DNA of 64,000 nucleotides. Source: Gammaproteobacteria bacterium (GTDB lineage: Bacteria > Pseudomonadota > Gammaproteobacteria > Eutrophobiales > Eutrophobiaceae). Below the pieces are notes generated by a model that searched no databases, was not told the DNA's origin, and was given only the letters and a program-made list of their open reading frames with translations. Both the position numbers and the translations under genes were made by a program. Location of the stretch: contig CBDBPJ010000006.1 in NCBI GenBank assembly GCA_965208655.1, positions 117,167 to 181,166 of the forward strand. The letters are read 5' to 3'. How positions within the stretch are numbered: the first letter of the stretch is position 1; every line of letters begins with the position of its first letter. Of this stretch, positions 1 through 64,000 are shown piece after piece.

Positions 1-222
1 CGGGTTGTTCAGGGCGGCAGTGGTTGCTGTGGTTTTGGGGGTCTATCTCTCGGCCATTGTGTCACACAATGCCTATCTTGCCCTCACTCCCCTTAATCTG
101 ATTAAAGGACGATATTTGTTTAAGTATACGTTATTTGAGAACGTGTTTCAGTGCGGTGAAACGGGGGTGCATGTTTCATTTCATAGCAACGCTGCCACTG
201 ATTATACGGCAACGCTGCCACC

Positions 223-317
223 TGCGTAGTCCGGCTCAGCGTGAACACGTTCAGGCTGATTCTGGAATCGGTGTTCACGGTCCCGGAATGGGTGTTCACG
301 TTGGGCTGGAGTATTCA
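223..317. mobile_element. IS21-family-like MITE (terminal inverted repeats only)
   Basis: Left end TGCGTAGTCCGGCTCAGCGTGAACAC; right end reverse-complements to TGAATACTCCAGCCCAACGTGAACAC; TG...CA termini and an internal repeated GGTGTTCACG, as in IS21 ends. Confidence 0.6.
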
Positions 318-379
318 CGCAGTCGCCTGTTGTGCCGCGTCTCATCGAGTACGCCTCGGGAGTGGTTGTTTGTCATTAA

Positions 380-1120
380 CAAGGCTGCTGTTGCCGACAT
401 CGGGCCGTGTTGCCAGGGGTTGACCGGTGTGCCCTGGTTATTGATTTGGCAAGGTTGTCCAGGATGAACCAGGCCAGACGCGCCCGCCGGTCCGTGCTTC
501 TGCGGGATATAGTCAGTCGCCTGGCTGAGTGGATGACGACGGATAAATGCTGGCTAATCGAACAACCGGATTCACCTTGTGACAGGTTATCCGATAGGCC
601 ACGGAATTATGCCGTCAGGGAACAACGCACACACGGTCGATTACTGTCGGTAACGGCAGGGGCGAGACTACTCCTGTATACAAAACTTCGTTCTGTACCA
701 GGAGTCTCGCAAGAGGGGGACACCCCCCCTTGACCCCGCCCGTTTGCAACGGGCCTGATGATAAATTGACATAATCCGATGGCTGAGCGCACCACATCAC
801 ACGAGCCGCTGGACCGGACCGGACAGTTACCCTGCGCGTGGCTGCGGCGACCCGGTCCGAGTGGACATCACGGACACAGGCTGCAGCCTGCCTGTCGGAG
901 ACTGGATACGGAATCAGGTTGCCGCGAGCGCGGCCAGCACACATTGCCGCGGCGCAAATACCCGCATCTCGCCTACCTGGCATTGCTGGCCACCCTCGCC
1001 GTATCGGCAACAACCTCAACCAGCTCTCCGGGACCGTAGCTGCGACGTATCTGGAGGAAGACACAGACCACAAAGGCAAGTCACGCGCCGGCGTTGACGT
1101 GCTGCGATGCGCCCCGGGGC
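380..1120 (+). mobile_element. Degenerate mobilization module copy A (small ORF + oriT-like region + mobC remnant + relaxase 5' remnant)
   Basis: Frameshifted MobC-like sequence (LRVAAATRSEW...IGNNLNQL) followed by YLEEDTDHKGKSRAGVDVLR, resembling a ColE1/MbeA-type relaxase N-terminus; upstream inverted repeat GCGAGAC..TCCTG / CAGGAGTCTCGC; homologous to regions at 16.4, 35.3, 38.2 and 40.0 kb. Confidence 0.65.
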
Positions 1121-1398
1121 TCATCGGCGCCGGGCTTGTATCCGCAGTATTCAGGCCATACCAACCCTTAGGGTCGCCCCGATAAATCGCTTACAGCGCC
1201 TCCACGGCGGTCGAATATTACCAGAACAGGACGCAAACAAGTCCAGTTCTTGATATGGCAACATCATTATTATCATCATCATGAATGCGTATTCCGGTAC
1301 GTATTTCTCGGATTGTTTCGACCCGGCGCACAAGCGCACGGGTGCAACCCATGTCCAGGCCCGAGTTCGGAAGACCGGCCGCGGAACACCCAGCTCCG

Positions 1399-2100
1399 TC
1401 ACCATCGTGTGCTGATCTCAAGCCCTATGCCATGGTCCGGTGGCAGGCTGGCGTCCTCTTTCCGCGTGATCTCGATGCCGAACGTCAGATCGGGCGCCTC
1501 CGAGCGGGCAGGCGCGAGCCGCCAGCCGAGGCGGTAGTCGCGCATCGTGCCGGACACCCCGTAGCCGACGTGCGGGGCGCCGGTGAAGTGGTCGCGGAAA
1601 GCGGGCAGGCCCTAGGCGGCTTCCGCCGTCCAGCGCCCAGTGCCTCTGGCCGCGCCGTGGCCTCCGAGCGGTTCATGGGCGAACAGCGCATCGAGCCCAC
1701 CCCGGGCGCTGCCGCCGAGCTCCTGGCGCAGTGTCAGCGACAGGCCGCGCTCGGTGTCCGGAGCGGGATCCAACTCGATGGAGGCCGACAGGCCCCGGTC
1801 GGTCCGTCCGTCGGACTCGTGGGTGAGCAGGGTGCGCGCCGCAATATCGAGCGACAGGCCGAACCGGGGGTCAGTCCAGACGACCCCGCCGCCGAGCTCC
1901 ACCCCGAACCCGGTCTCGGCGTCGCCGCCGTCGTGGCGCAGGCCGGTTTCCATCCGGGGCGTGAATTGTCCACCTCCGGCGAGTTGCAGCGCTCAGCTTC
2001 CCTCCAGGCCAAAGCGCAGCCGGGTGACGTCTCCGCCCGTGCCCAGCATGTCGCGGGTCTTCTCCGAGCCCGTATGCGACCACAGCGCATCGGAGATGAG
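1399..2100 (-). pseudogene. Autotransporter-like beta-barrel remnant (frameshifted)
   Basis: Fragments VTRLRFGLEGS, GLRHDGGDAETGFGVELGGG and C-terminal DHGIGLEISTRW* spread over several frames. Confidence 0.7.
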
Positions 2101-2125
2101 CGTCAACGACGGGCCGCCGCCCGGC

Positions 2126-2160
2126 CTGACAGCTACCTGACAGCTACACTGACAGCTACA
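2126..2160. repeat. Triple direct repeat CTGACAGCTAC(A)
   Basis: Seen directly; lies at the junction between two unrelated pseudogenes. Confidence 0.8.
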
Positions 2161-2224
2161 GTATTTGCCACTGCGCGCCACGTCCGGCCGCCGGGGCCTG
2201 AGCCTGAATCGCATTGCCGACCTG

Positions 2225-2494
2225 ACCAGCTACAACTCGGCCAGACGCTTCGGCCTGAACGGCAAAGGCGATATCGCCCCGGCTGCGACGCCGACCTGGT
2301 CCTGGTCGACCCCAACGAAACCTGGGTCATCCAGGCACAGGACTCCCCCTCCACCCAGGGTTATACCCCTTTTCGAAGGAACAGAACTATCCGCCCGGGT
2401 CAAACAAACCTGGCTACGCGGCCGCCTGATCTATGACGGCAATATCGTGGGCGAATCCGTGGGGAAGTTTCTAAAACGTGCCTTATTTTGCTAA
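2225..2494 (+). pseudogene. 3' fragment of dihydroorotase/allantoinase-family amidohydrolase
   Basis: NSARRFGLNGKGDIAPGCDADLVLVDP...YTPF(fs)EGTELSARVKQTWLRG; no 5' part; frameshift near 2370. Confidence 0.75.
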
Positions 2495-2515
2495 TGTGTA
2501 GATTCTGGAGTTTTA

Positions 2516-2845
2516 TCAGCTGGCGCACTCGGAGAGTTTTTCTTTGACCCACTGATTTATACTCACGCCGCTGAGTTCTGCCGCTTCGGCTACCGCTGCA
2601 TGTACTTCAGGGTCAATGCGCAACAAGAGTTTTCCCGAATAGGGTTTATTCGGAGCTTCGCCACGTTTGTCACAACTGTCGAGGTAGAATTCAACCGCAT
2701 CTTCAAATGCCTCACGAACTTCGCCTACGTTATTTCCATGGAATGTTACGATGTCCCGTATACCAGCCACGCGGCCAATGAAGCATCCGTCCTCGTCACT
2801 GTATTCGATTCGTGCCGGGTATCCTTTGTAGCGCATTGGCTTCAT
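2516..2845 (-). CDS. hicB: HicB-family antitoxin
   Basis: MRYKGYPARIEYSDED...AFEDAVEFYL...KPYSGKLLLRIDPEVH. Confidence 0.9.
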   Translation of the reverse strand: MKPMRYKGYPARIEYSDEDGCFIGRVAGIRDIVTFHGNNVGEVREAFEDAVEFYLDSCDKRGEAPNKPYSGKLLLRIDPEVHAAVAEAAELSGVSINQWVKEKLSECAS

Positions 2846-3111
2846 GGTGTTACTCCTATATGTTTGAGAAATTCCCGTGCAGCGCGTACCTGGTAGGGTT
2901 TAGCCTCCTTACGTGGATGAGGACGATGGAAATCGGCCCGCAATGTACCGTATTTGAAAGCTATTCTGGATCCTCCGCTTCTAATCACGTCACAACCCAC
3001 AGAAACAAGAAGTGTCTCTATTTGCCTCCATTTAATCTTTGAAGATACCGGGTCGGCAAAAATCGACTCGAGGACCCTACGCTGACTACTGTTCATGCCA
3101 CACGATATCAC
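2842..3111 (-). CDS. hicA: HicA-family toxin
   Basis: IKWRQIETLL...GGSRIAF...HRPHPRKEAKPYQV; overlaps hicB start. Confidence 0.9.
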   Translation of the reverse strand: MISCGMNSSQRRVLESIFADPVSSKIKWRQIETLLVSVGCDVIRSGGSRIAFKYGTLRADFHRPHPRKEAKPYQVRAAREFLKHIGVTP

Positions 3112-3303
3112 ATTGTAATATCATATACAAGTGATTTTGTCGTCAGACCTTCGCGACTGTCTGATCTATGACGGCAACATCGTGGGGGAGCCTATGGGCA
3201 AATTCCTCAGACGGCCTTATTAGAGACATTGTCGTGACTGGAAGGGCAGTCATTATTTTTCTGATTTGATGCAATCTTCTCGTACAGTGTCTCAGGCGCA
3301 ATG

Positions 3304-3590
3304 TCAGCGCCATTCGGCCAGGCAATTGTGCCGCCCTCTATAAATAAATTCCATTTCTTTCAGGGGATGAAAAACAGGTCCCTTGTCGATATATTCATGA
3401 AAGTCAACGTTGCCAGTTACGCCGTTGTCGAACTCAATGTCGTAGACGTAATTTCCCTGGTAGGTGATCTTTACAACGTCATTCATGTTCCACACGGGGG
3501 TCTTCCTATTTGAGTAGCTCTATTTTCTTGATTGTCATATTTTTCATGGCTAATTTCCAGTCCGGACATCCTTCCTCCAGGCTCATTTCA
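3304..3590 (-). pseudogene. DUF2442/DUF4160-type TA pair remnants
   Basis: MNDVVKITYQGNYVYDIEFDNGVTGNVDF...GPVFHPLK (DUF2442-like, truncated) preceded by WKLAMKNMTIKKIELLK (DUF4160 C-terminus-like). Confidence 0.6.
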
Positions 3591-3609
3591 TATTGGAAAA
3601 CACTACACT

Positions 3610-3780
3610 GCGCACATTCCCAGCGGGTATGTCTTAAACTGTTGACCTCTCTCATGGTTCCTCCTGCGTGTGACGCTTGGCGGCTCACACCGGGGGGATA
3701 CCATGAGAGTCCCGGAACTGTCAAATTGGGTTAGTCTCCCCAGCATAGTTGGGGGGTTTCCAATTTTTACTAACAGGCCT
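3610..3780 (-). mobile_element. tnpA: IS200/IS605 left end with 5' remnant of tnpA
   Basis: RBS GGAGG + MREVNSLRHTRWEC (IS200 TnpA start, truncated); subterminal hairpin CCCCCAACTATGCTGGGG. Confidence 0.65.
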
Positions 3781-3899
3781 GGCTGGCCCGATACATGCGT
3801 AAAACATCGTAGCCCACCTGTTTCTCCGAGACTTTCGCTCCCGCTACTCGCCTCAGCTTTCTTTCCTTGCAGCGCTATTTGCCCGGACCTCCCTGCCCG

Positions 3900-4342
3900 G
3901 CCGGGCTCGATTGACTCCGGCCCGCCGTCGATAATCCGGTGCAGCAGGGCCAGCACGAACCTGTCCTTGATGCGCCGGGCCAGTTGCTGTTTCAGTATGG
4001 CACGGTCAACGGAGGGAAAGTAACGGGCAATGTCCAGCTTCAATACGTAGGCGTTCTCCCGGGCGAACTGCCGGTAGCGGTCCACGGCCCGGTGCACGCC
4101 CTTGTCCTTGCGGCAGGCACAGGTGTCCGGGATGAAGCGTTTGTCCAGCAGGGGTTCCAGCACGTTCATCACGGCATGGTGCGCCACCCGGCCACGGAAC
4201 GGCGCTACGGAGATGAGCCGGGGTTTGCGCTCGTACACGGTGAACTGCCGGTAGGGGCCGGGGGCATACTCCCCGGCCACCAGTTCGCGTTGCAAGGCCA
4301 GGAGGTTCTGCTCCAGGTCCAGGCCGAATTGCGCCACGTCCG
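3900..4342 (-). pseudogene. DGR-type reverse transcriptase, internal fragment (RT0-RT3 only)
   Basis: PDVAQFGLDLEQNL...GEYAPGPYRQFTVYERKPRLISVAPFRGRVAHHA...CACRKDKGVHRA...LKLDIARYFPSVD; lacks N-terminus, GLPIGN motif and YxDD. Confidence 0.88.
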
Positions 4343-4549
4343 GTTGGCGGCGCTGAGTTGAGCGCATTTGTGCTTGCTGTAGGCGGCGTCAATGCATTCC
4401 TCCAGCACAGTCAGCAAGCCAGATTCCAGGCGCTCACCCAGGGTGAAGCGGCGGGAACGGGGGAACTTGTCCAGGACGGGTATCAGCCACTTGAGCAGAT
4501 CATGGCAGTCGTCGATGACCTGGGGCAATGCAGCATCAGCTCTTTGCAT
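4340..4549 (-). pseudogene. avd: DGR accessory variability determinant (Avd), C-terminally truncated
   Basis: MQRADAALPQVIDDCHDLLKWLIPVLDKFPRSRRFTLGERLESGLLTVLE...AAYSK...LSAANR; GGAG RBS; joined directly to RT sequence. Confidence 0.88.
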
Positions 4550-4580
4550 GGAAAATCTCTCCAAAAAATTGCGCAGCTCG

Positions 4581-4608
4581 CCGGGGACGGACTTAAGTCC
4601 GTCCCCGG
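4581..4608. repeat. Perfect 28-bp palindrome CCGGGGACGGACTTAAGTCCGTCCCCGG (variant of the REP-like att palindrome)
   Basis: Seen directly; same GGGGACGGA/TCCGTCCCC stem as 18480, 32210 and 45360. Confidence 0.85.
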
Positions 4609-4625
4609 TCAGCGAAAAATCGTGT

Positions 4626-4740
4626 CCCGGCGCAGTGCGCCGGGCGGAAAAGGGAAAAAGGGAAAGAGGGAAAGAGGGAAAAGCACAAAGGGAATCCCGG
4701 TAGAGAGTCATGTGCATATACCCGGTATAACGCCTTCGTT
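4626..4740 (-). promoter_or_regulatory. DGR cis element downstream of VR1: conserved post-stop motif, polypyrimidine tract and GC hairpin (4626-4644)
   Basis: Hairpin CCCGGCGC-AGT-GCGCCGGG; TTTCCCTC-type repeats; near-identical copy at 8643-8758. Confidence 0.65.
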
Positions 4741-6183
4741 CTACTCGTCCTGGGCCAGGCGAAAGCCCATGCCGTCGTCGCGCGGCGCGCGGCTCGTGCG
4801 ACCGGCCCTGTCGCGGTAGGCGGAACGCAGGTTCTCTGGAACGCTATACCGGGAACCGCCCCGAATCACGCGCAGGCTGCAGTACCCACTCGTCCAGGCG
4901 CTGCCATCTTTCGGCGCGCCCTTATAACTGTCATTCCAGCAATCCTGCACCCACTCCCACACGTTGCCGTGCATGTCGTGTAATCCCCAGGCATTGGCCG
5001 GGAAACTGCCTACCGGCGCTGTTCGGTCATTGTCCCACTGACTGCCGCATCTATCACAATTCGCCCGGTTGCTGCCGACCTCATTCCCCCAACTGAAGTT
5101 CGTGGTGCTGCCGGCCCGCACCGCATACTCCCATTCCGCCTCCGTCGGCAAACGGTAATTGCCGCCGGTCTTCTCGTTCAGCCAGTCGATGAAGGATTGG
5201 ACATCGTCCCAAGAGACCCTTTCGACCGCCCGGCTGTCACGACCACAGCCTGTTTCATCAACTGGCGTGTATCCATTACAGCCCCCATCCGCCACACAGG
5301 CGTCCCACTGGGCAAATGTCACCTCGTACTTGCCCAGCCTGAAGGCCGGTACCGTGACAATGCGCACCGGTTTCTCATCATCATCATAACCTTGCCCGCT
5401 CAAGTCCCCCATACGGAACGTGCCAGCAGGGATGGAGACCATTTCGCCAGCCGGTTGTCGCCCCAGCGCCGTCTGCTCCGGGGACTTTTCATGCGTAGCC
5501 TGCCGTTCACTCCCGCCGTCTTCGTCTTGTACTACTTCGACACTCAGGTCAAAATCGCTGTCCATATTACCCATTCTTCCAGAACTGATAGGGCAGACGG
5601 GATAAAAAAAGTGAACGTCTTTGCACCTATGCCGGTAGCCTGTTTCGATTTTCATGACCTCGTCGCACCATTCTATGCAACCTCTGTAGCGGATGTTCCA
5701 GCGCAGGTTAGCCCAGATATCCGGCTCCCCGGGCCTGGAACCAAGACGGCTGGCCCGCTCGTAATGGTATCTTTTCGCGGCGTCTTTTACACTCTCTGGA
5801 AACTTCATAAAATTAGTTTTTGCGCCGGAAAAGATTGTAAATGATTCACAGTGTAATATTCTTGTTCTTCCATCGAATGTCATGCCAAAAATGCCGCTCA
5901 GGAATGCGTCTACCCCAAAATGGCCTGATACGTCTGTATCGCAACGGTTTGTCACCTTGATTCCCTCGGGGTAACTGAAGAAATAATCAGATGTCAGGCT
6001 GTTTGCGTCGGAAATGCGCTCTTCGGCCCAGACAATCTCTGTGTTCACACACTCTTTCGGGTTTTGGATGTTGCCGTCCCCTTGCGGGTTAGTCCCTTGT
6101 GCATGGAGGATGGCGCAGAAAAACAACAGGCAAGCGCTGAGAGCAGACTGAAAAAGACCATTGAGTTTGTCACGTTGTGGCAT
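4741..6183 (-). CDS. DGR target 1: secreted protein with C-terminal FGE-sulfatase (CLec) domain
   Basis: Signal peptide; RLPTEAEWEYA, NAWGLHDMHGNVWEW, RGGS...GFRLAQDE*. Confidence 0.9.
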   Translation of the reverse strand: MPQRDKLNGLFQSALSACLLFFCAILHAQGTNPQGDGNIQNPKECVNTEIVWAEERISDANSLTSDYFFSYPEGIKVTNRCDTDVSGHFGVDAFLSGIFGMTFDGRTRILHCESFTIFSGAKTNFMKFPESVKDAAKRYHYERASRLGSRPGEPDIWANLRWNIRYRGCIEWCDEVMKIETGYRHRCKDVHFFYPVCPISSGRMGNMDSDFDLSVEVVQDEDGGSERQATHEKSPEQTALGRQPAGEMVSIPAGTFRMGDLSGQGYDDDEKPVRIVTVPAFRLGKYEVTFAQWDACVADGGCNGYTPVDETGCGRDSRAVERVSWDDVQSFIDWLNEKTGGNYRLPTEAEWEYAVRAGSTTNFSWGNEVGSNRANCDRCGSQWDNDRTAPVGSFPANAWGLHDMHGNVWEWVQDCWNDSYKGAPKDGSAWTSGYCSLRVIRGGSRYSVPENLRSAYRDRAGRTSRAPRDDGMGFRLAQDE

Positions 6184-6518
6184 GAGAGACCCCTGAATAG
6201 AAAAAAGCGACTACATCATCCATATATGAATTTACTCCTGCTTCACATTGTTGAAGCCCATCTATAAATGGCGCACATCCAAGTAAAGCGTTATTATGAA
6301 CAGGAACCCATAACAAGCCGTACGGAGTAGTATACAAACGCAGCCAACCCAGCCAGAACGCCCCTTGTGAAGCGCTTCTCGCGTTTTCACTCATGACCAG
6401 ATTGATCTTGATTCACAAGGCTCGGAGACGAGGAACATCTGGAAAGGGAAAAACAAAAAAGTCAACAGGGAATCCCCGTAGAAAGTCATGTTCAAATCTC
6501 GGTTATGGTGGCTTCGTG

Positions 6519-7349
6519 CTACTCGTCCTGGGCGAGGCGAAAGCCGATGTTGTCGTAGCGGTTCAAGCGGACGGCACTGGAACGGAAGGCGGAACGCAGG
6601 TTCTGCGGGTCTTCGAAGTAGGACCAGGAACCGCCCCGAACCACGCGCAGGGCACACCTCTCACTCGTCCAGGCACTACCGTCCGTCGGCGCGCCTTCAT
6701 AACTGCCATTCCAGCAATCCTGCACCCACTCCGACACGTTGCCGTGCATGTCATGCAGCCCCCAGGCATTGGCAGGGAAACTGCCCACCGGCGCGGTGTA
6801 TCTCCACGAGTCGCCACAATCATCATTGTCACAATTCGCCCGGTTGCTGCCGATGTCATTCCCCCAACTGTACTTCGTGGTACTGCCGGCCCTGGCCGCA
6901 TATTCCCATTCCGCCTCTGCCGGCAAACGGAAACCCTCATCGGTTTTGCTGTTCAGCCAGTCAATGAAAGATTGGGCGTCGTCCCAGTTGACATTGATGA
7001 CCGGCCGGTCGCCACGGCCATGGCTTCTACCACCAGAAGTGTGGCCCTCATACGGCACGTAACCGTTACAGCCCCCGTCCGCCACACAGGTGTCCCACTG
7101 GGCAAACGTTACCTCGTGTTTGCCAAGCTTGAAGGCCGGCACCGTCACGGTATGAACGGGCTTCTCATCATCATACCCATCCCCGCTCAAGCCCCCCATG
7201 TGGAACGTGCCGGCGGGGATGGAAACCATCTCGCCTGCCAGCTCCTGCTCCAGCACCGCCTGCTGCCAGGCATCTTGTTTCTTGCTGAAGCTGCAACCAG
7301 CAATGACGATGGTGGAACACAACAGATAAACAACGTTGACTGATTTCAT
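6519..7349 (-). CDS. DGR target 2: lipoprotein with FGE-sulfatase (CLec) domain
   Basis: Start MKSVNVVYLLCSTIVIAGC (lipobox); same CLec core; ends RLNRYDNIGFRLAQDE*. Confidence 0.9.
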   Translation of the reverse strand: MKSVNVVYLLCSTIVIAGCSFSKKQDAWQQAVLEQELAGEMVSIPAGTFHMGGLSGDGYDDEKPVHTVTVPAFKLGKHEVTFAQWDTCVADGGCNGYVPYEGHTSGGRSHGRGDRPVINVNWDDAQSFIDWLNSKTDEGFRLPAEAEWEYAARAGSTTKYSWGNDIGSNRANCDNDDCGDSWRYTAPVGSFPANAWGLHDMHGNVSEWVQDCWNGSYEGAPTDGSAWTSERCALRVVRGGSWSYFEDPQNLRSAFRSSAVRLNRYDNIGFRLAQDE

Positions 7350-7359
7350 TCTTCTCTCT

Positions 7360-8619
7360 CTACTCGTCCTGGGCCAGGCGAAAGCCAAGAATGTAGTCGC
7401 GGTACGAGCGGGCGTACCTGAAGCGGTCGGCGGAATGCAGCCCCCCCGGATTGTTGCCCCAGGAACCGCCCCGAAACACGCGAATGCCACAGTCCCCACT
7501 CGTCCAGGCACTGCCGTCTGACGGCGCGCCCTCATAACTCTCATTGTAACAATCCTGCACCCACTCCGACACGTTGCCGTGCATGTCGTGCAAACCCCAT
7601 GCATTGGCAGGAAAACTACCTGTCGGCGCAGGCAGGTAATAATCAGCCCAGGGACTGCCGCATCCATTACAGTTCGCCCGGTAGCTGCCGACGTCGTCTC
7701 CCCAACTGTACTTCGTTTTGCTGCCGGCACGCGCCGCATATTCCCACTCCGCCTCGGTAGGCAAGCGGTAATTCCCGCCGGTCTTCTCGTTCAGCCAGTC
7801 AATAAAGGATTGGGCATCGTCCCAGGAGACACCGTTGACCGGGAGGTCGTCACGGCTCCAGTCCCAGCCCCTGCCTGCATCATCATCATACGGCGTGTAA
7901 CCATTACAACCCCCGTCCGCCACACAGGCGTCCCACTGGGCAAATGTCACCTCGTATTTGCCTAACTTGAAGGCCAGCACCGCGACGCTGTGGACGGGTT
8001 GCTCCCAACCATAACCCTCCCCGCTCAAGTCCCCCATGCGGAACGTGCCGGCAGGGATAGAGACCATGGGGACCATTTCGCCGACGTTGACGTCTTCTTC
8101 CATTATTATCAGCAGTTCGATCTGGTAGTCGACGCGGCGACCAATGGCGGAAGCTGAGTCGAATGCCACATATTCCGGATACCCATACTCGGCATTGTAG
8201 CGCGGGTCTACAAGGGAATAATGAGACCTGTCTATGGTGATGAACAGAGAATCAATGGAGCGAACGCCACCTACAGAAACCGGCGCTCCGTCATCTTCGT
8301 ACACAGCCGAATGCACAAGCCCTTTTCGAATGTCAACGATCATAGACCGTCCTGCATGATCGCATAAACAGTTGTTCATTTGGAATCTCATTCGGTAGTT
8401 CGTGATCCCGTGCGACCTCCATCTCTCCAGATTTGCCTCCATCTCTTCATACTCAGGCACATGAATATACGTAGCGTAGCCTACAGAAAGAATCAGCAGT
8501 CCGATGATGCTGACTGCCCATTTCAAAGTGACGATGCCACCTCTACCGTTGCGTATATCCATTATTTGAACCATGCATTCGCCGATGACTTGGGGCAAGC
8601 GTGTGTTTGTGGTTTGCAT
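7360..8619 (-). CDS. DGR target 3: membrane-anchored DUF6174-like domain + FGE-sulfatase (CLec) domain
   Basis: TM segment; WRSHGITNY...CLC...SIDSLF...YGYP (DUF6174-like); CLec core; start uncertain (in-frame avd-derived ATG at 8619 or ATG near 8562). Confidence 0.85.
   Translation of the reverse strand: MQTTNTRLPQVIGECMVQIMDIRNGRGGIVTLKWAVSIIGLLILSVGYATYIHVPEYEEMEANLERWRSHGITNYRMRFQMNNCLCDHAGRSMIVDIRKGLVHSAVYEDDGAPVSVGGVRSIDSLFITIDRSHYSLVDPRYNAEYGYPEYVAFDSASAIGRRVDYQIELLIIMEEDVNVGEMVPMVSIPAGTFRMGDLSGEGYGWEQPVHSVAVLAFKLGKYEVTFAQWDACVADGGCNGYTPYDDDAGRGWDWSRDDLPVNGVSWDDAQSFIDWLNEKTGGNYRLPTEAEWEYAARAGSKTKYSWGDDVGSYRANCNGCGSPWADYYLPAPTGSFPANAWGLHDMHGNVSEWVQDCYNESYEGAPSDGSAWTSGDCGIRVFRGGSWGNNPGGLHSADRFRYARSYRDYILGFRLAQDE
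8572..8619 (-). pseudogene. avd: Second avd 5' remnant, in frame with target 3
   Basis: MQTTNTRLPQVIGEC aligns with MQRADAALPQVIDDC; same position after the hairpin as the first avd; GGAG RBS. Confidence 0.7.
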
Positions 8620-8758
8620 AAGTGTGCTCCTGAAAAATCGCAGCCCGGCGCAGTGCGCCGGGCGGAAAAGGGAAAAAGGGAAAGAGGGAAAGAGGGAAAA
8701 GCACAAAGGGAATCCCGGTAGAGAGTCATGTGCATATACCCGGTATAACGCCTTCGTT

Positions 8759-9228
8759 CTACTCGTCCTGGGCCAGGCGAAAGCCCATGCCGTCGTCGCG
8801 CGGCGCGCGGCTCGTGCGACCGGCCCTGTCGCGGTAGGCGGAACGCAGGTTCTCTGGAACGCTATACCGGGAACCGCCCCGAATCACGCGCAGGCTGCAG
8901 TCCCCACTCGTCAAGGCACTGCCATCTTTCGGCGCGCCCTTATAACTGTCATTCCAGCAATCCTGCACCCACTCCCACACGTTGCCGTGCATGTCATGCA
9001 ACCCCCAGGCATTGGCCGGGAAACTGCCTACCGGCGCAGTAGTGTCCCACGAGTCGCCACAATCATCATTATCACAGTTCGCCCGGTTGCTGCCGAGGTC
9101 GTTCCCCCAACTGTACCTCGTCTTGCTGCCGGCCCGGGCCGCATACTCCCATTCGGCCTCCGTCGGCAAACGGTAATTGCCGCCGGTCTTCTCGTTCAGC
9201 CAATCGATAAAGGATTGGGCATCGTCCG
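8759..9228 (-). pseudogene. DGR target 4: 5'-truncated FGE-sulfatase gene, VR identical to target 1
   Basis: Begins at DDAQSFIDWL; 3' end RVIRGGSRYSVPENLRSAYRDRAGRTSRAPRDDGMGFRLAQDE is the same as target 1. Confidence 0.85.
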
Positions 9229-9261
9229 AAATCCAGACCATCAGGGGACAATGCCACTAGC

Positions 9262-9347
9262 AGTCGGCCGGCGTCGTTTCCCCTTGCCGGCCTTGTAGTA
9301 CGCCGTATACAGGTTGTCCATGACCACCACCTCCCGATGCGGCGCAT
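9262..9347 (-). pseudogene. DGR RT N-terminal remnant
   Basis: ATG at 9347: MRRIG(fs)EVVVMDNLYTAYYKAGKGKRRRP, matching the typical DGR RT N-terminus. Confidence 0.75.
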
Positions 9348-9464
9348 GGCTCAGCCAGGCGCCGATTGGCAGCGATGACATCCTGTCACTGTGTCTGTCC
9401 CGGCTTACCGTGGAAGGGATACCCGGATGACATACTCTTTGCCTGCCATACCGTACAACAGTTT

Positions 9465-9491
9465 GAATTAAGTGTTGCGTCCCCGGAATTC
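9465..9491. repeat. REP/MITE-like end GAATTAAGTGTTGCGTCCCCGGAATTC
   Basis: Similar to the inverted pair at 43749-43887. Confidence 0.6.
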
Positions 9492-9641
9492 TCTGGAATT
9501 CCCTTCTGCGGTTCCTGTTTTGCAATCTCAGCATTAAAGCGGGTTTTCGCCTTCGTCACAGTCTAATTCGCGGGCTGTTTCAACGAATCGCTTGTGCTGA
9601 ATGCTTTTGTCTTTTGTAGTCATTGAATGTCAGCCCACCCA

Positions 9642-10109
9642 TCATAATGGCGGACATTCGCGACTTATGATTTCACGCTGACTGCAATTCGGAGAGTATT
9701 GTTGCCCAGGGTTATAAAAAGGGATGTCTGGACGATAATCTGGTTTTAATGTCTCATCATGTTCACACGATGGGTATGTGATTGGGACCTCTCCTGCTGG
9801 AGTATGTTTGACTACATCCTTCATGATGCATCTTTCATAGGGACCGCACGTTACATATTCACAAGATTTTGAATTTTGGTCTTGTGCAAAAGCACTTTTC
9901 AGACCGCTAAAAAAACCGTATATTATTAGTATCGCAACGGCAAAGATGACGATTCCGGCTATTGCATCTTTATTGCCCTCTGAATCATTTATACCTGTGT
10001 CGTTATCTACATAATCCCAATTTGTTTTGGTTTCTGAGTTGGTCTGTGATGCTCTTTCCGCACTTTCCAGTTCTGCCTCCCACTTTGCAAGTTTATGTAT
10101 GATGTTCAT
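9642..10109 (-). CDS. Hypothetical membrane protein with Cys-rich C-terminus
   Basis: RBS GGGGG; one TM segment; low GC. Confidence 0.55.
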   Translation of the reverse strand: MNIIHKLAKWEAELESAERASQTNSETKTNWDYVDNDTGINDSEGNKDAIAGIVIFAVAILIIYGFFSGLKSAFAQDQNSKSCEYVTCGPYERCIMKDVVKHTPAGEVPITYPSCEHDETLKPDYRPDIPFYNPGQQYSPNCSQREIISRECPPL

Positions 10110-10235
10110 TGTCTAACCCCCTGTATTACGTAGTTAAGTAGCTTTCTGTTTTTCGTATTTTGTGCATTGTGCGACCTGACCCCGTTTGCTTGTTCCTAAT
10201 CCGCGATTAGTCCCTTATCAGCCACACTACAGAAT

Positions 10236-11543
10236 TCATTTCTCATTGAGCGACTTGTTTTGCGGTTTCGCTTCCTCACTTTCGGTATTTTCTGCTTCAT
10301 TACGATCTTCTCTCTTCTTGGGATAAGGCTTCTTTTTGGTTACTTTGTGTTCAAACTCGTAAGTGAAGAATAAGATATCAGCCCTGAATTTGTTTGTTGT
10401 CGTAGTCTCTGTAGTTTCCGCCCGACGATTAGGACGATAAACTTTCACCGCCGCTTTCTCACCATACAGTGACCAACAATTGTAAACTATTCCGCCTGTG
10501 GATTGGTCGGGTTCAGTCGAACGTACGCATTTCCACTCAGGCATTACATTTCGGTTTTTTATTGTTGGGAACCCGCCGAATTTAAATGCACCAGAATGAT
10601 AGTTGACTAATATGTAAATATATTTAGGTCCGCGCGTGTTTTGAGGAAAAGGCAAAGAAGGTTCATTGGTGGGAACACTACTGGAGTAAAAAACATTTGC
10701 CCCCATAAGCAATTCATGACCACAATAAGAAGGAATATAATTGGGATAGGGATATACCAGACAACTTAATGACGTATTTTCACCATAGATTGATCTACAG
10801 GCGTAATCAATCGGCCCGTCGATATGCGACAGGTCAACAACTTTTTCACACTTCCACTCAACAGGATTATTACTTCCTTGTTCATCGCAACCAACTGGCT
10901 CAAGTATTAATTGTGAATCATCACTCCTCCCCAAAGTTTCAACCCCGTCAGTTTTTGTGTTCAAATATCCTTGAAGTGAGACAGTAAGAGCCCTCTCAAT
11001 TTGAGTATCGATAGCTGGGTTTAGTTCTTTCAAATCATCGGTCACATCATCGAAAATGGGATGGAGATCGAGAACGGATGCGCATTGGAATTGGTATCCA
11101 CTGGTGTTATCCTTCGAAATCTCGGCATTGCCTTGGGCAACAATGCTCGGCGCAAGTAGGACGAGATGGCATAGCGCGAGCAGCCGACCGAGCATTACCT
11201 GAGCAAAACACCTATGCGTAGATGTAACGATCCTGCATGAGGCAAGCGCTTTTTGTGTAGGAATTTTCGCAAGAAAATTGCATCTACTCAAAGGTACCGA
11301 CGTACAGTTCATCACGCTTCTGCAACGCATGGCGTATCCGCCCCCTTTCATCGAGGATGAGTCGGGTTTTGGAAAGTTGGTTGAGGAAGGCACGGCAGAC
11401 TTATCTTCAGTTGGCGTGTTCTTCATCATCACAATTCTCCAAAGCATACTTGCCATGCTTTCAGTAGCAAAAACCCAATGTTCAAGAAGGTTGTGCAGCA
11501 TAAAAGTTGTTATGTATGAGAGGGAATCCTGATAGACAGCCAT
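10236..11543 (-). CDS. Hypothetical secreted protein (true start probably downstream, near MLGRLLAL)
   Basis: Long low-GC ORF; signal-like segment; internal repeat EWKC...Y.C.S.YGE. Confidence 0.55.
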   Translation of the reverse strand: MAVYQDSLSYITTFMLHNLLEHWVFATESMASMLWRIVMMKNTPTEDKSAVPSSTNFPKPDSSSMKGGGYAMRCRSVMNCTSVPLSRCNFLAKIPTQKALASCRIVTSTHRCFAQVMLGRLLALCHLVLLAPSIVAQGNAEISKDNTSGYQFQCASVLDLHPIFDDVTDDLKELNPAIDTQIERALTVSLQGYLNTKTDGVETLGRSDDSQLILEPVGCDEQGSNNPVEWKCEKVVDLSHIDGPIDYACRSIYGENTSLSCLVYPYPNYIPSYCGHELLMGANVFYSSSVPTNEPSLPFPQNTRGPKYIYILVNYHSGAFKFGGFPTIKNRNVMPEWKCVRSTEPDQSTGGIVYNCWSLYGEKAAVKVYRPNRRAETTETTTTNKFRADILFFTYEFEHKVTKKKPYPKKREDRNEAENTESEEAKPQNKSLNEK

Positions 11544-11572
11544 GTGCAGTTATCAGCTGTCACGCCTTCGTT

Positions 11573-13435
11573 CTACTCGTCCTGGGCCAGACGGAAGCCA
11601 AGGTAATTGTGGCGGCTCGAGCGGTCGCGCCAGTAGCGGTTGGCGGAACGCAGGGTCCCCGGAGAATCGGCCCAGCCGCCCCAGGAGCCGCCCCGAAACA
11701 CGCGTAGGCTGCACTCCTCACTCGTCCAGGCGCTGCCATCCGTCGGAGCGCCCTCATAACTGTTATTCCAGCAATCCTGTACCCACTCCCACACGTTGCC
11801 GTGCATGTCATGCAACCCCCAGGCATTGGCAGGGAAACTGCCCACTGGCGCAGTCTGTCTATCGTCCCACTGACTACCGCATCCATCACAGTTCGCCAAG
11901 TTGTGCCCTATGTCATCCCCCCAACTGTACTCCGTGGTGCTACCGGCACGGGCCGCATACTCCCACTCCGCTTCCGTCGGCAAGCGATAATTGCCGCCGG
12001 TCTTGCTGTTCAGCCAGTCAATGAAGGATTGGACATCGTCCCAGGAGACATAGATGACCGGGAGGCTGCCGCGGCCCCAGCCTTTATCATCCGGCGTGTA
12101 ACCGCCACAACCCCCGTCCGCCACACAGGCGTCCCACTGGGCAAACGTCACTTCGTGCTTGCCCAGCTGGAAGGCCGGCACCGTGACGCTGTGGACGGGT
12201 GTCTCATCACCATTACCCGCCCCGCTCAAATCCCCCATGCGGAAGATGCCGCCGGGGATGGCGACCATTTCACCGGCGTATTGCCTTGCTTCCGCTTCGG
12301 CTTGCTCTCTTTTTTTCTGCATCTCCGTCCAGTCTGCTAAAGTCATGCCCCCCAGTAACGCCAGCAATGCCGATGATACGCCGTTCTCCCGCGCCGTGTT
12401 AGCATCGCCGTACCTCGCTTTCGCCACTTCCACCGGCGTCTTGCCCTTTGGCCCCTTAATAGTGACATCAGCGCCGGCCTTCATCAGCAGTTCGATTATT
12501 TCCGTGTGCCCGTGCGCCGCTGCCATGAACAGCGCCGTGGCGCCGTCCGGGGCGCGAACGTCCATGTCCGCCTGCGCCTCCAGCAACTCTGAGACCAGCA
12601 CCAGATAACCCTTGTTCACCGTATGCATCAGCGCGGTCCAGCCGCGGCTATCGCGTGCGTCCAGGTCTACGCCGGCAGTAATAGCCGCTTTCAGGACCTC
12701 GATATCGCCCGACTGCACGGCATTGTGCAGGGCATCCGGTGAGACCGGGGGAGGGACGTTCGCTGCTGGTGGGGCGGGGGTTTGCGTTGTCCCGGCAGTT
12801 GTTGTTTCGCTTCCGGTTTGCGCAACGCCCTGTTGTTCTGCGGCTGCTTGTATGGCGCGCAGTGATTGTGGAGTCAGTGTATCCGTTTGCGGCAGCCCCA
12901 TATCACGCAGGAACGCCTGGTAAGCCGTCTTCGTGCTTGAGGTCCAGACGCCATCCGCCGGGCCGGGCTGGTAGCCGAGAGCGGCCAACAGGGACTGTGC
13001 CGCGCGTATCGCCTGCGGGGGTGGTTGGCCTGTGTCCTGTGCAGAGGATGATTCTTCGGTCTGCGCGATGGCCCCGCCGGGCTGCCAGGCCGCGGCTTTC
13101 TGTTGGGCTGTCGCCACCTGCGCCGGCGTCATCTGCGCGGCCAGTGCATCCCGCTCTTCCAGGGCCGCCGCCTCACCGCGGCTGGCTGCCAGGTTGAGCC
13201 ACTTGTGCGCCTCGACGTAGTCCTGCACCACACCCAGGCCCTGGCGGTACAGCCGCCCGAGTTCGAGCATCGCCCGGCGATCGCCGGCATCGCCCGCATC
13301 TCGCCAGTGGGACAGCGCCTCGTCCACGTTGCCTGCGTCCCAGGCCTGCTGGCCGGCCTCGAAATCCGCGCTTGCATGGGGTACTGCAATGAGCGCGAAT
13401 GTCAGGATTGCCGTTCGGATGATAGTTATGTGCAT
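11573..13435 (-). CDS. DGR target 5: signal peptide + Sel1 repeat + peptidoglycan-binding + ankyrin repeats + FGE-sulfatase (CLec)
   Basis: LGRLYRQGLGVVQDYVEAHKWLNLAA (Sel1); LAALGYQPGPADG (PG_binding_1); GWTALM/GATALFMAA/GKTPV (ankyrin); CLec core ending GFRLAQDE*. Confidence 0.9.
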   Translation of the reverse strand: MHITIIRTAILTFALIAVPHASADFEAGQQAWDAGNVDEALSHWRDAGDAGDRRAMLELGRLYRQGLGVVQDYVEAHKWLNLAASRGEAAALEERDALAAQMTPAQVATAQQKAAAWQPGGAIAQTEESSSAQDTGQPPPQAIRAAQSLLAALGYQPGPADGVWTSSTKTAYQAFLRDMGLPQTDTLTPQSLRAIQAAAEQQGVAQTGSETTTAGTTQTPAPPAANVPPPVSPDALHNAVQSGDIEVLKAAITAGVDLDARDSRGWTALMHTVNKGYLVLVSELLEAQADMDVRAPDGATALFMAAAHGHTEIIELLMKAGADVTIKGPKGKTPVEVAKARYGDANTARENGVSSALLALLGGMTLADWTEMQKKREQAEAEARQYAGEMVAIPGGIFRMGDLSGAGNGDETPVHSVTVPAFQLGKHEVTFAQWDACVADGGCGGYTPDDKGWGRGSLPVIYVSWDDVQSFIDWLNSKTGGNYRLPTEAEWEYAARAGSTTEYSWGDDIGHNLANCDGCGSQWDDRQTAPVGSFPANAWGLHDMHGNVWEWVQDCWNNSYEGAPTDGSAWTSEECSLRVFRGGSWGGWADSPGTLRSANRYWRDRSSRHNYLGFRLAQDE

Positions 13436-13485
13436 AGTCCAATCCCGTATTTTATTCATGTGTGGCCAATATCGGGCAGCGCACA

Positions 13486-14910
13486 CTACTCCGCCCTTTT
13501 CCAATATGTCGTGCCGTCCGGTCTCGTGCACTTTGTCGGGCGGCCGCAATCCTCACCCCTCCCATTATGGCAATAACGGAATTCACACGTATCGTACCCG
13601 CCACCGGACGTTGTGCCGGTCGTTCCGCCCCCACCGTATGTCCGGTTCACCTGATCGGCAAGACCTCTGAGCGATTCTGCCGTGTTCTGTAACGCCTGCC
13701 GCCGGTATTCCGCTTGCTGGCGCTGTTCCGCAAGGTCGTACTCCCGCTGACGCTGACGCTCTCGCTCGTCGAGTCGCCGTCGTTCCTCCCGCCTCGCCAA
13801 CCGCTCACGTTCCTCCTCCTCTTCCAGACGCGCCTGGCGTTCGCGTTCTTCCTCCTCCAACCGCAGCCGCGCCGCCTCCTGCGCTTCCAGGTCGTTCAAC
13901 GCGGACAGGTAGTCGCCGGGGACAGTGGCATCGTCGTAGGATGCCTGGTCCGTCTCTTCATTCGGACACTCGTTGCGCTGCATCCGCGCCCGCATCAGCT
14001 CGTACAGGCCGTGGCGCGTCGTGACCTCGTACACGCCCCAGCAGTCAGCGGCAAAGACGCCGACCCGCGCCGCGTCCCGGTCTGCCTCGCTGTAACGGTC
14101 ATCGGAGTTATCCCAGCCCGACCAGCCGTCGTCTTCGGTCCACTTCCCGGCGACCCAGTCGGCTGCCCCGGTCCGTGGGGAGTCCGCAACCTTACCGGCG
14201 GCGGGACTCGCTGCGCCTGCGTCTCCGAAACATTCGGGCGGCAGGGTCTCTGGGTCCACGACGCCGTAGCAGTGCGGGTGGGCGTCCTGTTTGGCCATGA
14301 CCCATTGCTCGAAGTCCCAGGAAGAGTCGGCAGGCTTAGCGCCGGCAGCGCCAGGTTCCTGACCGGTTTTTCCGGTCAGCGTGGCGGGGGACATCGGCCG
14401 GGGCTCAAGGTTGGATGCCGCGAATGTTGTCTTGGTCGGCGTCGGCAAGGGGTCCCCCTCCAGCAGCGAGGCATCGCTCCAGCCGCCGTTCTTATCACCT
14501 CCGTCGGTCGCCAGCGCCGCACGCGCATCGGTGAGACGCTCCCCGGTCCCGCTGACAAAACGTTTAATCTTCTGCTTTGCTGATTTCAACCTATTGGCAA
14601 TTGCTTGCGGGGCTTCCAAGACCGGAAACGCCCGCTTAACCAGCTTCCCCGGCGTCTTTGCCACTTCCCCCATGAGCTCGGAGACCGTTTCATCATCGCC
14701 TTCGATGAAGGCGCTGACCATCTCACCAAAGAGGTCGGTGGTCTCCGCCAGGGTCTCCTTCAGGGAATGGCCGGCGCCGGCGGTTCCCACGCCGCCGCTC
14801 AATCCGGCCCCGGCGGGGAGTGCGCACAACAGCAGGGCGCCCGCTACCAGAGTCACGGCGAGGCGCAAGGTGCGCGGGGGACGGCTTTTCAGGCAGTTCA
14901 TATCTATCAT
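13486..14910 (-). CDS. Hypothetical secreted protein with coiled-coil and Cys-rich C-terminus
   Basis: Signal peptide; E/R-rich coil; probably operonic with target 5. Confidence 0.7.
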   Translation of the reverse strand: MIDMNCLKSRPPRTLRLAVTLVAGALLLCALPAGAGLSGGVGTAGAGHSLKETLAETTDLFGEMVSAFIEGDDETVSELMGEVAKTPGKLVKRAFPVLEAPQAIANRLKSAKQKIKRFVSGTGERLTDARAALATDGGDKNGGWSDASLLEGDPLPTPTKTTFAASNLEPRPMSPATLTGKTGQEPGAAGAKPADSSWDFEQWVMAKQDAHPHCYGVVDPETLPPECFGDAGAASPAAGKVADSPRTGAADWVAGKWTEDDGWSGWDNSDDRYSEADRDAARVGVFAADCWGVYEVTTRHGLYELMRARMQRNECPNEETDQASYDDATVPGDYLSALNDLEAQEAARLRLEEEERERQARLEEEEERERLARREERRRLDERERQRQREYDLAEQRQQAEYRRQALQNTAESLRGLADQVNRTYGGGGTTGTTSGGGYDTCEFRYCHNGRGEDCGRPTKCTRPDGTTYWKRAE

Positions 14911-14948
14911 CAGTGTGTCCTCCGTTGCCGGTGTGGGTTATAACTCCC

Positions 14949-15884
14949 TCATTCAAGCAACGCTACCAGCATAAGGCGGCGCAGCGCGCAGATGTCGGTG
15001 TTGAGGCCGCACACGGCCAGCACGTAGGTGTCGCCGTCAGTAGTGAGGGAGCCGATGAGCAGTCGGCCTTGCCCCTCTGCCTCAAGTGCCATGTCGAGGG
15101 TGAGTTCAGTAGCAAAGCCGGCGGGCAGGGTTGCGAGCGCGGCGGCGGTGTCCGCATCGGTGTCGGGCGCCGCGGCTGTCAACACGGCCGGGTCGCGTGC
15201 GACAAGGGCATCCTCAATCGCGACCAGAACAGGCCGCAGCCATGGCCGCGCCTCGTCGGTCCACTGCGCCCGTTGCGTCAGGTTCCAGGCCAGGCGAGGC
15301 AGGGCCGCGCGCAGGGCCGCCGCGGCATCAGCAAACGTGGCGGCAGCGCGGCCGGGCTTGGTCGCACCAGGCGGGTGGGCCAGGCGGAAGGCGTCCAGGC
15401 GTGCCGCCGTGGTTCGGGACAGCGCCCCGACCGCGCCGTCCTGAGCCGATATCCAGGCCGGTTCGACCGCTACCTCAGCATCCGGCTCTGCCAGCCGCTC
15501 GCCGGGCAGGGCGCGGGCCGAGACCACGCGATAACCCGCTTCCTCCCGCGTCCACAGGGTGAGCACGGCGATATCGAGCAACGGGTCGTAGTAGAGCGCG
15601 GCCGGGCCGGTTGAGCGCAGGCGACCGAGCTTGACGATGGCGTTTGCAAAGGACGGACTCCACAACGCGGGCAGCGTTTCGCGGGCGACCATCCCCGCAC
15701 CGGGCAGGGCGGACAATACCTCCAATGCCCGCTCATCACCCGTCACAACCGCAGAACGCAAGGCAAGCGCCGAGGCGGCAAATTGGCGGGCGGGCGACTC
15801 CTCGGCTGAGTGCGCAGGCGCTGCAAGGAGCATGACCGCTACAGCAACCGGCAGGAGAAATCCCCGGAAGCGCTTATTCATCAT
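14949..15884 (-). CDS. Hypothetical secreted protein
   Basis: MMNKRFRGFLLPVAVAVMLLAAPAHSA signal peptide; 311-aa ORF. Confidence 0.7.
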   Translation of the reverse strand: MMNKRFRGFLLPVAVAVMLLAAPAHSAEESPARQFAASALALRSAVVTGDERALEVLSALPGAGMVARETLPALWSPSFANAIVKLGRLRSTGPAALYYDPLLDIAVLTLWTREEAGYRVVSARALPGERLAEPDAEVAVEPAWISAQDGAVGALSRTTAARLDAFRLAHPPGATKPGRAAATFADAAAALRAALPRLAWNLTQRAQWTDEARPWLRPVLVAIEDALVARDPAVLTAAAPDTDADTAAALATLPAGFATELTLDMALEAEGQGRLLIGSLTTDGDTYVLAVCGLNTDICALRRLMLVALLE

Positions 15885-16399
15885 CGCAGCGCCGGCCTGG
15901 CCGATAACAGGCGCGCAAAGACGCCGGCTCGGGGCGGCGGAAGCATCCGGGGTAATACGGATGATGCTTTGAAACGGGATTGTTCGGGACTTCCGGTGTC
16001 GGAAGCGGCTGACGCAGTCAGGAATCGTTCAGCAATCTTTTCTTTAAACGATGTGAGATAGTTATTATAACTATATGAAAATAAAATATTTATATGTATA
16101 TGGGGGGGGGGGGAGATCAAGCGCGCTGTACGCAATGCGATGTGCGAACAGGAAACTGCCTGCGCCGGACAAGTGTTCCAATGTCTTAATCACATACACA
16201 ACAATTATCTATAGCACTTGAATATAATGATGTCAATACCCTCCTTTGGCACTCTCTCTCTCACTCTCTCTCACTCAGTCTGCTCAGTCTGCCGCCCGGT
16301 TCATCATCATGACGGATGGCGCACCAGGCACTGCGGTCCGGCTCAAGACCGGCCCAAGCCAGGCGCTCGAAGCTGTCCAGCACATCATCAATGTCTGGC

Positions 16400-17090
16400 T
16401 GGCTGGGATTATCCTCTGGCGGCCAGCAATGCCGGGTCTGCCGGTGGCGGCGGTTTGCGCCAGGGAGTAACAAGCCGACAACCAAACCCGCCGGACACCT
16501 GTACCCGTAATCAGTCGCCGAGAGACAATCCCGCGGCTTGCGCTTGCGATTTCCGGTCGTCACGCGTCGCCGTATCCACGCGCAAGGCAATCATCCGACC
16601 CTGCGGCGCATGTAATGTGGTGCGTTCAGCCATTGGAATTTGTCAGCGGATCATCAGGCCCCGTTACAAACGGGGGGATCAAAGGGGGGACGCCCCCCTT
16701 GCAAGCACCCTGTATTCATGCGCAGCATGTAATACAGGGGTATACTCCCCTCCGTGAACGACAGTAACCGACTGTGAACGTGTTGTTCCCTGTAAGGATA
16801 ATCCGATGGTCTGTCGGATAACATCTCACAAGGCGTATCCGGTCGTTCGATTAGCGGGCGCTTATCCATCGTTGCCCACCCGGCCAGGCGGTTCACCCAA
16901 TACCGCATGAGCCGGAGCCGGCTGGCGCGTTTGGCCTGGTTCTTCTTGTACAACCTGTCCAAATCAACAACCAGGGCACGCAGGTCCACCCCTCGCAATA
17001 CGGCCCGAAGTCCGCCAGCAACGCCTCGCTAATCAGGGCAACCGCATACGTTCGGATTCTGCCACAGTGAACAGCAATCCGGCTGGAAAG
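16400..17090 (-). mobile_element. Degenerate mobilization module copy B
   Basis: Homolog of the small ORF (VDLRALVVDLDRL...NQAKRASRL), oriT-like GCAAGGGGGCGTCCCCCC region and frameshifted mobC. Confidence 0.65.
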
Positions 17091-18125
17091 CCCACCTCGT
17101 CTTTTGCGCAACTGGTCATTCCCGCAGCTTGCGCAGGACAATAACCCGGATTCATAACGTATGCGGTGATCCTGTCTGCGGAGTGAAAAAAAAACTTGAC
17201 TGCGCTGTCCATGGACTATACTTAACAGTAAGAGTACTGCTCTTGAGTAAGTGGGAGATTACGTCATGTCTGTGACCTGGTGTAACGCTTATTTTTCAGT
17301 CGGCAGGACTCATCCGATGCGTTTCATCCGCGGATGGCGCCTGCAGGCAACAACACTGCTTCTGGCAGCGACAGCCTTCTTTTTACCTGCCGTCTCATCC
17401 GCCCAGTCGATCACCGGTTTCACCCTTAACGACGTGGGTCCTGTCCAGGGTATAGAGCAGCTCACTGTGCAGTTCATGACCATCGCCGATGATGTTCCCT
17501 CGTCGGTTATGGGCGTTTACCCGCTGCGCATCGAGGACCGCGACACCGGGTACGGGACAGGTTTTACACAGGGGCTCGGCACGCTGTCGATGGGCGGGGA
17601 TGTCGGGATGGAACCGCGCGGGTGGATGGCGGGGGTGGGGGTAAAAGGCGATATCCTCGACCGCTCGAGCGTGACCGGCCCGGATCTGGCGCTGGTCGGC
17701 GATGCGTTATGGCGCTCGAGGTCGTTGGCGCAACCCGGGGAGCGCGTATCCTCGCTTGTGGCCACGACGCACCTGCGGCTGGGCATTGAGAGCGGCTGGA
17801 CGTACGCACTGCCGAGGGGCGGTTCCTTGCGGCCGCGCCTGGAAGCCGGGGCGCGCCGGGACGGCGCCGGTGCCCAATCCGCCTTCGGGGTGGTGCTGGG
17901 TGGCGGGATCGCCTGGAAGCATCCGCGTCTGGGCCTTGCGTTGGACGTATCGGGGAGGGCGCTGGTCTCGTATGAGGCCGGCGGCATCCGGCGCCGGGGC
18001 CTGGCGGCGGAACTGATATTGCTCCCGCACGCGGGGCACGACGTCGGTCTGGAGGTCACGGCTCGCTGGTGAACCGGAGCCCGTCCGTCAGGCCTGTTTT
18101 AACCCGGATATCCCATTGATGCGAT
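16590..18125. repeat. ~1.5 kb inverted repeat arm 1 (partner ~34270-35785)
   Basis: Shares mob module, intergenic region and a near-identical 273-aa ORF with the partner in opposite orientation. Confidence 0.9.
17251..18072 (+). CDS. Short exported protein with autotransporter-like beta-strands
   Basis: Signal peptide (…PAVSSA); PDLALVGDALW, LRLGIES, GARRDGAGAQSAFGVVLGGG, C-terminal LEVTARW. Confidence 0.65.
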   Translation: MGDYVMSVTWCNAYFSVGRTHPMRFIRGWRLQATTLLLAATAFFLPAVSSAQSITGFTLNDVGPVQGIEQLTVQFMTIADDVPSSVMGVYPLRIEDRDTGYGTGFTQGLGTLSMGGDVGMEPRGWMAGVGVKGDILDRSSVTGPDLALVGDALWRSRSLAQPGERVSSLVATTHLRLGIESGWTYALPRGGSLRPRLEAGARRDGAGAQSAFGVVLGGGIAWKHPRLGLALDVSGRALVSYEAGGIRRRGLAAELILLPHAGHDVGLEVTARW

Positions 18126-18194
18126 GCGCGCGCAGGATTCTGATGTGCGCCTTCCCTGGCGGCCACAAGACAAGCGAGGACGTATCAAGCGCAT

Positions 18195-18504
18195 TAACAC
18201 TTTCCTCTCCTGGCATCTCGGTTCCTCTGCTGTGTAGACGCAGCCGAGGTTAATGGAAAGTGGGTCAATGTTCAGTTGCCGCAGCGGGTCATTTTTGCAG
18301 TGCCGTTAACACCTTGTCTTTGAGCATTGACCTCCTCCCTGTAACCGGGTCCAGCTGTCGCGTATAATGTTCCCGGAAACAACGATCCATCAATCAGATT
18401 AGATAATAGACAAAGTGATAACTTAATGATCTAATAACACATTAATATATTATAATATCAATGACTTATAAATTTCATAGGACGGATTTCAAATCCGTCC
18501 CCGG
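18195..18504 (-). mobile_element. Island terminal region with att site (18480-18502) and arm-type motif (18410-18422)
   Basis: Reverse complement of 32210-32492; ends in GGACGGATTTCAAATCCGTCCCC. Confidence 0.8.
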
Positions 18505-18532
18505 TTTTGCCCAGGGGAGCCGAGGTGATACG

Positions 18533-19300
18533 GTGAGTGGGGAGATTGCACGGCAGGAGTTATTCCAGTACGTCATCAGGCTTGGGGACAATGCCTTGAT
18601 TAACGGCCAGCGCCTGGCTGAATGGTGTGGTCACGGACCGTTTGTGGAAGAGGATATCGCCATGACCAATATCGCGCTGGACCTGGTCGGGCGCGCCCGC
18701 ATGCTGCTGACTTACGCCGGTGAGGTGGAGGGCGAGGGCAGGACGGAAGATGACCTGGCTTATTTTCGCACCGGACGGGAATTCCGGAATTTTCAAATCA
18801 TGGAATTACCGGCGGGTGATTTTGCCTTCACCACGGCCAGACAGTTCTTCGTTGATGCGTATGATTATTTCTATTACCAGGCATTGCAGCACTCCGTTGA
18901 TTCCACCCTGGCCGGCATCGCGGCAAAAACCCTGAAGGAATGTGATTACCACCTGCGGCACAGCAGTGAATGGATGCTTCGTCTTGGTGACGGAACCGAA
19001 GAGAGTCATGCAAGAATCGGCGCGGCTGTGGCCGAGGTGATGCCGTTCACTTTCGAGTTCTTCGACGCGGACGGGATCGACCGGGCCATGCAGGCGAATC
19101 AAATCGGCGTGGACCTGAATACCGTCAAAGCGTTGTGGAATGAAAAAGTGAACAACGTACTCAATGAGGCCACGCTGGAACGGCCGGAACTGAAGTACAC
19201 CCGCAGCGGGGGAAGACAGGGCCTGCATTCGGAACACATCGGCTATGTGCTGGCTGAGATGCAGTCCCTGCAAAGAGCCATGCCGGGTCAGGACTGGTAA
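18533..19300 (+). CDS. paaC: Phenylacetyl-CoA epoxidase subunit C
   Basis: LGDNALINGQRLAEWCGHGP.VEEDIA.TNIALDL...KE.DYHLRHS; GTG start with GAGGTG RBS. Confidence 0.92.
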   Translation: MSGEIARQELFQYVIRLGDNALINGQRLAEWCGHGPFVEEDIAMTNIALDLVGRARMLLTYAGEVEGEGRTEDDLAYFRTGREFRNFQIMELPAGDFAFTTARQFFVDAYDYFYYQALQHSVDSTLAGIAAKTLKECDYHLRHSSEWMLRLGDGTEESHARIGAAVAEVMPFTFEFFDADGIDRAMQANQIGVDLNTVKALWNEKVNNVLNEATLERPELKYTRSGGRQGLHSEHIGYVLAEMQSLQRAMPGQDW

Positions 19301-19325
19301 CGCAGTATCCGTTCCCACTACCGCT

Positions 19326-19856
19326 ATGACAGCTATTCATACGTCAGCCACCGGCTCTTCCGGAAACTACCCGGACCGCGCCATCGACGAGATAAGAGTT
19401 CTTCTTGAACAGGTTGCCGATCCCGAAATACCGGTTTTAACCATCGCCGACCTGGGTATATTGCAGGACGTGTGCCGGCATGAAGGCAGGGTACGGGTCG
19501 TGATCACGCCTACTTACAGCGGTTGCCCCGCGATGCTGACTATTGAGCAGGATATCAGGACCGTTTTAACGGAAAACGGCTATGAAGACGTTGAGGTGGC
19601 AACACGGATCTCGCCGCCATGGACGACGGACTGGCTGAGTGAAGCGGGCAGGGAAAAGCTGTTGCAATACGGTATTGTTCCCCCGGCGGGTTCGGCTGAC
19701 AAACAAAGTTTGCGTATGCTGGATGCGGGTGTGGCTTGCCCGCGCTGCCGGTCCGCCGCTACGGAAGAAATCAGCCGTTTCGGTTCAACTCCTTGCAAGG
19801 CCTTGTACCGGTGTAACGATTGCCTGGAGCCGTTTGATTATTTCAAGTGCATATAA
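19326..19856 (+). CDS. paaD: Phenylacetyl-CoA epoxidase subunit D (PaaJ/PaaD)
   Basis: VADPEIPVLTIADLG...TPTYSGCPAM...CPRC...FGSTPCKALYRC..C.EPFDYFKCI. Confidence 0.92.
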   Translation: MTAIHTSATGSSGNYPDRAIDEIRVLLEQVADPEIPVLTIADLGILQDVCRHEGRVRVVITPTYSGCPAMLTIEQDIRTVLTENGYEDVEVATRISPPWTTDWLSEAGREKLLQYGIVPPAGSADKQSLRMLDAGVACPRCRSAATEEISRFGSTPCKALYRCNDCLEPFDYFKCI

Positions 19857-20939
19857 ATGCCGGAATTTCATCCGTTAACCATCGGCGACATCATCAAAGA
19901 GACGGATAACGCAGTTTGCCTGACGTTCGACGTACCTGCCGACCTGTCCGAAACTTACCGGTTTATCCAGGGCCAGTACCTGACCCTGAAGGCCGAGATA
20001 GACGGCGCCGAAGTCAGACGTTCCTATTCCATTTGTTCCGGTGTTGACGACGGGACCCTGCGGGTTGCCGTAAAAAAAATCACCGGCGGCGTGTTCTCTA
20101 CGTTTGCAAACGAGAGACTTGGCAACGGCGACGTGATGGAAGTCATGCCGCCCCAGGGGACCTTTTTCACGCCATTACACGAGGAAAATGCACACAATTA
20201 CCTGTGCATCGCAGCCGGCAGCGGCATCACGCCGATCATCTCGATTATCAAGACCGTATTGAAACGCGAGCCGCACAGCCGGGTCACCTTGTTATACGGT
20301 AACCAGCGGGTGGCGACGATCATGTTCAAGGAAGAACTGGAAGCGGTAAAAAACCGCTACATGGCCCGCTTCCAGTGGATCAACATCCTCAGCCGGGAAC
20401 GCCAGGACGTGGAAATCCTGAACGGCCGGATTAACAACAGAAAAGGCGCTGAACTGATCCGGCACCTGCTTGACCTGCGCGCCATTGACGAGTTTTTTCT
20501 GTGCGGTCCCGAGGCGATGATATCGGAAGTTTCCCGGGGACTACGCTCCGAGGGTATTAACGAGCGTAACATCCATTACGAACTGTTTGCCGAATCAGCC
20601 GAAGCAGCCGCGGCAAGAGTGGCAAAACACCATGAACGGGCGATTAACCTGGCCGGCATGGTGGCGCAGGTCAGCGTCAATGCCGATGGCCGTGAAACCC
20701 GGTTTGAATTGAGCGCTGACGGCCAGAACATCCTCGACGGCGCCCTGGATAACGGCGTCGACCTGCCGTTTGCCTGTAAAGGCGGCGTTTGCGCAACCTG
20801 CAAGGCAAAACTGCTGGAAGGGGAAGTGGATATGGACATCAACCACGCCCTGGAGGCTGACGAACTGGCGGCGGGTTATATACTCACCTGCCAGGCACAC
20901 CCGGTTTCGGACCGGGTCGTCGTCGATTTCGATGAATAA
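19857..20939 (+). CDS. paaE: Phenylacetyl-CoA epoxidase reductase subunit (PaaE/PaaK)
   Basis: RRSYSIC, AAGSGITP, C-terminal 2Fe-2S CKGGVCATC...C. Confidence 0.93.
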   Translation: MPEFHPLTIGDIIKETDNAVCLTFDVPADLSETYRFIQGQYLTLKAEIDGAEVRRSYSICSGVDDGTLRVAVKKITGGVFSTFANERLGNGDVMEVMPPQGTFFTPLHEENAHNYLCIAAGSGITPIISIIKTVLKREPHSRVTLLYGNQRVATIMFKEELEAVKNRYMARFQWINILSRERQDVEILNGRINNRKGAELIRHLLDLRAIDEFFLCGPEAMISEVSRGLRSEGINERNIHYELFAESAEAAAARVAKHHERAINLAGMVAQVSVNADGRETRFELSADGQNILDGALDNGVDLPFACKGGVCATCKAKLLEGEVDMDINHALEADELAAGYILTCQAHPVSDRVVVDFDE

Positions 20940-20945
20940 CAGACA

Positions 20946-21863
20946 ATGAAGCAGGTCAGCAGATTGCTGGCGGAGTTTGCCTCCCGTAAACCCATACGCA
21001 CAGGATCGCTGATCATCAGTGTGTTCGGTGATGCGGTCTCTCCCCACAGCAGCGCCGTCTGGCTGGGCAGTCTGATCAAGGTACTGGAACCGTTCGGGTT
21101 GAACCAGAGGCAGATTCGCACGGCGGTGTTCAGGCTGGTGCAGGAGGACTGGCTGGTTGCCAGGCAGATGGGCAGGCGCAGTTATTACAGCTTTACCGGG
21201 GCGGGCCAGAGGCATTACGAAAAGGCCGCGCGCAGGATTTACCATGCCAAGCGGGAGCTCTGGGACAGAAAGTGGACCCTGGTATTGCCGACTTCGTGCG
21301 ACAACCGGGAAAAGGACCTGTTGCGCAGGGAGTTATCCTGGCTCGGTTACGGCGCGTTGACCCCGGGCATGCTGGGGCATCCTTCCGGTGACCGGCAATC
21401 GCTTGATGAAACCCTGCTGGAACTGAAACTGACGGACAAGGTGGTTGTATTAATCGCCAGTACCGAGGACGTTGCCTCCCGCGAAGTATTGAGGAAGCTA
21501 TGCCAAGACTGCTGGGGCCTTGCCGGGATAGAGAAAAGATACAACCATTTTATCCAGCGTTACGGCACGATATACCGGGCGCTGAGGAAGGCGAAGCAGC
21601 GGGATGACGAGCAGTGTTTCCAGGTCCGGACCCTGCTCATCCATGAGTACCGGCGTATTCTGTTGCAGGATTCCGATCTTCCCGAAGAACTCCTGCCGCC
21701 GAACTGGCCGGGCGCCTCGGCATATAACCTGACAAAGAATATATACCATACCGTGCAGCAGGGCTCAGTTGACTACCTGATGAGGAACATGGAAACAGTC
21801 GAAGGAGGACTGGACGGACCCGGCAGGAGTTTCTATTCGAGGTTTGACGGCGCCGCAGTATAA
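20946..21863 (+). CDS. paaX: Phenylacetate degradation regulator PaaX
   Basis: SLIISVFGDA...VWLGSLI...RTAVFRL; LIHEYRR.LL.D..LP.ELLP..WPG. Confidence 0.92.
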   Translation: MKQVSRLLAEFASRKPIRTGSLIISVFGDAVSPHSSAVWLGSLIKVLEPFGLNQRQIRTAVFRLVQEDWLVARQMGRRSYYSFTGAGQRHYEKAARRIYHAKRELWDRKWTLVLPTSCDNREKDLLRRELSWLGYGALTPGMLGHPSGDRQSLDETLLELKLTDKVVVLIASTEDVASREVLRKLCQDCWGLAGIEKRYNHFIQRYGTIYRALRKAKQRDDEQCFQVRTLLIHEYRRILLQDSDLPEELLPPNWPGASAYNLTKNIYHTVQQGSVDYLMRNMETVEGGLDGPGRSFYSRFDGAAV

Positions 21864-22031
21864 TATCCGGCTTGTTACGGGATATTCGGGTAAAACAAAC
21901 GAAAACCTGCCAGGGAGAGTACATATTACCCTTTGCAACCGTTTACATTACCCCGCACCTCTGTATATTCTAAGGAAAACCGTCTATGTTATCTGCGTAT
22001 AAAAAGTAAAAAACGAGCGAGGAAGAAAGCG

Positions 22032-23657
22032 ATGTTAGGTCTGATGATGGACAGGCAGTTGACCATTACCTCAATAATGGAGCACGCCGACAGGTACCAT
22101 CCCGACACGGAGATTGTCTCCGTCACCAATGACAGTCCAAGGCACAGGTACACGTATGCAGAGGCATTCCGCAGGACCCGGCGCCTGGCGAACGCCTTGA
22201 TCGACTATGGTATAGGGGCCGGGGAGCGTGTCGCTACCCTTGCCTGGAACGATTACCGCCACTTTGAGTTATATTACGCCATTGCGGGGATCGGGGCCGT
22301 CACCCACACGGTCAACCCGCGCCTGTTCCCTGATCAGATCAGCTATATCGTTAACCATGCAGAAGACAGGCTGGTGTTCGTTGATCCGCTTATCCTGCCG
22401 GTGCTGGAGAAAATCAGGGATGATCTGTCCGGCGTTGAAGCCTATATTGTTTTAACCGACGAAGAAAACATGCCGGATACGGACCTGCGCAACGCCCAGT
22501 CCTACGAAGGCTTCATCAGCCGGCATGAGGACCGGATTGACTGGCCTGAACTGGATGAGAAGACCGCGTGCTGCCTGTGTTATACGTCCGGAACGACCGG
22601 TAATCCCAAGGGTGTTCTGTACCATCATCGCTCGATGGTGTTACATACACTGGTCGGCATCTCTCCGGACGGGCTCAACCTGTCGGTACGGGACGTGGTT
22701 ATGCCGGTCGTGCCCATGTTCCATGTCAACGCCTGGGGCCTGGCTTACGGGGCGCCGGCAGTGGGAACGAAACTGGTCTTTCCCGGCCCGAAGATGGGGG
22801 ACGGGGCGACCCTGCAGGCGTTGATTGAAGAGGAAGAGGTTACTTATTCCGCCGGGGTGCCCACGGTATGGCTGAACCTGCTGAAGTATCTTGCAGAATC
22901 CGGCAAAGGGGTCAGCACACTGAAACGGGTGGTCATCGGCGGGTCGGCCTGCCCCCGTTCGATCATGGAGGAGTTGGAAGATCGCCATGGGGTTTATGTC
23001 AACCATGCCTGGGGTATGACGGAGATGAGCCCCCTGGGTACGGTCAATACCCTGAAGCCGGGGATGCTGCAACTGCCGCGGGAAGAGCAATATGCCGTAA
23101 GAATGAAGCAGGGGCGCCCGCTTTACGGCGTCGAGATGAAGATTGTCGATGATGACGGCAATGAGCTGCCCAGGGACGGACAGGCAACTGGGCTGCTCAA
23201 GGTACGCGGGCCGTTTATCTGCAGCGAATACTACCGGGAGGATACCCCGAGTGACGTACACGATGATGACGGCTGGTTCAGTACGGGAGACGTAGGCTCC
23301 ATAGACGCCGAAGGTTACCTGCAGATCACCGACAGATCCAAGGATGTCATCAAGTCCGGGGGCGAGTGGATCAGTTCCATCGACCTGGAAAACGCGGCGG
23401 TAGGCCATCCCGACATCGCCGAGGCTGCAGTGATCGGGGTGCCGCACCCGAGGTGGGGGGAGCGCCCATTGCTGATCCTGGTCAGGAAAGAGGGCGGGGA
23501 TGCGGGCAAGCAGGAAATCCTGGACTGGCTCAAGGACAGGGTGGCAAAATGGTGGGTGCCCGATGATGTGGTCTATGTTGACGAGATCCCGCACACGGCG
23601 ACGGGGAAGATACAGAAAACCGAACTGCGCAAACGCTTCAAGGACTATGTGATTTAA
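22032..23657 (+). CDS. Long-chain acyl-CoA ligase (AlkK/DmdB-like)
   Basis: [42 protein letters not shown]. Confidence 0.9.
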
Positions 23658-23660
23658 CAA

Positions 23661-23747
23661 GATATTTGGGGTCAGAGTAAAAATACTTGATAATTCAATG
23701 GAAACACCTGTCAACCTGAGTGTATTTTTACTCTGACCCCAAATATC
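23661..23747. repeat. REP doublet: 26-bp perfect inverted repeat GATATTTGGGGTCAGAGTAAAAATAC with 35-nt spacer
   Basis: Arms 23661-23686 and 23722-23747; related hairpin at 58218-58249. Confidence 0.85.
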
Positions 23748-23783
23748 ACCCCAAATGTCAAAATATCCGGAATTTCCCGACTG

Positions 23784-25043
23784 ATGAACAGCAAACGAGA
23801 AGCGCGGCACCATACGTTGCCCGCAACCAGTGAAACCATACACTGGGGTTATTTCAGCAAGAACGTCGAGCCTGCACTGACCGTCATGTCGGGCGACTTC
23901 ATTACTGTCGAAACGCTGAGCCACCATGCCAATGATGATGCCTCGTTGATGGTGGATGGCGATCCGGGCGCCGAGAGTGTGTTCCGCTGGACCAGGGACG
24001 GCAAGGGCGTTGACCGCCGCGGCGCCGGCCCTGTGGATGCGTCGCTGTTCGGCCGCGGCGCGGGAGAAGGCCTGGGCGTGCATATCCTGACCGGGCCCGT
24101 TTATATCGAGGGAGCGGAGTCTGGCGATATCGTGGAAGTCCGCATTCTCGACCTCAGGCCCCGTCCCAGCGCCAATCCCGATCACCCGGGCAAGGCCTTC
24201 GGCAGCAACGCCGCAGCCTGGTGGGGCTACCATTACCAGGATCTGATCACCGAACCCAGGCCGCGCGAAGTCGTCACCATCTATGAAATTGACGTAACCG
24301 GCGAGCGTACCTGGGCCAGGGCGCTGTATAACTACCGCTGGGTGCCGCAGACCGACCCGTACGGTGTGGAACACGCCACCATCGATTACCCCGGTGTGCC
24401 GGTCGACCATGACACGGTTGATAAAAACAGTTCGGTTTTGCCCGGCGTGCGGGTACCGATCCGCCCCCATTTCGGCACCATGGGCCTGGCGCCCGTGGAG
24501 GCCGATTTCGTCAATACCATTCCGCCGGGCTATTTCGGCGGCAACATCGATAACTGGCGCATCGGCAAGGGCGGCACAATGTATTACCCGGTGGCGGTGC
24601 CGGGAGGTCTGCTGAGCGCCGGCGACCCGCACGCGGCCCAGGGCGATTCCGAACTGGCCGGTACGGCGATAGAAACCTCGCTGACCGGCGTTATCCAGGT
24701 CATCCTGCATAAACAGGACGCGCTGGCCGGCACCGTGTTACAGGGGCTGGACTACCCGTTGCTGGAAACCGATTCGGAGTACGTCGTGCACGGTTTCAGC
24801 TACGCCAACTACCTGGCCGAGCTTGGCGAAGACGCGCAGAGCGAGATAAACAACAAGTCGTCGGTTGACAACGCCATGCGCGATGCGTTCCGGAAAATGC
24901 GCAAATTCCTGATGAATGCCAAGGGGTTGAGCGAAGACGAGGCCATCACCCTGATGTCGGTGGCGGCCGACTTCGGCGTAACCCAGGTAGTTGACGGCAA
25001 CTGGGGCGTGCATGGTATTATCCCTAAAGGGATTTTTCCTTAA
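23784..25043 (+). CDS. Acetamidase/formamidase family protein
   Basis: IHWGYF, HILTGPVYIEGA..GD, GGNIDN, GDPHAAQGDSE. Confidence 0.9.
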   Translation: MNSKREARHHTLPATSETIHWGYFSKNVEPALTVMSGDFITVETLSHHANDDASLMVDGDPGAESVFRWTRDGKGVDRRGAGPVDASLFGRGAGEGLGVHILTGPVYIEGAESGDIVEVRILDLRPRPSANPDHPGKAFGSNAAAWWGYHYQDLITEPRPREVVTIYEIDVTGERTWARALYNYRWVPQTDPYGVEHATIDYPGVPVDHDTVDKNSSVLPGVRVPIRPHFGTMGLAPVEADFVNTIPPGYFGGNIDNWRIGKGGTMYYPVAVPGGLLSAGDPHAAQGDSELAGTAIETSLTGVIQVILHKQDALAGTVLQGLDYPLLETDSEYVVHGFSYANYLAELGEDAQSEINNKSSVDNAMRDAFRKMRKFLMNAKGLSEDEAITLMSVAADFGVTQVVDGNWGVHGIIPKGIFP

Positions 25044-25106
25044 ACGGAACCAGGCAAGGTCTCCGGCGGAAATGACTGTTGGCTTGAATGATTAAATCAG
25101 GGGGGA

Positions 25107-25469
25107 ATGATGCTGGATACAAGTTTACTGAATGACCTGGTCGGCTGTTATCTTGTCCTGGCCATTGGTTATAATATTCTCAGCCTTGTCCTGTATGACG
25201 TGAAGGGGCAGCCGCTCACTTCCAATAAGCCGGTCCAGGCCATCGTCCTGGTGGCGCTGCTCTACGTGATTTACGTGAGTGAAGCCGCGCTGGGCAGCGG
25301 CGCCTGGATGTTTCTGATGATCGTGTTCCTGCTGCTGATTCTGCGCTTCGGCGTTTACCAGCACCTGGCAGGTTACGATGAAAACAAGTATTTCTCCCGT
25401 AGCGCATGGGTGGCAGCCATTGCGATCAATGTCTTTGGTGTCGCCGTCCTGACGTTGTCCCTGTTTTAA
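25107..25469 (+). CDS. Small hypothetical membrane protein
   Basis: About 4 hydrophobic segments; RBS. Confidence 0.65.
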   Translation: MMLDTSLLNDLVGCYLVLAIGYNILSLVLYDVKGQPLTSNKPVQAIVLVALLYVIYVSEAALGSGAWMFLMIVFLLLILRFGVYQHLAGYDENKYFSRSAWVAAIAINVFGVAVLTLSLF

Positions 25470-25477
25470 CCCGGATA

Positions 25478-28400
25478 TCACAGCGCCAACAGGCTGGCGT
25501 TCCCGCCGATGGCCGCGCTGTTGACGCTACAGGTCTGTTCCGTGGTAAAACGTAACAGGTAGTGGGGGCCGCCGGCCTTTGGCCCCGTCCCCGACAAACC
25601 GCAACCGCCGAAAGGTTGCACACCCACCACGGCGCCGACCATGTTACGGTTTACATACACGTTGCCGGCGCGGATACGCTCGCGTATATATTGTGCCCGT
25701 TGTTCGATACGGCTCTGTATGCCCAGTGTCAGGCCGTAACCCAGCCCGTTTATCCGCTCCAGGAACGCATCCAGTTTTCCGGCATCGTAGCGCAGTACAT
25801 GTAATACCGGTCCGAATATCTCCTCTTTCAGATCGGACAAAGACTCGATTTCGATGATCGCCGGGGATACGAAATAACCTTGTACACCGGTGCCGGGTCC
25901 GCGGTATAACAGCCTGCCGTTTTTCCGTGCGCTGCTTATGTAATCTTCAAGCCGGGTCTGCGCCGCCGGGTCGATGACGGGTCCCATGTCCGTATCCAGG
26001 CGGGCCGGGTCCCCGACGACCCATTCATCCATGTGTTTTACCAGGAGTCCCAGCACCCGCGCTGCGATCTCGTTTTGCAGGCAGAGTACGCGCAGGGCCG
26101 AACAACGTTGACCGGCGCTGTTGAACGCGGATTGCACTGTGTCCCGGACTACCTGTTCCGGCAGGGACGAACTGTCGACCAGCATGGCGTTGATGCCTCC
26201 GGTCTCGGCAATCAGGTTCGCCAGCGGACCGTACCGTGCAGCCAGGTCAAGATTGATGCGCCGTGCGGTTTCCGTGGAACCGGTAAAGGCCACACCGGCG
26301 ACCCTGGGATCGTACAGCAGGGCATTGCCCAGTTCAGGACCTGAGCCGGGCAGGAATGCCAGTACCTCTTTGGGTATGCCCGCTTCGTACAGCAACTCCG
26401 TGAGCCGGTAAGCAACGAGGGATGCCTGCTCCGCGGGTTTGGCGATGACCGTATTACCTGCCGCCAGCGCCGCCGCTACCTGGCCGGTATATATGGCGAC
26501 GGGAAAGTTCCACGGGCTGATACAGACAAACACGCCGCGGCCGCAAAGCTGCAAACTGTTGGTTTCACCCGCGGGACCGGGCAGTTCAAGGTCCGCGCCC
26601 ATCAGCCTGCGGCAGCAAGCGGCATAGTAGCGCAAGAAGTCTATGGCTTCGCGTACGTCATCGTGTGCGTCGCGCAGACATTTGCCGGCTTCCAGCACGC
26701 ACAATGCAGCCAGTTCTGCCAGGTGTGCCTCGACGATATCCGCGGCCTTCTCAATAATACCGGCCCGGTGTTCGGCAGTGGTACGGCGCCAGGAGGTAAA
26801 CGCTTCCGCGGTAACGGCCAGGGCCTGTGCCGCAATGCCGGGGGTGGCGTCCCATACGCGTCCCACACGCTCACAGGTATCGGCAGGATTGACTACTGTC
26901 CTGGATTTTCCGCCCAGGCGTTTACCGTTGACTACGGGGGCGGCTGTCCATTCCCGCGCACGGGTTCGGGAGACGCTTTCGAACAGTGATAAAAGTTCCG
27001 CGTGGTCGGCAAAATTCAACCCGCGTGAGTTTCTCCGTTCCGGCCGGAACAGGTCCGGCGGTACCGGGATGCGGGGATGGCGCGTTACTTCGTTGTTACG
27101 CTCTGTTGCGGCCACAGGGTCCGCGACCAGTTCGGAAACGGTGATATCCCGGTCGGCAATGCGGTTGATGAATGACACGTTGGCGCCGTTTTCCAGCAGA
27201 CGGCGCACGAGATAGGGTAGCAGGTCTTCGTGCGCGCCTACCGGCGCGTAGACACGGCAGGGAATATTGAGACCTTGCACATCGGTAACGGAGTCGTACA
27301 GTTCCTCACCCATGCCGTATAACCGCTGGAATTCAAATGCCCGGTCCCCGGCGTGATGATGGATGTAACTGACCGTATGGGCATTATGGGTCGCAAACTG
27401 CGGGTAAATGTACGGACATTCCGCAAGCAGGAAACGGGCGCAAGCCAGGTAGGAGACATCGGTATTGCGTTTCAGGGTAAACACCGGGTAGTCCGTCAGA
27501 CCCTGTTCCTGGGCCCGCTTGACCTCCATGTCCCAATAGGCGCCCTTTACCAGGCGCACGGGAATGATGCGTTTCTGTGCGCGGGCAAGCCGGCCGAGGT
27601 TTTCCAGCAGGCGCAGGGCGCGTTTCTGGTAAGCCTGTACCGCCAGTCCCAGCCCCGCCCAGTCGCGCAGGTCGGGATGGCGATAAATCCGGTTGAACAC
27701 CTGGAGACTGATCTCAAGCCGCTCAGCCTCCTCCGCATCGATAGTCAGGGCTATTCCAGCGCTACGGGCGGCTTTCCCGAGGCGCAGCATCCGGTCTGCC
27801 AGTTCGGAAACCGCGCGGGTGGACTGGCCGGGTTCAAACCGGGGGCAAAGGGAGGAAAGCTTGACCGAGATTCCGGGGCGTTCCTGAACCTGCATCCCGC
27901 TGCCAACGACATTGCCAAGGGCCTCAATGGCCTGTTTATAAGCCAGTTCATAACAGTCCGCAGCAGCACCGGTCAGGGCCGCTTCACCCAGCATATCGTA
28001 GGAAAATCGATAATGCCGCAGGCCGTCCGTCTCACTGCGGCGCAACGCCTCGTCAATAGTGCGCCCCATGACGAATTCATCCCCCATGATTTTCATGGCC
28101 GCTTTCAGCGCCGCGCGCAGCACCGGCTGTTCGAGCCGGCTGAGCAGTTTGCGCAGCAGGTCCAGCGGCGCCGGTGCAGCGCGCACTCCGGTATAAAGAA
28201 GCTTTCCCGTCAGCATCAGCCCCCAGGTAGACGCGTTCACGAACAGGGAGTCATCCTGCCCCAGGTGCTGTTCCCAATCGGCGGATTTCAGCCTGTCGGC
28301 GATCAGTGCGTCCGCGGTGCCGGCATCGGGTATCCGCAACAACGCCTCCGCCAGGCACATCAGGACCACGCCCTCGTGAGAGGAGAGGTCATAATGGTTG

Positions 28401-28624
28401 AGAAACGCGTGCAGTCCGGTTGTCTGTTGCTGCCGCCGGCGCACTGATCGCGCCAGGGACCTTGCCGTATTCTCAATCTTTCGTTTCAGCCCGGGCTCCG
28501 GTCGGGCCAGAGGCAGCAGGCGCGCCATGATGCCTGCCTCATCTGCGAGGTAGTCCGTGTTGATTTCTGTCGTATTGATACCGGCTTCCTGTCCTGGTGG
28601 ACAGTTTTTCGCAAGTTGGTTCAT
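25478..28624 (-). CDS. putA: Bifunctional proline dehydrogenase / P5C dehydrogenase
   Basis: LMCLAEALLRIPD, SYDMLGEAA, RLVKGAYWD, ETGG.NA, SAGQRCSA, QPFGG.GLSGTGPKAGG. Confidence 0.95.
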   Translation of the reverse strand: MNQLAKNCPPGQEAGINTTEINTDYLADEAGIMARLLPLARPEPGLKRKIENTARSLARSVRRRQQQTTGLHAFLNHYDLSSHEGVVLMCLAEALLRIPDAGTADALIADRLKSADWEQHLGQDDSLFVNASTWGLMLTGKLLYTGVRAAPAPLDLLRKLLSRLEQPVLRAALKAAMKIMGDEFVMGRTIDEALRRSETDGLRHYRFSYDMLGEAALTGAAADCYELAYKQAIEALGNVVGSGMQVQERPGISVKLSSLCPRFEPGQSTRAVSELADRMLRLGKAARSAGIALTIDAEEAERLEISLQVFNRIYRHPDLRDWAGLGLAVQAYQKRALRLLENLGRLARAQKRIIPVRLVKGAYWDMEVKRAQEQGLTDYPVFTLKRNTDVSYLACARFLLAECPYIYPQFATHNAHTVSYIHHHAGDRAFEFQRLYGMGEELYDSVTDVQGLNIPCRVYAPVGAHEDLLPYLVRRLLENGANVSFINRIADRDITVSELVADPVAATERNNEVTRHPRIPVPPDLFRPERRNSRGLNFADHAELLSLFESVSRTRAREWTAAPVVNGKRLGGKSRTVVNPADTCERVGRVWDATPGIAAQALAVTAEAFTSWRRTTAEHRAGIIEKAADIVEAHLAELAALCVLEAGKCLRDAHDDVREAIDFLRYYAACCRRLMGADLELPGPAGETNSLQLCGRGVFVCISPWNFPVAIYTGQVAAALAAGNTVIAKPAEQASLVAYRLTELLYEAGIPKEVLAFLPGSGPELGNALLYDPRVAGVAFTGSTETARRINLDLAARYGPLANLIAETGGINAMLVDSSSLPEQVVRDTVQSAFNSAGQRCSALRVLCLQNEIAARVLGLLVKHMDEWVVGDPARLDTDMGPVIDPAAQTRLEDYISSARKNGRLLYRGPGTGVQGYFVSPAIIEIESLSDLKEEIFGPVLHVLRYDAGKLDAFLERINGLGYGLTLGIQSRIEQRAQYIRERIRAGNVYVNRNMVGAVVGVQPFGGCGLSGTGPKAGGPHYLLRFTTEQTCSVNSAAIGGNASLLAL

Positions 28625-28799
28625 CAACTCTCCGCCATGCGTCATTCCTGCGCATGCAGGAATCCAGGAAATATTATTTTTGAAAATAGAATATTTTGTA
28701 TTCTAGAACAACCATCTCATATTAAATTTTTATTATTTCAAATATTTAAAATAATATTTTGTTACAATCAGATTATTTAAAATAATAATTTTCTATCCA

Positions 28800-29270
28800 A
28801 TGAAAGATCAACTTGACCGCATAGACTTGAGAATTCTCAACGTGTTGCAGGGTAACGGCAGGATTTCCAACATTGAACTGTCGAGGCGGGTGAACCTCAG
28901 TCCCGCCCCCTGCCTGGCGCGCGTGCGGAGGCTGGAAAAATCCGGGTACATCAGCGGTTACAAGGCGGTACTGAATCCCGAAAAACTGGGCCTCTCCTTG
29001 CTGGCCTACGTAGAGATTACCCTGGACCGGACCACCCCCGACGTCTTCGAAAAATTCAAGCAGGCAGTTCGGGACGTGCCGGAGATTGAAGAATGCCACA
29101 TGGTGGCGGGCGGCTTCGATTACCTGATCAAGGTACGCAGCCCGGACATGGATACCTACCGGAAAATCCTGGGAGACAGGATTGCAACAATTCCAGGAGT
29201 ATTACAGACCCATACCTACGTCGTCATGGAGCAGGTGAAGCGATCCGGGGAGTTGAACATCAGGACATAA
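28800..29270 (+). CDS. Lrp/AsnC-family regulator (PutR-like), divergent from putA
   Basis: LDRIDLRIL..LQ..GRISN.ELS..VNLS..PC..RV. Confidence 0.9.
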   Translation: MKDQLDRIDLRILNVLQGNGRISNIELSRRVNLSPAPCLARVRRLEKSGYISGYKAVLNPEKLGLSLLAYVEITLDRTTPDVFEKFKQAVRDVPEIEECHMVAGGFDYLIKVRSPDMDTYRKILGDRIATIPGVLQTHTYVVMEQVKRSGELNIRT

Positions 29271-29457
29271 AGGCGCAATAATGCGCAATATAAGTGGTTA
29301 TTATATTGCGCCATGCTGCCTGCCGCTTGCCGCCATTCGTGGCTGTCAAAGCCACCCGACAGGGTAGTATTTCACCAACTCAAGGCATACTATAATGATG
29401 TGAGCGGGATCGTATGTAACAATCCGAAGGCAATAGCTTCCAGTTTATAAGCCCGGT

Positions 29458-32262
29458 ATGGGAAAGAACAGTGAAAACCTATTCGGTGACCGGGATTGGC
29501 TTATATTCGGAAAGTTCGAATCCCAGCACAGCCTGATATCCCAGGTTTCCCGCCCGGCGCTGATCGGGAAACTGAACCGGTCTGCGCAGGGAGTGTTGAC
29601 CCTGATTGTCACGCCTGCAGGTTATGGAAAATCAACTCTCCTCTCTCAATGGTTCAGATCACTGACAGCTTCAGACCATATCGCCGCGTGGCTGACCCTG
29701 GATGAAAGCGACCGCGTAGCGCACCAGTTCTGTTCCCATATCGTACTGTCCCTCTGTTACACGGGAGCGGAGATGGGCGCGCTGGAAAAGCTTGCCGAAC
29801 AGGAATTTATCGACGTGCCGATAGACGCGGTGATCCGGACACTGTCGGCAACCCTGGCCAGGCAAAGCAAGCCTGTCATCATCATAATCGAAGACTACCA
29901 CCGGGTAGGTGACGGCCATATCGACACCGTCATGGAAAAAATCCTTGACCTGTCCACGGAGTCCACCCACTTCGTGGTGAGTTCCCGGGAGAAGCCGGGT
30001 TTCAACTTCTCCGGTCTCAAGGCCAACGGCCTGGTGCAGGAGTTCGACAGTAACGACCTGCGTTTCAGTATCGAGGACACCTGCCGGCTGTTTCCGGACG
30101 ATTGCAAAAAGTCCGAACTGAAAACCCTGGCCAGGAAAACCGAGGGCTGGGCTGTCGCTCTGCAACTGGCGCGCTCTATCCTTGATGATGAAACCTCGCT
30201 CGCCAATGTAATCCAGAACCTGTCCGGCGTGACCGACGACCTGGCCGAGTATCTCAACCAGCAAATCTATGGCGGGCTCTCCGATGAGATAAAACAGGTG
30301 CTGCGGCAGACTTCGCTGCTCGACCGCTTCAACGTCAGTCTGGCCAATGCCGTGTGCAAACGTATCGACTGCCTGGACATCCTCGACCGGCTTAAACGGC
30401 GCCACTCATTGATCGTCTCGACGCAAAGGGAAACGAGCTGGTACCGCTATCATCACCTGTTGCTGCAATTTCTCAACAACGAACTGGAACGGGTCGAGCC
30501 GGAACTCATCCCCACGCTGCATACACGCGCCGCCGACTGGTATGAGCGTAACAACTTCCCCGCACTGGCCGTCAAACACGCCTGCCTTGCCGGAAACCTT
30601 GCCCAGGCGTCGCGCATAGTGGAAGACGCCGGTGGCTGGGAGCTTATCCTGTTCGGCGGAATCCCGTCATTCAGGCGGCTTATCGATTCGTTTTCCATTA
30701 CGGATTTCTCAGAGTTTCCCCGGATTGAGATTGCCCGGATTTATTACCTGATAAAGAATGGAGATATTCTCCAGGCCCAGCGCTTCTACCACCGTCTGCT
30801 GGAGACCAACCAGCGTCTGCTTGCCGATAACAGCGAGGCTGCGCGCGCATTAACACGGGATACCGTCTTGATCGGCGCGCTACTGGATGTGTACGAGGAT
30901 AAAATTACTGCCCGGGATGAACTGGAGGAGATTGCCGGCATTTCGGTCAAGCTGGCGCACTCCGATGCGGTCGGGCACTCAATTGTCACAGCCTGCTCTG
31001 CAGTATCCGCCCTGAACATCGGCAGCTTCAGGGAAGCCCTGGACTACGCTACCCACTGCTGCCGCTACATGCGCGAGATAAGCTGTATGCCGGGGTTGAG
31101 TTATGCGTTGATCCACCAGGGACGCGCTTCTCTCTACCTGGGCCAGTTCCGGGAAGCCGGCGCTATCTTCACAGAAGTGCTGGAGATGATCGAAGAGAAT
31201 TTCGGTGCGGAGAGCAACCTCAAGGCTGTTGCGGAAATACTCACGGCGTCTGCGGACTATATCACCGACCGGGAAACATTCGACCAGGAACGCCTCACGG
31301 AGGCGCTGATACAGATGGAACATTACGACGGCTGGTTCGATATTTACGCGGCAGGCTACGGCACGGTTGCATCAATTGCCTACAGGCGGGCGGGCCTGGG
31401 CGCAGCCAGGGATATATTGCAGCGGGGCCGGCGCATGGCGGAAGTTCGTTATCTACCGAGACTGGGTGAATTCATCGATGCCTGTGAGTACCTGTACCTG
31501 GCGCGCTCCGGTGAATTGCAGGAGGCCCGGACGCTGGCAAGACTGAAAAAACTGAGTTTCAACCCGGATGCGTCGAATTCCGTGAACTGGTGGCGCGATC
31601 ATCTTGTGGGGACCGCCGAAGGTCTCATGGCGCTTGCCTCGCACAGTAACAGGCGAGCCCTGGAGGTGGCCGGCGCGCTGAGCAATATCGCCCGCAGCGG
31701 CAATAACCTCTGGCATGAGATGGAAGCCTCCCTGCTCATGTCCCTGGCACTGCTCGCCGGCAGGCAGGACGAGCGCGCCTTTGCCGGCCTGACGGACACG
31801 CTGGACATCGCGGCCAAGGAAGGTGCTTACCGCATATTACTGGATTTCGGCAAACCGCTTGAGGAACTCCTGTCGCGCCTCTATCGCCTGCAGCGCGGTA
31901 ACCTGCGCCTCAGCAGCTTTACCGGCAGTTTTGTCAAGGACTGCCTGGCGCGCTATTACAAGACCCCGTACCAGCTCAGGGAAAAACCGCCGGAAGCGCT
32001 GCTGCTCAGCCCGCGGGAACTCGAGATACTCCAGGAACTTGCGCTGGGCTTTTCCAACAAGGACATTGCCCGCATGCTCGACATGACGGAAAACACGGTC
32101 AAGTTCCACATGAAAAACATCTTCAAGAAGCTCGACGTGGACAATCGTTTACGCGCAGTATCCACCGGCCAGGAGATGGGCCTGATCTCAAAATGCCGGG
32201 AAATCGTCCGGGGACGGATTTCAAATCCGTCTCGTGAAATTCATAAGCCATTGATATTATAA
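29458..32262 (+). CDS. MalT-like LuxR-family (LAL) regulator
   Basis: Walker A PAGYGKS, AWLTLDE, C-terminal LSPRELEIL...SNKDIA..L...ENTVKFH. Confidence 0.9.
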   Translation: MGKNSENLFGDRDWLIFGKFESQHSLISQVSRPALIGKLNRSAQGVLTLIVTPAGYGKSTLLSQWFRSLTASDHIAAWLTLDESDRVAHQFCSHIVLSLCYTGAEMGALEKLAEQEFIDVPIDAVIRTLSATLARQSKPVIIIIEDYHRVGDGHIDTVMEKILDLSTESTHFVVSSREKPGFNFSGLKANGLVQEFDSNDLRFSIEDTCRLFPDDCKKSELKTLARKTEGWAVALQLARSILDDETSLANVIQNLSGVTDDLAEYLNQQIYGGLSDEIKQVLRQTSLLDRFNVSLANAVCKRIDCLDILDRLKRRHSLIVSTQRETSWYRYHHLLLQFLNNELERVEPELIPTLHTRAADWYERNNFPALAVKHACLAGNLAQASRIVEDAGGWELILFGGIPSFRRLIDSFSITDFSEFPRIEIARIYYLIKNGDILQAQRFYHRLLETNQRLLADNSEAARALTRDTVLIGALLDVYEDKITARDELEEIAGISVKLAHSDAVGHSIVTACSAVSALNIGSFREALDYATHCCRYMREISCMPGLSYALIHQGRASLYLGQFREAGAIFTEVLEMIEENFGAESNLKAVAEILTASADYITDRETFDQERLTEALIQMEHYDGWFDIYAAGYGTVASIAYRRAGLGAARDILQRGRRMAEVRYLPRLGEFIDACEYLYLARSGELQEARTLARLKKLSFNPDASNSVNWWRDHLVGTAEGLMALASHSNRRALEVAGALSNIARSGNNLWHEMEASLLMSLALLAGRQDERAFAGLTDTLDIAAKEGAYRILLDFGKPLEELLSRLYRLQRGNLRLSSFTGSFVKDCLARYYKTPYQLREKPPEALLLSPRELEILQELALGFSNKDIARMLDMTENTVKFHMKNIFKKLDVDNRLRAVSTGQEMGLISKCREIVRGRISNPSREIHKPLIL

Positions 32263-32573
32263 TAGTTTAATGGGTTATTAAATCATTACGTTATCACTTT
32301 GTCTATTATCTAATCTGATTGATGGAGCGTTGTTTTCGGGAACATTATACGCGACAACTGGACCCGGTTACAGGGAGGGGGTCAATGCTCAAAGACAAGG
32401 TGTTAACGGCACTGTAAGAATGACCCACTTTCCAGTAACCTCGGCTCTGTCTACCCGGCAGAGGAACCGAGATGCCAGGAGAGGACAGTGTTATGGCGTA
32501 AAATCAGGTGGAATTATACTTTACAAACCAAGCTTAGTTTCCTATAATCTCAGTATAGACTTTAAACCGGCGA

Positions 32574-33420
32574 TTGAAAATGTCTGTGTTGAATGCCAAA
32601 TACATGCAAGATGAAGCCGCAGCCTTTGCGCACGTTGAAGGTATGCTCTGGCCACACGGCCCGGTCTGCACTGCCTGCGGTTCGCTGGATAATGCCTACC
32701 ACCTGAAAGGTGTTCGCTCCAAACCCTCAAAGAAAAACCCCGACGGCAAGGTACGTCACGGCCTGTACAAGTGCAAAGACTGCGGCAAGCAGTTCACCGT
32801 CCGCATAGGAACGATTTTTGAGTCCAGCCATATTGATTTACACCTGTGGCTGCAAGCCATACACCTGATTACCAGCAGCAAGAAGGGCATCAGTGCAAAC
32901 CGGTTGCACCGCACCCTGGGCATTACCCTTAAAACTGCCTGGTTCCTGGGACACAGAATCCGCGAGGCCATGCGGGATAACGCGCCGGCTATCTTCGGCT
33001 CCGGCGGCGGCATCGTTGAACCGGAAGAGATCGTTATCGGCACTGCCCGTGAACGCGCCCCCGGCGCACGCGGTTACGCCCACAAGAACCAAGTCCTGAT
33101 CCGGGTTGACAGGGACAGCAAGCGGGCCAGGCGCAGGGTCGTTGACACCCTGAAAGCCAGTGAGATTATACCCACCCTGAAAGCCAGTGAGATTATACCC
33201 ACCCTGAAAGCCAGTGAGATTATACCCACCCTGAAAGAGAACATTGCCAAAGAAGCACGACTGATGACGGATGAGGCCAAGCACTACAGCAAGGCCGGCA
33301 ACCACTTTGCCGGACATGATACTGTCGAACACGGTGCCGGTAAGTAGGTCAAAGCACTGGATGGCGACATCCACACCAACACCGTTGAAGGCTACTATGG
33401 CACCTTACCCGTTGGCTGAA
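32574..33420 (+). pseudogene. IS1595-family transposase (premature stop at 33345, internal triplication)
   Basis: WPHGPVC..CG, YKCKDCGKQFTVRIGTIFE.S, SKKGISA..L.R.LG....TAW, MTDE, HTNTVEGY after the stop; element likely extends to ~34120. Confidence 0.85.
33147..33237 (+). repeat. 27-bp tandem repeat x3 (TLKASEIIP)
   Basis: ACCCTGAAAGCCAGTGAGATTATACCC three times plus a partial unit. Confidence 0.95.
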
Positions 33421-34327
33421 TACCGGCGTTTACTACCGTTTCCAATAACATGAACAACCATAAACTCTGCGAGAACTGCCGTTTCTGGCACCGGACCGGC
33501 AAGCCGGTCGGCGAGTGCCGGATTTACCCGCCATCGAAAAACGGGCTATTCCCCAAGACCCAAAAAACAGACTGGTGCGGGATGTGGCAGGCCACAGAAA
33601 GACGATGAGGTTAAAGTCAAGTGTTGGGACTGGATGGCCTGCCCTCTGCCGCCGGCAGATGCAATGAATGACAAGAAGATACTCAAAGCCATTAACAAGC
33701 AGAAACCGCCCCGGACCGGATGGTATTACGTTGTTCTCTTTGCCGTGTTGGGCGTGCTGGGGATAATCCTGTTGGCTGTGTGGGTGCCATGGCACGTGTT
33801 GTAGTAACCGGCCTCTGGTCTGAAACACCAGTCTGCCGGGCTTTGCCCGCATTTCATTTGGAGTGCGGGCGTTTTTTTATCTGCTGGTAATGCAGGTACC
33901 GTGATAGTATGAATCACGCGATGTTGAATAACACCGGCGGCATTTATGGCGAACAGGAAAGTTGATGCCGGTAAAGAACCGCATTCACGGTTCATTCAAA
34001 ACGCTGACGAACCAGGCTGTGACGAAGACGAATGCCACTTTAACGCCACGCTGAGGAAGATCGCAAAGACTGAACCGCAGAAGAAGCACGGCAAGCGCGC
34101 AACCCGCCCCGCATAAATCCCCGTTTCTTATTCTCCCTGCGTAACCCGGACAGGGTGAACATGTGACCCTTCAGGCGGTGACACGGCCCGCAGAGCACTA
34201 TCCGTTTCGATATCTGATTAGGTCCGCCGTCAGCCCGGGGTGTGTTGTGATCCAGCGCCAGACAGCGAGCATCGCATCAATGGGACATCCGGGTTACGAC
34301 AGGCCAGCCTGACAGACGGGTTCCGGT

Positions 34328-35149
34328 TCACCAGCGTGCCGTGACCTCCAGGCCGACGCCGTGCCCCGCGTGCGGGAGCAATATCAGTTCCGCCGCCAGG
34401 CCCCGGCGCCGGATGCCGCCGGCCTCATACGAGACCAGCGCCCGCCCCGATACGTCCAACGCCAGGCCCAGACGCGGATGCTTCCAGGCGATCCCGCCAC
34501 CCAGCACCACCCCGAAGGCGGATTGGGCACCGGCGCCATCCCGGCGCGCCCCGGCTTCCAGGCGCGGCCGCAAGGAACCGCCCCTCGGCAGTGCGTACGT
34601 CCAGCCGCTCTCAATCCCCAGCCGCAGGTGCGTCGTGGCCACAAGCGAGGATACGCGCTCCCCGGGTTGCGCCAACGACCTCGACCGCCATAACGCATCG
34701 CCGACCAGCGCCAGATCGGGGCCGGTCACGCTCGAGCGGTCGAGGATATCGCCTTTTACCCCCACCCCCGCCATCCACCCGCGCGGTGCCATCCCGATAT
34801 CCCCGGCCATCGACAGCGTGCCGAGCCCCTGTGTAAAACCTGTCCCGTAGCCGGTGTCGCGGTCCTCGATGCGCAGCGGGTAAACGCCCATAACCGACGA
34901 GGGCGCGTCATCGGTGATGGCCATGAACTGCACAGTGAGCTGCTCTATACCCTGGACAGGACCCACGTCGTTGAGGGTGAAACCGGTGATCGACTGGGCG
35001 GATGAGACGGCAGGTAAAAAGAAGGCTGTCGCTGCCAGAAGCAGCTTTGTTGCCTGCAGGCGCCATCGGCGGATGAAACGCACCGGATGAGTCCTGCCGA
35101 CTGAAAAATAAGCGTTACACCAGTGCACAGACATGACGTAATCTCCCAC
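34328..35149 (-). CDS. Paralog of 17251-18072 (autotransporter-like beta protein)
   Basis: Same length (273 aa), near-identical sequence. Confidence 0.65.
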   Translation of the reverse strand: MGDYVMSVHWCNAYFSVGRTHPVRFIRRWRLQATKLLLAATAFFLPAVSSAQSITGFTLNDVGPVQGIEQLTVQFMAITDDAPSSVMGVYPLRIEDRDTGYGTGFTQGLGTLSMAGDIGMAPRGWMAGVGVKGDILDRSSVTGPDLALVGDALWRSRSLAQPGERVSSLVATTHLRLGIESGWTYALPRGGSLRPRLEAGARRDGAGAQSAFGVVLGGGIAWKHPRLGLALDVSGRALVSYEAGGIRRRGLAAELILLPHAGHGVGLEVTARW

Positions 35150-35269
35150 TTACTCAAGAGCAGTACTCTTACTCTTAAGTATAGTCCATGGACAGCGCAG
35201 TCAAGTTTTTTTTTCACTCCGCAGACAGGATCACCGCATACGTTATGAATCCGGGTTATTGTCATTCCA

Positions 35270-35940
35270 GCCGGATTGCTGTCCACTGCGGCAGAATCCG
35301 ATAGTATGCGGTTGCCCTGATTAGCGAGGCGTTGCTTGCGGATGTTGGGGCCGTATTGCCAGAGGTGGACCTGCGTGCCCTGGTTGTTGATTGGGACAGG
35401 TTGTCCAGGATGAACCAGGCCAAACGCACCAGCCGGCTCCAGCGCATGCGGTATTGGGTGGACCGCCTGGCCAGGTGGATGCCGATGGAAAAGCACCATT
35501 TCATCGAACGACCGGATACGCTTCGTGATAGGTTATCCGGCAGACCACCGGATAATCCTGTCAGGGAACAACGCGTTCACAGTCGATGACTGTCGTTCAC
35601 ACAGGGGCAAGCATACCCCTGTATTACATGCTGCGCATGAATACAGGGTGCTTGCAAGGGGGGCGACCCCCCCTTTGATCCCCCCCGTTTGTAACGGGGC
35701 CTGATGATACATTGACAGTTGCCGATGGCTGAGCGCGCTACATCACACACGCCGCCGGGCCGGCTGATTGCCCTGCGCGTGGCTGCGGCGACCCGGGCAG
35801 AGTGGCTGGCGCGGGCCAACGCGGATGGTCTGTCTCCCGGCGACCGGTCATGTCCACAGGGGAATGTCGGATGGTCCCTGACACCCGCATCCACGCGCAG
35901 GGTAGTGATCCTGCCCAGCTCGGGTTGTGCGGCTTTACAA
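35270..35940 (+). mobile_element. Degenerate mobilization module copy C, plus an opposed mobC 5' remnant (35886-35938, minus strand)
   Basis: Small ORF homolog, oriT-like region, MAERATSHT..LIALRVAAATRAEW; 35886-35938 matches 39972-40024. Confidence 0.65.
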
Positions 35941-36208
35941 CAACATCCTGCTTGTCGCCGGTTCCCTGGTGGGCGCCACCGGCATCATCCTCACCAACAG
36001 CATGTGCAAGGCCATGAACCGTTCCCTGGCCAACGTGCTGCTGGCGGAAGCGGACGCTCCTTACGACCTGACAATGTGTCGCAAGCAATAAGTATGTGAC
36101 TGTATTCCGGGTCAAGCCCGTACTGACGAACGGGGAGCGGGAATGCCTATCCCGGCATCTCGTTAATCGGAGGCATTTCTCCTGGTTCCGGCCTGGCCAG
36201 GTCAGGGT

Positions 36209-37786
36209 TCAAAACATAAAATCGGCATTATCCAGGTTGGCGCTATCGAAATCCGACAGGATGATAGTGGTCAAATAATCAGCGCCTGCCAAGTCTATCC
36301 GCACGTTATTCCCAACACTGACGATGTCAAGATCGTTGACGCTGCTGATGCCGGAAAACTCGCGCAGGTCGATCACGTCCTCACCATTGGTAAAGTCCCG
36401 TATGATGCCACCGCCAAGGTCGCTGGGGAAAAACTGGAACCTGTCATCGTCGGGGCCGCCATATAAAATATCCATATCGTTGCCGTCAACAACCAGAACA
36501 TCCTCCCCCGGTCCTCCCTTCATCACGTCAACACCGGCACCGCCGGTCAGGGTATCATCTCCCTTGCCCGCGAAGATCCGGTCATCGCCGTTACCGCCGT
36601 ACATCCTGTCGTCACCGCCGGCCGGTCCACCGTACAAGGTATCGTCGCCCTCTTCTCCCCGGAGGATATTATCTCCACCATCCCCAGCCAGCGTGTCGTT
36701 ATGCTTGCTGCCGACAAGATGCTCAATACCCGTCAGCGTATCGCCCTGGGCATCACCGTTCTTGACTCCCCTGGCATCGTGCAGGCGCACCAGCACCCCG
36801 CGCGCGGAGTCCTCGTAAGAGGCGACATCACTGCCCGCGCCGCCATCCAGCATGTCAGCGCCGGGGCCACCGTTAAGCGTGTCATCACCGGCGCCGCCCT
36901 GCAGGGTGTCATTACCGGTCCCGCCTTCGAGTCTGTCATCACCGGCCCCGCCATTGAGCCTGTCATCGCCGGCAAGTCCCTCCAGGATGTCATTGCCGCT
37001 GACACCGTCTATGATATCGGCGCCGGCGCTGCCGGTCAGGGTATCCGCGCGCGAGGTGCCGGATTGCGTATTGGCGCCAGAGCCAGTGTTGCCGGAATCT
37101 GTATTATCATCGGGGGGCGCCTGAATTTGAATCGTTTCTGTCACAGCTCGCCCGTCGGGCAGAGTCAAGCTGACAGTAATTTGAGTTGCCGACTGATACT
37201 CTAAATCAACCGAAGACCGGTCGCCGTCGTTGTAGTACAACCTGAGCTCTGCCGTGTCATCGCCGGTTTTCTCGTAAGTATATCCGCCGGAATCCGTTGT
37301 TGTTCCGTCAGTTTCACTGAAACGGGTGACAGAGGTGAATTCAAACGTGGACTGCAGCACAGAGAGTTTCTGTCCGGCCACCGCCTGGTGAAATACATCC
37401 TGGTCGGCCGGCGCAAAACCACGCGCTGCTTGAGGGGGTGTAACCACGTCAGGCCGTGGCGGGAATGTCACCTCCACCGTTACACTTGTCCCATCAGCCT
37501 GATAAAAGTAAAGGCTGACCTGGGTAGCTGACAAGTAGTTGAGGTCAACCGAAAACCAATCGCCATCATCGTAGTACAATTCGAGCCTGCCCTGGTCGGC
37601 CCCGGTTTTCTCATAAGCATATCTGCCGGGATACGTTGTGGCTCCGTCATTGTCCCTGAAATGGGTGGCGGAGGTGAATTCAAACGTGGACTGCAGCACA
37701 GAGATTTTCTGCCCGGCCACCGTCTGGTAAAACACACCCTGGTTGGCCGGCGCAAACCCGTTCATCTCGTTGTCATGATTCGACAT
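36209..37786 (-). CDS. RTX-like calcium-binding secreted protein with two tandem N-terminal domains
   Basis: Many GGxGxDxL nonapeptides; duplicated GFAPA.Q.VF.Q.VAGQK.SVLQSTFEFTS domain; C-terminal ADFMF. Confidence 0.88.
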   Translation of the reverse strand: MSNHDNEMNGFAPANQGVFYQTVAGQKISVLQSTFEFTSATHFRDNDGATTYPGRYAYEKTGADQGRLELYYDDGDWFSVDLNYLSATQVSLYFYQADGTSVTVEVTFPPRPDVVTPPQAARGFAPADQDVFHQAVAGQKLSVLQSTFEFTSVTRFSETDGTTTDSGGYTYEKTGDDTAELRLYYNDGDRSSVDLEYQSATQITVSLTLPDGRAVTETIQIQAPPDDNTDSGNTGSGANTQSGTSRADTLTGSAGADIIDGVSGNDILEGLAGDDRLNGGAGDDRLEGGTGNDTLQGGAGDDTLNGGPGADMLDGGAGSDVASYEDSARGVLVRLHDARGVKNGDAQGDTLTGIEHLVGSKHNDTLAGDGGDNILRGEEGDDTLYGGPAGGDDRMYGGNGDDRIFAGKGDDTLTGGAGVDVMKGGPGEDVLVVDGNDMDILYGGPDDDRFQFFPSDLGGGIIRDFTNGEDVIDLREFSGISSVNDLDIVSVGNNVRIDLAGADYLTTIILSDFDSANLDNADFMF

Positions 37787-37875
37787 GCTTTCTCTCCACG
37801 CTGATTATCATTCGGTCTCATAATACATTATAACTTCAGCCTGAAACACACATCTCATACCATTCGTTGTCTGTG

Positions 37876-38067
37876 TCAAAAAGTCCAGTTGCCGGTCTCT
37901 ATCCTGACGGTATCAACTGCGGGGTCGAAATCCCTGATGGTATCCAACCCGTTATCGCCGGCGGTCTGGAACACAAATACGTCCGCGCCGGAACCGCCGC
38001 TGAGCGTATCGTCGCCCGCGGTGCCTGTGAGAGTCTCATTGCCACCGGTGCCTGTTATGTCTGCCAT
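37876..38067 (-). pseudogene. RTX/T1SS-substrate remnant
   Basis: MADITGTGGNETLTGTAGDDTLSGGSGADVFVF...DTIRDFD. Confidence 0.65.
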
Positions 38068-38189
38068 TAACGTTGCCTCACGTGTAAACCTTCACGCTCA
38101 GGACTCTGGACACCCCGGCGCGATTCATGTAACCAGCCGGGGATACAATGTGCCTGTCCCCAAAACTTACGCGTACGCGCGCTGCAGGA

Positions 38190-38660
38190 CCGGATGATTG
38201 CCCTGCGCGGGGCTGCGGCGACCCGGGCAGAGTGGCTGGCGCGGGCCAACGCGGATGAGCTGTCTCTCGGTGACCGGTTACGCATGCCGGTGTCTGGCGT
38301 CTCAGGTGGCCGGCTTGTTACTCCCCGGCGCAAACCGCCGCCCGCGGCTGACCCGGCATTGCTGGCCGCGATTGCGCGCATCGGCAACAATGGCCGGGAG
38401 AGATTGAGTTGTTGCACCGGCTCATCAACATTCACCGGGTATTAAGGAACCTGGCGGCATCCCATGATGATTACGTTCTATGCCGGTAATGCATCCGGGC
38501 CGTGGCCTACCTGGAGAAAGACACGGACTACAAGGGTCGGCCACGCGCCGGCGTTGACGTGCGGCGCGGGGACCCGGTGCTGGTCCGGCAGATCGTCAAT
38601 TCCCTTGACTTCAAGGACCACACCACCGCCGCGGTGATTGCCTGGGCACCGGAGCCAGTC
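38190..38660 (+). mobile_element. mobC: mobC + relaxase 5' remnants (module copy D)
   Basis: PPPAADPALLAAIARIGNN (MobC); AYLEKDTDYKGRPRAGVDVRRGDPVLVRQIVNSLDFK..TTAAVIAWAPE (MbeA/MOB_HEN-like motifs I-II). Confidence 0.75.
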
Positions 38661-38726
38661 ATTCATAGCGACACCTTCCTGTTCTTGGAAATTTATACTA
38701 CCATACGCCCTCTTTATCCAAAGTAG

Positions 38727-39623
38727 ATGGAAACCTCAATGAAATTGCCAGCGTTCTGGTTCTTCACAGCCAGTGCCATATTGACAGTCCTCGCCACACC
38801 TGGCATTGCAGGCGCAGAGCAGGCAAGCTCGGGGTGGTACGTCGGCGCCGGAGCAGGCACAAGCTGGGCTTCCACAATTGATCAGGCGGGTTGGAACCGG
38901 GACCCCTATTGTTACCCGGATTCCTGCACCCAGCCGGGCCCCGGTCAGGAAATAGAAGGGGTTTCCATACCAGGATACCTCTGGAAGTATGACCTTGATG
39001 CGGATACCGGCAGCGCATTCGAAATCTCAATCGGTCGCTATTTCAACCGTGTCCGCCTGGAAATTGCGGCCGCACAGCGAAAAAACAACGTCGAGCAGAC
39101 GTTCTCCGACATCACCTTTCTGGACGGACGACGCGCCAGTCAGCCACCCGGCAACATGGTCACGTCAAATTTCGAGTCCAGCATCGATGATTTCATCTCG
39201 CGCACCCTTTCGTTCAACGCGTACTACGATTTCCAGAACACATTCGAAACGTTAACGCCCTACCTGGGGATCGGGCTGGGCGCTGCGTTTGCCGAGGTGT
39301 CGGGAGTACACTACACCACCCATTACCAGGACCTGGCGGCTCCTTCACGGGACCTGTCGTTTTATAACAGCAGCCAGGATACCGATATGACGGATACCAT
39401 CCTGTTCGGTAGCATCCATGCCGGTGCGGACTACCGCCTCGGCCACAGAACAATAGCCGGTTTGAAGATGACCTGGTCCATTATGGATGACATCAAATAC
39501 ACAGGTTCCTACTCCAGGCACCCGGCCCACAGAGAGAACCCCGATTTCACCAATCACACCACGTTCAGCGATCTCCGGCAGTGGTCGGTGATGTTCACGC
39601 TGAAATACCTGTTGGACCGCTAG
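38727..39623 (+). CDS. Outer-membrane beta-barrel protein (opacity/Msp4/OmpA-membrane-like)
   Basis: Signal peptide; GWYVGAGAG; NAYYDF; TPYLGIGLGAA; aromatic-rich C-terminal strand. Confidence 0.8.
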   Translation: METSMKLPAFWFFTASAILTVLATPGIAGAEQASSGWYVGAGAGTSWASTIDQAGWNRDPYCYPDSCTQPGPGQEIEGVSIPGYLWKYDLDADTGSAFEISIGRYFNRVRLEIAAAQRKNNVEQTFSDITFLDGRRASQPPGNMVTSNFESSIDDFISRTLSFNAYYDFQNTFETLTPYLGIGLGAAFAEVSGVHYTTHYQDLAAPSRDLSFYNSSQDTDMTDTILFGSIHAGADYRLGHRTIAGLKMTWSIMDDIKYTGSYSRHPAHRENPDFTNHTTFSDLRQWSVMFTLKYLLDR

Positions 39624-39959
39624 GGACTGGCCGTCACCCGCGTGCTGTGAACGCTGATGTCCCGACCCTGTCCGCTTTTTGTCCCGTGTGCAGCGCGTTC
39701 ACGTTCTTTTATCCCTGTTCCAGCTTGGGCCACCGGCCCTTGTAGGACACGAACACCCCGAGCACTGCGTTTTCTTCTATAATTGCGGTCGGTCTCGGGT
39801 TGCCGCTGCCATTGCCCAAGGTAATGGGGGCACCGTTCCCGACGCCGAGCAGTTGGCATCATGCGGACGGATATACACCTCTGCTTCACCGGGATTACGG
39901 GCGGGTTTGGGTCGTTGGCATAGGAATCATTCATCCGGTAGCTTGATGCTGATTTTAAT

Positions 39960-40523
39960 TGGCACTGGGCCGGCATCCACGCGCAGGGTAATGGCCTTGT
40001 CCAGCTCCGGTTGTGCGGCTTTACGTTTCGGCATGATGTCCGAAGTACCATCGTGCCCCGTTGCCAACGGGGGGGTCAAGGGGGGGTGCCCCCCTCTTGC
40101 GAGACTCCTGTATCAAAACGCCGTTTTGTATACAGGAGTAGTCTCGCCCCTGTGTGAATAACAGTATTTGACCGTGTGCTCTTTCGTCCCTGGCGGAACC
40201 ATCCGGTTGGATGTCCGGCGACTCATTGAAACATAAAGCGGGTCAGTAGGTGAGCTGGTATTGGTCTCTGGCCGTCCACCCGGTCAGGCAGGTTGTCCGC
40301 TTCCGCAGGAGCCGGATCCGGCTGGCGCGCCTGGCCTGGTTCGTCTTGTACAACCCGGCCCAATCAACAACCAGGGCACACAGGTCAACCCCTGGCAACA
40401 CGGCCCGATGCCGGCAACCACCGCCTCGTTGATGACAAACACCCACCCCCCGCCGCGCACCCGATGACCGCCGTCGTCTCAATGCCGGCTGGAATCAGTC
40501 TTCATCTTCGCTGGACTACGCAA
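39960..40523 (-). mobile_element. Degenerate mobilization module copy E with IS21-like terminal at 40523
   Basis: Reverse homolog of 380-850; end reads TGCGTAGTCCAGC on the minus strand, like position 223. Confidence 0.65.
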
Positions 40524-40902
40524 TCTTGGGGGTGGCAGCTTTGCCGATAGAATGGTTCGCCCCTCTCTTAAACACGGCTTCGCAATGAGCCATAATGAGG
40601 TTTTGTTCATTAAACCTGTATTGATGGTGTGGAAACATTTCACCGTCTATATTTTTTGTCGTTACTTTAAACATGACCAGCCACTGCCAGGCACAGGAAA
40701 CAAGTTATCCACAAGCCTGTCATATTTAACATAACACCCGATCCTTGCACTTAGGCGGGTTTTCTACAGGATGCTCAGCGGCGCGACCCACAGCACCAGC
40801 GCCTGTCAGGCTGATTGCCAGATCCAGTGATCCCTGAGCCGAGCACGGCTGCCTCAAACTACCGCCCCCTGACCCAGACTGATCCGGACGTTGTACTGAA
40901 GA

Positions 40903-42033
40903 CTAATTTCGTGTAACCAGAATTTTCTTAACCCAGCCGCCACCATTGCTGGTTTCGACCCTGATGAAACCGTTGTTTTCTTCACCCATGAAGATCATGC
41001 CATCGGACTTTTTCAGTTCGCCAAGCTGTTCCGCTCCAGTGGATGAGTCAGAGAGTAATTTCACGTTATCTATCTTTGGGTAGAGAATGTCACCTTCAGC
41101 AAATACAGCCCCGGCTTTTTTGGACCCGCCGGCAGCAGCTTCCTGTGCCAATGTGCCGACATCACGCTGCAAGCTCGGCTGACCGCGCACTGCCCTGACG
41201 ATGTGGTTGTAATTGTCCATGAGGCTTGCAACAATAATCTTGCCTTCATTGGTATTGCCATACCCGCCTAAACCGGCTCCAGCGCTGCCACCTATCAGGA
41301 CACCGCCCAGCGCCAAATCCGCTTTCTTGGAACTGCCGGTCGCCGAAGCGACTTGCACTCCCGAGCGCGCGTCAGAGACCAGCATACTGGTTTGCGCCTC
41401 TTTGAATTTAAGACCACCGACCAAACCGCCAATGAGAGACCCCGCGGAGCCGAACACACCACCTAACGCGGCACCGACCCCGCCACCCAAAGCGCCGGCG
41501 TCACTTTCCGAAAACACCACTGCAGGCCGCAGAAGAAAATCCGCGCTGACTATCTGACCGCCGCCGACGTTCGAGTTCTCTCGAAGCTGACCCGCTTCCA
41601 TCAGCGCGCGTTCCTGCATCATATTGTTCATTCCCTGACCGCGTTCTACGACGATGAAACAGTTGGACTGTTGTATCATCATGCGAACCACGCCAACCGG
41701 TGATTGCAAGTCATATTGCAACAATGCGCTAATGACAAAATCCTGCGGTTCTATGACAGCCATCGCGGCCATCGGTTGAGCACATTGTTCCAAGGTGCTT
41801 TCACTGCCTTGCGTCGAACCTGATGGACCGGCGGCGCCTTGTGCAACACTGCCGCCTTCCCCCTGTTTCATTTCGGTAACACCCTGGGCCTGCGCCAGCG
41901 ACATAACACCGGCAACCGGTAAAGCAATCAAAATGGTCTTCAAGGTTTGCCGAATAATAGCCAGAGAATTCAGGCTGAATTTTGTACCGTAGAAACTATG
42001 ACGCCTAAGGGCTTGCCTGCTTTTGTGTCTCAT
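40903..42033 (-). CDS. CsgG/HfaB-family exported protein with C-terminal SH3-like domain
   Basis: RMMIQQSNCFIVVERG.GM..M.QER.L; GQIVSADF; SH3-like tail. Confidence 0.75.
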   Translation of the reverse strand: MRHKSRQALRRHSFYGTKFSLNSLAIIRQTLKTILIALPVAGVMSLAQAQGVTEMKQGEGGSVAQGAAGPSGSTQGSESTLEQCAQPMAAMAVIEPQDFVISALLQYDLQSPVGVVRMMIQQSNCFIVVERGQGMNNMMQERALMEAGQLRENSNVGGGQIVSADFLLRPAVVFSESDAGALGGGVGAALGGVFGSAGSLIGGLVGGLKFKEAQTSMLVSDARSGVQVASATGSSKKADLALGGVLIGGSAGAGLGGYGNTNEGKIIVASLMDNYNHIVRAVRGQPSLQRDVGTLAQEAAAGGSKKAGAVFAEGDILYPKIDNVKLLSDSSTGAEQLGELKKSDGMIFMGEENNGFIRVETSNGGGWVKKILVTRN

Positions 42034-42393
42034 ACTACTTCTCCTAATATGCTTATTTGATGAGTAAGCGAAAGTCATCGTCTGTACACTCCGTTCCGTC
42101 GTGTGCGATCACGAATTTGCCGCTCCGTAGTCGATGGCACAATGATGCGGGCGCTACCCCGCGGGTAATTTGGACACTGTAGCGCATACAACCCCTATCA
42201 TCCAGTCCGACGGGAGTGTAAATGCGTCCATCATCATGGATAGTTTCCAGTTCAGGCGCATCATTACCTGGTTCCCTGTTACACCCAGTGACTAAATAAC
42301 TGTTCCTAACCATCGATCACTTTAAGGGAACTCGGGGGACATTCGTGGATCAGATCAATTAGACGATTTATCCACCCACGAAGAGGTCACCCG

Positions 42394-43320
42394 ATGAAAA
42401 CGAGTATAACATTGTATCGAGCACAAGGCCGTCGTCTTGCGCGTCAGGTTCACAAGAGCCGCGATGCGCTGCTGGTACGCCGTATCCTGGCCGTGCTATA
42501 TCTGGCCGACGGGCAGTCGGTGAGTGCGGTGGCGCGGCGTCTGGCCGCGGCGCGCTCGTCGGTAAGGCGCTGGCGGGCGCTTTGGCAGAGTTATGGGGAA
42601 GCCGGGCTGGCCCCGTGTCGCGGCGGACGCCCCGTGAGGACGATGAGGGCGCCGGTGCTGACGGCATTACGGGAGTTGGTTGATACCTCACCCCGGCAAC
42701 TGGGTTACCTGCGCAGTCGCTGGAGCACGGAATTGCTGGCGCAGGCAGTAAATCAACGCTTGGACACCGCCATCCATGCCTCGACCGTGCGCCGTTGGTT
42801 GCCCCGGTTGGGGTTTGGTTATCGGCGTGCGTGCCCGACATTGCACAAGCGCGACCCGCACAAAGATAACAAACTGGCTGTTATCAACCGGGCGCTACGC
42901 CGTTGTAGCGCCAAGCAGGCCCTGTTCTTCGCCGATGAGGCCGACATGGAACTGAACCCCCGCATCGGCTATGACTGGATGCGGCGCGGGCAATAACGCA
43001 AGGTGCCCACCCCCGGACAGAACCAACGCTGCTACCTGGCCGGGGCGCTGCCTGCCAACACCGGCAAGCTGGTCTGGGTACAGGGCCCGAAGAAAAATTC
43101 CCACCTGTTCATTGCCCTGCTGGAAACCTTGCACCGCACCTACCGACGCGCTAAGCGCTTATCCTGGACAACTACATCATCCATAAAAGTCGCACTGTAC
43201 AAGAGTGGCTGGTCAACCATCCACGAGTGCGCTTGTTGTTCCAACCGGCCTGGCATCCCTGGGTGAACCGGATTGAACGCTTGTGGAAAACCCTGCACGA
43301 CACTGTGACCCGGAACCATA
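42394..43320 (+). pseudogene. IS630-family transposase (stops/frameshifts)
   Basis: HTH N-terminus; RWSTELLA; FADEAD; QPAWHPWVNRIERLWKTLHD. Confidence 0.85.
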
Positions 43321-43406
43321 CGTAAAGTTCTTGGTGATGAATTGGAAAGAGAAAAACGTAAAACCAACGACACAGAACTTATCAGATAACACTGGAAAAC
43401 AAACAA

Positions 43407-43634
43407 ATGACTGATGCCGTAATAGACAGAATCCCGGCTAATCTGGGGGGCACACCCGTCTTCACAGGCACCCGGGTACCTATCCGTATTCTGATGGAGC
43501 ATCTAGAGTCAGGATATGACCTGAGTTATTTTCTGGAGCACTTCCCCTCTGTCAGTCGTGAACAGGCTGTTCAGTTAATTGAACTGGCCATAGAAAAACT
43601 GACGGCAGATACAGAGCATGAAGTTACTGCTTGA
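43407..43634 (+). CDS. DUF433 antitoxin
   Basis: LGGTPVFTGTRVPI...FPSVSREQ. Confidence 0.85.
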   Translation: MTDAVIDRIPANLGGTPVFTGTRVPIRILMEHLESGYDLSYFLEHFPSVSREQAVQLIELAIEKLTADTEHEVTA

Positions 43635-43746
43635 CGAGCCTGTTGACCACGAGTTAGCTACCCATTTCCCTGCATCAATAAGTGCAAGAGTGTATATGCC
43701 AGACATACGAATAGGACACGGCATTCGCCTTGCCCAATGTAAATAG
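43618..43746 (+). pseudogene. Truncated DUF5615/PIN toxin
   Basis: MKLLLDE start overlapping DUF433; only about 42 aa. Confidence 0.65.
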
Positions 43747-43748
43747 CA

Positions 43749-43887
43749 GGAATTCTGGGGACACAGCACTTAATTCCGCTCTATTGGTACAATAAAACCA
43801 GCAAGGAACATGTTATCCCGGCATGCCCTCCACGATAAGCCAGGACATGAGCCGCGACAGGATATAAGTGTCGTATCCCCGGAATTC
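43749..43887. repeat. MITE/REPIN-like inverted pair GAATTC(T/C)GGGGA..CACTTA
   Basis: Arms 43749-43776 and 43865-43887. Confidence 0.6.
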
Positions 43888-44029
43888 TATGCAGATTCCC
43901 ATCGCATGTTCCTGCCTCGCCGCTCCATCATGCCGACAGGGCCCCTGGTACACCGGCAACGGTTTGCATCGCCCTGGGCGGGCTGTATCGCCTGTGTGAC
44001 GGTTTTCAGGGCCGTCCTCCAGGATTCGT

Positions 44030-45211
44030 TTACCGTATAGCCGTAACGGAGGCTTTCTCAGCAGTCAGGTAACCAGCCCACTGCGCCATCAGCCGCCGCC
44101 GCAGTTCAAACAGGTCAGAGCGCTGATAGGCTGCCTCAACCCGGTTTGAATTGACGTGCGCCAGGGCCAGCTCGCACACCTCACGCGGCTGGTTGGTCCG
44201 CTCGGCGGCCCACTGCCGGAACGATGAGCGCATGCCGTGAGGCACACAGCCGATACCGGTTTCCCGGAGCAGCTTGCTGAGCGCATTCTTGCTTAACGCC
44301 TTGCAGCCCGCGCCGGGAAACACCAGCCCGGACCGGTCCGCATACCGGGATGCGTCCTTGAGTATCTCAAGCGCACGGTTTGACAACGGGACGCGGTGCG
44401 GACGTTTCGACTTCATGCTCTCCCCCGGTATCGCCCAGGTGGCGGTCTCAAGGTCGATGTCCGCCCAACGCGCCAGCCTCGCCTCGCCGGAGCGGACCGC
44501 GGTCAGCGTCATGAACTCGAAACAGGCCACGGTGGCCCAGTACGCACCGGATGACCTGACCTTCTCAATGGCTGAACCTACCTCCGAATACGGCAGGGCC
44601 TTGTGATGGTTGCGCACAACGCCGTTCTTTGGCAGCGCCGCCGACAGCGTCAGGGTCGGGTCGTCCTCCCGGTAGCCGTTGGCGATGGCCCACTTCATAA
44701 CGGCCCCGATACGCTGCTTGACCCGGCGCATGGTTTCCGTCCGGTCATGCCAGTGCGGCAGCAGGAGGGCCAGTATGTCGGACGTGGTGATGGCGTTGAT
44801 GCGTTTATGGCCTATCGTCGGCAGGGCATAGTCCCGCAGGGAGGCGCGCCACTGGTTGGCCGACTTGCCCCCGTCCCGCCAGCCTATAGCATGTATCCTG
44901 ATGACTTCCTCAGCAGCCTGTGAGAACAGCGGCATGCTCCCGCGCGGGTCGCGTCCTTTGAGTAACGCTTGGCGGTTTTCCAGAGCCTTACCTCTGGCCT
45001 CAGCCAGCAAGACAAGCGGATAGGCGCCCAGACCGATGTTGACGGGTTTGCCGTTTATCAGTAGTCTTTGAGACCAGGTCTTTGACAGGCGGCCGTTGGT
45101 CATGGGTTTGACCAGCAGGGACAGGCCATGACCGCCGCGGCCGTCGCCGTAGCGGCCCGGTTGGTTGACGGTTCTGACGAAGGAAGCTGAGAGGATTTTG
45201 GGTCGTTTCAT
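44030..45211 (-). CDS. P4-like tyrosine integrase (arm-binding + catalytic domain), intact
   Basis: YGDGRGGHGLSL arm domain, GLGAYP..LAEAR, catalytic R(SGE), K, HGMR, LAH, AAY. Confidence 0.93.
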   Translation of the reverse strand: MKRPKILSASFVRTVNQPGRYGDGRGGHGLSLLVKPMTNGRLSKTWSQRLLINGKPVNIGLGAYPLVLLAEARGKALENRQALLKGRDPRGSMPLFSQAAEEVIRIHAIGWRDGGKSANQWRASLRDYALPTIGHKRINAITTSDILALLLPHWHDRTETMRRVKQRIGAVMKWAIANGYREDDPTLTLSAALPKNGVVRNHHKALPYSEVGSAIEKVRSSGAYWATVACFEFMTLTAVRSGEARLARWADIDLETATWAIPGESMKSKRPHRVPLSNRALEILKDASRYADRSGLVFPGAGCKALSKNALSKLLRETGIGCVPHGMRSSFRQWAAERTNQPREVCELALAHVNSNRVEAAYQRSDLFELRRRLMAQWAGYLTAEKASVTAIR

Positions 45212-45485
45212 GACAGGATACCGTTATTTATTCAGTTATCACTTTGTGTAAAAGAATGTCTGATACGACGTAAGACGTCAACAGACAATAAAACAAACAA
45301 TATCAAACAGATAAGATGATATCAGGGAATGTAATGAAATGCAAAAAAACCGTCGGTGGCGGATTTCAAATCCGTCCCCGAAGCCTCTCGTTAACAAGCT
45401 GGAAAACCGGTCGTTATCCGTGCTGCGTACTTGCCATTAATGCTATAATCCAACAGAGTCGTCCGGAATATAAGGAGATATGTTT

Positions 45486-45725
45486 ATGGCTGCAATCATG
45501 TTTGATACTCATGCTTTCGTAAAACAACTGACCGAAGCCGGTATGCCGGAACGGCAGGCCGAGGTGCTGGCGCGTTCCCAGGTAACACTGATTGACGAGA
45601 AGCTTGTTACAAAGCAGGATTTGAAACAGGACTTGAGGGAAATGGAATTACGGCTGAAGTTACACCTCGGTTCCATGATGGTAGTTGCCATCGGCGTGGT
45701 TGCCGCGCTGGTCAAACTGTTGTGA
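45486..45725 (+). CDS. DUF1640/CCDC90-like small protein
   Basis: FDTHAFVKQLTEAGM.E.QAE...TKQDL; C-terminal TM. Confidence 0.8.
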   Translation: MAAIMFDTHAFVKQLTEAGMPERQAEVLARSQVTLIDEKLVTKQDLKQDLREMELRLKLHLGSMMVVAIGVVAALVKLL

Positions 45726-47719
45726 ACCCGGAACAACCCGGCGCACCTGAACATCTCACCCTTGCGAAAGAACTGATTCAAACCGCCAGGTTTGGTGATG
45801 CAATCTTTTCGCTGAAACAACTGCTTGCCACCGAACCGGAAGATGACGATCGGGTAGAAGCGCTGTACATGCTGGCCGTCGCGCAGCGTTACGGCAATCA
45901 GCCCGGTAATGCGATGGCAACACTCGAGAGCCTGCTTGCTGAAAACCCCGAACATGCCCGCGCCTACCAGGAACAAGGCCATATTTTCCTTTCTCTCAAC
46001 CGCAGCGAAGACGCTGCCCGGGCCTACGCCAGGGCAGTCGATCTGAACCCTGCCCTGAAAGCGGGCCTGAAAGCCCTTGTAAACCTGGAAGAACGGGCCG
46101 GCAGGAAGCAACAGTCCCTGCCGGCCCGTGAAAGGCTGGATTTTCTCAACCGGCTGCCTGCGGAACTGGTCAACGTGCTGGACCTCATCCACGAGGACAA
46201 GCTCTACAAGGCCGAACGCTTATGCCGGGATTACCTGCAAAAACATAAACACCACATCGAGGCCATGCGCCTCCTGGCTGAAATAGGAGTACGGCTGGGT
46301 ATTTACGACGATGCTGAATTCCTGCTGGAAAGCTGCGTGGAATTTGCGCCGGACCACGTTCAGGCCCGCATCGATTACGTCAATATCCTGATCCGGAAAA
46401 CCCGGTTCGAGAAGGCACACGAACAAGCCAAAATCCTGCTGGATCTGGAACCGGATAATCCGGGCTTCCAGAGCACCCTGGCCGGCACGCTCGTCGGCCT
46501 GGGCAGGTTCGATGAAGGCATTGCCCTGTACGAAAAGGTGTTGGACGCCCACCCCGGCCGCGCCGAGTTGCATGTTCAGGTGGGCCATGCCCGGAAAACC
46601 ACGGGCCTGCTGGATAACGCGATTCAATCCTACCGGGACGCGTACAGTCGCAGACCGGATTTCGGCGATGCCTACTGGAGTCTCGCCAACACCAAGACCT
46701 ATCAGTTTACGGATGATGAGATCGACCTCATCAGGCACAATGCCGACGCCCCGGGCGTATCGTTAAACGACCGGATTCACCTGTGTTTTGCCGGCGGCAA
46801 GGCGCTGGAAGACCGCGGGGAATATGCCGCTTCATTCGCCAGTTATGAGAAAGGCAATAGCCTCAAGATGAGGCAGACCGGCTACAGGATTGAAAAGATG
46901 GAAGCGCGCGTCCAGGCGCAGACAGAGACCTGTACCCGCGAACTGTTTGAGAAGCGGCAAGGTGTCGGGCTCGATTGCAGGGATCCGATCTTCATTGTCG
47001 GCCTGCCCCGCTCCGGTTCCACCCTGCTGGAACAGATCCTGGCGTCCCACAGCATGGTGGACGGCACCATGGAACTGCATAACATACTTGCGTTGGCGCA
47101 AAAACTGCGCGGACGGGAATCCGATAAGGCCTCAAGGTATCCCGCTATCCTGCATGAACTGGAAGAAGACTATTTCCGGCGCTTTGGCCAGCAGTTTATC
47201 AAGGATACCCGGATCTATCGCGCCGGTGCACCCATGTTCATCGACAAGATGCCGAATAACTTCATGCATGTCGGACTCATCCGCCTCATATTGCCGAATG
47301 CCAGGGTGATCGACGCCCGGCGCGAACCCATGGCCTGTTGTTTCAGTTGCTTCAAGCAGTTATTCGGTGAGGGCCAGGAGTTTACCTACGGCCTGGAGGC
47401 AGTAGGACGCTATTACCGCGCCTACGTGCGGTTGATGGACCACTGGGACCGGGTGCTGCCCGGTTTTGTCTTGCGTGTCATGCACGAGGACGTGGTTAAT
47501 GACCTGGAAACCCAGGTGCGGCGCATCCTGGACTTCTGCGGCCTGCCCTTCGAGGAAGCCTGCCTCAACTTCCACGAAACCGAGCGTAGCGTGCGCACAC
47601 CCAGTTCCGAGCAGGTCAGGCAGCCCATCTACCGCAGCGGCCTGGAACAATGGCGTAACTTTGAACCCTGGCTGAACCCGCTGAAACAGGCGCTGGGGCC
47701 TGAGATCCTGGGCGAATGA
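45722..47719 (+). CDS. TPR-containing sulfotransferase
   Basis: TPRs; PIFIVGLPRSGSTL; DKMPNN; RTPSSEQVRQP. Confidence 0.9.
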   Translation: MNPEQPGAPEHLTLAKELIQTARFGDAIFSLKQLLATEPEDDDRVEALYMLAVAQRYGNQPGNAMATLESLLAENPEHARAYQEQGHIFLSLNRSEDAARAYARAVDLNPALKAGLKALVNLEERAGRKQQSLPARERLDFLNRLPAELVNVLDLIHEDKLYKAERLCRDYLQKHKHHIEAMRLLAEIGVRLGIYDDAEFLLESCVEFAPDHVQARIDYVNILIRKTRFEKAHEQAKILLDLEPDNPGFQSTLAGTLVGLGRFDEGIALYEKVLDAHPGRAELHVQVGHARKTTGLLDNAIQSYRDAYSRRPDFGDAYWSLANTKTYQFTDDEIDLIRHNADAPGVSLNDRIHLCFAGGKALEDRGEYAASFASYEKGNSLKMRQTGYRIEKMEARVQAQTETCTRELFEKRQGVGLDCRDPIFIVGLPRSGSTLLEQILASHSMVDGTMELHNILALAQKLRGRESDKASRYPAILHELEEDYFRRFGQQFIKDTRIYRAGAPMFIDKMPNNFMHVGLIRLILPNARVIDARREPMACCFSCFKQLFGEGQEFTYGLEAVGRYYRAYVRLMDHWDRVLPGFVLRVMHEDVVNDLETQVRRILDFCGLPFEEACLNFHETERSVRTPSSEQVRQPIYRSGLEQWRNFEPWLNPLKQALGPEILGE

Positions 47720-49449
47720 GCAAGGTCGACCAATCAACCATCAAATCATTATTCGAGTTATACCGGGCCGGAGAGCACCGGACACTGCTGGAACGGACAC
47801 GTACCCTGCTCGAGACAAACCCAAATGAGTTGGCCCTGCACAGCCTGACAGGATCGGCCTGCCTGGAACTGGAAGAGTATGACGCTGCAATCCGCAGCTA
47901 CCAGGCGGCGCTGGCCATCAAACCGGATTTCGCCAAGCTGCATAACAGTCTGGGTATCGCATATCTACGCAGTGCACAGGTCAAGAAGGCTGCCGGGAGT
48001 TTTCACGATGCAGTCAGGCATGACCAGGAATTTGCCCAGGGCTGGTTCAACCTGGGCATAGTCTATGAGAACCGGCAACGGCCGGCGGAGGCCGCCGGCT
48101 ACTACAAAAAGGCGACGCTGCTCAACCCGGTCTATTACCAGGCTTTCAGTTCACTGGCCAAGGTGCTGTGGGAGCTGCGCATAACCGATCAGGTGGAGGA
48201 ATATTTCGAAAAAGCCCTGGCCATTGAAGAAAACTACCAACCCGCGCACCTGGGCCTGCTGCGTTTCCTCGAACAGAGCAACCAGCATGAAAAGCTGCGC
48301 ACCGCCGTGACCCGGGCTGGTAAGGTTCACGGCGCGCACGATATGGTCAGGCTCTACGAAGGCATTCTTGCTGATATCGAAGGCAGACAGGAACAGGCCA
48401 AGTTGCTGTTGGAGGAGTTCTCCATCGACCCGGTCGATGCTGTATCAAGTCACGGCGAGAGAACCCGGTTGGCGCGCCTGACCCATATCTGCGACGGGTT
48501 GAACGATACTGCCGCAGCGTTTCGATACGCACAAAAAGCCAACGACCTGTCGCGGGAAATAAGCGACGGCAAGGGAATAGACAAGACAAGATTCCTGCAA
48601 TTCGTGGAAAACCGCCGAACTTATTTTGTTTCCGGGAACATCAACCAGTGGCCGGACTACGTCTCCGGACGCGACCATTACCCCGTATTCATCATCGGCT
48701 TCCCCCGCTCCGGCACCACGTTGCTCGACACGCTGCTGCGGGGACACCCTGCAATCGAAGTGGCGGAGGAAATCGATGCCGTACCCAGGATGGTCAACCG
48801 GCTTTCGGGGGATGCGGACGAACGTCTGGACGCGCTGGCAACCCTTTCGGACAGCGACGTTGAAAGTTGCAGACGAACTTATCTCGACACGCTGGCGCGG
48901 CACGTAAAACCGGAGAATGATAACGCCATACTGATCGACCGGTTTGCCCTCAACATCATTTATACCGGCGAAATAGTTCGCCTGTTCCCGCAGGCCAGGT
49001 TTATCCTGCTGCTGCGCCACCCCGCGGATTGCGTATTGAGTTGCTTCATGCAGACCTTCTACGAAACCTCGGCAAACGCCGGTTTTTTCACCCTGGAAGA
49101 CAGCGCCCACCTGTACGACCAGGTATTCGGCCTGTGGCGGCAATACACCGACACCCTGCAATTGAACGTCCTACAGGTGAAATACGAAGACCTGATCGCA
49201 GAGGTTGAATCAACCTGCCGCCGGATAACGGACTTTCTTGAAATGCCCTGGCATCCGGGCATCCTGGAGCACGAACGAACCGCCGGGGACAGGCCTCTCA
49301 TCGGCACCGCAAGCTATAACCAGGTAACCCGTCCCCTGTATACCGAAGCCCGGGAACGCTGGCAGCGCTACCGCGCTGAGATACAACCGGTGTTACCGGT
49401 ACTTAAACCCTGGATCAGTTACTTTGATTACGAAGAACAGGTATGTTAA
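47716..49449 (+). CDS. TPR-containing sulfotransferase
   Basis: TPRs; PVFIIGFPRSGTTL; TASYNQV. Confidence 0.9.
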   Translation: MSKVDQSTIKSLFELYRAGEHRTLLERTRTLLETNPNELALHSLTGSACLELEEYDAAIRSYQAALAIKPDFAKLHNSLGIAYLRSAQVKKAAGSFHDAVRHDQEFAQGWFNLGIVYENRQRPAEAAGYYKKATLLNPVYYQAFSSLAKVLWELRITDQVEEYFEKALAIEENYQPAHLGLLRFLEQSNQHEKLRTAVTRAGKVHGAHDMVRLYEGILADIEGRQEQAKLLLEEFSIDPVDAVSSHGERTRLARLTHICDGLNDTAAAFRYAQKANDLSREISDGKGIDKTRFLQFVENRRTYFVSGNINQWPDYVSGRDHYPVFIIGFPRSGTTLLDTLLRGHPAIEVAEEIDAVPRMVNRLSGDADERLDALATLSDSDVESCRRTYLDTLARHVKPENDNAILIDRFALNIIYTGEIVRLFPQARFILLLRHPADCVLSCFMQTFYETSANAGFFTLEDSAHLYDQVFGLWRQYTDTLQLNVLQVKYEDLIAEVESTCRRITDFLEMPWHPGILEHERTAGDRPLIGTASYNQVTRPLYTEARERWQRYRAEIQPVLPVLKPWISYFDYEEQVC

Positions 49450-49489
49450 CGACGAGGGAGGCAGCCACCGGCTGCGTAACCCCGTCACC

Positions 49490-49620
49490 GGGGATCTCCT
49501 GAACTCCGCCCAAACCTACCGGCACGGTCGCGTGCAGCAGAAGTTAGTAGAACAGATTGCAACGCCATATTGCTTTACGATCCGGTTAACATTCGCTATG
49601 CAACAGGCACTGATAACAGG
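49490..49620 (+). pseudogene. M24 (Xaa-Pro/DddP-like) peptidase 5' remnant
   Basis: YRHGRVQQKL(fs)DCNAILLYDPVNIRYATG. Confidence 0.55.
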
Positions 49621-49681
49621 CGACGGCTGCCTACCTTTGACTAGTTGCCCGTGGCAGGAAAGCTGGTTGATCTGAACCGCA

Positions 49682-51025
49682 ATGGCGCATCCGGCAAATT
49701 CACCTTACGTTATCATCGGCGCAGGCATTCACGGCCTGAGCACCGCCTACCATCTCGCGCTGGAACTCAAGGCGCGCGGCAGGGGTTCAGGCAAGGACAT
49801 CATTATCCTGGACAAGTCAGGCATCTGCGCCGGCGCAACAGGCATTGCCTGCGGTGTCATTCGTAACAATTACTATCAACCCGCCATGCGCGAACTGATG
49901 GCGCACAGCGTGAAAGTCTGGGAAAGCGATCCCGAGTCCTACAGTTACCATGCAGTCGGCTACATGCAAATCAGTTGCGAAGCCATGCACGAGGACGTGG
50001 CGTCCATTTACAGGCAGCAAAAAGCCATCGGTTATGAGTCAACATTCATTGAAGGCGAAAAAGACTGCTTGCGGTATATGAAAGAAATTTTCGACGACTG
50101 GCAGGCCGGGGGCATCACTTCCATACTGCACGAAATGCCCGGCGGCTATGCCAATAACACCAGGGCCATGCAAGGCCTGGCCGGCAAGGCCGAAGCGGAA
50201 GGTGTTCGTATCCTGGCCGGCATTGAGGTCACCGGGTTCATCGAGGACAATGAAGGGGCGATAAGCGCAGTCATGACGGATAAAGGTATTGTCGGGTGTG
50301 ACTATGTCGTGATAGGCGCCGGCCCCTGGGCCAGGCAGTTCTGGGAGATGCTGGACATGCCGAAAACCATTAGCGTGAAAAACCCGGCCGACGGCGCCAT
50401 GGCTACCGATATTCCTATGTGGGTTTACTGGTCCCTGCAGGAAGGAACCCTGGGGGTAAACCCTGAAATGCAAAAAACCAACGATGGAAAAATGCCTCCC
50501 GTAATTCATGTGGATACCGATGCGCCGCTTTACTCCGACGTTGACGGCTCTTTGATTACCGACGAGTTATGGGGCATTTATTACAAACCCGATTTTCACT
50601 TTGGCGGTATTCAAGGCGGCGCGGCGCCGTTCAAGGTGGATAAAACCCCGGATGGGGTTGCAGTGGATCCTTATGGCCCGGAATCGCCCGAATTCATAGT
50701 CGGCCCTGAATTTGCCCACATGTGGGTATCGGCGCTGGCGCACTGCCAGAAACGCTTCTCTAACACTCTCCCAAAATACAGGAATGAACCTTCCGGCGGC
50801 ATCGGCGCCTTTACGCCGGACAGTTTCCCGGTGTTCGACACCTTGCGCGACAACTGCTACATGATTGCGGACTCCAACCACGGCTACAAAATGCTTGGCG
50901 TAGGCAAACTGGTTGCCGGGGAGATCTGTAACGGCAATTCCGACTTGTTGGAGCCCTTCCGGTTCTCACGCTATGAGCAGGGAAAACTACACCCCGTCTC
51001 AAACAGCCCTTTCCCCTGGAGTTGA
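49682..51025 (+). CDS. FAD-dependent oxidoreductase, sarcosine oxidase beta / N-methylglutamate dehydrogenase A-like
   Basis: VIIGAGIHGLSTAYHL, GATGIACG; DSNHGYK; ends LHPVSNSPFPWS. Confidence 0.85.
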   Translation: MAHPANSPYVIIGAGIHGLSTAYHLALELKARGRGSGKDIIILDKSGICAGATGIACGVIRNNYYQPAMRELMAHSVKVWESDPESYSYHAVGYMQISCEAMHEDVASIYRQQKAIGYESTFIEGEKDCLRYMKEIFDDWQAGGITSILHEMPGGYANNTRAMQGLAGKAEAEGVRILAGIEVTGFIEDNEGAISAVMTDKGIVGCDYVVIGAGPWARQFWEMLDMPKTISVKNPADGAMATDIPMWVYWSLQEGTLGVNPEMQKTNDGKMPPVIHVDTDAPLYSDVDGSLITDELWGIYYKPDFHFGGIQGGAAPFKVDKTPDGVAVDPYGPESPEFIVGPEFAHMWVSALAHCQKRFSNTLPKYRNEPSGGIGAFTPDSFPVFDTLRDNCYMIADSNHGYKMLGVGKLVAGEICNGNSDLLEPFRFSRYEQGKLHPVSNSPFPWS

Positions 51026-51050
51026 TATATATTTGTTCATGGGGAATACG

Positions 51051-52256
51051 TCATGACAGCTTCCCGGTCTGCCTCAGGCCTTCAGCGTAGCGGCCGGCAA
51101 TCCACTGGTGAAAATGATACGTGGGATTGTCAAGCACCGGGGAAAATACACCCCCGTTGAACGCGGGAGATTTACGGCCGGCCTGCATGCCTTCAACCGC
51201 AGCAACATCCTCACCGAATACGACACGCCAGCTCTCCAGGACTGCAGCGCGGGCAGCTTCATATTTATCACCGGCAGCAGCATGCCCCACATAAGAGATT
51301 TCCAGTTTTTCCAGGGTGCTGTCACAGGCCAGGGGTTGCAAAATAACGGCAAAAACGTGGTCGGCCTGGATGCCGAGCAGTACATTGGGAAACAGTGATA
51401 TGTATTCAGCCTGGCGTATCCTGTGCTGCGGCCAGCCCTCGAATTCCGGCAGCCTGACACCGGAAACCTCTGACAGGTTATAGGTATGGCTGCCCTGACC
51501 CGACATGTTTTCATTCACTATCACGTTATAATGTTGCTCCAGCGGTGAATAAGTATTCAGCGAAGGATGAATCCATGGCAGGTGATAGGCCTCGCAATAG
51601 TTTTCCACTGCCAGCTTCCAGTTAGCCCTGACATCCAGTTCCGCCTTGCTGCCGGTGGACGCGGGTTCGAATTTTTCAATACCCCCTTTCCCGATAAAAG
51701 CCGCCCAGCGTTCAACCAGGGGTGCTATGAAGTCATGGAAAGCTTCTGCCTCACCGGATAAATTGACAAATATAATACCCATCCACACAGCCGAACGAAT
51801 GGGTTTCAATCCGAGTTTTTCACGGGCAACCCCATCAACCGAGTGATTGCCGACGCCGCCGATATGTGGCGTTCGTACCAGGTTACCGTCGAGGTCATAG
51901 GTCCAGCAATGATAAGAACAGCAAATCGTACCGGCGACTGCAGTTTCCTCTTTCACCAATGGCATGCCGCGGTGACTGCAGACATTGTGAAACACCTTGC
52001 AATCACCGTTTCGGCCCCGCGTGATTGCAAGCGGGAGGCCCATAAAGTCAACCGGTTTAACGTAACCATCCCTTGGTAGTTCGCTGGCAAATGCCACGGC
52101 TGCCCAGGTCTTCCCGAGAACATGATCCCGATCGAACAGGAACAGGTCATGACTGTTGTAGGCCTGGTTCGGCATACCCGTGGCCTCGGCAATTGGCCGT
52201 CGAACAGCATCAAGCGCATACAAAGAGATTATATTTTGCTTATCCGATGCCGGCAT
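51051..52256 (-). CDS. Rieske oxygenase alpha subunit (choline monooxygenase-like)
   Basis: CSHRG...CSYHCW; ANWKLAVENYCEAYH; ED..A.EGMQ.G. Confidence 0.88.
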   Translation of the reverse strand: MPASDKQNIISLYALDAVRRPIAEATGMPNQAYNSHDLFLFDRDHVLGKTWAAVAFASELPRDGYVKPVDFMGLPLAITRGRNGDCKVFHNVCSHRGMPLVKEETAVAGTICCSYHCWTYDLDGNLVRTPHIGGVGNHSVDGVAREKLGLKPIRSAVWMGIIFVNLSGEAEAFHDFIAPLVERWAAFIGKGGIEKFEPASTGSKAELDVRANWKLAVENYCEAYHLPWIHPSLNTYSPLEQHYNVIVNENMSGQGSHTYNLSEVSGVRLPEFEGWPQHRIRQAEYISLFPNVLLGIQADHVFAVILQPLACDSTLEKLEISYVGHAAAGDKYEAARAAVLESWRVVFGEDVAAVEGMQAGRKSPAFNGGVFSPVLDNPTYHFHQWIAGRYAEGLRQTGKLS

Positions 52257-52456
52257 TCCTGGGCAGCCATAGTTAAGGAAGAACAATCAGTGATATTGTA
52301 GAGAAATTTCACCGAAATCAGAAGCTCCTTAAGCGACTTTAAACCCGGTCATTAATTTAACTTATACTGCCGGCAACAGCATATTACCCGGCATGGGACT
52401 ATGGAGTAACGATTGTAAGCGGGGGTCCGTCTCAGAACACGACTGTTGCCGTTATA

Positions 52457-55021
52457 TCAATTCCACTGAAATGTTACCTGCCCTCCCACCCAGCGCGGGC
52501 GGGCATAGAAACGTTGCACATGGCCCAAACCAAACGCAGCAAAGCTGGCGTTGTTTGAAATCGAGGTGATATATTCCTTATCGCCGATATTCTTGACGAA
52601 CAAGGCCGCACCCCAACGCTCATCACCGCCGGTCCAGGATAGTCTGGCATTACCAACTATGTAACCGCTAATTGTGTTAGCAGGGTCGTTATAAATGATA
52701 AATGAATTTTCACTTTGATAGTTGAAGTCACCCTGGATTGCCATAGTCCCGTTCCCCAGCGGCCATTGATAACGCGCCATGCCGGTAAATTGAACGTCGG
52801 GGGCGTTTGGCAAACTGCGATCAGCAACAAAACCTGCGGGGTTGCCGACATTTTTAGCCTCGGTATCCATGATGTTGATGCCAAAATTCAAGTCCAGGCC
52901 TTCAAACGGGGAAATCAGCAGGTTTGAATCCACGCCGTATACTTCGGCATCCGTATTGAACACCAGTTGCTGCAAGGCCAGAAAAGCAAATGCCTGATAA
53001 TCCTGGTAGTCGTAATAGTAAAACGAGGTGTTCCACTGGGCGCGGCCGTCCATCAGGGTGGATTTGAAGCCTGCCTCGTAAGCGATGGGGGTTTCCTTGC
53101 TGTATGGAGCCGTGTTCGGATTCGGCAGGCCAAACACTGCATTAAAACCACCGGCTTTTACCCCGCGCGAGACGCCGGCATAGAACAGCAGGTCATCGCT
53201 ATATTGCCAGTTCAGTTGAATTTTACCGGCAACATCGTCTTCCTCAACCAGCGCGTTCGGTGAATTATCGGGATTAAGCGTCCCATAGATACGAGGAATT
53301 GGCAGACCGGCGAGAAACCCGGCAATACTGCCTCTGGCATCCATCTCCTTGTCTTCGTTGAGATAACGCAAACCGGCAATCAGGGTCAAATCCTCAGTGA
53401 AATCCCATTCAACCTGCCCGAATACACTCCAGCTATCGGTTTCAACAACCTGATCCGTCAAAAAGGCACTTGGCGCAAACAAGCCCACATCAAGCACTAT
53501 ATCGGAATCATAATCCAGGTAATACAGACCCGCGACCCAGCGTAACGCGTCTGTTTCTCTGGCAACACGCAGCTCCTGGCTGAATTGCCGGGCGTTGGTG
53601 TCGGTGGCAAATGTAACAACTACAGGGGGGACGCCGTCCGATTCCTGATTAAAGAATTTATTTTGTTCGCTTAAGCCGGTGACAGAGGTAACGGTAACAC
53701 CCCCTTGCAGCTCCAAATCAAACCGCAATAACCCTTTAATGCCATCACGTTTCAGACCTTCGGGCGAGGCGCCGCGAGCTGCAACAAGGCCGACAGCTCC
53801 GTCGTTGTTCACCTGGAACGGGTCGCCATCCAGGATCTCACTGCCTGGCGGCGGCGTCACCAGCACCGCTGCCCCGAACTCATTGATGGCTGCAGGCGCT
53901 GTCTCGTAGTACCATTGGGTGATGTCCGTTTCATAGTATTCGAGTTTGAACAATATCTCCAGGTGATCGGTCGGCGTAAACAGCGCTTGCCCGCGCACTG
54001 CCCAGGTATCGGCTTCGTTACCGTCATTCCCAGTGCCGATATTATCCACGTAGGTATCGTGGTTGTTGACGAAACCCGAAACCCTGACCTGCAGGCTGTC
54101 CGTAAGAGGTCCGCCTGCGGCGCCTTCAAAACGTATGTGGTCATATTCGGCGTAAGAGACATTACCGTAGGCTTCGAACTCGTCCGTGGGTTTCCTGGAA
54201 ATGTAATGGACCAGTCCGCCTGTTGCGTTGCGTCCGAACAAGGTGCCTTGCGGCCCGCGCAGGATTTCGATGCGTTCCTGGTCGAACAAGGTGGTATTGG
54301 TTGCGCCCATGTACGCGTCGTAGACTTCATCCTGGTAGACCGCGACAGGGGATTCCTGATGGTCGTTGAAATCGCCCTGACCGATTCCGCGCAGCGACAG
54401 GGAAGTGATATTGCCTTCGCCACCCGGGTTCCCCAGCGACAAGCCCGGCGTGAGGTACACCAGCTCATTGCTGTTGTTCAGGTTCAACGCCTGGAGTTGC
54501 TCTCTTCCGAATGCGGTGATGGATATGCCCACGTCCTGGAGGTTCTGCTCACGCTTCTGCGCGGTGACCACTATTTCTTCCAGAATGTTCGGACCTTCTG
54601 TTGCTTCATTCGCTGCAGCAGGCGCACCGGCAAGCAATGATGCGAACATAGCCAGGATTCCGGCTGACTTGACTGCTTTATCGTTCATGTTCTGGCTTAC
54701 TCCCCGAGGTTGACCGACTGATATCTTTAACTGGTTATCGTCGCCCACATCTGCTTCCAGCCCCGTTCCCTGGAGAAGAATCCGGATAGCCTCCTCGACC
54801 CCGTACTCGCCCATAAGCTTGTTGGTGGTCTTTGTCCTGACCAGGTCGAATGGAACAATCAACGTCAACCGGGCCTGCTTTGCAAATGCCGTCAGCGACA
54901 GATCCGCCCGTTGCGAAGGGATGTTGAAACTTGTTTTCTGCTCGGCCCTGGCGGTTTCAGCAGACACTGTTAAAAACAGAAACAGCAGCAAGCCGCAGGC
55001 CGGACCGGAAAGAAATGTCAT
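52457..55021 (-). CDS. TonB-dependent receptor with N-terminal signalling (STN) domain
   Basis: FNIPSQ..D.SL..FA.QA; EEIVVTAQKRE; EILRGPQGTLFG. Confidence 0.92.
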   Translation of the reverse strand: MTFLSGPACGLLLFLFLTVSAETARAEQKTSFNIPSQRADLSLTAFAKQARLTLIVPFDLVRTKTTNKLMGEYGVEEAIRILLQGTGLEADVGDDNQLKISVGQPRGVSQNMNDKAVKSAGILAMFASLLAGAPAAANEATEGPNILEEIVVTAQKREQNLQDVGISITAFGREQLQALNLNNSNELVYLTPGLSLGNPGGEGNITSLSLRGIGQGDFNDHQESPVAVYQDEVYDAYMGATNTTLFDQERIEILRGPQGTLFGRNATGGLVHYISRKPTDEFEAYGNVSYAEYDHIRFEGAAGGPLTDSLQVRVSGFVNNHDTYVDNIGTGNDGNEADTWAVRGQALFTPTDHLEILFKLEYYETDITQWYYETAPAAINEFGAAVLVTPPPGSEILDGDPFQVNNDGAVGLVAARGASPEGLKRDGIKGLLRFDLELQGGVTVTSVTGLSEQNKFFNQESDGVPPVVVTFATDTNARQFSQELRVARETDALRWVAGLYYLDYDSDIVLDVGLFAPSAFLTDQVVETDSWSVFGQVEWDFTEDLTLIAGLRYLNEDKEMDARGSIAGFLAGLPIPRIYGTLNPDNSPNALVEEDDVAGKIQLNWQYSDDLLFYAGVSRGVKAGGFNAVFGLPNPNTAPYSKETPIAYEAGFKSTLMDGRAQWNTSFYYYDYQDYQAFAFLALQQLVFNTDAEVYGVDSNLLISPFEGLDLNFGINIMDTEAKNVGNPAGFVADRSLPNAPDVQFTGMARYQWPLGNGTMAIQGDFNYQSENSFIIYNDPANTISGYIVGNARLSWTGGDERWGAALFVKNIGDKEYITSISNNASFAAFGLGHVQRFYARPRWVGGQVTFQWN

Positions 55022-55138
55022 TTTGTCATCCCCGCAAACCGGGAAACTCCCTGTACGTTCAAGAGACGAACCAGGGGGAGTTTTCCTCCATAGGTACGGG
55101 GACATTTTTGAGTTAGCTGATCAGGAACCCGTAGTGGA

Positions 55139-56206
55139 CTATCTTGCGCCCAGCAGGACGCGCTCGGTACCCACTCGCCGGGATGGAATCTGGAAGTTTT
55201 CCCGTAACGTCAGCAGCAGTCCATTGATATCACCAGCCTTGAACAGGCCTGCAACCCGCACGGCCTTGAGTCTTTCATCCAGTATTTCAAATTCAACGGA
55301 GGTATACCTGCTTATTTCATCTATGGCTTCTTCCAGTGTTTCTCCCTGAAAGATGAGGTTTCCTTCGCGCCAGGACAAGTCAGCAGCAACCTCTTCGGGC
55401 GCTATTTTTCTTATTTTTGCGTTCCCGGAGTCCAGGATGGCTGCCTCACCTTCCGAAACCACGGGCGCGTCCTGTGCCATCCTGATCATGTTCACCGGAA
55501 TACCTGTTATATCTGAAGCCGTTTGCTCTACGATGGCTACTCTGCCTTCGGTAACAATGATCTCTACAATATTGTGTTTGCTTATCTCCACATTGAACGC
55601 AGTTCCCACAGCCTGAATGAACCGGTTGCCGGCGTGCACGGTCAAGGGCCGGGTATTATCTTCTGCAACGCTGAAATGCGCTTCGCCGCGGGAGAGCAAA
55701 ATATAACGTTCACTACCGGTATAATTGAACTGGATGTGAGTGTTGGTGTTCAGGACGACCTCCGTACCGTCAGGCAGGTTCACGGATGAGTGTTCGCCTA
55801 TTGAGGTCTCGTAGACGCCGTCGAAAGCTCCTTGCAAGGATTGTGAACGTTCAACCGCAACCTGCGGTGATACAAACCCGGCACGCTCGGCACGTTCAGG
55901 GAACCACCAGAATACCAGGACTCCGATTACCAGCACCGTCGCTGCCGTGGCAAGGGAATAGCGCCAGGCAGTATGGCGCTGCCGGGAAACGTCCGGGAAC
56001 AAATCCGATAACCTTGACAGGGAATCCATCTTGTCCCAGAGCTCGGCCATATTAAACAAAATTTCCCGGTGCTCCTTCCTTTCAACCAGCCACTCCTGCA
56101 GCGTTGCACGCTCATCGGCCGACAAGCCGCGGTCCAGTTTCGCCAGCCATTCGCCTGATTCAGTATGAACCCTGTCCTGGCTGGGAAGTTCGTGAATCTT
56201 GTTCAC
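55139..56206 (-). CDS. fecR: FecR-family anti-sigma factor
   Basis: W.AKL...W; LPDGT.V.LNTNT; GEAHF.V; AVGTAFNV. Confidence 0.88.
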   Translation of the reverse strand: MNKIHELPSQDRVHTESGEWLAKLDRGLSADERATLQEWLVERKEHREILFNMAELWDKMDSLSRLSDLFPDVSRQRHTAWRYSLATAATVLVIGVLVFWWFPERAERAGFVSPQVAVERSQSLQGAFDGVYETSIGEHSSVNLPDGTEVVLNTNTHIQFNYTGSERYILLSRGEAHFSVAEDNTRPLTVHAGNRFIQAVGTAFNVEISKHNIVEIIVTEGRVAIVEQTASDITGIPVNMIRMAQDAPVVSEGEAAILDSGNAKIRKIAPEEVAADLSWREGNLIFQGETLEEAIDEISRYTSVEFEILDERLKAVRVAGLFKAGDINGLLLTLRENFQIPSRRVGTERVLLGAR

Positions 56207-56775
56207 GACCCACCTCCTCGAGTTATTTTCTGAGTATTCTTTTTAGCGGGAACGGGTTGTCCGGAAACGTGAGTCATATAATAACTGCAGCGTTTTATCC
56301 CGTTTGCTATATGTTTCTCCACGGTACTTTCACTGATATTCATATATTCCGCTATTTCCTTTTGAGAAAAACCGTACACTTTCTTGAGAACAAAAGCCCG
56401 CCGGCACTGGGCCGGCAGACAGCGTACGGCTTCACAGAACAACGCGAATTCTTCTTTTGCTACCGCGTTACGATACGTTTCGTTATACCCTTCCCCGGCG
56501 TTGACCAATTCTTCCAGTTCATTTTCATCAATGGAATGATGTAGCCTGTTGCCCGCACTTTTCACATAATCCAGAGCAAGGTTTTTTGCCGTTTTAAGCA
56601 GGAAGGAGCGGGGATATTTAATATTTTCCTTCTGTTCTACCTGGCAGACCCTGACATAGGTTTCCTGGACAATATCCTCGATATCCCTGGGCGGCACAAT
56701 ATGGGAGATTGCACGGGCCAGGGCATTCCTGAAAGATATGTATATCGCACCCAATTCTATCTGTTTAGTCATCAA
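56203..56775 (-). CDS. ECF sigma factor (FecI-like)
   Basis: EDIVQE; LPAQCRRAF.L.K..G.SQKEIA...S.STVEKH. Confidence 0.9.
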   Translation of the reverse strand: MMTKQIELGAIYISFRNALARAISHIVPPRDIEDIVQETYVRVCQVEQKENIKYPRSFLLKTAKNLALDYVKSAGNRLHHSIDENELEELVNAGEGYNETYRNAVAKEEFALFCEAVRCLPAQCRRAFVLKKVYGFSQKEIAEYMNISESTVEKHIANGIKRCSYYMTHVSGQPVPAKKNTQKITRGGGS

Positions 56776-56918
56776 CCCCTGCTATGGATAGAACATTAAC
56801 TGAATGATAGACGAATGGGACAGGAGTTTCCTCCATAACGGAGGCGCCGTTTGTCGTTTCGGCACAAGCGGGAACTCGGTAGACGAACAGTCTCCGCAGG
56901 CAAGATAATTAACTGCGC

Positions 56919-57281
56919 TTAGATATCCTCGTACAAATCAAATCCAAGCACAATCCTGAGATATTCCTCGACCTCCGCAAGTTCCGGTTTGGTCAATACC
57001 GTCAGCACCTCGGCGGAAACTCGCCTGTTATCAATACTTCTTACCTGGTCCAGCATGGCTTCGGAAGCCGATTGCAGTTGATCCCTGGCGCTGATCCTAT
57101 ATCGCAATGGCGCCGCGTCATCGACCAGCCTGCTGGTGAGCGGAATAACTGTTGTACTCGGGTGGTTGGCATCATTCAGTAGATCACTTTGAATGATCAG
57201 GCATGGCCGTATCTTGCCGGGTTCCGTACCTTTTGCAGGATTGAAGTTTGCAAGACGTATCTCCCCGCGTCTACAGGCCAT
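56919..57281 (-). CDS. mazF: PemK/MazF toxin
   Basis: RRGEI.LANFNP..G.E.GK.RP.LIIQ; DQ.RSID. Confidence 0.88.
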   Translation of the reverse strand: MACRRGEIRLANFNPAKGTEPGKIRPCLIIQSDLLNDANHPSTTVIPLTSRLVDDAAPLRYRISARDQLQSASEAMLDQVRSIDNRRVSAEVLTVLTKPELAEVEEYLRIVLGFDLYEDI

Positions 57282-57504
57282 CGGCGTCGGCCGCTTCGAA
57301 TTCGGATGCGTACTCCAGAGCTTCCTCTCGAACTCTCAGTGACGCTTGCCGGACCTGACGCCCGAGGGCAACTCGCTCCACGTGTTTTTTGTAATTCAAC
57401 ACCGCGCTGCGCATGACCCCGCTCTTTGTAGTGTTCAGGTTTCTTGCCAGGCCTGTGAGCAAGGCGTCAAACGTATCATCGGCTTTCAGTGTAATGGTCT
57501 TCAT
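57271..57504 (-). CDS. RHH-type antitoxin
   Basis: MKTITLK...TKS.V.R.A; ends ADGL overlapping the toxin start. Confidence 0.75.
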   Translation of the reverse strand: MKTITLKADDTFDALLTGLARNLNTTKSGVMRSAVLNYKKHVERVALGRQVRQASLRVREEALEYASEFEAADADGL

Positions 57505-57624
57505 TGCTGTAAATAGTAATACTGTTTTAAGCAATTATAAGGATAAACCGGGCAGAATTCAAATGGGTTGCCGGATCCTGCCCCGGCATGACGAACGGGG
57601 GCCCCGGGAATGACGGACCCGAGG

Positions 57625-58179
57625 TTAAACAAAGGTATTCGGCTTGCGCGCAAACAGCCGTTCGACCATGGGGATGAAGTATTCCAGCGGTTTTGACGGA
57701 TAGGCGGGATCGAATGAGCACTGATCCCACCTGGCGCAGAAATCGACACAGTCCTGGTACCAGGGATGGTTCTTGTAGCGGTCACGGGCATTCCTGTCCT
57801 GCCCGTAATGCTCCATCCAGTAATAGCCCTGGAACAGCCCGTGGTGTTTCACTACCCAGTAGTTCTTTTCGCTGACATAGGGCCGCAACACGGCCGCGGC
57901 GAGTTGCGAGTGGTTATATGGGCCGAGCACGTCGCCGAGGTCGTGCAACAGGGCGCACACCACGGTTTCCTCATCAGCGCCGTCCCGCTCCGCGCGGGTG
58001 GCGGTCTGCAGGCAGTGTTCAAGACGGCTGACCTGATACGGGGAATCCCCGTCCATGGCTCGCAGCCAGCCAATCACCCGCTGCGCCTGGCCAGCCGCAT
58101 TTTCTGCGTCGTGGGCGAACACCAGGTCGTAGTCTTCACGGGTACCGTGATCCATAGCAGTGAAATTTACTTTACTCAT
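57625..58179 (-). CDS. HD-domain protein (TmpB/PhnZ-like oxygenase or hydrolase)
   Basis: EHCLQTATRA, ALLHDLG, NH, KHH. Confidence 0.8.
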   Translation of the reverse strand: MSKVNFTAMDHGTREDYDLVFAHDAENAAGQAQRVIGWLRAMDGDSPYQVSRLEHCLQTATRAERDGADEETVVCALLHDLGDVLGPYNHSQLAAAVLRPYVSEKNYWVVKHHGLFQGYYWMEHYGQDRNARDRYKNHPWYQDCVDFCARWDQCSFDPAYPSKPLEYFIPMVERLFARKPNTFV

Positions 58180-58217
58180 CGTTACTGTCTCATACAGCTA
58201 TCCAAACCCCCGGTATA

Positions 58218-58249
58218 TTTGGGGTCAGAGTTTTTACTCTGACCCCAAA
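58218..58249. repeat. Hairpin TTTGGGGTCAGAGT-TTTT-ACTCTGACCCCAAA (same REP family as 23661)
   Basis: Seen directly; overlaps the stop of the upstream gene. Confidence 0.8.
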
Positions 58250-59220
58250 AATTGATCGTAGACATCAGGCGCGAGGGCGGCGCGCAGTATGCGCTGTATG
58301 ATTACCGGATTCACGCCGATATCGTTGGCGGAGATTAACAGGGCCCGCCGGTCGGGGTGTAACTCACTTTTTACCCGGTCTATCAGGCGCCGGTAATGGG
58401 GTAATCCCTGTTTGCCCATGCCGTAGCGGTGCCAGGTCTCGCGCCAGTCGCTGGCGAAGTCGATCAACGTGCATTTGTAGCGCTCGACGAGGTCAGGATC
58501 ATTCTGGGGGTGATCCTCAAATTCACGCACCAGCCCATCCACCAGTGCATCGATTTCCCCCGGCGCCATGACCGGCGTGATATTGTAATTCTCGGTCCGG
58601 ATGTCAACCTGCCTGCCCGGCTCGAACGGTACGAATTCGACCTGTTTGCCATCCGTGCCGTACCCCGCCGGACCGATCTGCACTGAGCGCCTGGCCATCT
58701 GCCAGAAGCGCGAGGAACCGGCCAGGTCTATGACCAGGTGAATACGCTCGTGTTCACCAGCATTGACTACGTTGTGCCGGCGCCAGTTATCGAATATCCA
58801 GCATTCACCCGCCTGCATGTGGACTTTCTCATCGCCGCAATAAAACATGACTGCGGGGTTGGTCGTGATCGGTATATGTATGCGTGTCCGGGTATACCAG
58901 TGGTAATTGAAGTCGACGTGGTACTGCACCTCGCTGCCCGGACCCAGTTTCATCAGGCGGGAACGCGCCAGTACTTCGCCGAAACTCGCCATCACCTGCC
59001 GGTGGTAGGGGCACCGGGCAAGGTTGGGGGTAGCCGCCATCCGTCCGCCGAATTCGTCGTTTTCCCCGCCCGCCCGGGAGATTAGCGCTACGGCCGAATT
59101 CCCCTTCAGTCCCAACGGGTGCGGCCTCCAGGCAGCCGGTTCCAGTTGCGCGGCTTCCTGCGCCAGCGCGCTTGCGTCAAAGGACAGCGGAAGGCGGATG
59201 AAGGGTCTGGCAAGTTTCAT
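58234..59220 (-). CDS. Aspartyl/asparaginyl beta-hydroxylase-domain protein
   Basis: RSRLM.L, HVD, RIHIPI.TN, W.FDNWR.H, RIHLVID. Confidence 0.85.
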   Translation of the reverse strand: MKLARPFIRLPLSFDASALAQEAAQLEPAAWRPHPLGLKGNSAVALISRAGGENDEFGGRMAATPNLARCPYHRQVMASFGEVLARSRLMKLGPGSEVQYHVDFNYHWYTRTRIHIPITTNPAVMFYCGDEKVHMQAGECWIFDNWRRHNVVNAGEHERIHLVIDLAGSSRFWQMARRSVQIGPAGYGTDGKQVEFVPFEPGRQVDIRTENYNITPVMAPGEIDALVDGLVREFEDHPQNDPDLVERYKCTLIDFASDWRETWHRYGMGKQGLPHYRRLIDRVKSELHPDRRALLISANDIGVNPVIIQRILRAALAPDVYDQFLGSE

Positions 59221-59248
59221 GGGGTATCCGGTTTGTGTTCGTGATTTC

Positions 59249-59893
59249 TCAAGGCGTCGGTAACACTGTTTCCGCATCATATCCGAAAAGCTCGAAATCC
59301 TTCCGGTAATATCCTGCAACCGCTTGCTTAAGGGTTGCGTCATAATAGCATTCGTAACTCCTGTGTTTGGACGCATTCTTCCTTGTCAATGTCGACGGGG
59401 CAATACCGATGTGGCGGCAGATCTCATCAAACGATTCCTGCAGGGTTTCATATCGCCCAACGTAATCCATCATGATCGTACCGTTACCATCCGTGAGCAG
59501 GTGGTGTTGGGGCCTCACCAGGACGCGCTGCCGGAAGCGCGTATTGCCGAGGGCCTGGCGCATTAAGCCGGCTTCGTTTCCGGCAAAGCCGGCATTGCGC
59601 CGGTTCAGGAAAAAACAGGTGGAAACATACCGGTCAAAAGGATTCCTGACAAAGCCGAACTTGAAATACGACGACCAGGTCTCAGCCTGCAGGTTCGACT
59701 TTACCTGTTGAAAAGAGATATGGCCGTGCCTGACGGCGGCGATACCCGGAACCGGTATGCTCTGTTCGCCGGACAGCACCTGTTGCTCCCAATCGCCTTC
59801 ATCCAGGTATGCCCTGAGGGCCTGGCGCACGGCATGGGTTGCCGTCCTCGGCACTGCGAAGAAGATGAAGCGGTGTTTATGGGAGATGATCAC
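59249..59893 (-). CDS. Sulfotransferase family 2 protein
   Basis: MIISH..RFIF.AVPRTA; FVRNP.DR.VS; VGRYE; DF.LFGY. Confidence 0.85.
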   Translation of the reverse strand: MIISHKHRFIFFAVPRTATHAVRQALRAYLDEGDWEQQVLSGEQSIPVPGIAAVRHGHISFQQVKSNLQAETWSSYFKFGFVRNPFDRYVSTCFFLNRRNAGFAGNEAGLMRQALGNTRFRQRVLVRPQHHLLTDGNGTIMMDYVGRYETLQESFDEICRHIGIAPSTLTRKNASKHRSYECYYDATLKQAVAGYYRKDFELFGYDAETVLPTP

Positions 59894-60206
59894 CGGGCAG
59901 AAAATATATTTCGCCGTCTACCACCCTGGCCGGACAGGTTTTCAGGTCTATGCATACCGGTGCGCCCATGGCCTTACCGGAGGGGATGTGGAACCGCCCC
60001 TGGTGCAACGGGCATTCGATGATATCGTCGATGACAAACCCTTCCGCCAAGTGCTGCTGCTCATGGGTGCAGAGGCCCTCAGTGGCAAACACCTTACCAG
60101 CCAGGGTTCTGTATATGGCATAGGTTTTATCTCCATGATCAAACCGCATCACGTCCTCTTCGTCAATATTGTGGACAGAACCCACCAGTACCCATTTGTC
60201 AGTCAT
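59877..60206 (-). CDS. Rieske ferredoxin (MocE-like)
   Basis: CTHE..HL..G; ECPLHQGRF. Confidence 0.88.
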   Translation of the reverse strand: MTDKWVLVGSVHNIDEEDVMRFDHGDKTYAIYRTLAGKVFATEGLCTHEQQHLAEGFVIDDIIECPLHQGRFHIPSGKAMGAPVCIDLKTCPARVVDGEIYFLPGDHLP

Positions 60207-61152
60207 TTTGATAGACATACCAGGGATCTGTTTTCTGCCTGGCTTTGGTTGCAAACACTTCTGCCATGGCGCCGCTAACCCCGTTGCTCGGCACGGGCAT
60301 CTGGTCCCTGACGCGCTCATGCAGCTCTTTCAGGGCGTGGAACGGCACCATGGGGAACATGTGATGTTCAATATGATAGTTCATATTGCAATAGAAAAAC
60401 CGCAGCAGCGGGTTCAGGTACATGGTCCGGGTGGTCAGGCGGTGATCCCTGACACCGGTCGCCAGGGCGCCATGCTGGGTGATGCGCAGAATTCCGTGTA
60501 CCGGCGCGCCGACCGCCCGGGGCAGCAACAGCAGGCAGACCGGCAACCATGTGTGCATCCAGACGGAGAAGCCGATAATGGCGATATAGCTCGACAGAAA
60601 AAGCCGGGCATTACGGAAAACAGCCGGTAGTTCGGAGGCAGGTACGGAGTCCCTGATGAAATAATTCGCATGCCCGAAGGTCAGTTGCACCAGTTCTTTA
60701 TTATAGTGCCATATCTGGTTCCAGCCGCCGGCCAGGCTCAGGATATCCACCCAGCGGACAGGGTTGGGCAGCAGGTATTCCGCATCATTCCCTACGTCGG
60801 AGGTATAGGAATGATGCCTGGCGTGGACCCATTTCAGCGAGATCGGTTCCCAACTCAGCATCCAGCTGCAAATATAAAGCAGTGTCTGGTTTAACGTATG
60901 GCTCCTGAACGGTGTACCGTGGCAGGCTTCATGTCCTGCCGCATTGGCAAAAGACCACACAGCGCTGTACAACAGCATCACTGCGACTGCCCACCAGGTA
61001 CCCCAGGTGTAAACCAGCATCGCAGCCAGGCTAATCAGGATAGAAAAGTAGGTGCCGAACTGCAGGATGCCGGGGCCGTCAGCTCGCCTGGACAAGGCTT
61101 TCAGCGTCTTCCGGTCAATATCACATTTGAACCAGTCTTGTTTATCCTGCAT
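60199..61152 (-). CDS. Fatty-acid-desaturase-family oxygenase (MocD-like)
   Basis: His boxes HEACH, HARHH, QH, HIEHH. Confidence 0.85.
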   Translation of the reverse strand: MQDKQDWFKCDIDRKTLKALSRRADGPGILQFGTYFSILISLAAMLVYTWGTWWAVAVMLLYSAVWSFANAAGHEACHGTPFRSHTLNQTLLYICSWMLSWEPISLKWVHARHHSYTSDVGNDAEYLLPNPVRWVDILSLAGGWNQIWHYNKELVQLTFGHANYFIRDSVPASELPAVFRNARLFLSSYIAIIGFSVWMHTWLPVCLLLLPRAVGAPVHGILRITQHGALATGVRDHRLTTRTMYLNPLLRFFYCNMNYHIEHHMFPMVPFHALKELHERVRDQMPVPSNGVSGAMAEVFATKARQKTDPWYVYQND

Positions 61153-61389
61153 CTCACCCTCCTGTCAAGGATGATAATCGGAGAAATGTCCGGTGGCTGT
61201 GCCCATAACCCACAGCCTGCGCGGATTTTAAAACATTATTCGCCCATGTCCGATCAGTCTGGATTCTAATGTGTCGCCTGCGCGTAAAGTCGCGTCGTTT
61301 GTTCTGCAAATTTGCCTGAACAGTTGCTGTTGATTCTTCTATATTACATTTCTGAAAAGCAACTGGAATAATGTGACAATGGTGCAAAG

Positions 61390-62157
61390 ATGGTTACCCG
61401 GACCGAGACATTGACAAGCTTGCCGGAACTGCTGTTCCGGCAGGAGCGCACCGACCTGGCCGCGGCATTCCGCTGGGCGGTGAGACTGAATATGCATGAA
61501 GCCGTTGCCAACCATTTCTCACTGGCCGTGGACAGTTCCGGAAAACGCTTCCTGATCAATCCCAACCAGCGCCATTTTTCCCTTATCAAGGCGAGCGACC
61601 TGTTACTGCTGGACGCGGATGATCCCGGCGTCCTTGACCGGCCCGGCGCCCCGGACCCGACCGCCTGGGGACTGCATGGACCAATCCATCGCTACTGTGC
61701 CCATGCCCGCTGCATCATGCATACGCACTCCATCTACGGGACCGTGCTGAGCAGCCTTGCCGACAGCACGTTGCCGCCGATCGACCAGAACACCGCGACG
61801 TTCTACAAGCGCTACGTGATTGACGATGATTTCGGCGGTCTGGCCTTCGAAGAGGAAGGGAAACGCTGTGCCGCGCTGCTCCAGGACCCGAACAAGAAAG
61901 TCATGATCATGGGCAACCACGGAATCCTGGTGATCGGAGACGGCGTTGCCGATACATTCAACCGACTCTATTATTTCGAACGGGCTGCCGAGACCTATAT
62001 CAAGGCGTTGCAGACCGGCCAGGAGTTAAGGGTGATACCTCCTGAAACAGCCGGGAAAACCGCACAGGAACTGGAGGATTATCCGGACCAGGCAGAGCGT
62101 CACTTCAGCGACCTGAAAAAAATCCTGGACCTTGAAGGTGACGATTACGCTGAATAA
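61390..62157 (+). CDS. Class II aldolase/adducin family protein
   Basis: NHFS, HTH, GNHG. Confidence 0.88.
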   Translation: MVTRTETLTSLPELLFRQERTDLAAAFRWAVRLNMHEAVANHFSLAVDSSGKRFLINPNQRHFSLIKASDLLLLDADDPGVLDRPGAPDPTAWGLHGPIHRYCAHARCIMHTHSIYGTVLSSLADSTLPPIDQNTATFYKRYVIDDDFGGLAFEEEGKRCAALLQDPNKKVMIMGNHGILVIGDGVADTFNRLYYFERAAETYIKALQTGQELRVIPPETAGKTAQELEDYPDQAERHFSDLKKILDLEGDDYAE

Positions 62158-62227
62158 CCGGTTCGCTGCGACTGACGCAGCTTCCAGCGGTATCCGGATG
62201 GACCGGAAATAACTTTACGAGGATGCA

Positions 62228-63388
62228 ATGGAATTCGGTTTGACACATGAACAGCAACTGGTGGTGGACACCGTGCGGGACTTCGTCGAGAAGGAGTTTT
62301 ACCCGCTCGAAGACGAGGTCGAGCGAACCGGGCAGGTACCCAGGGCACTGGGACGGGAGATCCAGGACAAGGTCCTTGAACTCGGTTTCTACGCCCCGAA
62401 CATCCCGGATCAATTCGGCGGGGGCGGCCTTGATACCCTGACCTTTACCCTGCTTGAACGGGAACTCGGACGCGCCTCCATGGCGCTGTCGGTATTCTGG
62501 GGCAGACCGTCCAACATCCTCTGCGCAGGCAATGCCGGGCAACGCGTACACTATCTGGACCCCTGCGTGCGCGGCGAGAAGATCGACGCCCTGGCGATGA
62601 GTGAACCCGACGCAGGCTCCGACCTGCGCGGGATGAAGACCTTTGCCCGCCGCGACGGCGATGACTACGTGATAAACGGCACAAAGCATTTCATCAGTCA
62701 CGGAGATGTTGCCGATTTCGTAATCACGTTTGCGGCAACGGGAGAAGACGAAACGGAAGCAGGTTCCAGGAAACGCATCACCTGTTTCCTGGTTGACCGT
62801 GATACTCCGGGATTCGAGATACTTCCAGGCTATAATTCCGTCTCCCACCGCGGTTATCACAATACCACCCTGACCTTCGACGACTGCCGCGTGCCGGCCT
62901 CCCGTGTACTCGGCGAGGAAGGCGCCGGTTTTGACCTGGCCAACTCCTGGCTTGCCGCCACCCGGCTCACCGTAGCCGCCATGTGCGTCGGCCGGGCGCG
63001 CCGCTGTTTCGATCTCTGTGTGGACTGGGCCGCCAACCGCCGCCAGTTCGGCCAGCCTATCGGCAGGTTCCAGGGTGTCTCCTTCAAACTCGCCGACATG
63101 CTCACCTGGATCGATGCGGCAGACTGGTTGACACTCGCAGCGGCATGGCGCCTCGATCAGGAACTGGACGCCAAGCGCCAGATCGCACAGGCAAAACTCT
63201 ATGCCTCGGAGATGCTGGGACGGGTGACGGATGAGGCTGTGCAGATATTCGGCGGTATGGGCCTGATGGACGACCTGCCAATAGAACGCTTCTGGCGTGA
63301 TGCCCGGGTTGAGCGTATCTGGGACGGCACCAGTGAAATCCAGCGCCACATCATCGCCCGCGACCTGCTGCGGCCGTTGGGGGCTTGA
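62228..63388 (+). CDS. Acyl-CoA dehydrogenase
   Basis: AMSEP.AGSD, NGTK.FIS, R.QFG.PI, QIFGG.G, IWDGTSEIQ. Confidence 0.92.
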   Translation: MEFGLTHEQQLVVDTVRDFVEKEFYPLEDEVERTGQVPRALGREIQDKVLELGFYAPNIPDQFGGGGLDTLTFTLLERELGRASMALSVFWGRPSNILCAGNAGQRVHYLDPCVRGEKIDALAMSEPDAGSDLRGMKTFARRDGDDYVINGTKHFISHGDVADFVITFAATGEDETEAGSRKRITCFLVDRDTPGFEILPGYNSVSHRGYHNTTLTFDDCRVPASRVLGEEGAGFDLANSWLAATRLTVAAMCVGRARRCFDLCVDWAANRRQFGQPIGRFQGVSFKLADMLTWIDAADWLTLAAAWRLDQELDAKRQIAQAKLYASEMLGRVTDEAVQIFGGMGLMDDLPIERFWRDARVERIWDGTSEIQRHIIARDLLRPLGA

Positions 63389-63416
63389 ATAATGTGTCTT
63401 AACAGCAAATATTAAA

Positions 63417-64000
63417 ATGACGAATACGACCGAGAACCCCATTCACACAAGCCGCAACGGCGCCATCCTGGAAGTCACCCTGGACCGGCCCAAGGCTAAT
63501 GCCATAGACGGCCCCACGAGCAAGCTCATGGGCGATGTATTTGCCGGATTTCGCGATGATCCTGAATTGCGCGTAGCAATCCTGAGCGCGGCAGGCGAGC
63601 GTTTTTTCTCGGTCGGATGGGACCTCAAGGTCGCCGCCGAGGGCGAACCGCCGGACACGGACTACGGCGTAGGGGGATTCGGCGGCCTGCAGGAACTCCC
63701 CGGCCTCAACAAACCGGTCATCGCCGCGGTCAACGGTATGGCCGTCGGCGGCGGATTTGAACTGGCGCTATCCTGCGACCTCATCTACGCCGCCGAACAC
63801 GCCCGGTTCGCTCTGCCTGAGATCAATGTCGGCGTGCTTGCCGATGCCGCCAGCATCAAACTGCCGCGCCGTATTCCTCACCATGTAGCCATGGACATGT
63901 TGCTGACGGGACGCTGGATGGAAGCGGAAGAAGCCGCACGCTGGGGACTTGTCAACGAAGCGCTGCCTGCGGAAGTACTGATGAACCGGGTGCGGGAAAT
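63417..64000 (+). CDS. Enoyl-CoA hydratase, carnitinyl-CoA dehydratase (CaiD)-like; runs off window
   Basis: EVTLDRPKANAID, GWDLK, GFGGL, AVGGGFE, LPE. Confidence 0.85.
   Translation, partial: MTNTTENPIHTSRNGAILEVTLDRPKANAIDGPTSKLMGDVFAGFRDDPELRVAILSAAGERFFSVGWDLKVAAEGEPPDTDYGVGGFGGLQELPGLNKPVIAAVNGMAVGGGFELALSCDLIYAAEHARFALPEINVGVLADAASIKLPRRIPHHVAMDMLLTGRWMEAEEAARWGLVNEALPAEVLMNRVRE

What the first reader, a model, noticed from the sequence alone, without database searches (positions are those of the whole stretch)
4741..13435. Five-target DGR array with an adenine-mutagenesis signature but no template repeat
Seen: five tandem CLec genes end in GFRLAQDE*. Between SA and GF the codons are T1/T4 TAC cgc GAC AGG GCC GGT cgc ACG AGC cgc [+9 nt] GAC GAC GGC ATG; T2 TTC cgt TCC AGT GCC GTC cgc TTG AAC cgc TAC GAC AAC ATC; T3 GAC cgc TTC AGG TAC GCC cgc TCG TAC cgc GAC TAC ATT CTT; T5 AAC cgc TAC TGG CGC GAC cgc TCG AGC cgc CAC AAT TAC CTT. 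Arg codons are fixed and variable codons are mostly NNC/NNT. Established: this is the footprint of DGR A-to-N mutagenesis of AAC/AAT codons. Inferred TR is approximately GCC AAC CGC AAC AGG AAC AAC CGC ACG AAC CGC AAC AAC AAC ATT GGC TTT CGC, which I could not find in the window. The array is either a frozen repertoire or diversified in trans.
Basis: partly seen in the sequence, partly recalled or inferred. Interest (0 to 1): 0.8.

Follow-up and report, generated by a model that had tools for sequence, protein, structure and literature searches.

The report
Dead DGR with frozen target genes
Five lectin-fold surface-protein genes carry the scars of a retroelement that once rewrote their binding tips, but the retroelement beside them is now broken and its template deleted, so the variants are fixed; this kind of decay is already known.

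Summary
One of the five, T4, is only a 5'-truncated fragment.

Wreckage of the diversity-generating retroelement (DGR) lies directly downstream of T1:
- an avd fragment (codons 1-70);
- an RT fragment joined to it (codons ~32-175);
- 77 nt that follow the TR in relatives.

Two same-genus genomes (G001, G018) carry the intact cassette, ordered target-avd-RT-TR. Aligned to them, the window lacks 240 nt (avd 3' end plus RT 5' end) and 730 nt (RT catalytic core plus the whole TR). More avd and RT scraps flank T4.

Judged against the relatives' real TRs:
- The window VRs differ at 14-17 of 27 TR-adenine columns but only 5-7 of 74 other columns.
- The VRs also differ from each other at non-adenine sites (10.8% pairwise).
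- They have three different lengths.
- T1 and T4 have identical VRs.

The 98%-complete assembly holds no TR, and its only other RT is a retron. Verdict: a decayed DGR with a frozen repertoire that now drifts and recombines. RT-less arrays with the same imprint occur in at least two other genus genomes. This is a new member of a known kind, of moderate interest.

The parts
4741..6183 (-). T1: 480-aa protein with an N-terminal signal-like segment and a C-terminal FGE-sulfatase/CLec domain
   Evidence: ORF. PF03781 E 9.9e-55 over residues 246-477. The signal-like reading is by eye from the sequence.
4750..4869 (-). VR of T1, 120 nt. It carries a 9-nt in-frame insertion relative to the 111-nt TR of relatives. 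The conserved GGSW Trp codon reads CGG.
   Evidence: Compared with the relatives' TRs, 14 of 27 A columns and 7 of 74 non-A columns differ.
4550..4740 (-). Conserved target-avd intergenic region: a GGGATTCCC motif, a polypyrimidine run, and inverted repeats at 4626-4644 and 4581-4608
   Evidence: Aligns to L013 ~15040-15168. Motif coordinates. Folding z-scores are not significant.
4340..4549 (-). avd fragment, codons 1-70 of 117
   Evidence: PF22296 bAvd, profile 7-60 of 107, 32.8 bits, below the cut-off of 40. 86% identical to G001 Avd residues 1-70.
3897..4343 (-). RT fragment, codons ~32-175/180 of 360, joined out of frame to the avd fragment. It lacks IGNLTSQ (residue 199 in G001's RT) and YVDD (residue 231).
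   Evidence: 83% nt identity to L013 15619-16065. RVT_1 profile 8-95 of 205, 27.2 bits. Motif positions.
3823..3898 (-). DNA that lies just downstream of the TR in relatives. It marks the far edge of the 730-nt deletion that removed the RT core and the TR.
   Evidence: 86% identity to L013 16796-16872 and 79% to L014 16460-16543.
3614..3773 (-). End fragment of an IS200/IS605-like element abutting the remnant. Its ORF stub begins MREVNSLRHTRWEC.
   Evidence: Copies at 88-95% identity in G018 and G020. Translation. The IS200 assignment is recalled, not tested.
6519..7349 (-). T2: 276-aa lipoprotein-like CLec protein starting MKSVN..., 10 nt after the T3 stop
   Evidence: PF03781 E 1.1e-61.
6528..6644 (-). 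VR of T2, 117 nt, with a 6-nt in-frame insertion
   Evidence: 15 of 27 A columns and 6 of 74 non-A columns differ from the relatives' TRs.
7360..8619 (-). T3: CLec protein with a DUF6174 domain. Its frame is fused in frame to the first 15 codons of an avd gene (ATG at 8619).
   Evidence: PF03781 E 1.1e-56 and PF19671 E 2.1e-14. avd residues 1-15 match at 8575-8619 (E 0.10, weak on its own).
7369..7479 (-). VR of T3, 111 nt, the same length as the relatives' TR
   Evidence: 15 of 27 A columns and 6 of 74 non-A columns differ.
8759..9241 (-). T4': 5'-truncated CLec fragment and mosaic. The middle is T2-like; the 3' 370 nt plus intergenic region are T1-like, with 3 differences.
   Evidence: PF03781 profile 99-254 of 255. 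Sliding identities.
8768..8887 (-). VR of T4', identical to the VR of T1
9262..9372 (-). Second remnant: avd codons ~68-74 (ANRRLAE) followed by RT codons 1-33 with an internal frameshift, joined directly to T4'
   Evidence: RT residues 10-35 match at 9256-9333, E 2.3e-4. 79% nt identity to L013 15556-15621. Sequence read.
9642..11543 (-). Two ORFs (155 and 435 aa) with no Pfam match in low-GC DNA, lying between T5 and the second remnant
   Evidence: GC 0.476 for 10001-12000.
11573..13549 (-). T5: 658-aa protein with Sel1, PG_binding_1 and ankyrin domains plus a CLec domain. The gene and its two upstream neighbours are syntenic in G018 and G020.
11582..11701 (-). VR of T5, 120 nt, with a 9-nt in-frame insertion at the same site as T2's
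   Evidence: 17 of 27 A columns and 5 of 74 non-A columns differ.

Best explanation
This is the wreck of a diversity-generating retroelement (DGR) together with the variable-protein genes it once served.

How it worked (inferred from intact relatives). An avd-RT-TR cassette of the kind still intact in two same-genus genomes reverse-transcribed a ~111-nt template repeat. It copied adenines unfaithfully and wrote the copy into the 3' ends (VRs) of CLec-fold genes. This randomised about 11 mostly AAC-coded positions of the ligand-binding surface.

What happened in this genome (shown). The cassette was destroyed:
- avd is cut at codon 70;
- the RT is in two pieces that lack the catalytic core;
- a 730-nt deletion took out the TR.

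Current state (inferred from the pattern). No further homing has taken place. The four full-length genes (T1, T2, T3, T5) now encode fixed, mutually different binding tips on secreted or envelope proteins. They change only by ordinary mutation, in-frame indels and recombination between paralogs, as in the T1/T4' tract.

What remains inference. The order of the rearrangements and the proteins' present function (ligand binding at the cell surface) are not shown.
For: 1. Machinery remnants are in place.
- The bAvd and RVT_1 fragments lie immediately downstream of T1.
- They are 86% and 84% identical at the amino-acid level to the Avd and RT of G001.

2. An intact reference exists.
- G001 (L013) and G018 (L014) carry target, a 117-aa avd, a 360-aa RT, then the TR.
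- Their own VRs differ from their TR at 19/29, 17/29 and 13/29 A positions, but at only 1/82, 0/82 and 1/82 non-A positions.

3. The deletions are mapped.
- Window 4979-4340, 4343-3897 and 3898-3823 align to L013 14809-15378, 15619-16065 and 16796-16872.
- So 240 nt and 730 nt are missing, and the second gap includes the TR at L013 16596-16715.

4. The A-specific imprint is present.
- The window VRs differ from columns where both TRs agree at 14-17 of 27 A columns and 5-7 of 74 non-A columns (Fisher p 1.5e-5 to 1.5e-8).
- Columns variable among T1, T2, T3 and T5 number 24/27 for A and 15/74 for non-A (p 3.7e-10).
- Within codon positions 1 and 2 alone, pairwise differences are 70% and 57% at A columns but 2.8% and 7.2% at non-A columns.

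5. There are signs of being frozen.
- Non-A pairwise difference is 10.8% (48/444), against about 0-1% in the active relatives.
- VR lengths are 120, 117, 111, 120 and 120 nt.
- T1 and T4' have identical VRs, with 3 differences just upstream.

6. No replacement machinery was found.
- tblastn with the full G001 Avd and RT finds only the fragments and a retron RT in the 4.19-Mb, 98.16%-complete assembly.
- That RT is retron type II-A with an NDT partner.
- No TR is present.
- No close RT was found in IMG/VR; 10 loci were returned, all at 32% identity or less.

7. Weak support from sequencing runs.
- The organism's contigs in 3 runs (2 samples, 1 study) match all the VRs they cover with 0 other letters.
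- None of the 8 variant places listed falls inside a VR.
Against: - The assembly is a 10-contig genome at 98% completeness. An unbinned phage or plasmid carrying a compatible DGR cannot be excluded.
- The runs were available only as contigs, which drop rare variants. The best holder may be the source sample, so population-level VR heterogeneity was not really tested.
- The window's own TR is lost. Non-A differences were therefore judged against relatives' TRs, which themselves differ from each other at 10 of 111 columns. Some of the 'drift' may be TR divergence.
- The RT fragment shows no stop codon, and its branch-specific changes are still biased to third positions (6/7/14 at positions 1/2/3). 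The RT may have been inactivated later than the VR drift suggests, or some VRs may have escaped homing before the RT died.
- All five VRs keep the 3' segment shared with the TR (GGCTT.CG.CT.GCCCAG). They might still be addressable by an incoming compatible element.
Confidence: 0.88

Rival explanations
1. The array is still diversified in trans by an intact DGR located elsewhere: in an assembly gap, on an unbinned plasmid or prophage, or on an infecting phage.
For: - All five VRs keep the conserved 3' segment shared with the relatives' TRs.
- T1, T2, T4 and T5 keep part of the conserved downstream intergenic sequence.
- Remote targets are known for DGRs (passages of PMC7517822).
- The genome is not closed: 10 contigs, 98.16% complete.
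Against: - No DGR RT, Avd or TR lies elsewhere in the assembly.
- The VRs differ pairwise at 10.8% of non-A columns and have three lengths (111, 117 and 120 nt). No single TR could serve them, whereas the active relatives' VRs match their TR at 81-82 of 82 non-A positions.
- T1 and T4' have identical VRs.
- The closest viral RTs are at 32% identity or less.
Confidence: 0.05
2. The pattern has nothing to do with a DGR. The paralogs diverged by ordinary mutation under positive selection on ligand-contact residues.
For: - The paralogs are old and interleave with those of other species in a CLec-domain tree (32 domains, supports of 0.22-0.75 at the window's nodes).
- Binding-site residues of lectin folds are expected to be the most variable.
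Against: - Variation tracks the adenines of real TRs, not just codon position. At positions 1-2, differences are 57-70% at A columns but 3-7% at non-A columns.
- Third letters of the former AAC codons stay C in 32 of 36 cases, while third positions elsewhere in the domain differ at 31%.
- avd and RT fragments sit next to the genes.
Confidence: 0.02
3. After loss of the DGR, the array works as a cassette system. Recombination or gene conversion between paralogs, including the promoterless fragment T4', shuffles ready-made VRs into expressed genes. This adds to the frozen-repertoire reading and does not replace it.
For: - T4' is a mosaic. It is T2-like at 55/60 positions in one stretch where T1 matches only 36/60. 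It is then T1-like with 3 differences in ~370 nt, including the whole VR and 130 nt of intergenic DNA.
- T3 is fused in frame to 15 avd codons.
- Large tandem arrays exist in RT-less relatives.
Against: - One conversion or duplication tract is what any tandem gene family shows.
- No evidence of ongoing switching was found. The inter-paralog joints in contigs come from conserved CLec sequence at low stringency in a metagenome and cannot be used.
- No recombination-promoting element was found.
Confidence: 0.12

Closest known systems
Intact DGR of two same-genus genomes (G001 = L013, G018 = L014): CLec target, avd, RT, TR
   Same: - Same avd (86% amino-acid identity over 70 residues) and same RT (83-85% nt identity).
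- Same CLec target type ending GFRLAQD(E/K).
- Same intergenic region and same DNA after the TR.
   Different: - There the avd (117 aa), RT (360 aa, with IGNLTSQ and YVDD) and 111-nt TR are whole, and the VRs match the TR at all but 0-1 of 82 non-A positions.
- Here avd and RT are fragments, the TR is deleted, and the VRs have drifted.
Bordetella phage BPP-1 DGR (mtd-avd-TR-brt), the prototype (recalled; described in the introduction passages of PMC5758913 seen)
   Same: A CLec-fold target with a C-terminal VR, an Avd accessory protein, an RT, and adenine-specific mutagenesis of mostly AAC codons.
   Different: - Chromosomal, not phage-borne.
- In this lineage the TR lies after the RT, not before it.
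- Targets are of the FGE-sulfatase subtype.
- The element here is dead.
Treponema denticola variable protein TvpA (PDB 2Y3C), an FGE-type CLec DGR target
   Same: The T5 CLec domain matches it by sequence (E 2.4e-13, residues 106-242). It has the same fold subtype with a C-terminal variable surface.
   Different: By sequence, PvdO (5HHA, E 1.8e-44) and formylglycine-generating enzymes are closer. No structure was predicted here.
Degraded DGR loci and orphan CLec paralogs in cyanobacteria (PMC7517822, passages read) and in Thiohalocapsa PB-PSB1 (bioRxiv 10.1101/2023.09.22.558884, passages read)
   Same: - Intragenomic duplication of CLec targets grafted to varied N-terminal domains.
- Paralogs with remnant TR-VR homology but no RT.
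- Cassettes degraded next to IS200/IS605 or MITE-like elements.
- Strains in which the RT is deleted.
   Different: - A different bacterial lineage (Gammaproteobacteria by the title of G001's record).
- Here the breakpoints can be mapped to the base against intact relatives.
- The orphan targets are clustered in one array.
Multi-target DGRs, e.g. eight tandem targets in a Stenotrophomonas sp. (PMC5758913, passage read)
   Same: Several CLec targets side by side next to one cassette.
   Different: Those are reported with an intact RT and TR. Here the cassette is destroyed.

Membership tests
Diversity-generating retroelement (functional) | Intact DGR-clade reverse transcriptase with catalytic motifs (YxDD, and the [I/L]GxxxSQ motif; the latter is recalled as the DGR hallmark) | tested here: not met
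   Only two pieces remain: codons 1-33 at 9262-9346 and codons ~32-175 at 3897-4343. IGNLTSQ (residue 199) and YVDD (residue 231) of the G001 RT fall in the deleted part. There is no other DGR RT in the assembly.
Diversity-generating retroelement (functional) | A template repeat homologous to the VR, differing from it mainly at adenines | tested here: not met
   No TR is present in the window or the assembly. The TR's expected place falls inside a 730-nt deletion.
Diversity-generating retroelement (functional) | Accessory variability determinant (Avd) or an equivalent | tested here: not met
   Only fragments remain: codons 1-70, 1-15 and ~68-74. The best bAvd score is 32.8 bits, below the cut-off of 40.
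Diversity-generating retroelement (relic, i.e. former target array) | VRs whose differences fall at TR adenines | tested here: met
   Using the TRs of G001 and G018 as proxies, 14-17 of 27 A columns differ against 5-7 of 74 non-A columns. 24/27 A columns are variable against 15/74 non-A columns. The third letter is C in 32 of 36 former AAC codons.
Diversity-generating retroelement (relic, i.e. former target array) | Target protein with a C-type-lectin/FGE fold and the VR at its C-terminus | tested here: met
   PF03781 at E 7.8e-39 to 1.1e-61 for all five genes, with the VR in the last ~40 codons.
Diversity-generating retroelement (relic, i.e. former target array) | Homing signals: IMH at the VR 3' end plus a downstream hairpin or cruciform | tested here: inconclusive
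   The 3' segment shared by TR and VR is kept in all five. No significant, conserved hairpin was found in the 116 nt around and after the VR end; z-scores range from -1.35 to +1.88 in 7 sequences. Function is not testable here.
Retron (the only other RT in the genome) | RT matching retron models with a neighbouring effector | tested here: met
   C1:946251 RT matches RT_II-A at 1.6e-122, and the upstream ORF matches NDT_II-A at 1.6e-68. It is unrelated to the array.

The most novel reading that the evidence does not exclude
In this genus the retroelement is repeatedly lost while its products are kept and multiplied. Tandem arrays of up to 13 or more DGR-imprinted CLec genes persist in genomes with no DGR RT at all. 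G006 has no RT; G020 has only a retron. These arrays would serve as a hard-wired 'germline' repertoire that is reshuffled by recombination between members, including silent fragments such as T4'. That would be a shift from retroelement-driven hypermutation to cassette-based variation.
Probability: 0.12. Interest if true: 0.7.

Novelty: new member of a known kind. Interest (0 to 1): 0.4.

Why it matters
The locus is a well-dated fossil. Intact cassettes survive in sister genomes, so each loss can be mapped to the base, and the VRs can be read as a record of the last round of hypermutation plus later drift.

It shows what happens to DGR targets after the engine dies:
- They are kept as intact genes with distinct binding tips.
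- They acquire in-frame indels.
- They recombine with each other.

It also warns annotators that VR-like CLec arrays without an RT or TR are relics, not evidence for a new trans-acting mechanism.

The genus-wide pattern makes the persistence of frozen repertoires testable by comparative genomics:
- An intact DGR of this type was found in 2 of the 22 other genus genomes searched.
- RT-less arrays with the same imprint were confirmed in G006 and G020.

The basic phenomenon, DGR degeneration with orphan paralogs, is already in print (PMC7517822; bioRxiv 10.1101/2023.09.22.558884).

Tried and rejected
- Rfam. An E-value scan of window 1-16000 gave only a chance snoRNA hit (E 0.74). No structured RNA family lies at the remnant.
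- Downstream hairpin. Folding 116 nt around and after the VR end for 4 window VRs and 3 relatives' VRs gave no significant or conserved stem. This says nothing firm about homing competence.
- Sequencing runs. Only Logan contigs of 3 runs (1 study, 2 samples) were available. Many 'joints' between paralogs were listed, but they sit in conserved CLec sequence at 85% likeness in a metagenome with other CLec-bearing organisms, so I do not use them. VR1 is not covered in run X3 in the pieces shown.
- Date of the freeze. I tried comparing T5 with its syntenic counterpart in G020. That gene's CLec domain and VR are different, so there is no shared frozen VR. The G018 counterpart lacks the VR end.
- CLec-domain tree. 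The first attempt with treekit was killed at 60 s. FastTree gave weak supports of 0.22-0.75 at the window's nodes, so it shows only that the four paralogs are not a tight in-genome clade.
- RT-fragment substitutions. The branch counts of 6/7/14 are too few to date the inactivation.
- Order of rearrangements. The RT pieces break at the same place (L013 15621 and 15619), and the avd pieces break at about codon 68-70. This fits either one cassette split by a 4.9-kb duplicative insertion or two tandem cassettes broken at a CCGGCCGG hotspot. I could not decide between them.
- Earlier notes of this scan. None concerns this locus.
- Supplementary tables of the DGR surveys were not available. They may list comparable relic arrays.

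Full report
**What is there**

Five ORFs on the minus strand between 4741 and 13549 end in GFRLAQDE*. All match Pfam FGE-sulfatase (PF03781), the C-type-lectin-like fold of many DGR targets, with E-values from 7.8e-39 to 1.1e-61.
- T1 (4741-6183) has a signal-like N-terminus.
- T2 (6519-7349) starts MKSVN..., 10 nt after the T3 stop, and looks like a lipoprotein.
- T3 (7360-8619) carries DUF6174.
- T5 (11573-13549) carries Sel1, PG_binding_1 and ankyrin repeats.
- T4 (8759-9241) is only a 160-aa, 5'-truncated fragment covering profile positions 99-254 of 255.

Two unrelated ORFs without a Pfam match, in low-GC DNA (0.476), separate T4 from T5.

**The machinery is present but broken**

Reading on from the T1 stop codon, these follow in order:
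- A conserved intergenic region.
- The first 70 codons of an avd gene (4549-4340). The bAvd profile match covers positions 7-60 of 107, at 32.8 bits.
- Out of frame, about 145 codons of a reverse transcriptase (4343-3897). The RVT_1 match covers positions 8-95 of 205.

**Intact relatives and where the TR went**

I searched 41 genomes (the window's own genome plus 40 relatives) with the RT fragment. Two same-genus genomes held close matches: G001 at 84% and G018 at 83%, both in 361-aa open frames.

Their loci (L013, L014) show the intact cassette:
- a CLec target;
- a 117-aa avd (bAvd at 63 bits);
- a 360-aa RT;
- overlapping the RT stop, a 111-nt template repeat that translates as ...RGGSWNN(K/N)(P/A)RNLRSANRNRN..R.NRNNN(I/N)GFRLAQ.

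Their own VRs differ from it at 19/29, 17/29 and 13/29 adenines, and at 1/82, 0/82 and 1/82 other positions. These are textbook active-looking DGRs.

Aligned to L013, the window matches in three blocks:

| L013 | Window |
|---|---|
| 14809-15378 | 4979-4340 |
| 15619-16065 | 4343-3897 |
| 16796-16872 | 3898-3823 |

Two stretches are therefore missing:
- 240 nt, covering avd codons 71-117 and RT codons 1-31;
- 730 nt, covering the RT from about residue 176 onward, including IGNLTSQ at 199 and YVDD at 231, and the whole TR (L013 16596-16715).

An IS200/IS605-like end fragment lies about 50 nt beyond the last homologous stretch (3614-3773; copies at 88-95% in relatives). The IS assignment is recalled, not tested.

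**More scraps around T4'**

- Just upstream of T4' lie avd codons ~68-74 and RT codons 1-33, with a frameshift (9372-9262).
- Just downstream of T4' lie avd codons 1-15, now fused in frame to T3 (8619-8575).
- The two RT pieces break at the same place (L013 15621 and 15619). The avd pieces break at about codon 68-70.

This fits either one cassette split by a 4.9-kb duplicative insertion or two tandem cassettes broken at a CCGGCCGG hotspot. I cannot tell which.

**Is the VR pattern really a DGR imprint?**

I used the two relatives' TRs as stand-ins for the lost one.
- Each window VR differs at 14-17 of the 27 columns that are A in both TRs, and at 5-7 of the 74 columns that are the same non-A base (Fisher p 1.5e-5 to 1.5e-8).
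- Among T1, T2, T3 and T5, 24 of 27 A columns vary, against 15 of 74 non-A columns (p 3.7e-10).
- The contrast holds within codon positions. At position 1 the pairwise differences are 70% (A columns) against 2.8% (non-A); at position 2 they are 57% against 7.2%.
- The third letter of the nine former AAC codons is C in 32 of 36 cases.
- The rest of the CLec domain shows the opposite profile, 15.5/15.9/31.1% at positions 1/2/3, against 41/39/25% in the VR core.

**Frozen or still diversified?**

Several observations point to frozen.
- No TR is present anywhere in the 4.19-Mb, 98.16%-complete assembly.
- No Avd or DGR RT is present beyond the fragments.
- The only other RT is a type II-A retron with its NDT partner.
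- The VRs differ from one another at 10.8% of non-A columns (48/444), and at 17.7% of non-A third positions. This is less than the 31.1% at third positions upstream, as expected if a shared TR once homogenised them. It is far more than the ~0-1% seen in active relatives.
- VR lengths are 120, 117, 111, 120 and 120 nt, owing to in-frame insertions at two sites. No single 111-nt TR can have written them in their present form.
- T1 and T4' share an identical VR inside a ~370-nt tract with only 3 differences. The 5' half of T4' is T2-like, so recombination among paralogs has occurred and no homing has taken place since.
- The organism's contigs in three public runs (two samples, one study) are identical over every VR they cover, and no listed variant falls in a VR. 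Contigs hide rare variants, and the samples may include the source.
- The closest RTs in IMG/VR are at 32% identity or less.

Points against:
- The genome is not closed.
- The RT fragment shows no stop and still a third-position bias in its private changes (6/7/14), so the RT's death may be more recent than the drift of some VRs.
- All VRs keep the 3' segment shared with the TR.

**The wider picture in the genus**

- CLec domains of this type occur in 21 of 23 genus genomes, counting the window's own genome. Large tandem arrays are present in G006 (22 matches), G010 (18) and G020 (14).
- A Pfam RVT_1 search of G006, G020, G010, G008 and G017 found an RT in 1 of 5. That one, in G020, is a type I-C RT-Toprim retron.
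- The 13 VRs of the G006 array and the 6 of the G020 array carry the same imprint. They differ from the TRs at 59% and 50% of A cells, against 9.8% and 7.7% of non-A cells.
- T5 and its two upstream genes are syntenic in G018 and G020. G020 has an avd scrap about 7 kb from the T5 counterpart.
- A FastTree of 32 CLec domains without their VRs does not group the window's four genes together. Support is weak, 0.22-0.75.

DGR loss with retention of imprinted targets therefore seems recurrent in this lineage. The number of independent losses was not determined.

**Comparison with what is known**

Passages read in three papers cover the same ground:
- PMC5758913: about 15% of DGRs have several targets, up to eight in tandem.
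- PMC7517822: cyanobacterial CLec paralogs, one with remnant TR-VR homology and no RT; a degraded cassette next to transposases; IS200/IS605 elements near variable-protein genes.
- bioRxiv 10.1101/2023.09.22.558884: duplication and transposon- or MITE-driven degeneration of DGR loci, and strains with the RT deleted.

I read only the passages returned by term searches, not whole papers. Supplementary tables could not be opened. By sequence, the closest solved structures to the T5 domain are PvdO (5HHA, E 1.8e-44) and formylglycine-generating enzymes. The DGR target TvpA (2Y3C) matches at E 2.4e-13.

**Verdict**

- The missing TR is explained: it was deleted together with the RT core from a cassette whose wreckage is still next to T1.
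- The array is a frozen, slowly drifting and recombining set of former DGR targets (confidence 0.88).
- It fails the membership test for a functional DGR (no RT, no TR, no whole Avd). It passes as a DGR relic.
- This is a new member of a known kind. Interest is 0.4, mainly for the base-level reconstruction and for the genus-wide RT-less arrays.

Noticed in passing
window 2516-3111 (-): A HicA toxin / HicB antitoxin pair (PF07927 E 9.6e-13; PF05534 E 2.6e-20). It is flanked by a 65-nt direct repeat at 2414-2478 and 3149-3213 with 77% identity.
   Followed up: partly
window 3566-3606, 230-303, ~18100-18194, ~18481-18507: Short interspersed repeats of 25-75 nt, with tens of copies at 77-100% identity in G001, G018, G020 and G006. 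They look REP- or MITE-like and were not characterised.
   Followed up: no
G000:C1:944751-948365 (L001): A type II-A retron: a 311-aa RT (RT_II-A, 1.6e-122) preceded by a 330-aa NDT_II-A effector (1.6e-68).
   Followed up: partly
L013 ~14950-14965 (G001): The DGR-adjacent target of G001 has one extra base inside its VR relative to the TR. Its reading frame therefore ends early, and the GFRLAQDK end is out of frame. This is either an assembly error or a real frameshift in an otherwise intact DGR.
   Followed up: no
L066 4676-4788 (G020): One VR-like copy in the RT-less G020 array is followed by TR-type 3' sequence (GCCCAG then TCTCCGCC) in place of the usual GACGAGTAG. It may be a relic TR, although its A positions are no longer all A.
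   Followed up: no
L068 8143-8361 and 18236-18448 (G010): Two avd-like stretches (38-42% identical to G001 Avd over 71-73 residues) lie inside a large CLec array in a genome where no RVT_1 match was found. This may be another, more divergent relic.
   Followed up: no
L014 11576-14830 (G018): In G018 the target is followed by a degenerate avd copy. Two inserted repeat-rich genes (520 and 405 aa) then precede the intact avd-RT-TR. Partial cassette duplication therefore also occurs where the DGR is alive.
   Followed up: partly
L013 2928-5492 and 13095-14978 (G001): The G001 targets are Ser/Thr protein kinase-CLec fusions (Pkinase E 1e-31 for the first). They lie among FHA- and PP2C-like genes as judged by eye. 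The window's targets have quite different N-terminal parts.
   Followed up: no
window 18461-20939 (+): Phenylacetate catabolism genes: PaaA/PaaC family, PaaD, and a ferredoxin-reductase-like PaaE. They are ordinary and unrelated to the array.
   Followed up: no
window 4861-4863 and 8879-8881 (-): In T1 and T4' the Trp codon of the conserved GGSW motif reads CGG (Arg). This is a change at a non-adenine scaffold position that all other copies keep.
   Followed up: no

Follow-up and report, generated by a model that had tools for sequence, protein, structure and literature searches.

A paa operon split at a dispersed palindrome that is the apparent attachment site of an integrase-bearing island family

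In a gammaproteobacterial genome (GCA_965208655.1), paaC lies directly beside the end of a genomic island, and the genes expected in front of it are missing. How did this operon come to be split? The question was followed in a 64,000-nt stretch of contig CBDBPJ010000006.1 (the window, to which coordinates without a contig name refer), in the rest of the genome (G000, with contigs C1, C6 and C7) and in related genomes (other G numbers). On the + strand, paaC (18533-19300), the paaD ORF (19245-19856) and paaE (19857-20939) are intact by Pfam and stand apart from paaAB. paaC opens with an in-frame GTG at 18533, and the palindrome that the initial annotation had placed about 30 bp upstream lies 32 bp before it. 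As stated there, paaA and paaB are missing from the window; the only strong matches in the genome are at C1:479721-480545 (PaaA) and C1:480680-480937 (PaaB). The same annotation proposed that an island had integrated between paaB and paaC and so split the operon.

The sequence at 18195-18504 is the integrase-distal end, consisting of an AT-rich arm and an att core, of a 20.4-kb genomic island that we call island L (C6:115253-135666, - strand, from AT-rich end to integrase end). Island L begins 1,913 bp before the first base of the window, so that the window contains 1-18479 (-) and the integrase and one half-site lie further left. Its cargo, as assigned by Pfam, includes a DGR-type RT fragment and FGE-sulfatase-domain genes, in agreement with the suggestion that a second island of the same family, carrying the DGR, extends beyond the window. 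The matching half-site, GGACGGATTTCAAATCCGCCA, is at its far end (C6:115253-115273). Beside it lies the gene of a 393-aa integrase (C6:115419-116597), which shares 94% identity with the integrase of island R, the other island of the window. An integrase, a half-site and then paaAB had been predicted in this direction. The first two are present, but outside the integrase end we found a B12-binding corrinoid-protein gene, with TauD-like and TonB-receptor genes, while paaAB are on C1. We also asked whether island L could be two islands in tandem, which would enclose an attP, and rejected this because no internal core-like site was found with up to four mismatches and the genome holds just three integrase-end arms.

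The AT-rich non-coding end of island L (18195-18479, -) is likely the P' arm of the att site. That 18195-18504 is the reverse complement of the end of island R, with the same palindrome, was borne out by self-BLAST of the window, which aligned 18195-18267 with 32493-32421 (91.8%) and 18286-18504 with 32426-32208 (92.2%); a separate repeat search gave the same arms. The inverted repeat is larger than first reported, at ~1.94 kb in all (16566-18504 and 35792-32208). Its inner part, 16566-18131, is 87-96% identical, inverted, to 35792-34265 in island R, and is also found at C7:255487-256906. Where island L has 63 bp (18132-18194), the right copy has a segment of 1,771 bp (32494-34264) with a degenerate IS1595-type transposase ORF (32574-33347); neither terminal inverted repeats nor a target duplication were found, so we do not regard it as a clean IS insertion. 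The AT-rich end has a sister copy in island R (32233-32493, +) and another at C7:256898-257173, and its last 120-135 nt recur at C1:414996-415128 and C6:450782-450900. In total, the genome contains three intact islands and at least two remnant copies, with modules that are 87-97% identical. Most of the public sequencing runs listed contain just small shares of the window sequence. Loose ends of their contigs show other copies continuing R-like past 18131, and loose ends of single contigs from run X21 join the corrinoid-gene flank via the palindrome to another flank, a hint of further arrangements.

The module also carries a 273-aa ORF (17251-18072, +; second copy at 34328-35149, -) for which Pfam and NCBIfam give no match. 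Inspected by eye, its N terminus has a hydrophobic stretch resembling a signal peptide, and its C terminus has an aromatic residue of the kind found in outer-membrane barrels. An IS110-type or bridge-RNA-type element at the repeat was rejected, as this ORF has no family and the mobility enzyme is instead an integrase of the tyrosine type. An Rfam scan of 15500-19000 with E up to 1 returned no family, meaning that the island end is no known RNA. No outward promoter from the end of island L towards paaC was detected (two promoter-like matches face into the island), and the same scan found no terminator-like site there.

The three island integrases (C6:115419-116597, window 44030-45211 and C1:419652-420830) are 94-100% identical, and all have Arm-DNA-bind_3, Phage_int_M and Phage_integrase domains. 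Those of islands L and R match PF13356, PF22022 and PF00589, and the integrase of island R (44030-45211, -) is 393 aa long. The NCBIfam match to a PRK09692-like domain is below cut-off, and PDB matches are to CP4-like integrase N-domains. The island family evidently uses a tyrosine integrase of the P4/CP4-57 type. Island R spans 32212-45377, from attL (GGACGGATTTCAAATCCGTCT, 32212-32232), which follows a LuxR-type gene and corresponds to a clean palindrome in G016, to attR (TGGCGGATTTCAAATCCGTCC, 45357-45377). Cores of att type are present at all six ends of the three islands, each of which is thus bounded by a duplicated core. In island R and the C1 island, the AT-rich ends read GGACGG...CCGTCT and the integrase ends TGGCGG...CCGTCC. 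The integrase end of island L carries this second hybrid as well, and its AT end has CCGTCC. The attP core is TGGCGGA-TTTNAAA-TCCGTCT, and the island ends would be attP/attB hybrids. The 13-mer GTTATCACTTTGT (18410-18422) is a candidate arm-type site. Near the other end of each island there is a further copy with an unchanged element orientation; the distances inward are 58 bp from the AT end and 110 bp from the integrase end. There are three matches in the window against 0.05 expected, and the integrase end of island L has it too. No Xis/AlpA-type family was found among the ORFs scanned.

What the islands share at their ends is a 21-bp palindrome, GGACGGATTTCAAATCCGTC(C/T), at 18480-18500 and 32212-32232, with a third window site at 45357-45377. 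A search of the window for the 20-mer pattern with up to three mismatches found three sites on both strands (six matches), compared to 0.00 expected from 100 shuffles. The copy at 18480-18500, GGACGGATTT-C-AAATCCGTCC, serves as the att core of island L and marks its junction with the paaC side of the ancestral paaB-paaC spacer; it is predicted to form a DNA hairpin of -9.1 kcal/mol (z -3.9). Genome-wide, 30 sites have two or fewer mismatches, and perfect 10+1+10 hairpins also number 30. Pairing is correct in the stem variants (ATTT/AAAT, AATT/AATT, ACTT/AAGT and CAGA/TCTG), and the central base can be any of the four (T6, C10, A6, G8). The repeat is therefore a dispersed, extragenic, imperfect palindrome with compensatory stem changes, as REPs are. 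We call it REP-like because a palindrome of another family, GGGTCAGAGC..GCTCTGACCC, flanks the sole RAYT-like gene in the genome (C1:152410-152733, the only match to Y1_Tnp), and no RAYT flanked by the 21-bp palindrome was found; a RAYT is ruled out as the cause of the rearrangement for the same reason.

No tRNA or tmRNA gene was found in the window or in six related loci, so the 3' end of such a gene was rejected as the island target. The attB site of the family is evidently the dispersed palindrome itself, GGACGGA-TTTNAAA-TCCGTCC. We read it as two inverted 7-bp core sites flanking a nearly symmetric 7-bp overlap, TTTNAAA, in which only N breaks the symmetry. On the + strand the centre is TTTCAAA at both 18480-18500 and 32212-32232, so that in element orientation the central base differs (G versus C), as had been noticed. 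The accompanying proposal that the palindrome accepts either orientation is plausible; one sister island in G033 has A and T as centre bases at its two ends, and A in the empty site.

Elsewhere, islands of this family appear as a rule to be plain insertions into the palindrome. For the 6-kb C1 island, the corresponding sites in G016 and G014 are empty and clean. G033 contains 7-8 islands, seven with paired ends; in five of these seven, both flanks are adjacent in G000, with a clean palindrome there in three of the five. One other is at the shared C1 site, and the last has a flank lacking any match in G000. Six of the seven are therefore syntenic with G000 at their flanks, which counts against the mechanism that we prefer below. 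Close homologues of the integrase (at least 89%) in other genomes have the hybrid core ~145 bp upstream in 10 of 11 cases, each with a different outer flank. While precise empty sites exist for the family, island L has none, as its flanks come from two different ancestral loci.

The first of these loci is the paa operon. In 16 of the 17 same-genus relatives with paaC, and also in G033, paaB is immediately before paaC (the remaining case is at a contig end), which agrees with the contiguity assumed at the outset. The paaB-paaC spacer, 74 bp in G015 and G016 and 64 bp in G014, has the palindrome in its middle, and its flanks in these three genomes match both halves that are now apart in G000; the right half, CCGGTTTTGCCCAGGGGAGCCGAGGTGATACG (18501-18532, +), matches the spacer of G015 and G016. 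By this comparison, the palindrome between paaB and paaC is ancestral. The second locus is recognised from what now follows paaAB. On C1, the order is paaAB, a clean perfect palindrome, then an aldehyde dehydrogenase/MTTB locus. In G016, the order is corrinoid gene, TAATCATCGG, palindrome, CCATACCCGGATTAATT, aldehyde dehydrogenase, with flanks that match the outer flank of island L and the post-paaB flank on C1. The corrinoid gene adjoins the aldehyde dehydrogenase/MTTB locus in G016, G033, G014, G015 and G001. Because the new neighbour of paaAB is joined to the corrinoid gene in relatives, the split is a reciprocal exchange. At the level of sequence, the comparison shows that the paa operon was cut exactly at its palindrome by exchange with a second palindrome site, located between the corrinoid-protein gene and the aldehyde dehydrogenase/MTTB locus, and not by simple insertion. 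In the assembly, the products are paaB-palindrome-aldehyde dehydrogenase, clean on C1, and corrinoid gene-island L-paaC in the window.

The exchange belongs to a wider change of order. Block S3 (18501-32211, +), which contains paaCDE, paaX, AMP-ligase, amidase, putA, lrp and a luxR-type (LuxR/MalT-type) gene, is bounded by the AT-rich ends of islands L and R in inverted orientation. Written as a circle, the relatives have (P, S3, -S1, -N1, -X, -S2, S4) and G000 has (P, X, ..., S1, S2, S3, S4), an order that resolves into two apparent inversions in a forced sequence. The operon split fits a large inversion of ~1.5-1.7 Mb, because the parental loci are opposite and ~1.5-1.7 Mb apart in most relatives; on one contig, paaC and the corrinoid gene have opposite orientation in G014, G015, G003 and G033, and the same orientation in G001. 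This size is taken from the relatives since the two junctions are on different contigs in G000. A second, nested inversion of ~39 kb would have brought together two further sites, one following the LuxR-type gene and the other following the TonB-receptor gene, and to this inversion we attribute the placing of island ends in inverted orientation on both sides of the block from paaC to luxR. One of its junctions is clean (C6:110054, hydantoinase block/TonB receptor) and the other carries island R. The ancestral palindromes at these two sites are known from G016 only, and the G016 flanks at the TonB-receptor site have diverged. GC skew of S3 is +0.031, compared to a contig background of -0.034; positive skew places S3 in the top 3.7% and S2 in the top 6.8% of same-size contig windows, which agrees with a recent local inversion.

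The four breakpoints all fall on the palindrome, the att-type site of the integrase-bearing islands. In each inversion, an intact island occupies one junction and the other is clean. Taking these observations together, we consider it probable, with moderate confidence, that the sequence before paaC is the end of island L, that palindrome was exchanged with palindrome in two inversions, and that the integrase did this by recombining an att end with a free palindrome. In this mechanism, each inversion would arise when the integrase recombined one att end of an island already in the chromosome with a palindrome at another locus that no island occupied. The near-symmetric overlap would give att sites no fixed polarity, and inversion would then be as allowed as insertion. 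In Cre/loxP and FLP/FRT with symmetric spacers, polarity is lost and the same pair of sites gives inversion or deletion. We infer our preferred mechanism, in which the integrase catalyses the exchange of an island end with a free repeat, from the position of the breakpoints and their co-location with islands. It should be noted that heterobivalent integrases normally pair attP with attB or attL with attR, and that attL or attR with a bare attB is a non-standard pair, which counts against the mechanism.

Homologous recombination is the strongest alternative, although we consider it unlikely. Inverted islands would have occupied both parental sites, a RecA-type exchange would have occurred in 2-20 kb of shared sequence, and one hybrid island would then have been excised precisely, with a clean palindrome junction left behind. 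Inversions between inverted copies of prophages or islands are common, the genome has the three intact and at least two remnant copies with similar modules described above, and precise empty sites indicate that excision or non-occupation leaves a clean palindrome. However, each inversion would require four events (two insertions, recombination and excision), twice over, and no junction in G000 still has islands on both sides.

Recombination between palindromes independently of any island, for example through short homology of the 21-25 bp repeats, with islands L and R inserted later by chance, is more doubtful still. REP-type repeats are known recombination points, and this would account for four breakpoints at palindromes and two island-free junctions. 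Against this, 21-25 bp is very short for RecA-type exchange, the sole RAYT-like gene goes with a different palindrome family, and two of the three intact islands are on the four junction sites among ~30 palindromes (hypergeometric P = 0.039, modest and post hoc).

An assembly artefact is very improbable; in that case the operon would in fact be intact, and contigs would have been joined wrongly at the palindrome or within the 1.9-kb inverted repeats. The genome is a 10-contig assembly, and related strains in public runs have the paaB end directly before paaC (loose ends at 18540). Yet an independent 143-nt Logan k-mer contig of run X19, which may be the sample from which the window was assembled, matches 18440-18582 with 0 differences across the island end, the palindrome and the start of paaC. 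Furthermore, the repeat is just 21 bp, the long repeats differ by 3-13% and by the 1.77-kb insert, the GC skew of S2 and S3 is in keeping with a real inversion, and an artefact would require errors at all four novel junctions that agree with one another. Finally, while the island, its integrase and its half-site exist and the spacer palindrome is ancestral, simple insertion of island L between paaB and paaC, as in the initial annotation, with paaAB just beyond the integrase end, is refuted unless C1 and C6 are both chimeric, since the two flanks of island L derive from two ancestral loci, with corrinoid-protein, TauD-like and TonB-receptor genes outside the integrase end and paaAB on C1 before a clean palindrome.

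The operon split and both inversions thus coincide, to the base, with the site at which a mobile island attaches. We give about an even chance to the broader reading that a P4-type integrase lineage has moved from tRNA genes to a dispersed palindrome and that its att ends also flip kilobase-to-megabase segments via free repeats. If this is true, the islands can land at dozens of loci in either orientation, with one tolerated central base, and a single selfish island family flips segments of tens of kilobases to megabases, having split in this way both the paa operon and the corrinoid-protein/methyltransferase gene pair of G000. This suggests that a repeat-targeting tyrosine integrase could reshape a bacterial chromosome without long homology. 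A natural integrase with a 21-bp palindromic, multi-copy, orientation-free target would bear on how target choice evolves away from tRNA genes, and may be of interest where integrases with short, simple attB sites are sought. There is also a warning for annotation: gene neighbourhoods around these repeats in G000 may reflect recent rearrangement rather than functional linkage, as where paaCDE stand apart from paaAB, where the corrinoid gene is parted from its MTTB partner and where the hydantoinase block adjoins the TonB-receptor gene.

The symmetric sites of Cre/loxP and FLP/FRT are engineered and served by simple recombinases, whereas the site described here is natural and its symmetry is broken at the central base alone. 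P4/CP4-57-type islands of the Islander type, as outlined in PMC4383910, have the same integrase domain architecture, a duplicated flanking core, an edge integrase gene ~145 bp from att, precise empty sites and variable cargo. They use tRNA/tmRNA 3' ends, in contrast to the dispersed 21-bp extragenic palindrome used here, and the present family further differs in its many insertion loci, several copies per genome (3 here, 8 in G033) and near-symmetric overlap. REP-targeting IS of the IS110/IS1111 and IS3 families, in the descriptions available in PMC1525189 and PMC12288879, share the multi-copy, harmless extragenic-palindrome landing site; they are small and have DEDD or DDE transposases, whereas the elements here are cargo islands of 6-20 kb that have attL/attR hybrids and encode a heterobivalent tyrosine integrase. 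The literature searched, largely outside subscription journals, yielded these IS and no REP-targeting tyrosine-integrase island. In the tripartite ICE3 of Mesorhizobium, as summarised in PMC5882170, att-site recombination of integrated elements likewise rearranges large chromosome segments, but through three dedicated integrase/att pairs and a programmed assembly, whereas here there is one integrase family, one repeat family and no sign of a programme. A parallel in outcome comes from the pTN3-type elements of Thermococcales, for which integrase-driven inversions were demonstrated experimentally (PMC5495485). As here, large inversions end at sites recognised by the tyrosine integrase of a mobile element. 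According to the main points of that report, the archaeal integrase acts on tRNA-gene sites, has a relaxed, homology-like activity and inverts between att sites; in our case the host is bacterial, a palindromic repeat provides the site, and the integrase has a role that we infer. If that role is correct, the island family provides a bacterial counterpart of the integrase-driven chromosome flipping of Thermococcales.

The island end upstream of paaC lies at an att site in the former paaB-paaC spacer, as the initial annotation proposed. However, the reciprocal exchange of two palindrome sites contradicts its view that plain insertion split the paa operon. The element is a tyrosine-integrase island that targets a palindromic repeat and has associated inversions, and the operon was split by one such att-linked inversion.

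Self-BLAST of the window, which is C6:117167-181166, and a repeat search showed that 18195-18267 and 18286-18504 are the reverse complements (~92% identity) of 32493-32421 and 32426-32208, and that both copies terminate in the same palindrome, GGACGGATTT-C-AAATCCGTC(C/T), at 18480-18500 and 32212-32232. The inverted repeat first noted at 18195-18504 is thus real, but it is far longer than described, since 16566-18131 also matches 35792-34265 (87–96% identity). The 63 bp found at one point of the left copy are replaced in the right one by 1,771 bp (32494-34264). This segment contains a degenerate IS1595-type transposase ORF, which itself holds at least three exact 27-bp tandem repeats (33146-33237), and no clean IS ends were found for it. 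The left palindrome ends about 30 bp before paaC, which starts at an in-frame GTG (18533), and a third, variant copy (TGGCGG...) is present at 45357-45377. Together, the three sites give six strand-hits, compared to 0.00 expected from 100 shuffles.

The right repeat copy is the integrase-distal end of island R (13.1 kb; 32212-45377), whose 393-aa integrase (44030-45211, minus strand) has Arm-DNA-bind_3, Phage_int_M and Phage_integrase domains and is followed 145 bp later by the variant palindrome. The left copy is the corresponding end of a sister island, L. As anticipated, L reaches past the left edge of the window, by 1,913 bp, to C6:115253, where a mirror half-site (GGACGGATTTCAAATCCGCCA) precedes an integrase gene (C6:115419-116597) 94% identical to that of R. 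C1:414998-420996 holds a third intact island, of 6 kb. The AT-rich end has two more copies, at C7:255487-257173 and at C6:450784-450900 (6 kb from the contig end), each next to a degenerate palindrome; no integrase of this family was found near either, and they are probably island remnants.

The cargo of L includes a DGR-like cassette (3603-13549). Its RT ORF is short (254 aa) and matches RVT_1 and group-II-RT only weakly. At least four genes of the cassette encode FGE-sulfatase domains at the C terminus, and one of these genes adds ankyrin, Sel1 and PG-binding domains. Repeats of 140–300 nt, occurring 4–5 times in the cassette, are probably variable or template regions. R carries a gene for a 525-aa RTX-repeat (HemolysinCabind) protein (36209-37786), bordered by several copies of a module (35348-35860, 38174-38581 and 40046-40450; 75–89% identity) that is also found at the left edge of the window (358-1121). 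The genome also has a second family of integrases, which share 42% identity with that of the islands. Its four copies (C1:97289-98332, C1:526665-527708, C1:751419-752462 and C7:411109-412152) give near-identical matches to the island integrase. Some 1.7 kb from each lies one copy of a 480-bp module, further copies of which are in the window (16557-17027, 375-851 and 35265-35792). This family looks like another multi-copy mobile element sharing a module with L and R.

Of 17 relatives in the genus with paaC, 16 have paaB immediately before that gene, and in the remaining one a contig end interrupts the locus. The related genome G033 and one genome from another family show the same order, paaB then paaC. 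The palindrome is present in 4 of the 15 spacers read (G015, G016, G014 and G012), providing the paaB-repeat-paaC arrangement that had been sought among relatives. The paaAB genes had been expected beyond the integrase end of L; they are instead on contig C1 (479721-480948), followed by ACCAGGACCGGGACAGG, a perfect palindrome, CCATACCCGGATTAATT, an opposite-strand aldehyde dehydrogenase gene, and MTTB-family and dimethylglycine-dehydrogenase-like genes. Joined together, the C1 half and the window half from our genome reproduce the 74-bp spacer of G015 and G016, and therefore the operon was cut exactly at the ancestral repeat, which is present today at both products of the cut. In G002 and G008, the spacer is filled by a GGGGTCAGAGTAAAA-type repeat, which resembles the palindrome flanking the RAYT-like gene of our genome, and thus has been colonized by differing repeat families across species.

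Outside the integrase end of L are genes for a B12-binding corrinoid protein, a TauD/GBBH-like protein and a TonB receptor. G016 has the order corrinoid gene, TAATCATCGG, palindrome, CCATACCCGGATTAATT, aldehyde dehydrogenase gene, which is the L outer flank joined to the flank after paaB on C1. The corrinoid and aldehyde dehydrogenase genes are adjacent in G033 without the repeat, and the corrinoid gene directly adjoins the MTTB gene in G014, G015 and G001. The two ancestral sites have thus swapped partners reciprocally. The exchange also parts the corrinoid gene (L009:11514-12242) from an MTTB-family methyltransferase gene (L008:12644-14335). These genes, adjacent or nearly so in G014, G015, G001, G016 and G033, are likely a methyltransferase/corrinoid pair, and thus a probable pair split across C6 and C1. 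A contig of public run X21, from another strain or species and with loose ends at window 18480 and 18502, joins the corrinoid-gene flank and palindrome to a third flank (TCTACAGCCAGGTATCAAGG...), which in G033 lies next to an island's AT end. On the basis of such single contigs, breakage may have recurred at the corrinoid-gene repeat.

Mapping 12–19 kb stretches onto G014, G015 and G016 defined blocks P (paaAB), S3 (paaC to a LuxR-type gene), S1 (hydantoinase and permease), X (aldehyde dehydrogenase and MTTB), S2 (TonB-receptor gene to corrinoid gene) and S4 (genes right of R); N1 and N2 are the long stretches between mapped loci, themselves outside the mapping. Two inversions, possible in one order only, explain the change from the ancestral circle (P, S3, -S1, -N1, -X, -S2, S4, -N2) to the present one (P, X, N1, S1, S2, [L], S3, [R], S4, -N2). 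The first exchanges paaB|paaC with corrinoid|X, and the distance between these loci is 1.55 Mb in G014 and about 1.7 Mb in both G015 and G033; the paaC and corrinoid loci are in opposite orientation in G014, G015, G003 and G033, and in the same orientation in G001. The second, a nested one, exchanges luxR|S1 with the TonB-receptor end|S4, flips S3, L and S2 (about 39 kb) and accounts for the sister end. All four parental sites carry a clean palindrome in G016, with diverged flanks at the TonB-receptor site, where G014 and G015 lack the repeat. The first inversion has a clean repeat at one junction (C1:480967) and island L at the other; for the second, the clean repeat is at C6:110054 and the island is R. 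GC skew is negative for the contig background but positive in S2 and S3, which rank in the top 6.8% and 3.7%, respectively, of windows of their size, a pattern that a recent local inversion would produce.

The breakpoints fall exactly at the att core, the exchange is reciprocal, and an island occupies one junction per inversion in a family that otherwise inserts simply. We therefore favor, with moderate confidence, inversions driven by the integrase, which would have recombined a free repeat with one att end of an island already in place. A rival scenario, in which two island copies underwent homologous recombination and one of them was then excised, relies on common processes but requires more events, and we consider it unlikely. 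Recombination between repeats, with islands inserting later by chance, is more doubtful still; two of the three intact islands sit on the four junction repeats of about 30 (P = 0.039), a co-location that is suggestive only. Misassembly is unlikely given the self-BLAST of the long repeats, the GC skew, and a 143-nt contig of public run X19, possibly the source sample, that spans 18440-18582 with zero differences.

The att sites follow one scheme in all intact islands. The free repeat, attB, is GGACGG-ATTTNAAAT-CCGTCC; intact islands have GGACGG...CCGTC(T/C) at AT-rich ends and TGGCGG...CCGTCC at integrase ends, hybrid cores suggesting that attP would be TGGCGG-ATTTNAAAT-CCGTCT. A 13-mer, GTTATCACTTTGT, is a candidate arm-type site, with one copy near each end of each island in constant orientation (three window hits compared to 0.05 expected, and another at the L integrase end). 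The C1 island site is a clean, empty repeat in G016 and G014 and is occupied in G033. For five of the seven G033 islands with paired ends, both flanks are adjacent in our genome, with a clean repeat in three of the five; of the others, one is at the C1-island site and one has a flank unmatched here. Close integrase homologues occur in 3 of the 23 genomes searched within the genus (three copies here, eight in G033, two in G016). Of 11 in other genomes, 10 have the hybrid core 145 bp upstream, and its outer flank differs in every case. No tRNA gene was found in the window or at six related loci. The palindrome is thus a genuine attB, and simple insertion is the normal behavior of the family. More distant integrase relatives (loci L058, L060 and L061; 55–83% identical), including MAGs labelled Bryobacterales and Gemmatimonadetes, also lack a nearby tRNA gene. 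Their upstream palindrome differs (TGGCGGA-GAG(A/G)GAG-TCCGCCA), and its arms are those of the island-side half-site here. Targeting of palindromes may predate the genus.

The palindrome itself is dispersed and REP-like, with 30 genomic sites within two mismatches, 30 perfect 10+1+10 hairpins, compensatory stem variants and any base at the centre. A RAYT link is not established: the single RAYT-like (Y1_Tnp) gene (C1:152268-153020) is flanked by another palindrome family, GGGTCAGAGC(ATTT/ATAT)GCTCTGACCC. The 7-bp centre (TTTNAAA) and inverted 7-bp arms resemble a core-overlap-core site with an overlap that only N makes asymmetric. In island b of G033, the two ends carry different centre bases (A on the AT side, T on the integrase side), and the empty site here has A. 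A mismatch at this only asymmetric position thus seems tolerated, supporting the earlier suggestion that the palindrome accepts either orientation. A symmetric spacer deprives a recombinase site of its polarity, and insertion and inversion would then be equally allowed. REP sequences are described as IS targets (PMC1525189), and an experimental precedent for integrase-driven inversion is described in Thermococcus (PMC5495485).

What the first reader, a model, noticed from the sequence alone, without database searches (positions are those of the whole stretch)
32210..45380. P4-type integrase island apparently inserted into a dispersed REP-like palindrome instead of a tRNA
Seen: an exact 17-bp direct repeat (32215-32231; 45360-45376) bounds 13.2 kb with an intact integrase at the right end. 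The left copy keeps the left palindrome flank (GGGGA-core-TCGTG) and the right copy keeps the right flank (GGTGG-core-CCC). Excision would therefore rebuild GGGGACGGATTTCAAATCCGTCCCC, a near-perfect palindrome also seen at 18480 and as a variant at 4581. GTTATCACTTTGT occurs inside both ends in the same orientation, as expected of arm sites. Established: P4-like integrases usually target tRNA/tmRNA 3' ends; REP targeting is best known for IS elements (IS621, IS1397). Inference: this integrase may use a multi-copy REP as attB, giving many landing pads. The TTCAAATCC core resembles a tRNA T-loop, which suggests retargeting from tRNA.
Basis: partly seen in the sequence, partly recalled or inferred. 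Interest (0 to 1): 0.88.

Follow-up and report, generated by a model that had tools for sequence, protein, structure and literature searches.

The report
Integrase islands that target REP palindromes
A family of mobile gene islands in a sponge-associated bacterium inserts into a short palindrome scattered through the genome rather than into a tRNA gene as its closest relatives do, so it has many landing sites, and its copies sit at the breakpoints of large genome inversions.

Summary
The 13.2-kb island (window 32215-45376) carries an intact P4-type integrase and is bounded by a 17-bp repeat that splits a 25-bp palindrome, GGGGACGGATTTCAAATCCGTCCCC.

- **Dispersed palindrome.** The palindrome belongs to a REP-like family. 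This genome holds 44 + 46 copies of GGGAC-N13/N12-GTCCC, against 6 in a shuffle. The family occurs in 16 of 23 species genomes of the genus, 13 of which lack the integrase.
- **Many sites.** The genome holds three full islands with 94-100% identical integrases, plus two attL-only remnants. Four genomes together show 13 int-proximal junctions at 12 different sites.
- **Empty sites.** Relatives carry an intact palindrome at the unoccupied sites.
- **Whole-island movement.** The complete 13-kb island occurs at two other sites in a sister species, at 94-98% identity.
- **Origin.** The nearest integrases (83% and about 55% identity) sit at tRNA-Ser(GCT), with homologous arms and the core TGGCGGA-N7-TCCGCCA. 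The palindrome stems GACGGA/TCCGTC mimic those half-sites. The resemblance is therefore to the tRNA acceptor end, not to the T-loop.

The copy at 18480 is the attL of a second, inverted island. The flanks of this island are not neighbours in relatives, because two nested inversions have breakpoints exactly at four palindromes.

I found no tRNA, no Rfam match, no excisionase and no direct proof of current activity.

The parts
32210..32231 (+). attL core. The left half of the REP-like palindrome (GGGGA, from the chromosome) plus the 17-bp identity block CGGATTTCAAATCCGTC.
   Evidence: G016 has the intact palindrome after the same malT-like gene
32232..32330 (+). attL arm (P'-type arm of attP). 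AT-rich, conserved at 83-85% among the islands, with the arm-type site GTTATCACTTTGT at 32290-32302.
   Evidence: a homologous arm lies beside tRNA-Ser(GCT) in G034
32574..33347 (+). IS1595-family transposase fragment (cargo or debris).
   Evidence: Zn_ribbon_IS1595 1.2e-11; DDE_Tnp_IS1595 matched only over profile positions 28-105 of 153
35348..40406 (.). Internal module bounded by diverged inverted repeats (35348-35685 and 40069-40406, 71-75%). It holds an RTX-repeat protein (36209-37786, -) and an outer-membrane beta-barrel protein (38727-39623, +).
   Evidence: a contig of run X17 skips 35908 to 39995 (4086 nt), matching the direct repeat D4
40903..42078 (-). CsgG-like / SH3 lipoprotein (cargo).
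42394..42996 (+). HTH-only fragment of a transposase.
   Evidence: HTH_33, HTH_32, HTH_29
44030..45211 (-). P4-type tyrosine integrase, 393 aa, intact.
   Evidence: dN/dS between the three genomic copies is 0.07-0.14
45212..45359 (+). attR arm (P-type arm of attP), with the arm-type site GTTATCACTTTGT at 45235-45247 and the conserved ATGCAAAAAAACC.
45355..45380 (+). attR core. GGTGG (from attP), the 17-bp identity block, and CCCC (the right half of the palindrome, from the chromosome).
1..18499 (-). Part of island B, a second, inverted member of the family. The whole island is G000:C6:115256-135665, 20.4 kb. Its integrase and attR lie 570-1910 bp left of the window. Its attL core is at 18483-18499 and its arm site at 18410-18422.
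29458..32262 (+). MalT/LuxR-type regulator flanking attL. Its stop codon (TAA or TGA in relatives) reads AAA at 32191-32193 here, so the ORF runs through attL to a stop inside the island.

Best explanation
Window 32215-45376 is one member (island A) of a family of integrative islands. Their P4-type tyrosine integrase uses a multi-copy, REP-like palindrome as attB: consensus GGGGACGGA-(A/T)TTNAA(A/T)-TCCGTCCCC. The two palindrome stems (GACGGA / TCCGTC) act as the two core-type half-sites, and the 7-nt loop acts as the overlap where strands are exchanged. The island's attP carries TGGCGGA-N7-TCCGTC(T/C) between two AT-rich arms that hold arm-type sites (GTTATCACTTTGT) for the N-terminal arm-binding domain. 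Integration splits one palindrome into attL (GGGGA-core-island) and attR (island-GGTGG-core-CCCC). Because only the central base of the palindrome is asymmetric, an island can enter in either orientation. The specificity arose recently from a tRNA-Ser(GCT)-specific ancestor by replacement of the 7-bp overlap and one base of a half-site; the arms and the TGGCGGA half-site were kept. Shown: the anatomy, the multiplicity of sites, the empty sites, the same island at several sites, and the tRNA-Ser sister group. Inferred: the positions of the half-sites and overlap (natural variants bound the crossover to 11 bp), current activity, and a causal role of the islands in the two inversions whose breakpoints lie at palindromes.
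For: (1) Integrase identity. Arm-DNA-bind_3, Phage_int_M and Phage_integrase are all present.
(2) Three copies in this genome, at 94-100% aa identity, each about 150 bp from an attR. These are island A (13.2 kb), island B (20.4 kb, inverted) and island C (6.0 kb). The islands share only the left 140-310 bp (83-85%) and the integrase+attR block of about 1350 bp (91-97%); the cargo differs.
(3) The arm site GTTATCACTTTGT (up to 1 mismatch) occurs 10 times in 4.19 Mb. Nine of these are at island ends: 5 attL-type ends, 3 attR ends, and a second copy at the C7 remnant.
(4) The palindrome family is real and independent of the island. GGGAC-N13-GTCCC occurs 44 times and N12 46 times, other spacers 1-9 times, and a shuffle gives 6. 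GACGGA-N7-TCCGTC occurs 25 times against 0.2 in shuffles. The exact pattern is present in 16 of 23 genomes of the genus with controls at 0, whereas integrases of at least 89% identity are in only 3 of 23.
(5) Empty sites. For island C, the left and right flanks are contiguous in G016 and G014 and overlap by exactly 17 bp, that is, an intact palindrome. Ten int-proximal junctions were examined in other genomes. The orthologous site in G000 carries an intact palindrome for 5 of them, is occupied by island C for 1, and is unresolved or lacks a palindrome for 4.
(6) Whole-island mobility. G034 holds island A twice, at other palindrome sites, at 97-98% and 94-96% identity over nearly its full length.
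(7) Sister group. L064 (83% identity, same genome as 7 REP-type copies) has attR ATGGCGGA-CTCTCTC-TCCGCCA, and tRNA-Ser(GCT) ends in the same 14 nt 33 kb away. The arm beside that tRNA has ATTGATAATATTAATA and GTTATCACTTT at the homologous distance. L067 (55%) lies with tRNA-Ser(GCT) and L066 (58%) with tRNA-SeC. In the tree the 12 REP-type integrases form one clade nested within these.
(8) Purifying selection on the integrase copies: dN/dS 0.07-0.14.
(9) Crossover bounds. In the ATTNAAT variants attR reads GGCGGT|ATTGAAT and attL reads GACGGA|ATTGAAT. In G034 copy 2 attL has TCCGAC and attR has TCCGTC. Exchange therefore lies within the 7-nt loop plus TCCG.
Against: - No experiment or read-level evidence shows present-day integration or excision. 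The only runs available were assembled contigs.
- No excisionase/RDF was found by Pfam or PHROGs, and none is conserved across the three islands.
- At 4 of 10 foreign junctions no palindrome could be shown at the orthologous G000 site.
- One G034 attL has GGGCGGA rather than GGGGACGGA on its chromosomal side, so recognition is not strictly for the consensus.
- Six different overlap sequences occur among near-identical integrases. Classical tyrosine recombination requires matching overlaps, so each variant needs its own attP or a tolerance that has not been shown.
- All genomes involved appear to be metagenome-derived assemblies (record titles), so some junctions could in principle be assembly choices.
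- No RAYT association was found, so the word REP is descriptive only.
Confidence: 0.85

Rival explanations
1. The palindrome halves are the island's own terminal repeats, as on a transposon. Insertion would then not be aimed at pre-existing palindromes, and solo palindromes would be excision or transposition footprints.
For: Both island ends carry most of the palindrome: 17 of 25 nt are identical at both ends. The attP core itself is nearly palindromic.
Against: Occupied sites hold exactly one palindrome-equivalent split in two. Unoccupied orthologous sites hold one intact palindrome. The palindrome is present at 1-67 copies in 13 genomes of the genus in which no close integrase was found. The outer 5 nt on each side (GGGGA / CCCC) come with the chromosome, not with the island.
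Confidence: 0.03
2. The islands are now inert relics. They once integrated at palindromes, but the present copy number and positions result from chromosomal rearrangement and vertical descent, and the integrase no longer works. This rival concerns activity, not target choice.
For: No RDF was found. The cargo is littered with transposase fragments. One G016 copy has an in-frame TAG. Two attL-only remnants exist. Island C's site is occupied in two species.
Against: Three of three copies in G000 and eight of eight in G034 are open full-length frames. dN/dS is 0.07-0.14. The whole 13-kb island is at three different sites in two species at 94-98% identity. Sites differ between the closest species.
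Confidence: 0.15
3. The integrase recognises the palindrome as a folded single-stranded hairpin or cruciform, as integron integrases do with attC, rather than as ordinary duplex half-sites.
For: The target is a 25-nt perfect hairpin apart from its central base. Integron integrases are tyrosine recombinases that recombine single- and double-stranded partners (abstract of PMC4792948, listed).
Against: The sister integrases use the duplex 3' end of tRNA-Ser with the same TGGCGGA-N7-TCCGCCA core and homologous arms. The protein has the arm-binding architecture of lambda/P4-type integrases. attL and attR each keep one chromosomal and one island half, as in a canonical two-strand exchange.
Confidence: 0.07
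4. This rival concerns the inversion sub-claim only. The two inversions arose by palindrome x palindrome recombination unrelated to the islands, or are assembly artefacts. The islands then inserted later, by chance, at one junction of each.
For: Both the reciprocal junctions are plain intact palindromes. No island-internal breakpoints are seen. The genome is in 10 contigs, and V-REP-U lies on a different contig from the rest.
Against: Two of the four junction palindromes carry an island, whereas only about 5 of roughly 90 palindrome sites in the genome do. My own rough binomial estimate for that coincidence is about 0.02, from the counts. A 25-bp repeat is a poor substrate for homologous recombination (general knowledge). 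A contig of run X17 agrees with the assembly from 31000 through attL to 32244 with no differences, although it extends only 13 nt past the core.
Confidence: 0.3

Closest known systems
P4 / CP4-57-type (Arm-DNA-bind_3, formerly DUF4102) tyrosine integrases of genomic islands and satellite phages that target tRNA/tmRNA 3' ends
   Same: The domain architecture is the same. The integrase sits at one island end. attP has AT-rich arms with arm-type repeats. A short identity block is duplicated at both ends. The closest phage integrases are of this kind, at no more than 38% identity.
   Different: attB is not a tRNA or tmRNA gene. It is a palindrome present in tens of copies, and 12 different sites are used in four genomes.
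The sister islands at tRNA-Ser(GCT)/tRNA-SeC found here: L064 at 83% identity; L067, L068 and L081 at 55-57%; L066 at 58%
   Same: The integrase lineage is the same. The arms are homologous, including GTTATCACTTT. The left half-site TGGCGGA is the same, and the geometry is the same: half-site, 7 bp, half-site.
   Different: The overlap is CTC(T/C)CTC and the right half-site is TCCGCCA, which is the tRNA acceptor end. That gives a single-copy target, against TTTNAAA / TCCGTC in a multi-copy palindrome.
REP-targeting insertion sequences. ISPpu9 in Pseudomonas putida comes from the abstract of PMC8450116 (listed).
   Same: They use a dispersed extragenic palindrome as a safe, multi-copy landing site.
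   Different: Those are transposases (DDE or DEDD/IS110-type) that move about 1-2 kb. Here a tyrosine integrase with attP arms moves 6-20 kb of cargo and regenerates att sites that could be excised precisely.
Integron integrase with attC, and XerCD/dif-exploiting integrative elements (dif elements recalled from memory)
   Same: A tyrosine recombinase acts on short imperfect palindromes. The target is host- or array-borne rather than a gene.
   Different: Integrons use folded single-stranded attC and have no arm sites. dif is single-copy. Neither has the arm-binding domain architecture.

Membership tests
P4-type (Arm-DNA-bind_3) tyrosine integrase | N-terminal Arm-DNA-bind_3 domain | tested here: met
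   PF13356, E 4.6e-10, 39.9 bits against a cut-off of 27, residues 7-90
P4-type (Arm-DNA-bind_3) tyrosine integrase | Central SAM-like core-binding domain plus C-terminal catalytic Phage_integrase domain | tested here: met
   PF22022 1.3e-24 and PF00589 1.2e-15. The NCBIfam PRK09692 integrase domain scored 138 bits, below its 434-bit cut-off.
P4-type (Arm-DNA-bind_3) tyrosine integrase | Catalytic R-K-H-R-H/W-Y residues | tested here: inconclusive
   The translation shows AVRSGE, HGMRSSFR, LAHV and EAAYQR where these motifs are expected. The assignment is by eye and from memory of the family; no structure-based alignment was made.
P4-type (Arm-DNA-bind_3) tyrosine integrase | Usual target is the 3' end of a tRNA/tmRNA gene | tested here: not met
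   There are no tRNAs in the window or in five REP-type loci. The sister integrases do meet this feature. The feature describes habit, not protein membership.
REP / REPIN elements (RAYT-dispersed) | Short, dispersed, mostly extragenic palindrome in many copies | tested here: met
   44 + 46 copies against 6 in a shuffle. The family is genus-wide, in 16 of 23 genomes. It lies just downstream of stop codons in the cases examined.
REP / REPIN elements (RAYT-dispersed) | A cognate RAYT (Y1_Tnp) gene flanked by the REP | tested here: not met
   There is one Y1_Tnp hit, at C1:152410-152733. The nearest palindrome is about 2.5 kb away and none flanks the gene.
REP / REPIN elements (RAYT-dispersed) | Inverted doublets (REPINs) | not tested
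   Two close pairs were seen in passing (C1:145558 and C1:145629), but no census was made.
Integrative mobilizable element (IME) | Integrase plus att sites plus mobilization genes (relaxase/oriT or accessory) | tested here: inconclusive
   Island C encodes a MobC/NikA-like protein. No relaxase was found. Island A has none.
REP-targeting IS elements | A DDE or DEDD transposase as the mobility enzyme | tested here: not met
   The only gene conserved among the islands is the tyrosine integrase. The transposase ORFs in island A are fragments.

The most novel reading that the evidence does not exclude
This is a naturally multi-target site-specific integrase. It accepts any palindrome of the form GACGGA-N7-TCCGTC, and its attP overlap is rewritten from the palindrome it last visited, which would explain six overlap variants among integrases of over 89% identity. 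It evolved from a strictly tRNA-Ser-specific enzyme within about 17% protein divergence. By recombining att sites with distant palindromes or with other island copies, it drives kilobase- to megabase-scale inversions in a symbiont genome.
Probability: 0.35. Interest if true: 0.85.

Novelty: new variant of a known kind. Interest (0 to 1): 0.72.

Why it matters
- **Target class.** Tyrosine integrases of genomic islands are regarded as single-site enzymes tied to tRNA genes. Here the same enzyme family has moved to a repeat with tens of copies. Both the 'before' state (tRNA-Ser, 83% identical, in the same genome) and the 'after' state are preserved. That makes the molecular steps of target switching directly testable: an overlap swap plus one half-site base.
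- **Copy number and genome structure.** A multi-copy attB lets one island family multiply within a genome (3 copies here, 7 in a sister species). It also links REP-like repeats, whose roles are still debated, to island traffic and genome inversions in host-associated bacteria.
- **Possible tool use.** An integrase that tolerates or tracks different 7-bp overlaps at a simple palindromic site would interest those who build integrase tools.

Tried and rejected
With stem CGGA/TCCG the loop TTTCAAA does not follow the T-loop pattern as I recall it. ARAGORN finds nothing. The real likeness is to the acceptor end TCCGCCA.
- **Known ncRNA at the att: rejected.** Rfam gathering scan of the window gave 0 hits.
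- **RAYT link: not found.** There is one Y1_Tnp gene, and it is not flanked by the palindrome.
- **Excisionase/RDF: not found.** Pfam and PHROGs on the small ORFs of islands A and C gave nothing. Only the integrase is conserved.
- **Reads: no verdict on activity.** Only Logan contigs were available, so rare excision products cannot be seen. No joint from 32231 to 45360, and none back, was listed among the 15 joints shown; 8 more were not shown.
  - One contig of run X18 (record 17, 8209 nt) lies on 31000-32231 and then runs on for 1615 nt that do not lie on the stretch. It therefore leaves the assembly exactly at the end of the core. I treat it as an unexplained hint of an alternative junction in that sample.
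  - Word depth over the integrase bins (109-182 in X17/X18) far exceeds that of the flanks (about 5-12). This is a sum over contigs and organisms, not a copy number.
- **Metagenome scan.** It added one duplicate site (L079 = L063) and two distant relatives.
- **Literature.** Eight full-text searches, plus passages of PMC3390384, gave no report of a tyrosine-integrase island using a REP-type repeat as attB. The library lacks most subscription journals, and supplements were closed, so 'not found' is limited to those searches.
- **Not attempted:** structure and complex prediction, which I judged not decisive.

Full report
**1. The observation.**
CGGATTTCAAATCCGTC lies at 32215-32231 and 45360-45376. 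GGGGA precedes and TCGTG follows the left copy; GGTGG precedes and CCCC follows the right copy. The 17-mer, with up to 3 mismatches, hits three places on both strands, against 0.10 expected.
- The ORF at 44030-45211 (-) is an uninterrupted 393-aa protein with Arm-DNA-bind_3, Phage_int_M and Phage_integrase domains, so it is a P4-type tyrosine integrase.
- GTTATCACTTTGT lies 59 bp inside the left core (32290-32302) and 113 bp inside the right core (45235-45247), on the same strand.
- ARAGORN finds no tRNA or tmRNA in the window, and Rfam finds no family at gathering thresholds.
- The cargo is an IS1595-type transposase fragment, an RTX-repeat protein, an outer-membrane barrel, a CsgG-like lipoprotein and an HTH-only transposase fragment.

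**2. A family of islands, not one.**
The window is G000:C6:117167-181166 in a 4.19-Mb, 10-contig genome. tblastn finds three integrase copies at 94-100% aa identity: C6:161199-162377 (island A, this finding), C6:115419-116597 (island B) and C1:419652-420830 (island C).
- Each copy lies about 150 bp from a junction of the form ...AAAAAAACC-N5-TGG-CGGATTT(C/G)AAATCCGTC-CCCC. Each island ends on the other side with GGGGA-CGGATTT(C/G)AAATCCGTC followed by a conserved AT-rich arm.
- Island B (C6:115256-135665, 20.4 kb) is inverted. Its integrase lies just left of the window.
- Island C is 6.0 kb and carries a Fic/DOC protein and a MobC/NikA-like protein.
- The three islands share only the left 140-310 bp (83-85%) and the integrase-attR block (about 1350 bp, 91-97%); the rest differs.
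- The arm motif GTTATCACTTTGT (up to 1 mismatch) occurs 10 times in the genome. Nine are at island ends, which also reveals two attL-only remnants: D at C6:450787 and E near C7:257160.
- dN/dS among the three integrase genes is 0.07-0.14.

**3. The palindrome is a dispersed, independent repeat family.**
- The 17-mer with up to 2 substitutions is found at 25 places by the forward pattern and at 9 further places by the reverse pattern only. Almost all are framed by GGGGA...TCCCC.
- GGGAC-N13-GTCCC occurs 44 times and the N12 form 46 times. Other spacers occur 1-9 times and a shuffled genome gives 6. Of the 44, 27 are perfect inner palindromes.
- The half-site form GACGGA-N7-TCCGTC occurs 25 times (0.2 in shuffles) and the N6 form 24 times. 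N5, N8 and N9 give 0.
- In the genus (23 species genomes) the exact pattern GGGACGGATTTNAAATCCGTCCC is present in 16. Counts run up to 67, and reversed-pattern controls are 0.
- Integrases at 89% identity or more occur in only three genomes: G000 with 3, G034 with 7, and G016 with 2, one of which has a TAG. The palindrome therefore pre-dates the island and does not depend on it.
- One Y1_Tnp gene exists, but it is not flanked by the palindrome. I use 'REP-like' descriptively.

**4. Empty sites.**
- **Island C.** In G016 the left flank (C6:12297-15314) and the right flank (C6:15298-17046) overlap by 17 bp, that is, one intact palindrome. G014 shows the same at 3005313-3005329.
- **Ten int-proximal junctions in other genomes** (L056-L063, L065, L070). 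The orthologous G000 site carries an intact palindrome abutting the same flank in five: L056 at C7:133389, L057 at C5:115767, L059 at C1:133131, L060 at C3:536718 and L061 at C1:671408. The site is island C's own site in one (L065). It is unresolved or without a palindrome in four: L058, L062, L063 and L070.
- **In all**, 13 int-proximal junctions in four genomes lie at 12 different sites.
- **Whole-island copies.** G034 holds the whole of island A twice, at G034:C1:716433-729557 (97-98%) and 2949986-2962992 (94-96%), each between palindrome halves at different loci. The complete 13-kb unit has therefore moved between palindromes.

**5. Where the specificity came from.**
Relatives at 83% (L064, in the same genome as seven REP-type copies) and at 55-58% (L066-L068, L081, from MAGs labelled as other phyla) have a different core next to the integrase.
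- The cores are ATGGCGGA-CTCTCTC-TCCGCCA (L064), TTGGCGGA-CTCCCTC-TCCGCCA (L067), and similar ones.
- In L067 the 14 nt CTCCCTCTCCGCCA are the 3' end of a tRNA-Ser(GCT) at the far end of the locus. L066 pairs with tRNA-SeC.
- For L064 the matching tRNA-Ser(GCT) lies 33 kb away (G031:C1:2732466-2732556). The DNA next to that tRNA has ATTGATAATATTAATA and GTTATCACTTT at the positions where REP-type attL arms have ATTGATATTATAATA and GTTATCACTTTGT.
- In a maximum-likelihood tree the 12 REP-type integrases form one tight clade. L064 is its sister, and the other tRNA-Ser/SeC-type sequences lie outside.
- So the arms and the left half-site TGGCGGA were kept. The 7-bp overlap was replaced, and TCCGCCA became TCCGTC(T/C).
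- The palindrome GACGGA-N7-TCCGTC offers two good half-sites at the right spacing. That is a plausible reason why it could be captured (inference).

**6. Where strands are exchanged.**
- In the ATTNAAT variants, attR reads GGCGGT|ATTGAAT and attL reads GACGGA|ATTGAAT. The base just left of the 7-nt loop is therefore outside the exchanged segment.
- In G034 copy 2, attL has TCCGAC where attR has TCCGTC. This bounds the right side.
- In the tRNA-type sites the identity block begins exactly at the 7 bp.
- The crossover thus lies within the loop plus TCCG (11 bp). A 7-bp overlap equal to the loop is the simplest reading (inference).
- Overlaps seen among REP-type sites are TTTCAAA, TTTGAAA, TTTTAAA, ATTGAAT, ATTTAAT and ATTCAAT. 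They do not follow the integrase tree: L057 groups with island A and L059 with B/C. This is not explained by classical rules, and it underlies my 'novel case'.

**7. The flanks of island A are not ancestral neighbours.**
In G016, G014 and G018 the malT-like gene is followed by an intact palindrome and then by a segment X. The right flank Y follows a segment Z. G016 has an intact palindrome between Z and Y. G014, G015, G007 and G034 have an ordinary terminator hairpin there.
- In G000, X and Z are joined by an intact palindrome at C6:110053-110077.
- Island B's attL flank W follows a segment V through an intact palindrome in G014, G015 and G016, but in G000 V is joined to U at C1:480966-480990.
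- I then predicted that the attR flank of island B (the end of Z) would be ancestrally joined to U. G016:C63 confirms this, with a 20-bp overlap at an intact palindrome. In G014 the end of Z and U lie 78 bp apart in the same order.
- The ancestral state is therefore Y'-a-Z-b-U and V-c-W.malT-d-X. G000 has V-REP-U and X'-REP-Z-[B inverted]-W.malT-[A]-Y.
- With the orientations seen on the single large contig of G014, this amounts to two nested inversions: b x c, about 1.5 Mb in G014 coordinates, and a x d.
- All four breakpoints lie exactly in palindromes. Each inversion has an island at one junction and an intact palindrome at the other.
- Possible mechanisms, all inferred:
  - excisive attL x attR recombination between two inverted island copies;
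  - att x solo-palindrome recombination;
  - island-to-island homologous recombination followed by precise excision.
- The rival, palindrome x palindrome exchange unrelated to the islands, is not excluded.

**8. What is not shown.**
- No read-level evidence of excision or circles could be obtained, because only assembled contigs were available.
- No RDF was identified.
- The genomes appear to be metagenome-derived (titles).
- One X18 contig leaves the assembly exactly at 32231 and continues for 1615 nt elsewhere. This is unexplained.

**9. Comparison and novelty.**
- **The protein.** It is an ordinary member of the P4-type integrase family. The closest phage integrases are at no more than 38% identity.
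- **The target.** What is unusual is a multi-copy REP-like palindrome as attB, together with a preserved tRNA-Ser-specific sister. REP targeting is known for insertion sequences (ISPpu9, abstract of PMC8450116; others recalled). Palindrome recombination is known for integrons (abstract of PMC4792948).
- **Literature.** Eight full-text searches and one paper read in passages found no tyrosine-integrase island with this habit. The library is incomplete, so this is 'not found', not 'absent'.
- **Verdict.** I classify it as a new variant of a known kind and score its interest at 0.72.

Noticed in passing
window 32191-32193 (ORF 29458-32262): The MalT/LuxR-type regulator ends at TAA (G016, G014) or TGA (G001) in relatives. 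G000 reads AAA there, so the ORF runs on for 23 codons through attL to a stop inside the island.
   Followed up: partly
window 4583-4606: A 6-nt-loop variant of the palindrome (GGGGACGGACTTAAGTCCGTCCCC) lies inside island B's cargo. Either the cargo came from this genus, or island B is composite.
   Followed up: no
G000:C6:450787 and G000:C7:~255476-257173: Two attL-only remnants have the conserved arm and arm site but the palindrome variant GGAATTGAATTCC. No REP-type integrase is nearby. D lies 6 kb from a contig end.
   Followed up: partly
window 35348-35685 / 40069-40406 and 35884-35938 / 39970-40024: Diverged inverted repeats (71-75%) and a 55-nt direct repeat bracket the RTX and outer-membrane-protein genes. 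A contig of run X17 skips exactly 4086 nt between the direct repeats, so a form without this segment exists. Related ~400-bp modules lie in islands B and C and beside other integrases, at C1:96044-96590 and C1:753161-753707.
   Followed up: partly
window 31000-32231 (run X18, record 17): A contig follows the malT-like gene to the last base of the 17-bp core, then continues for 1615 nt that do not lie on 31000-46500. This may be an alternative junction (an un-inverted or excised form) in the same sample. Its letters were not shown.
   Followed up: no
G000:C1:226654, C1:463543, C5:41621; G016:C63 ~13800-13900: The palindrome often sits next to other short repeats (GGGGTCAGAGTAAAAA...; AAATCCGTCCCCGGACGCA...GGGGGCGG). 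This suggests mosaic, BIME-like intergenic elements.
   Followed up: no
G034 (L076, L077, L078; C1:2674714, 2699609, 2732466): Three copies of the tRNA-Ser 3'-end repeat lie within 58 kb next to the tRNA-Ser(GCT) gene. This suggests a tandem array of islands at the tRNA-type site.
   Followed up: partly
genus-wide: The three genomes with the REP-type integrase have 6, 4 and 28 intact exact-type palindromes. Several integrase-free relatives have 16-67. This may be chance or phylogeny, and it was not tested.
   Followed up: no
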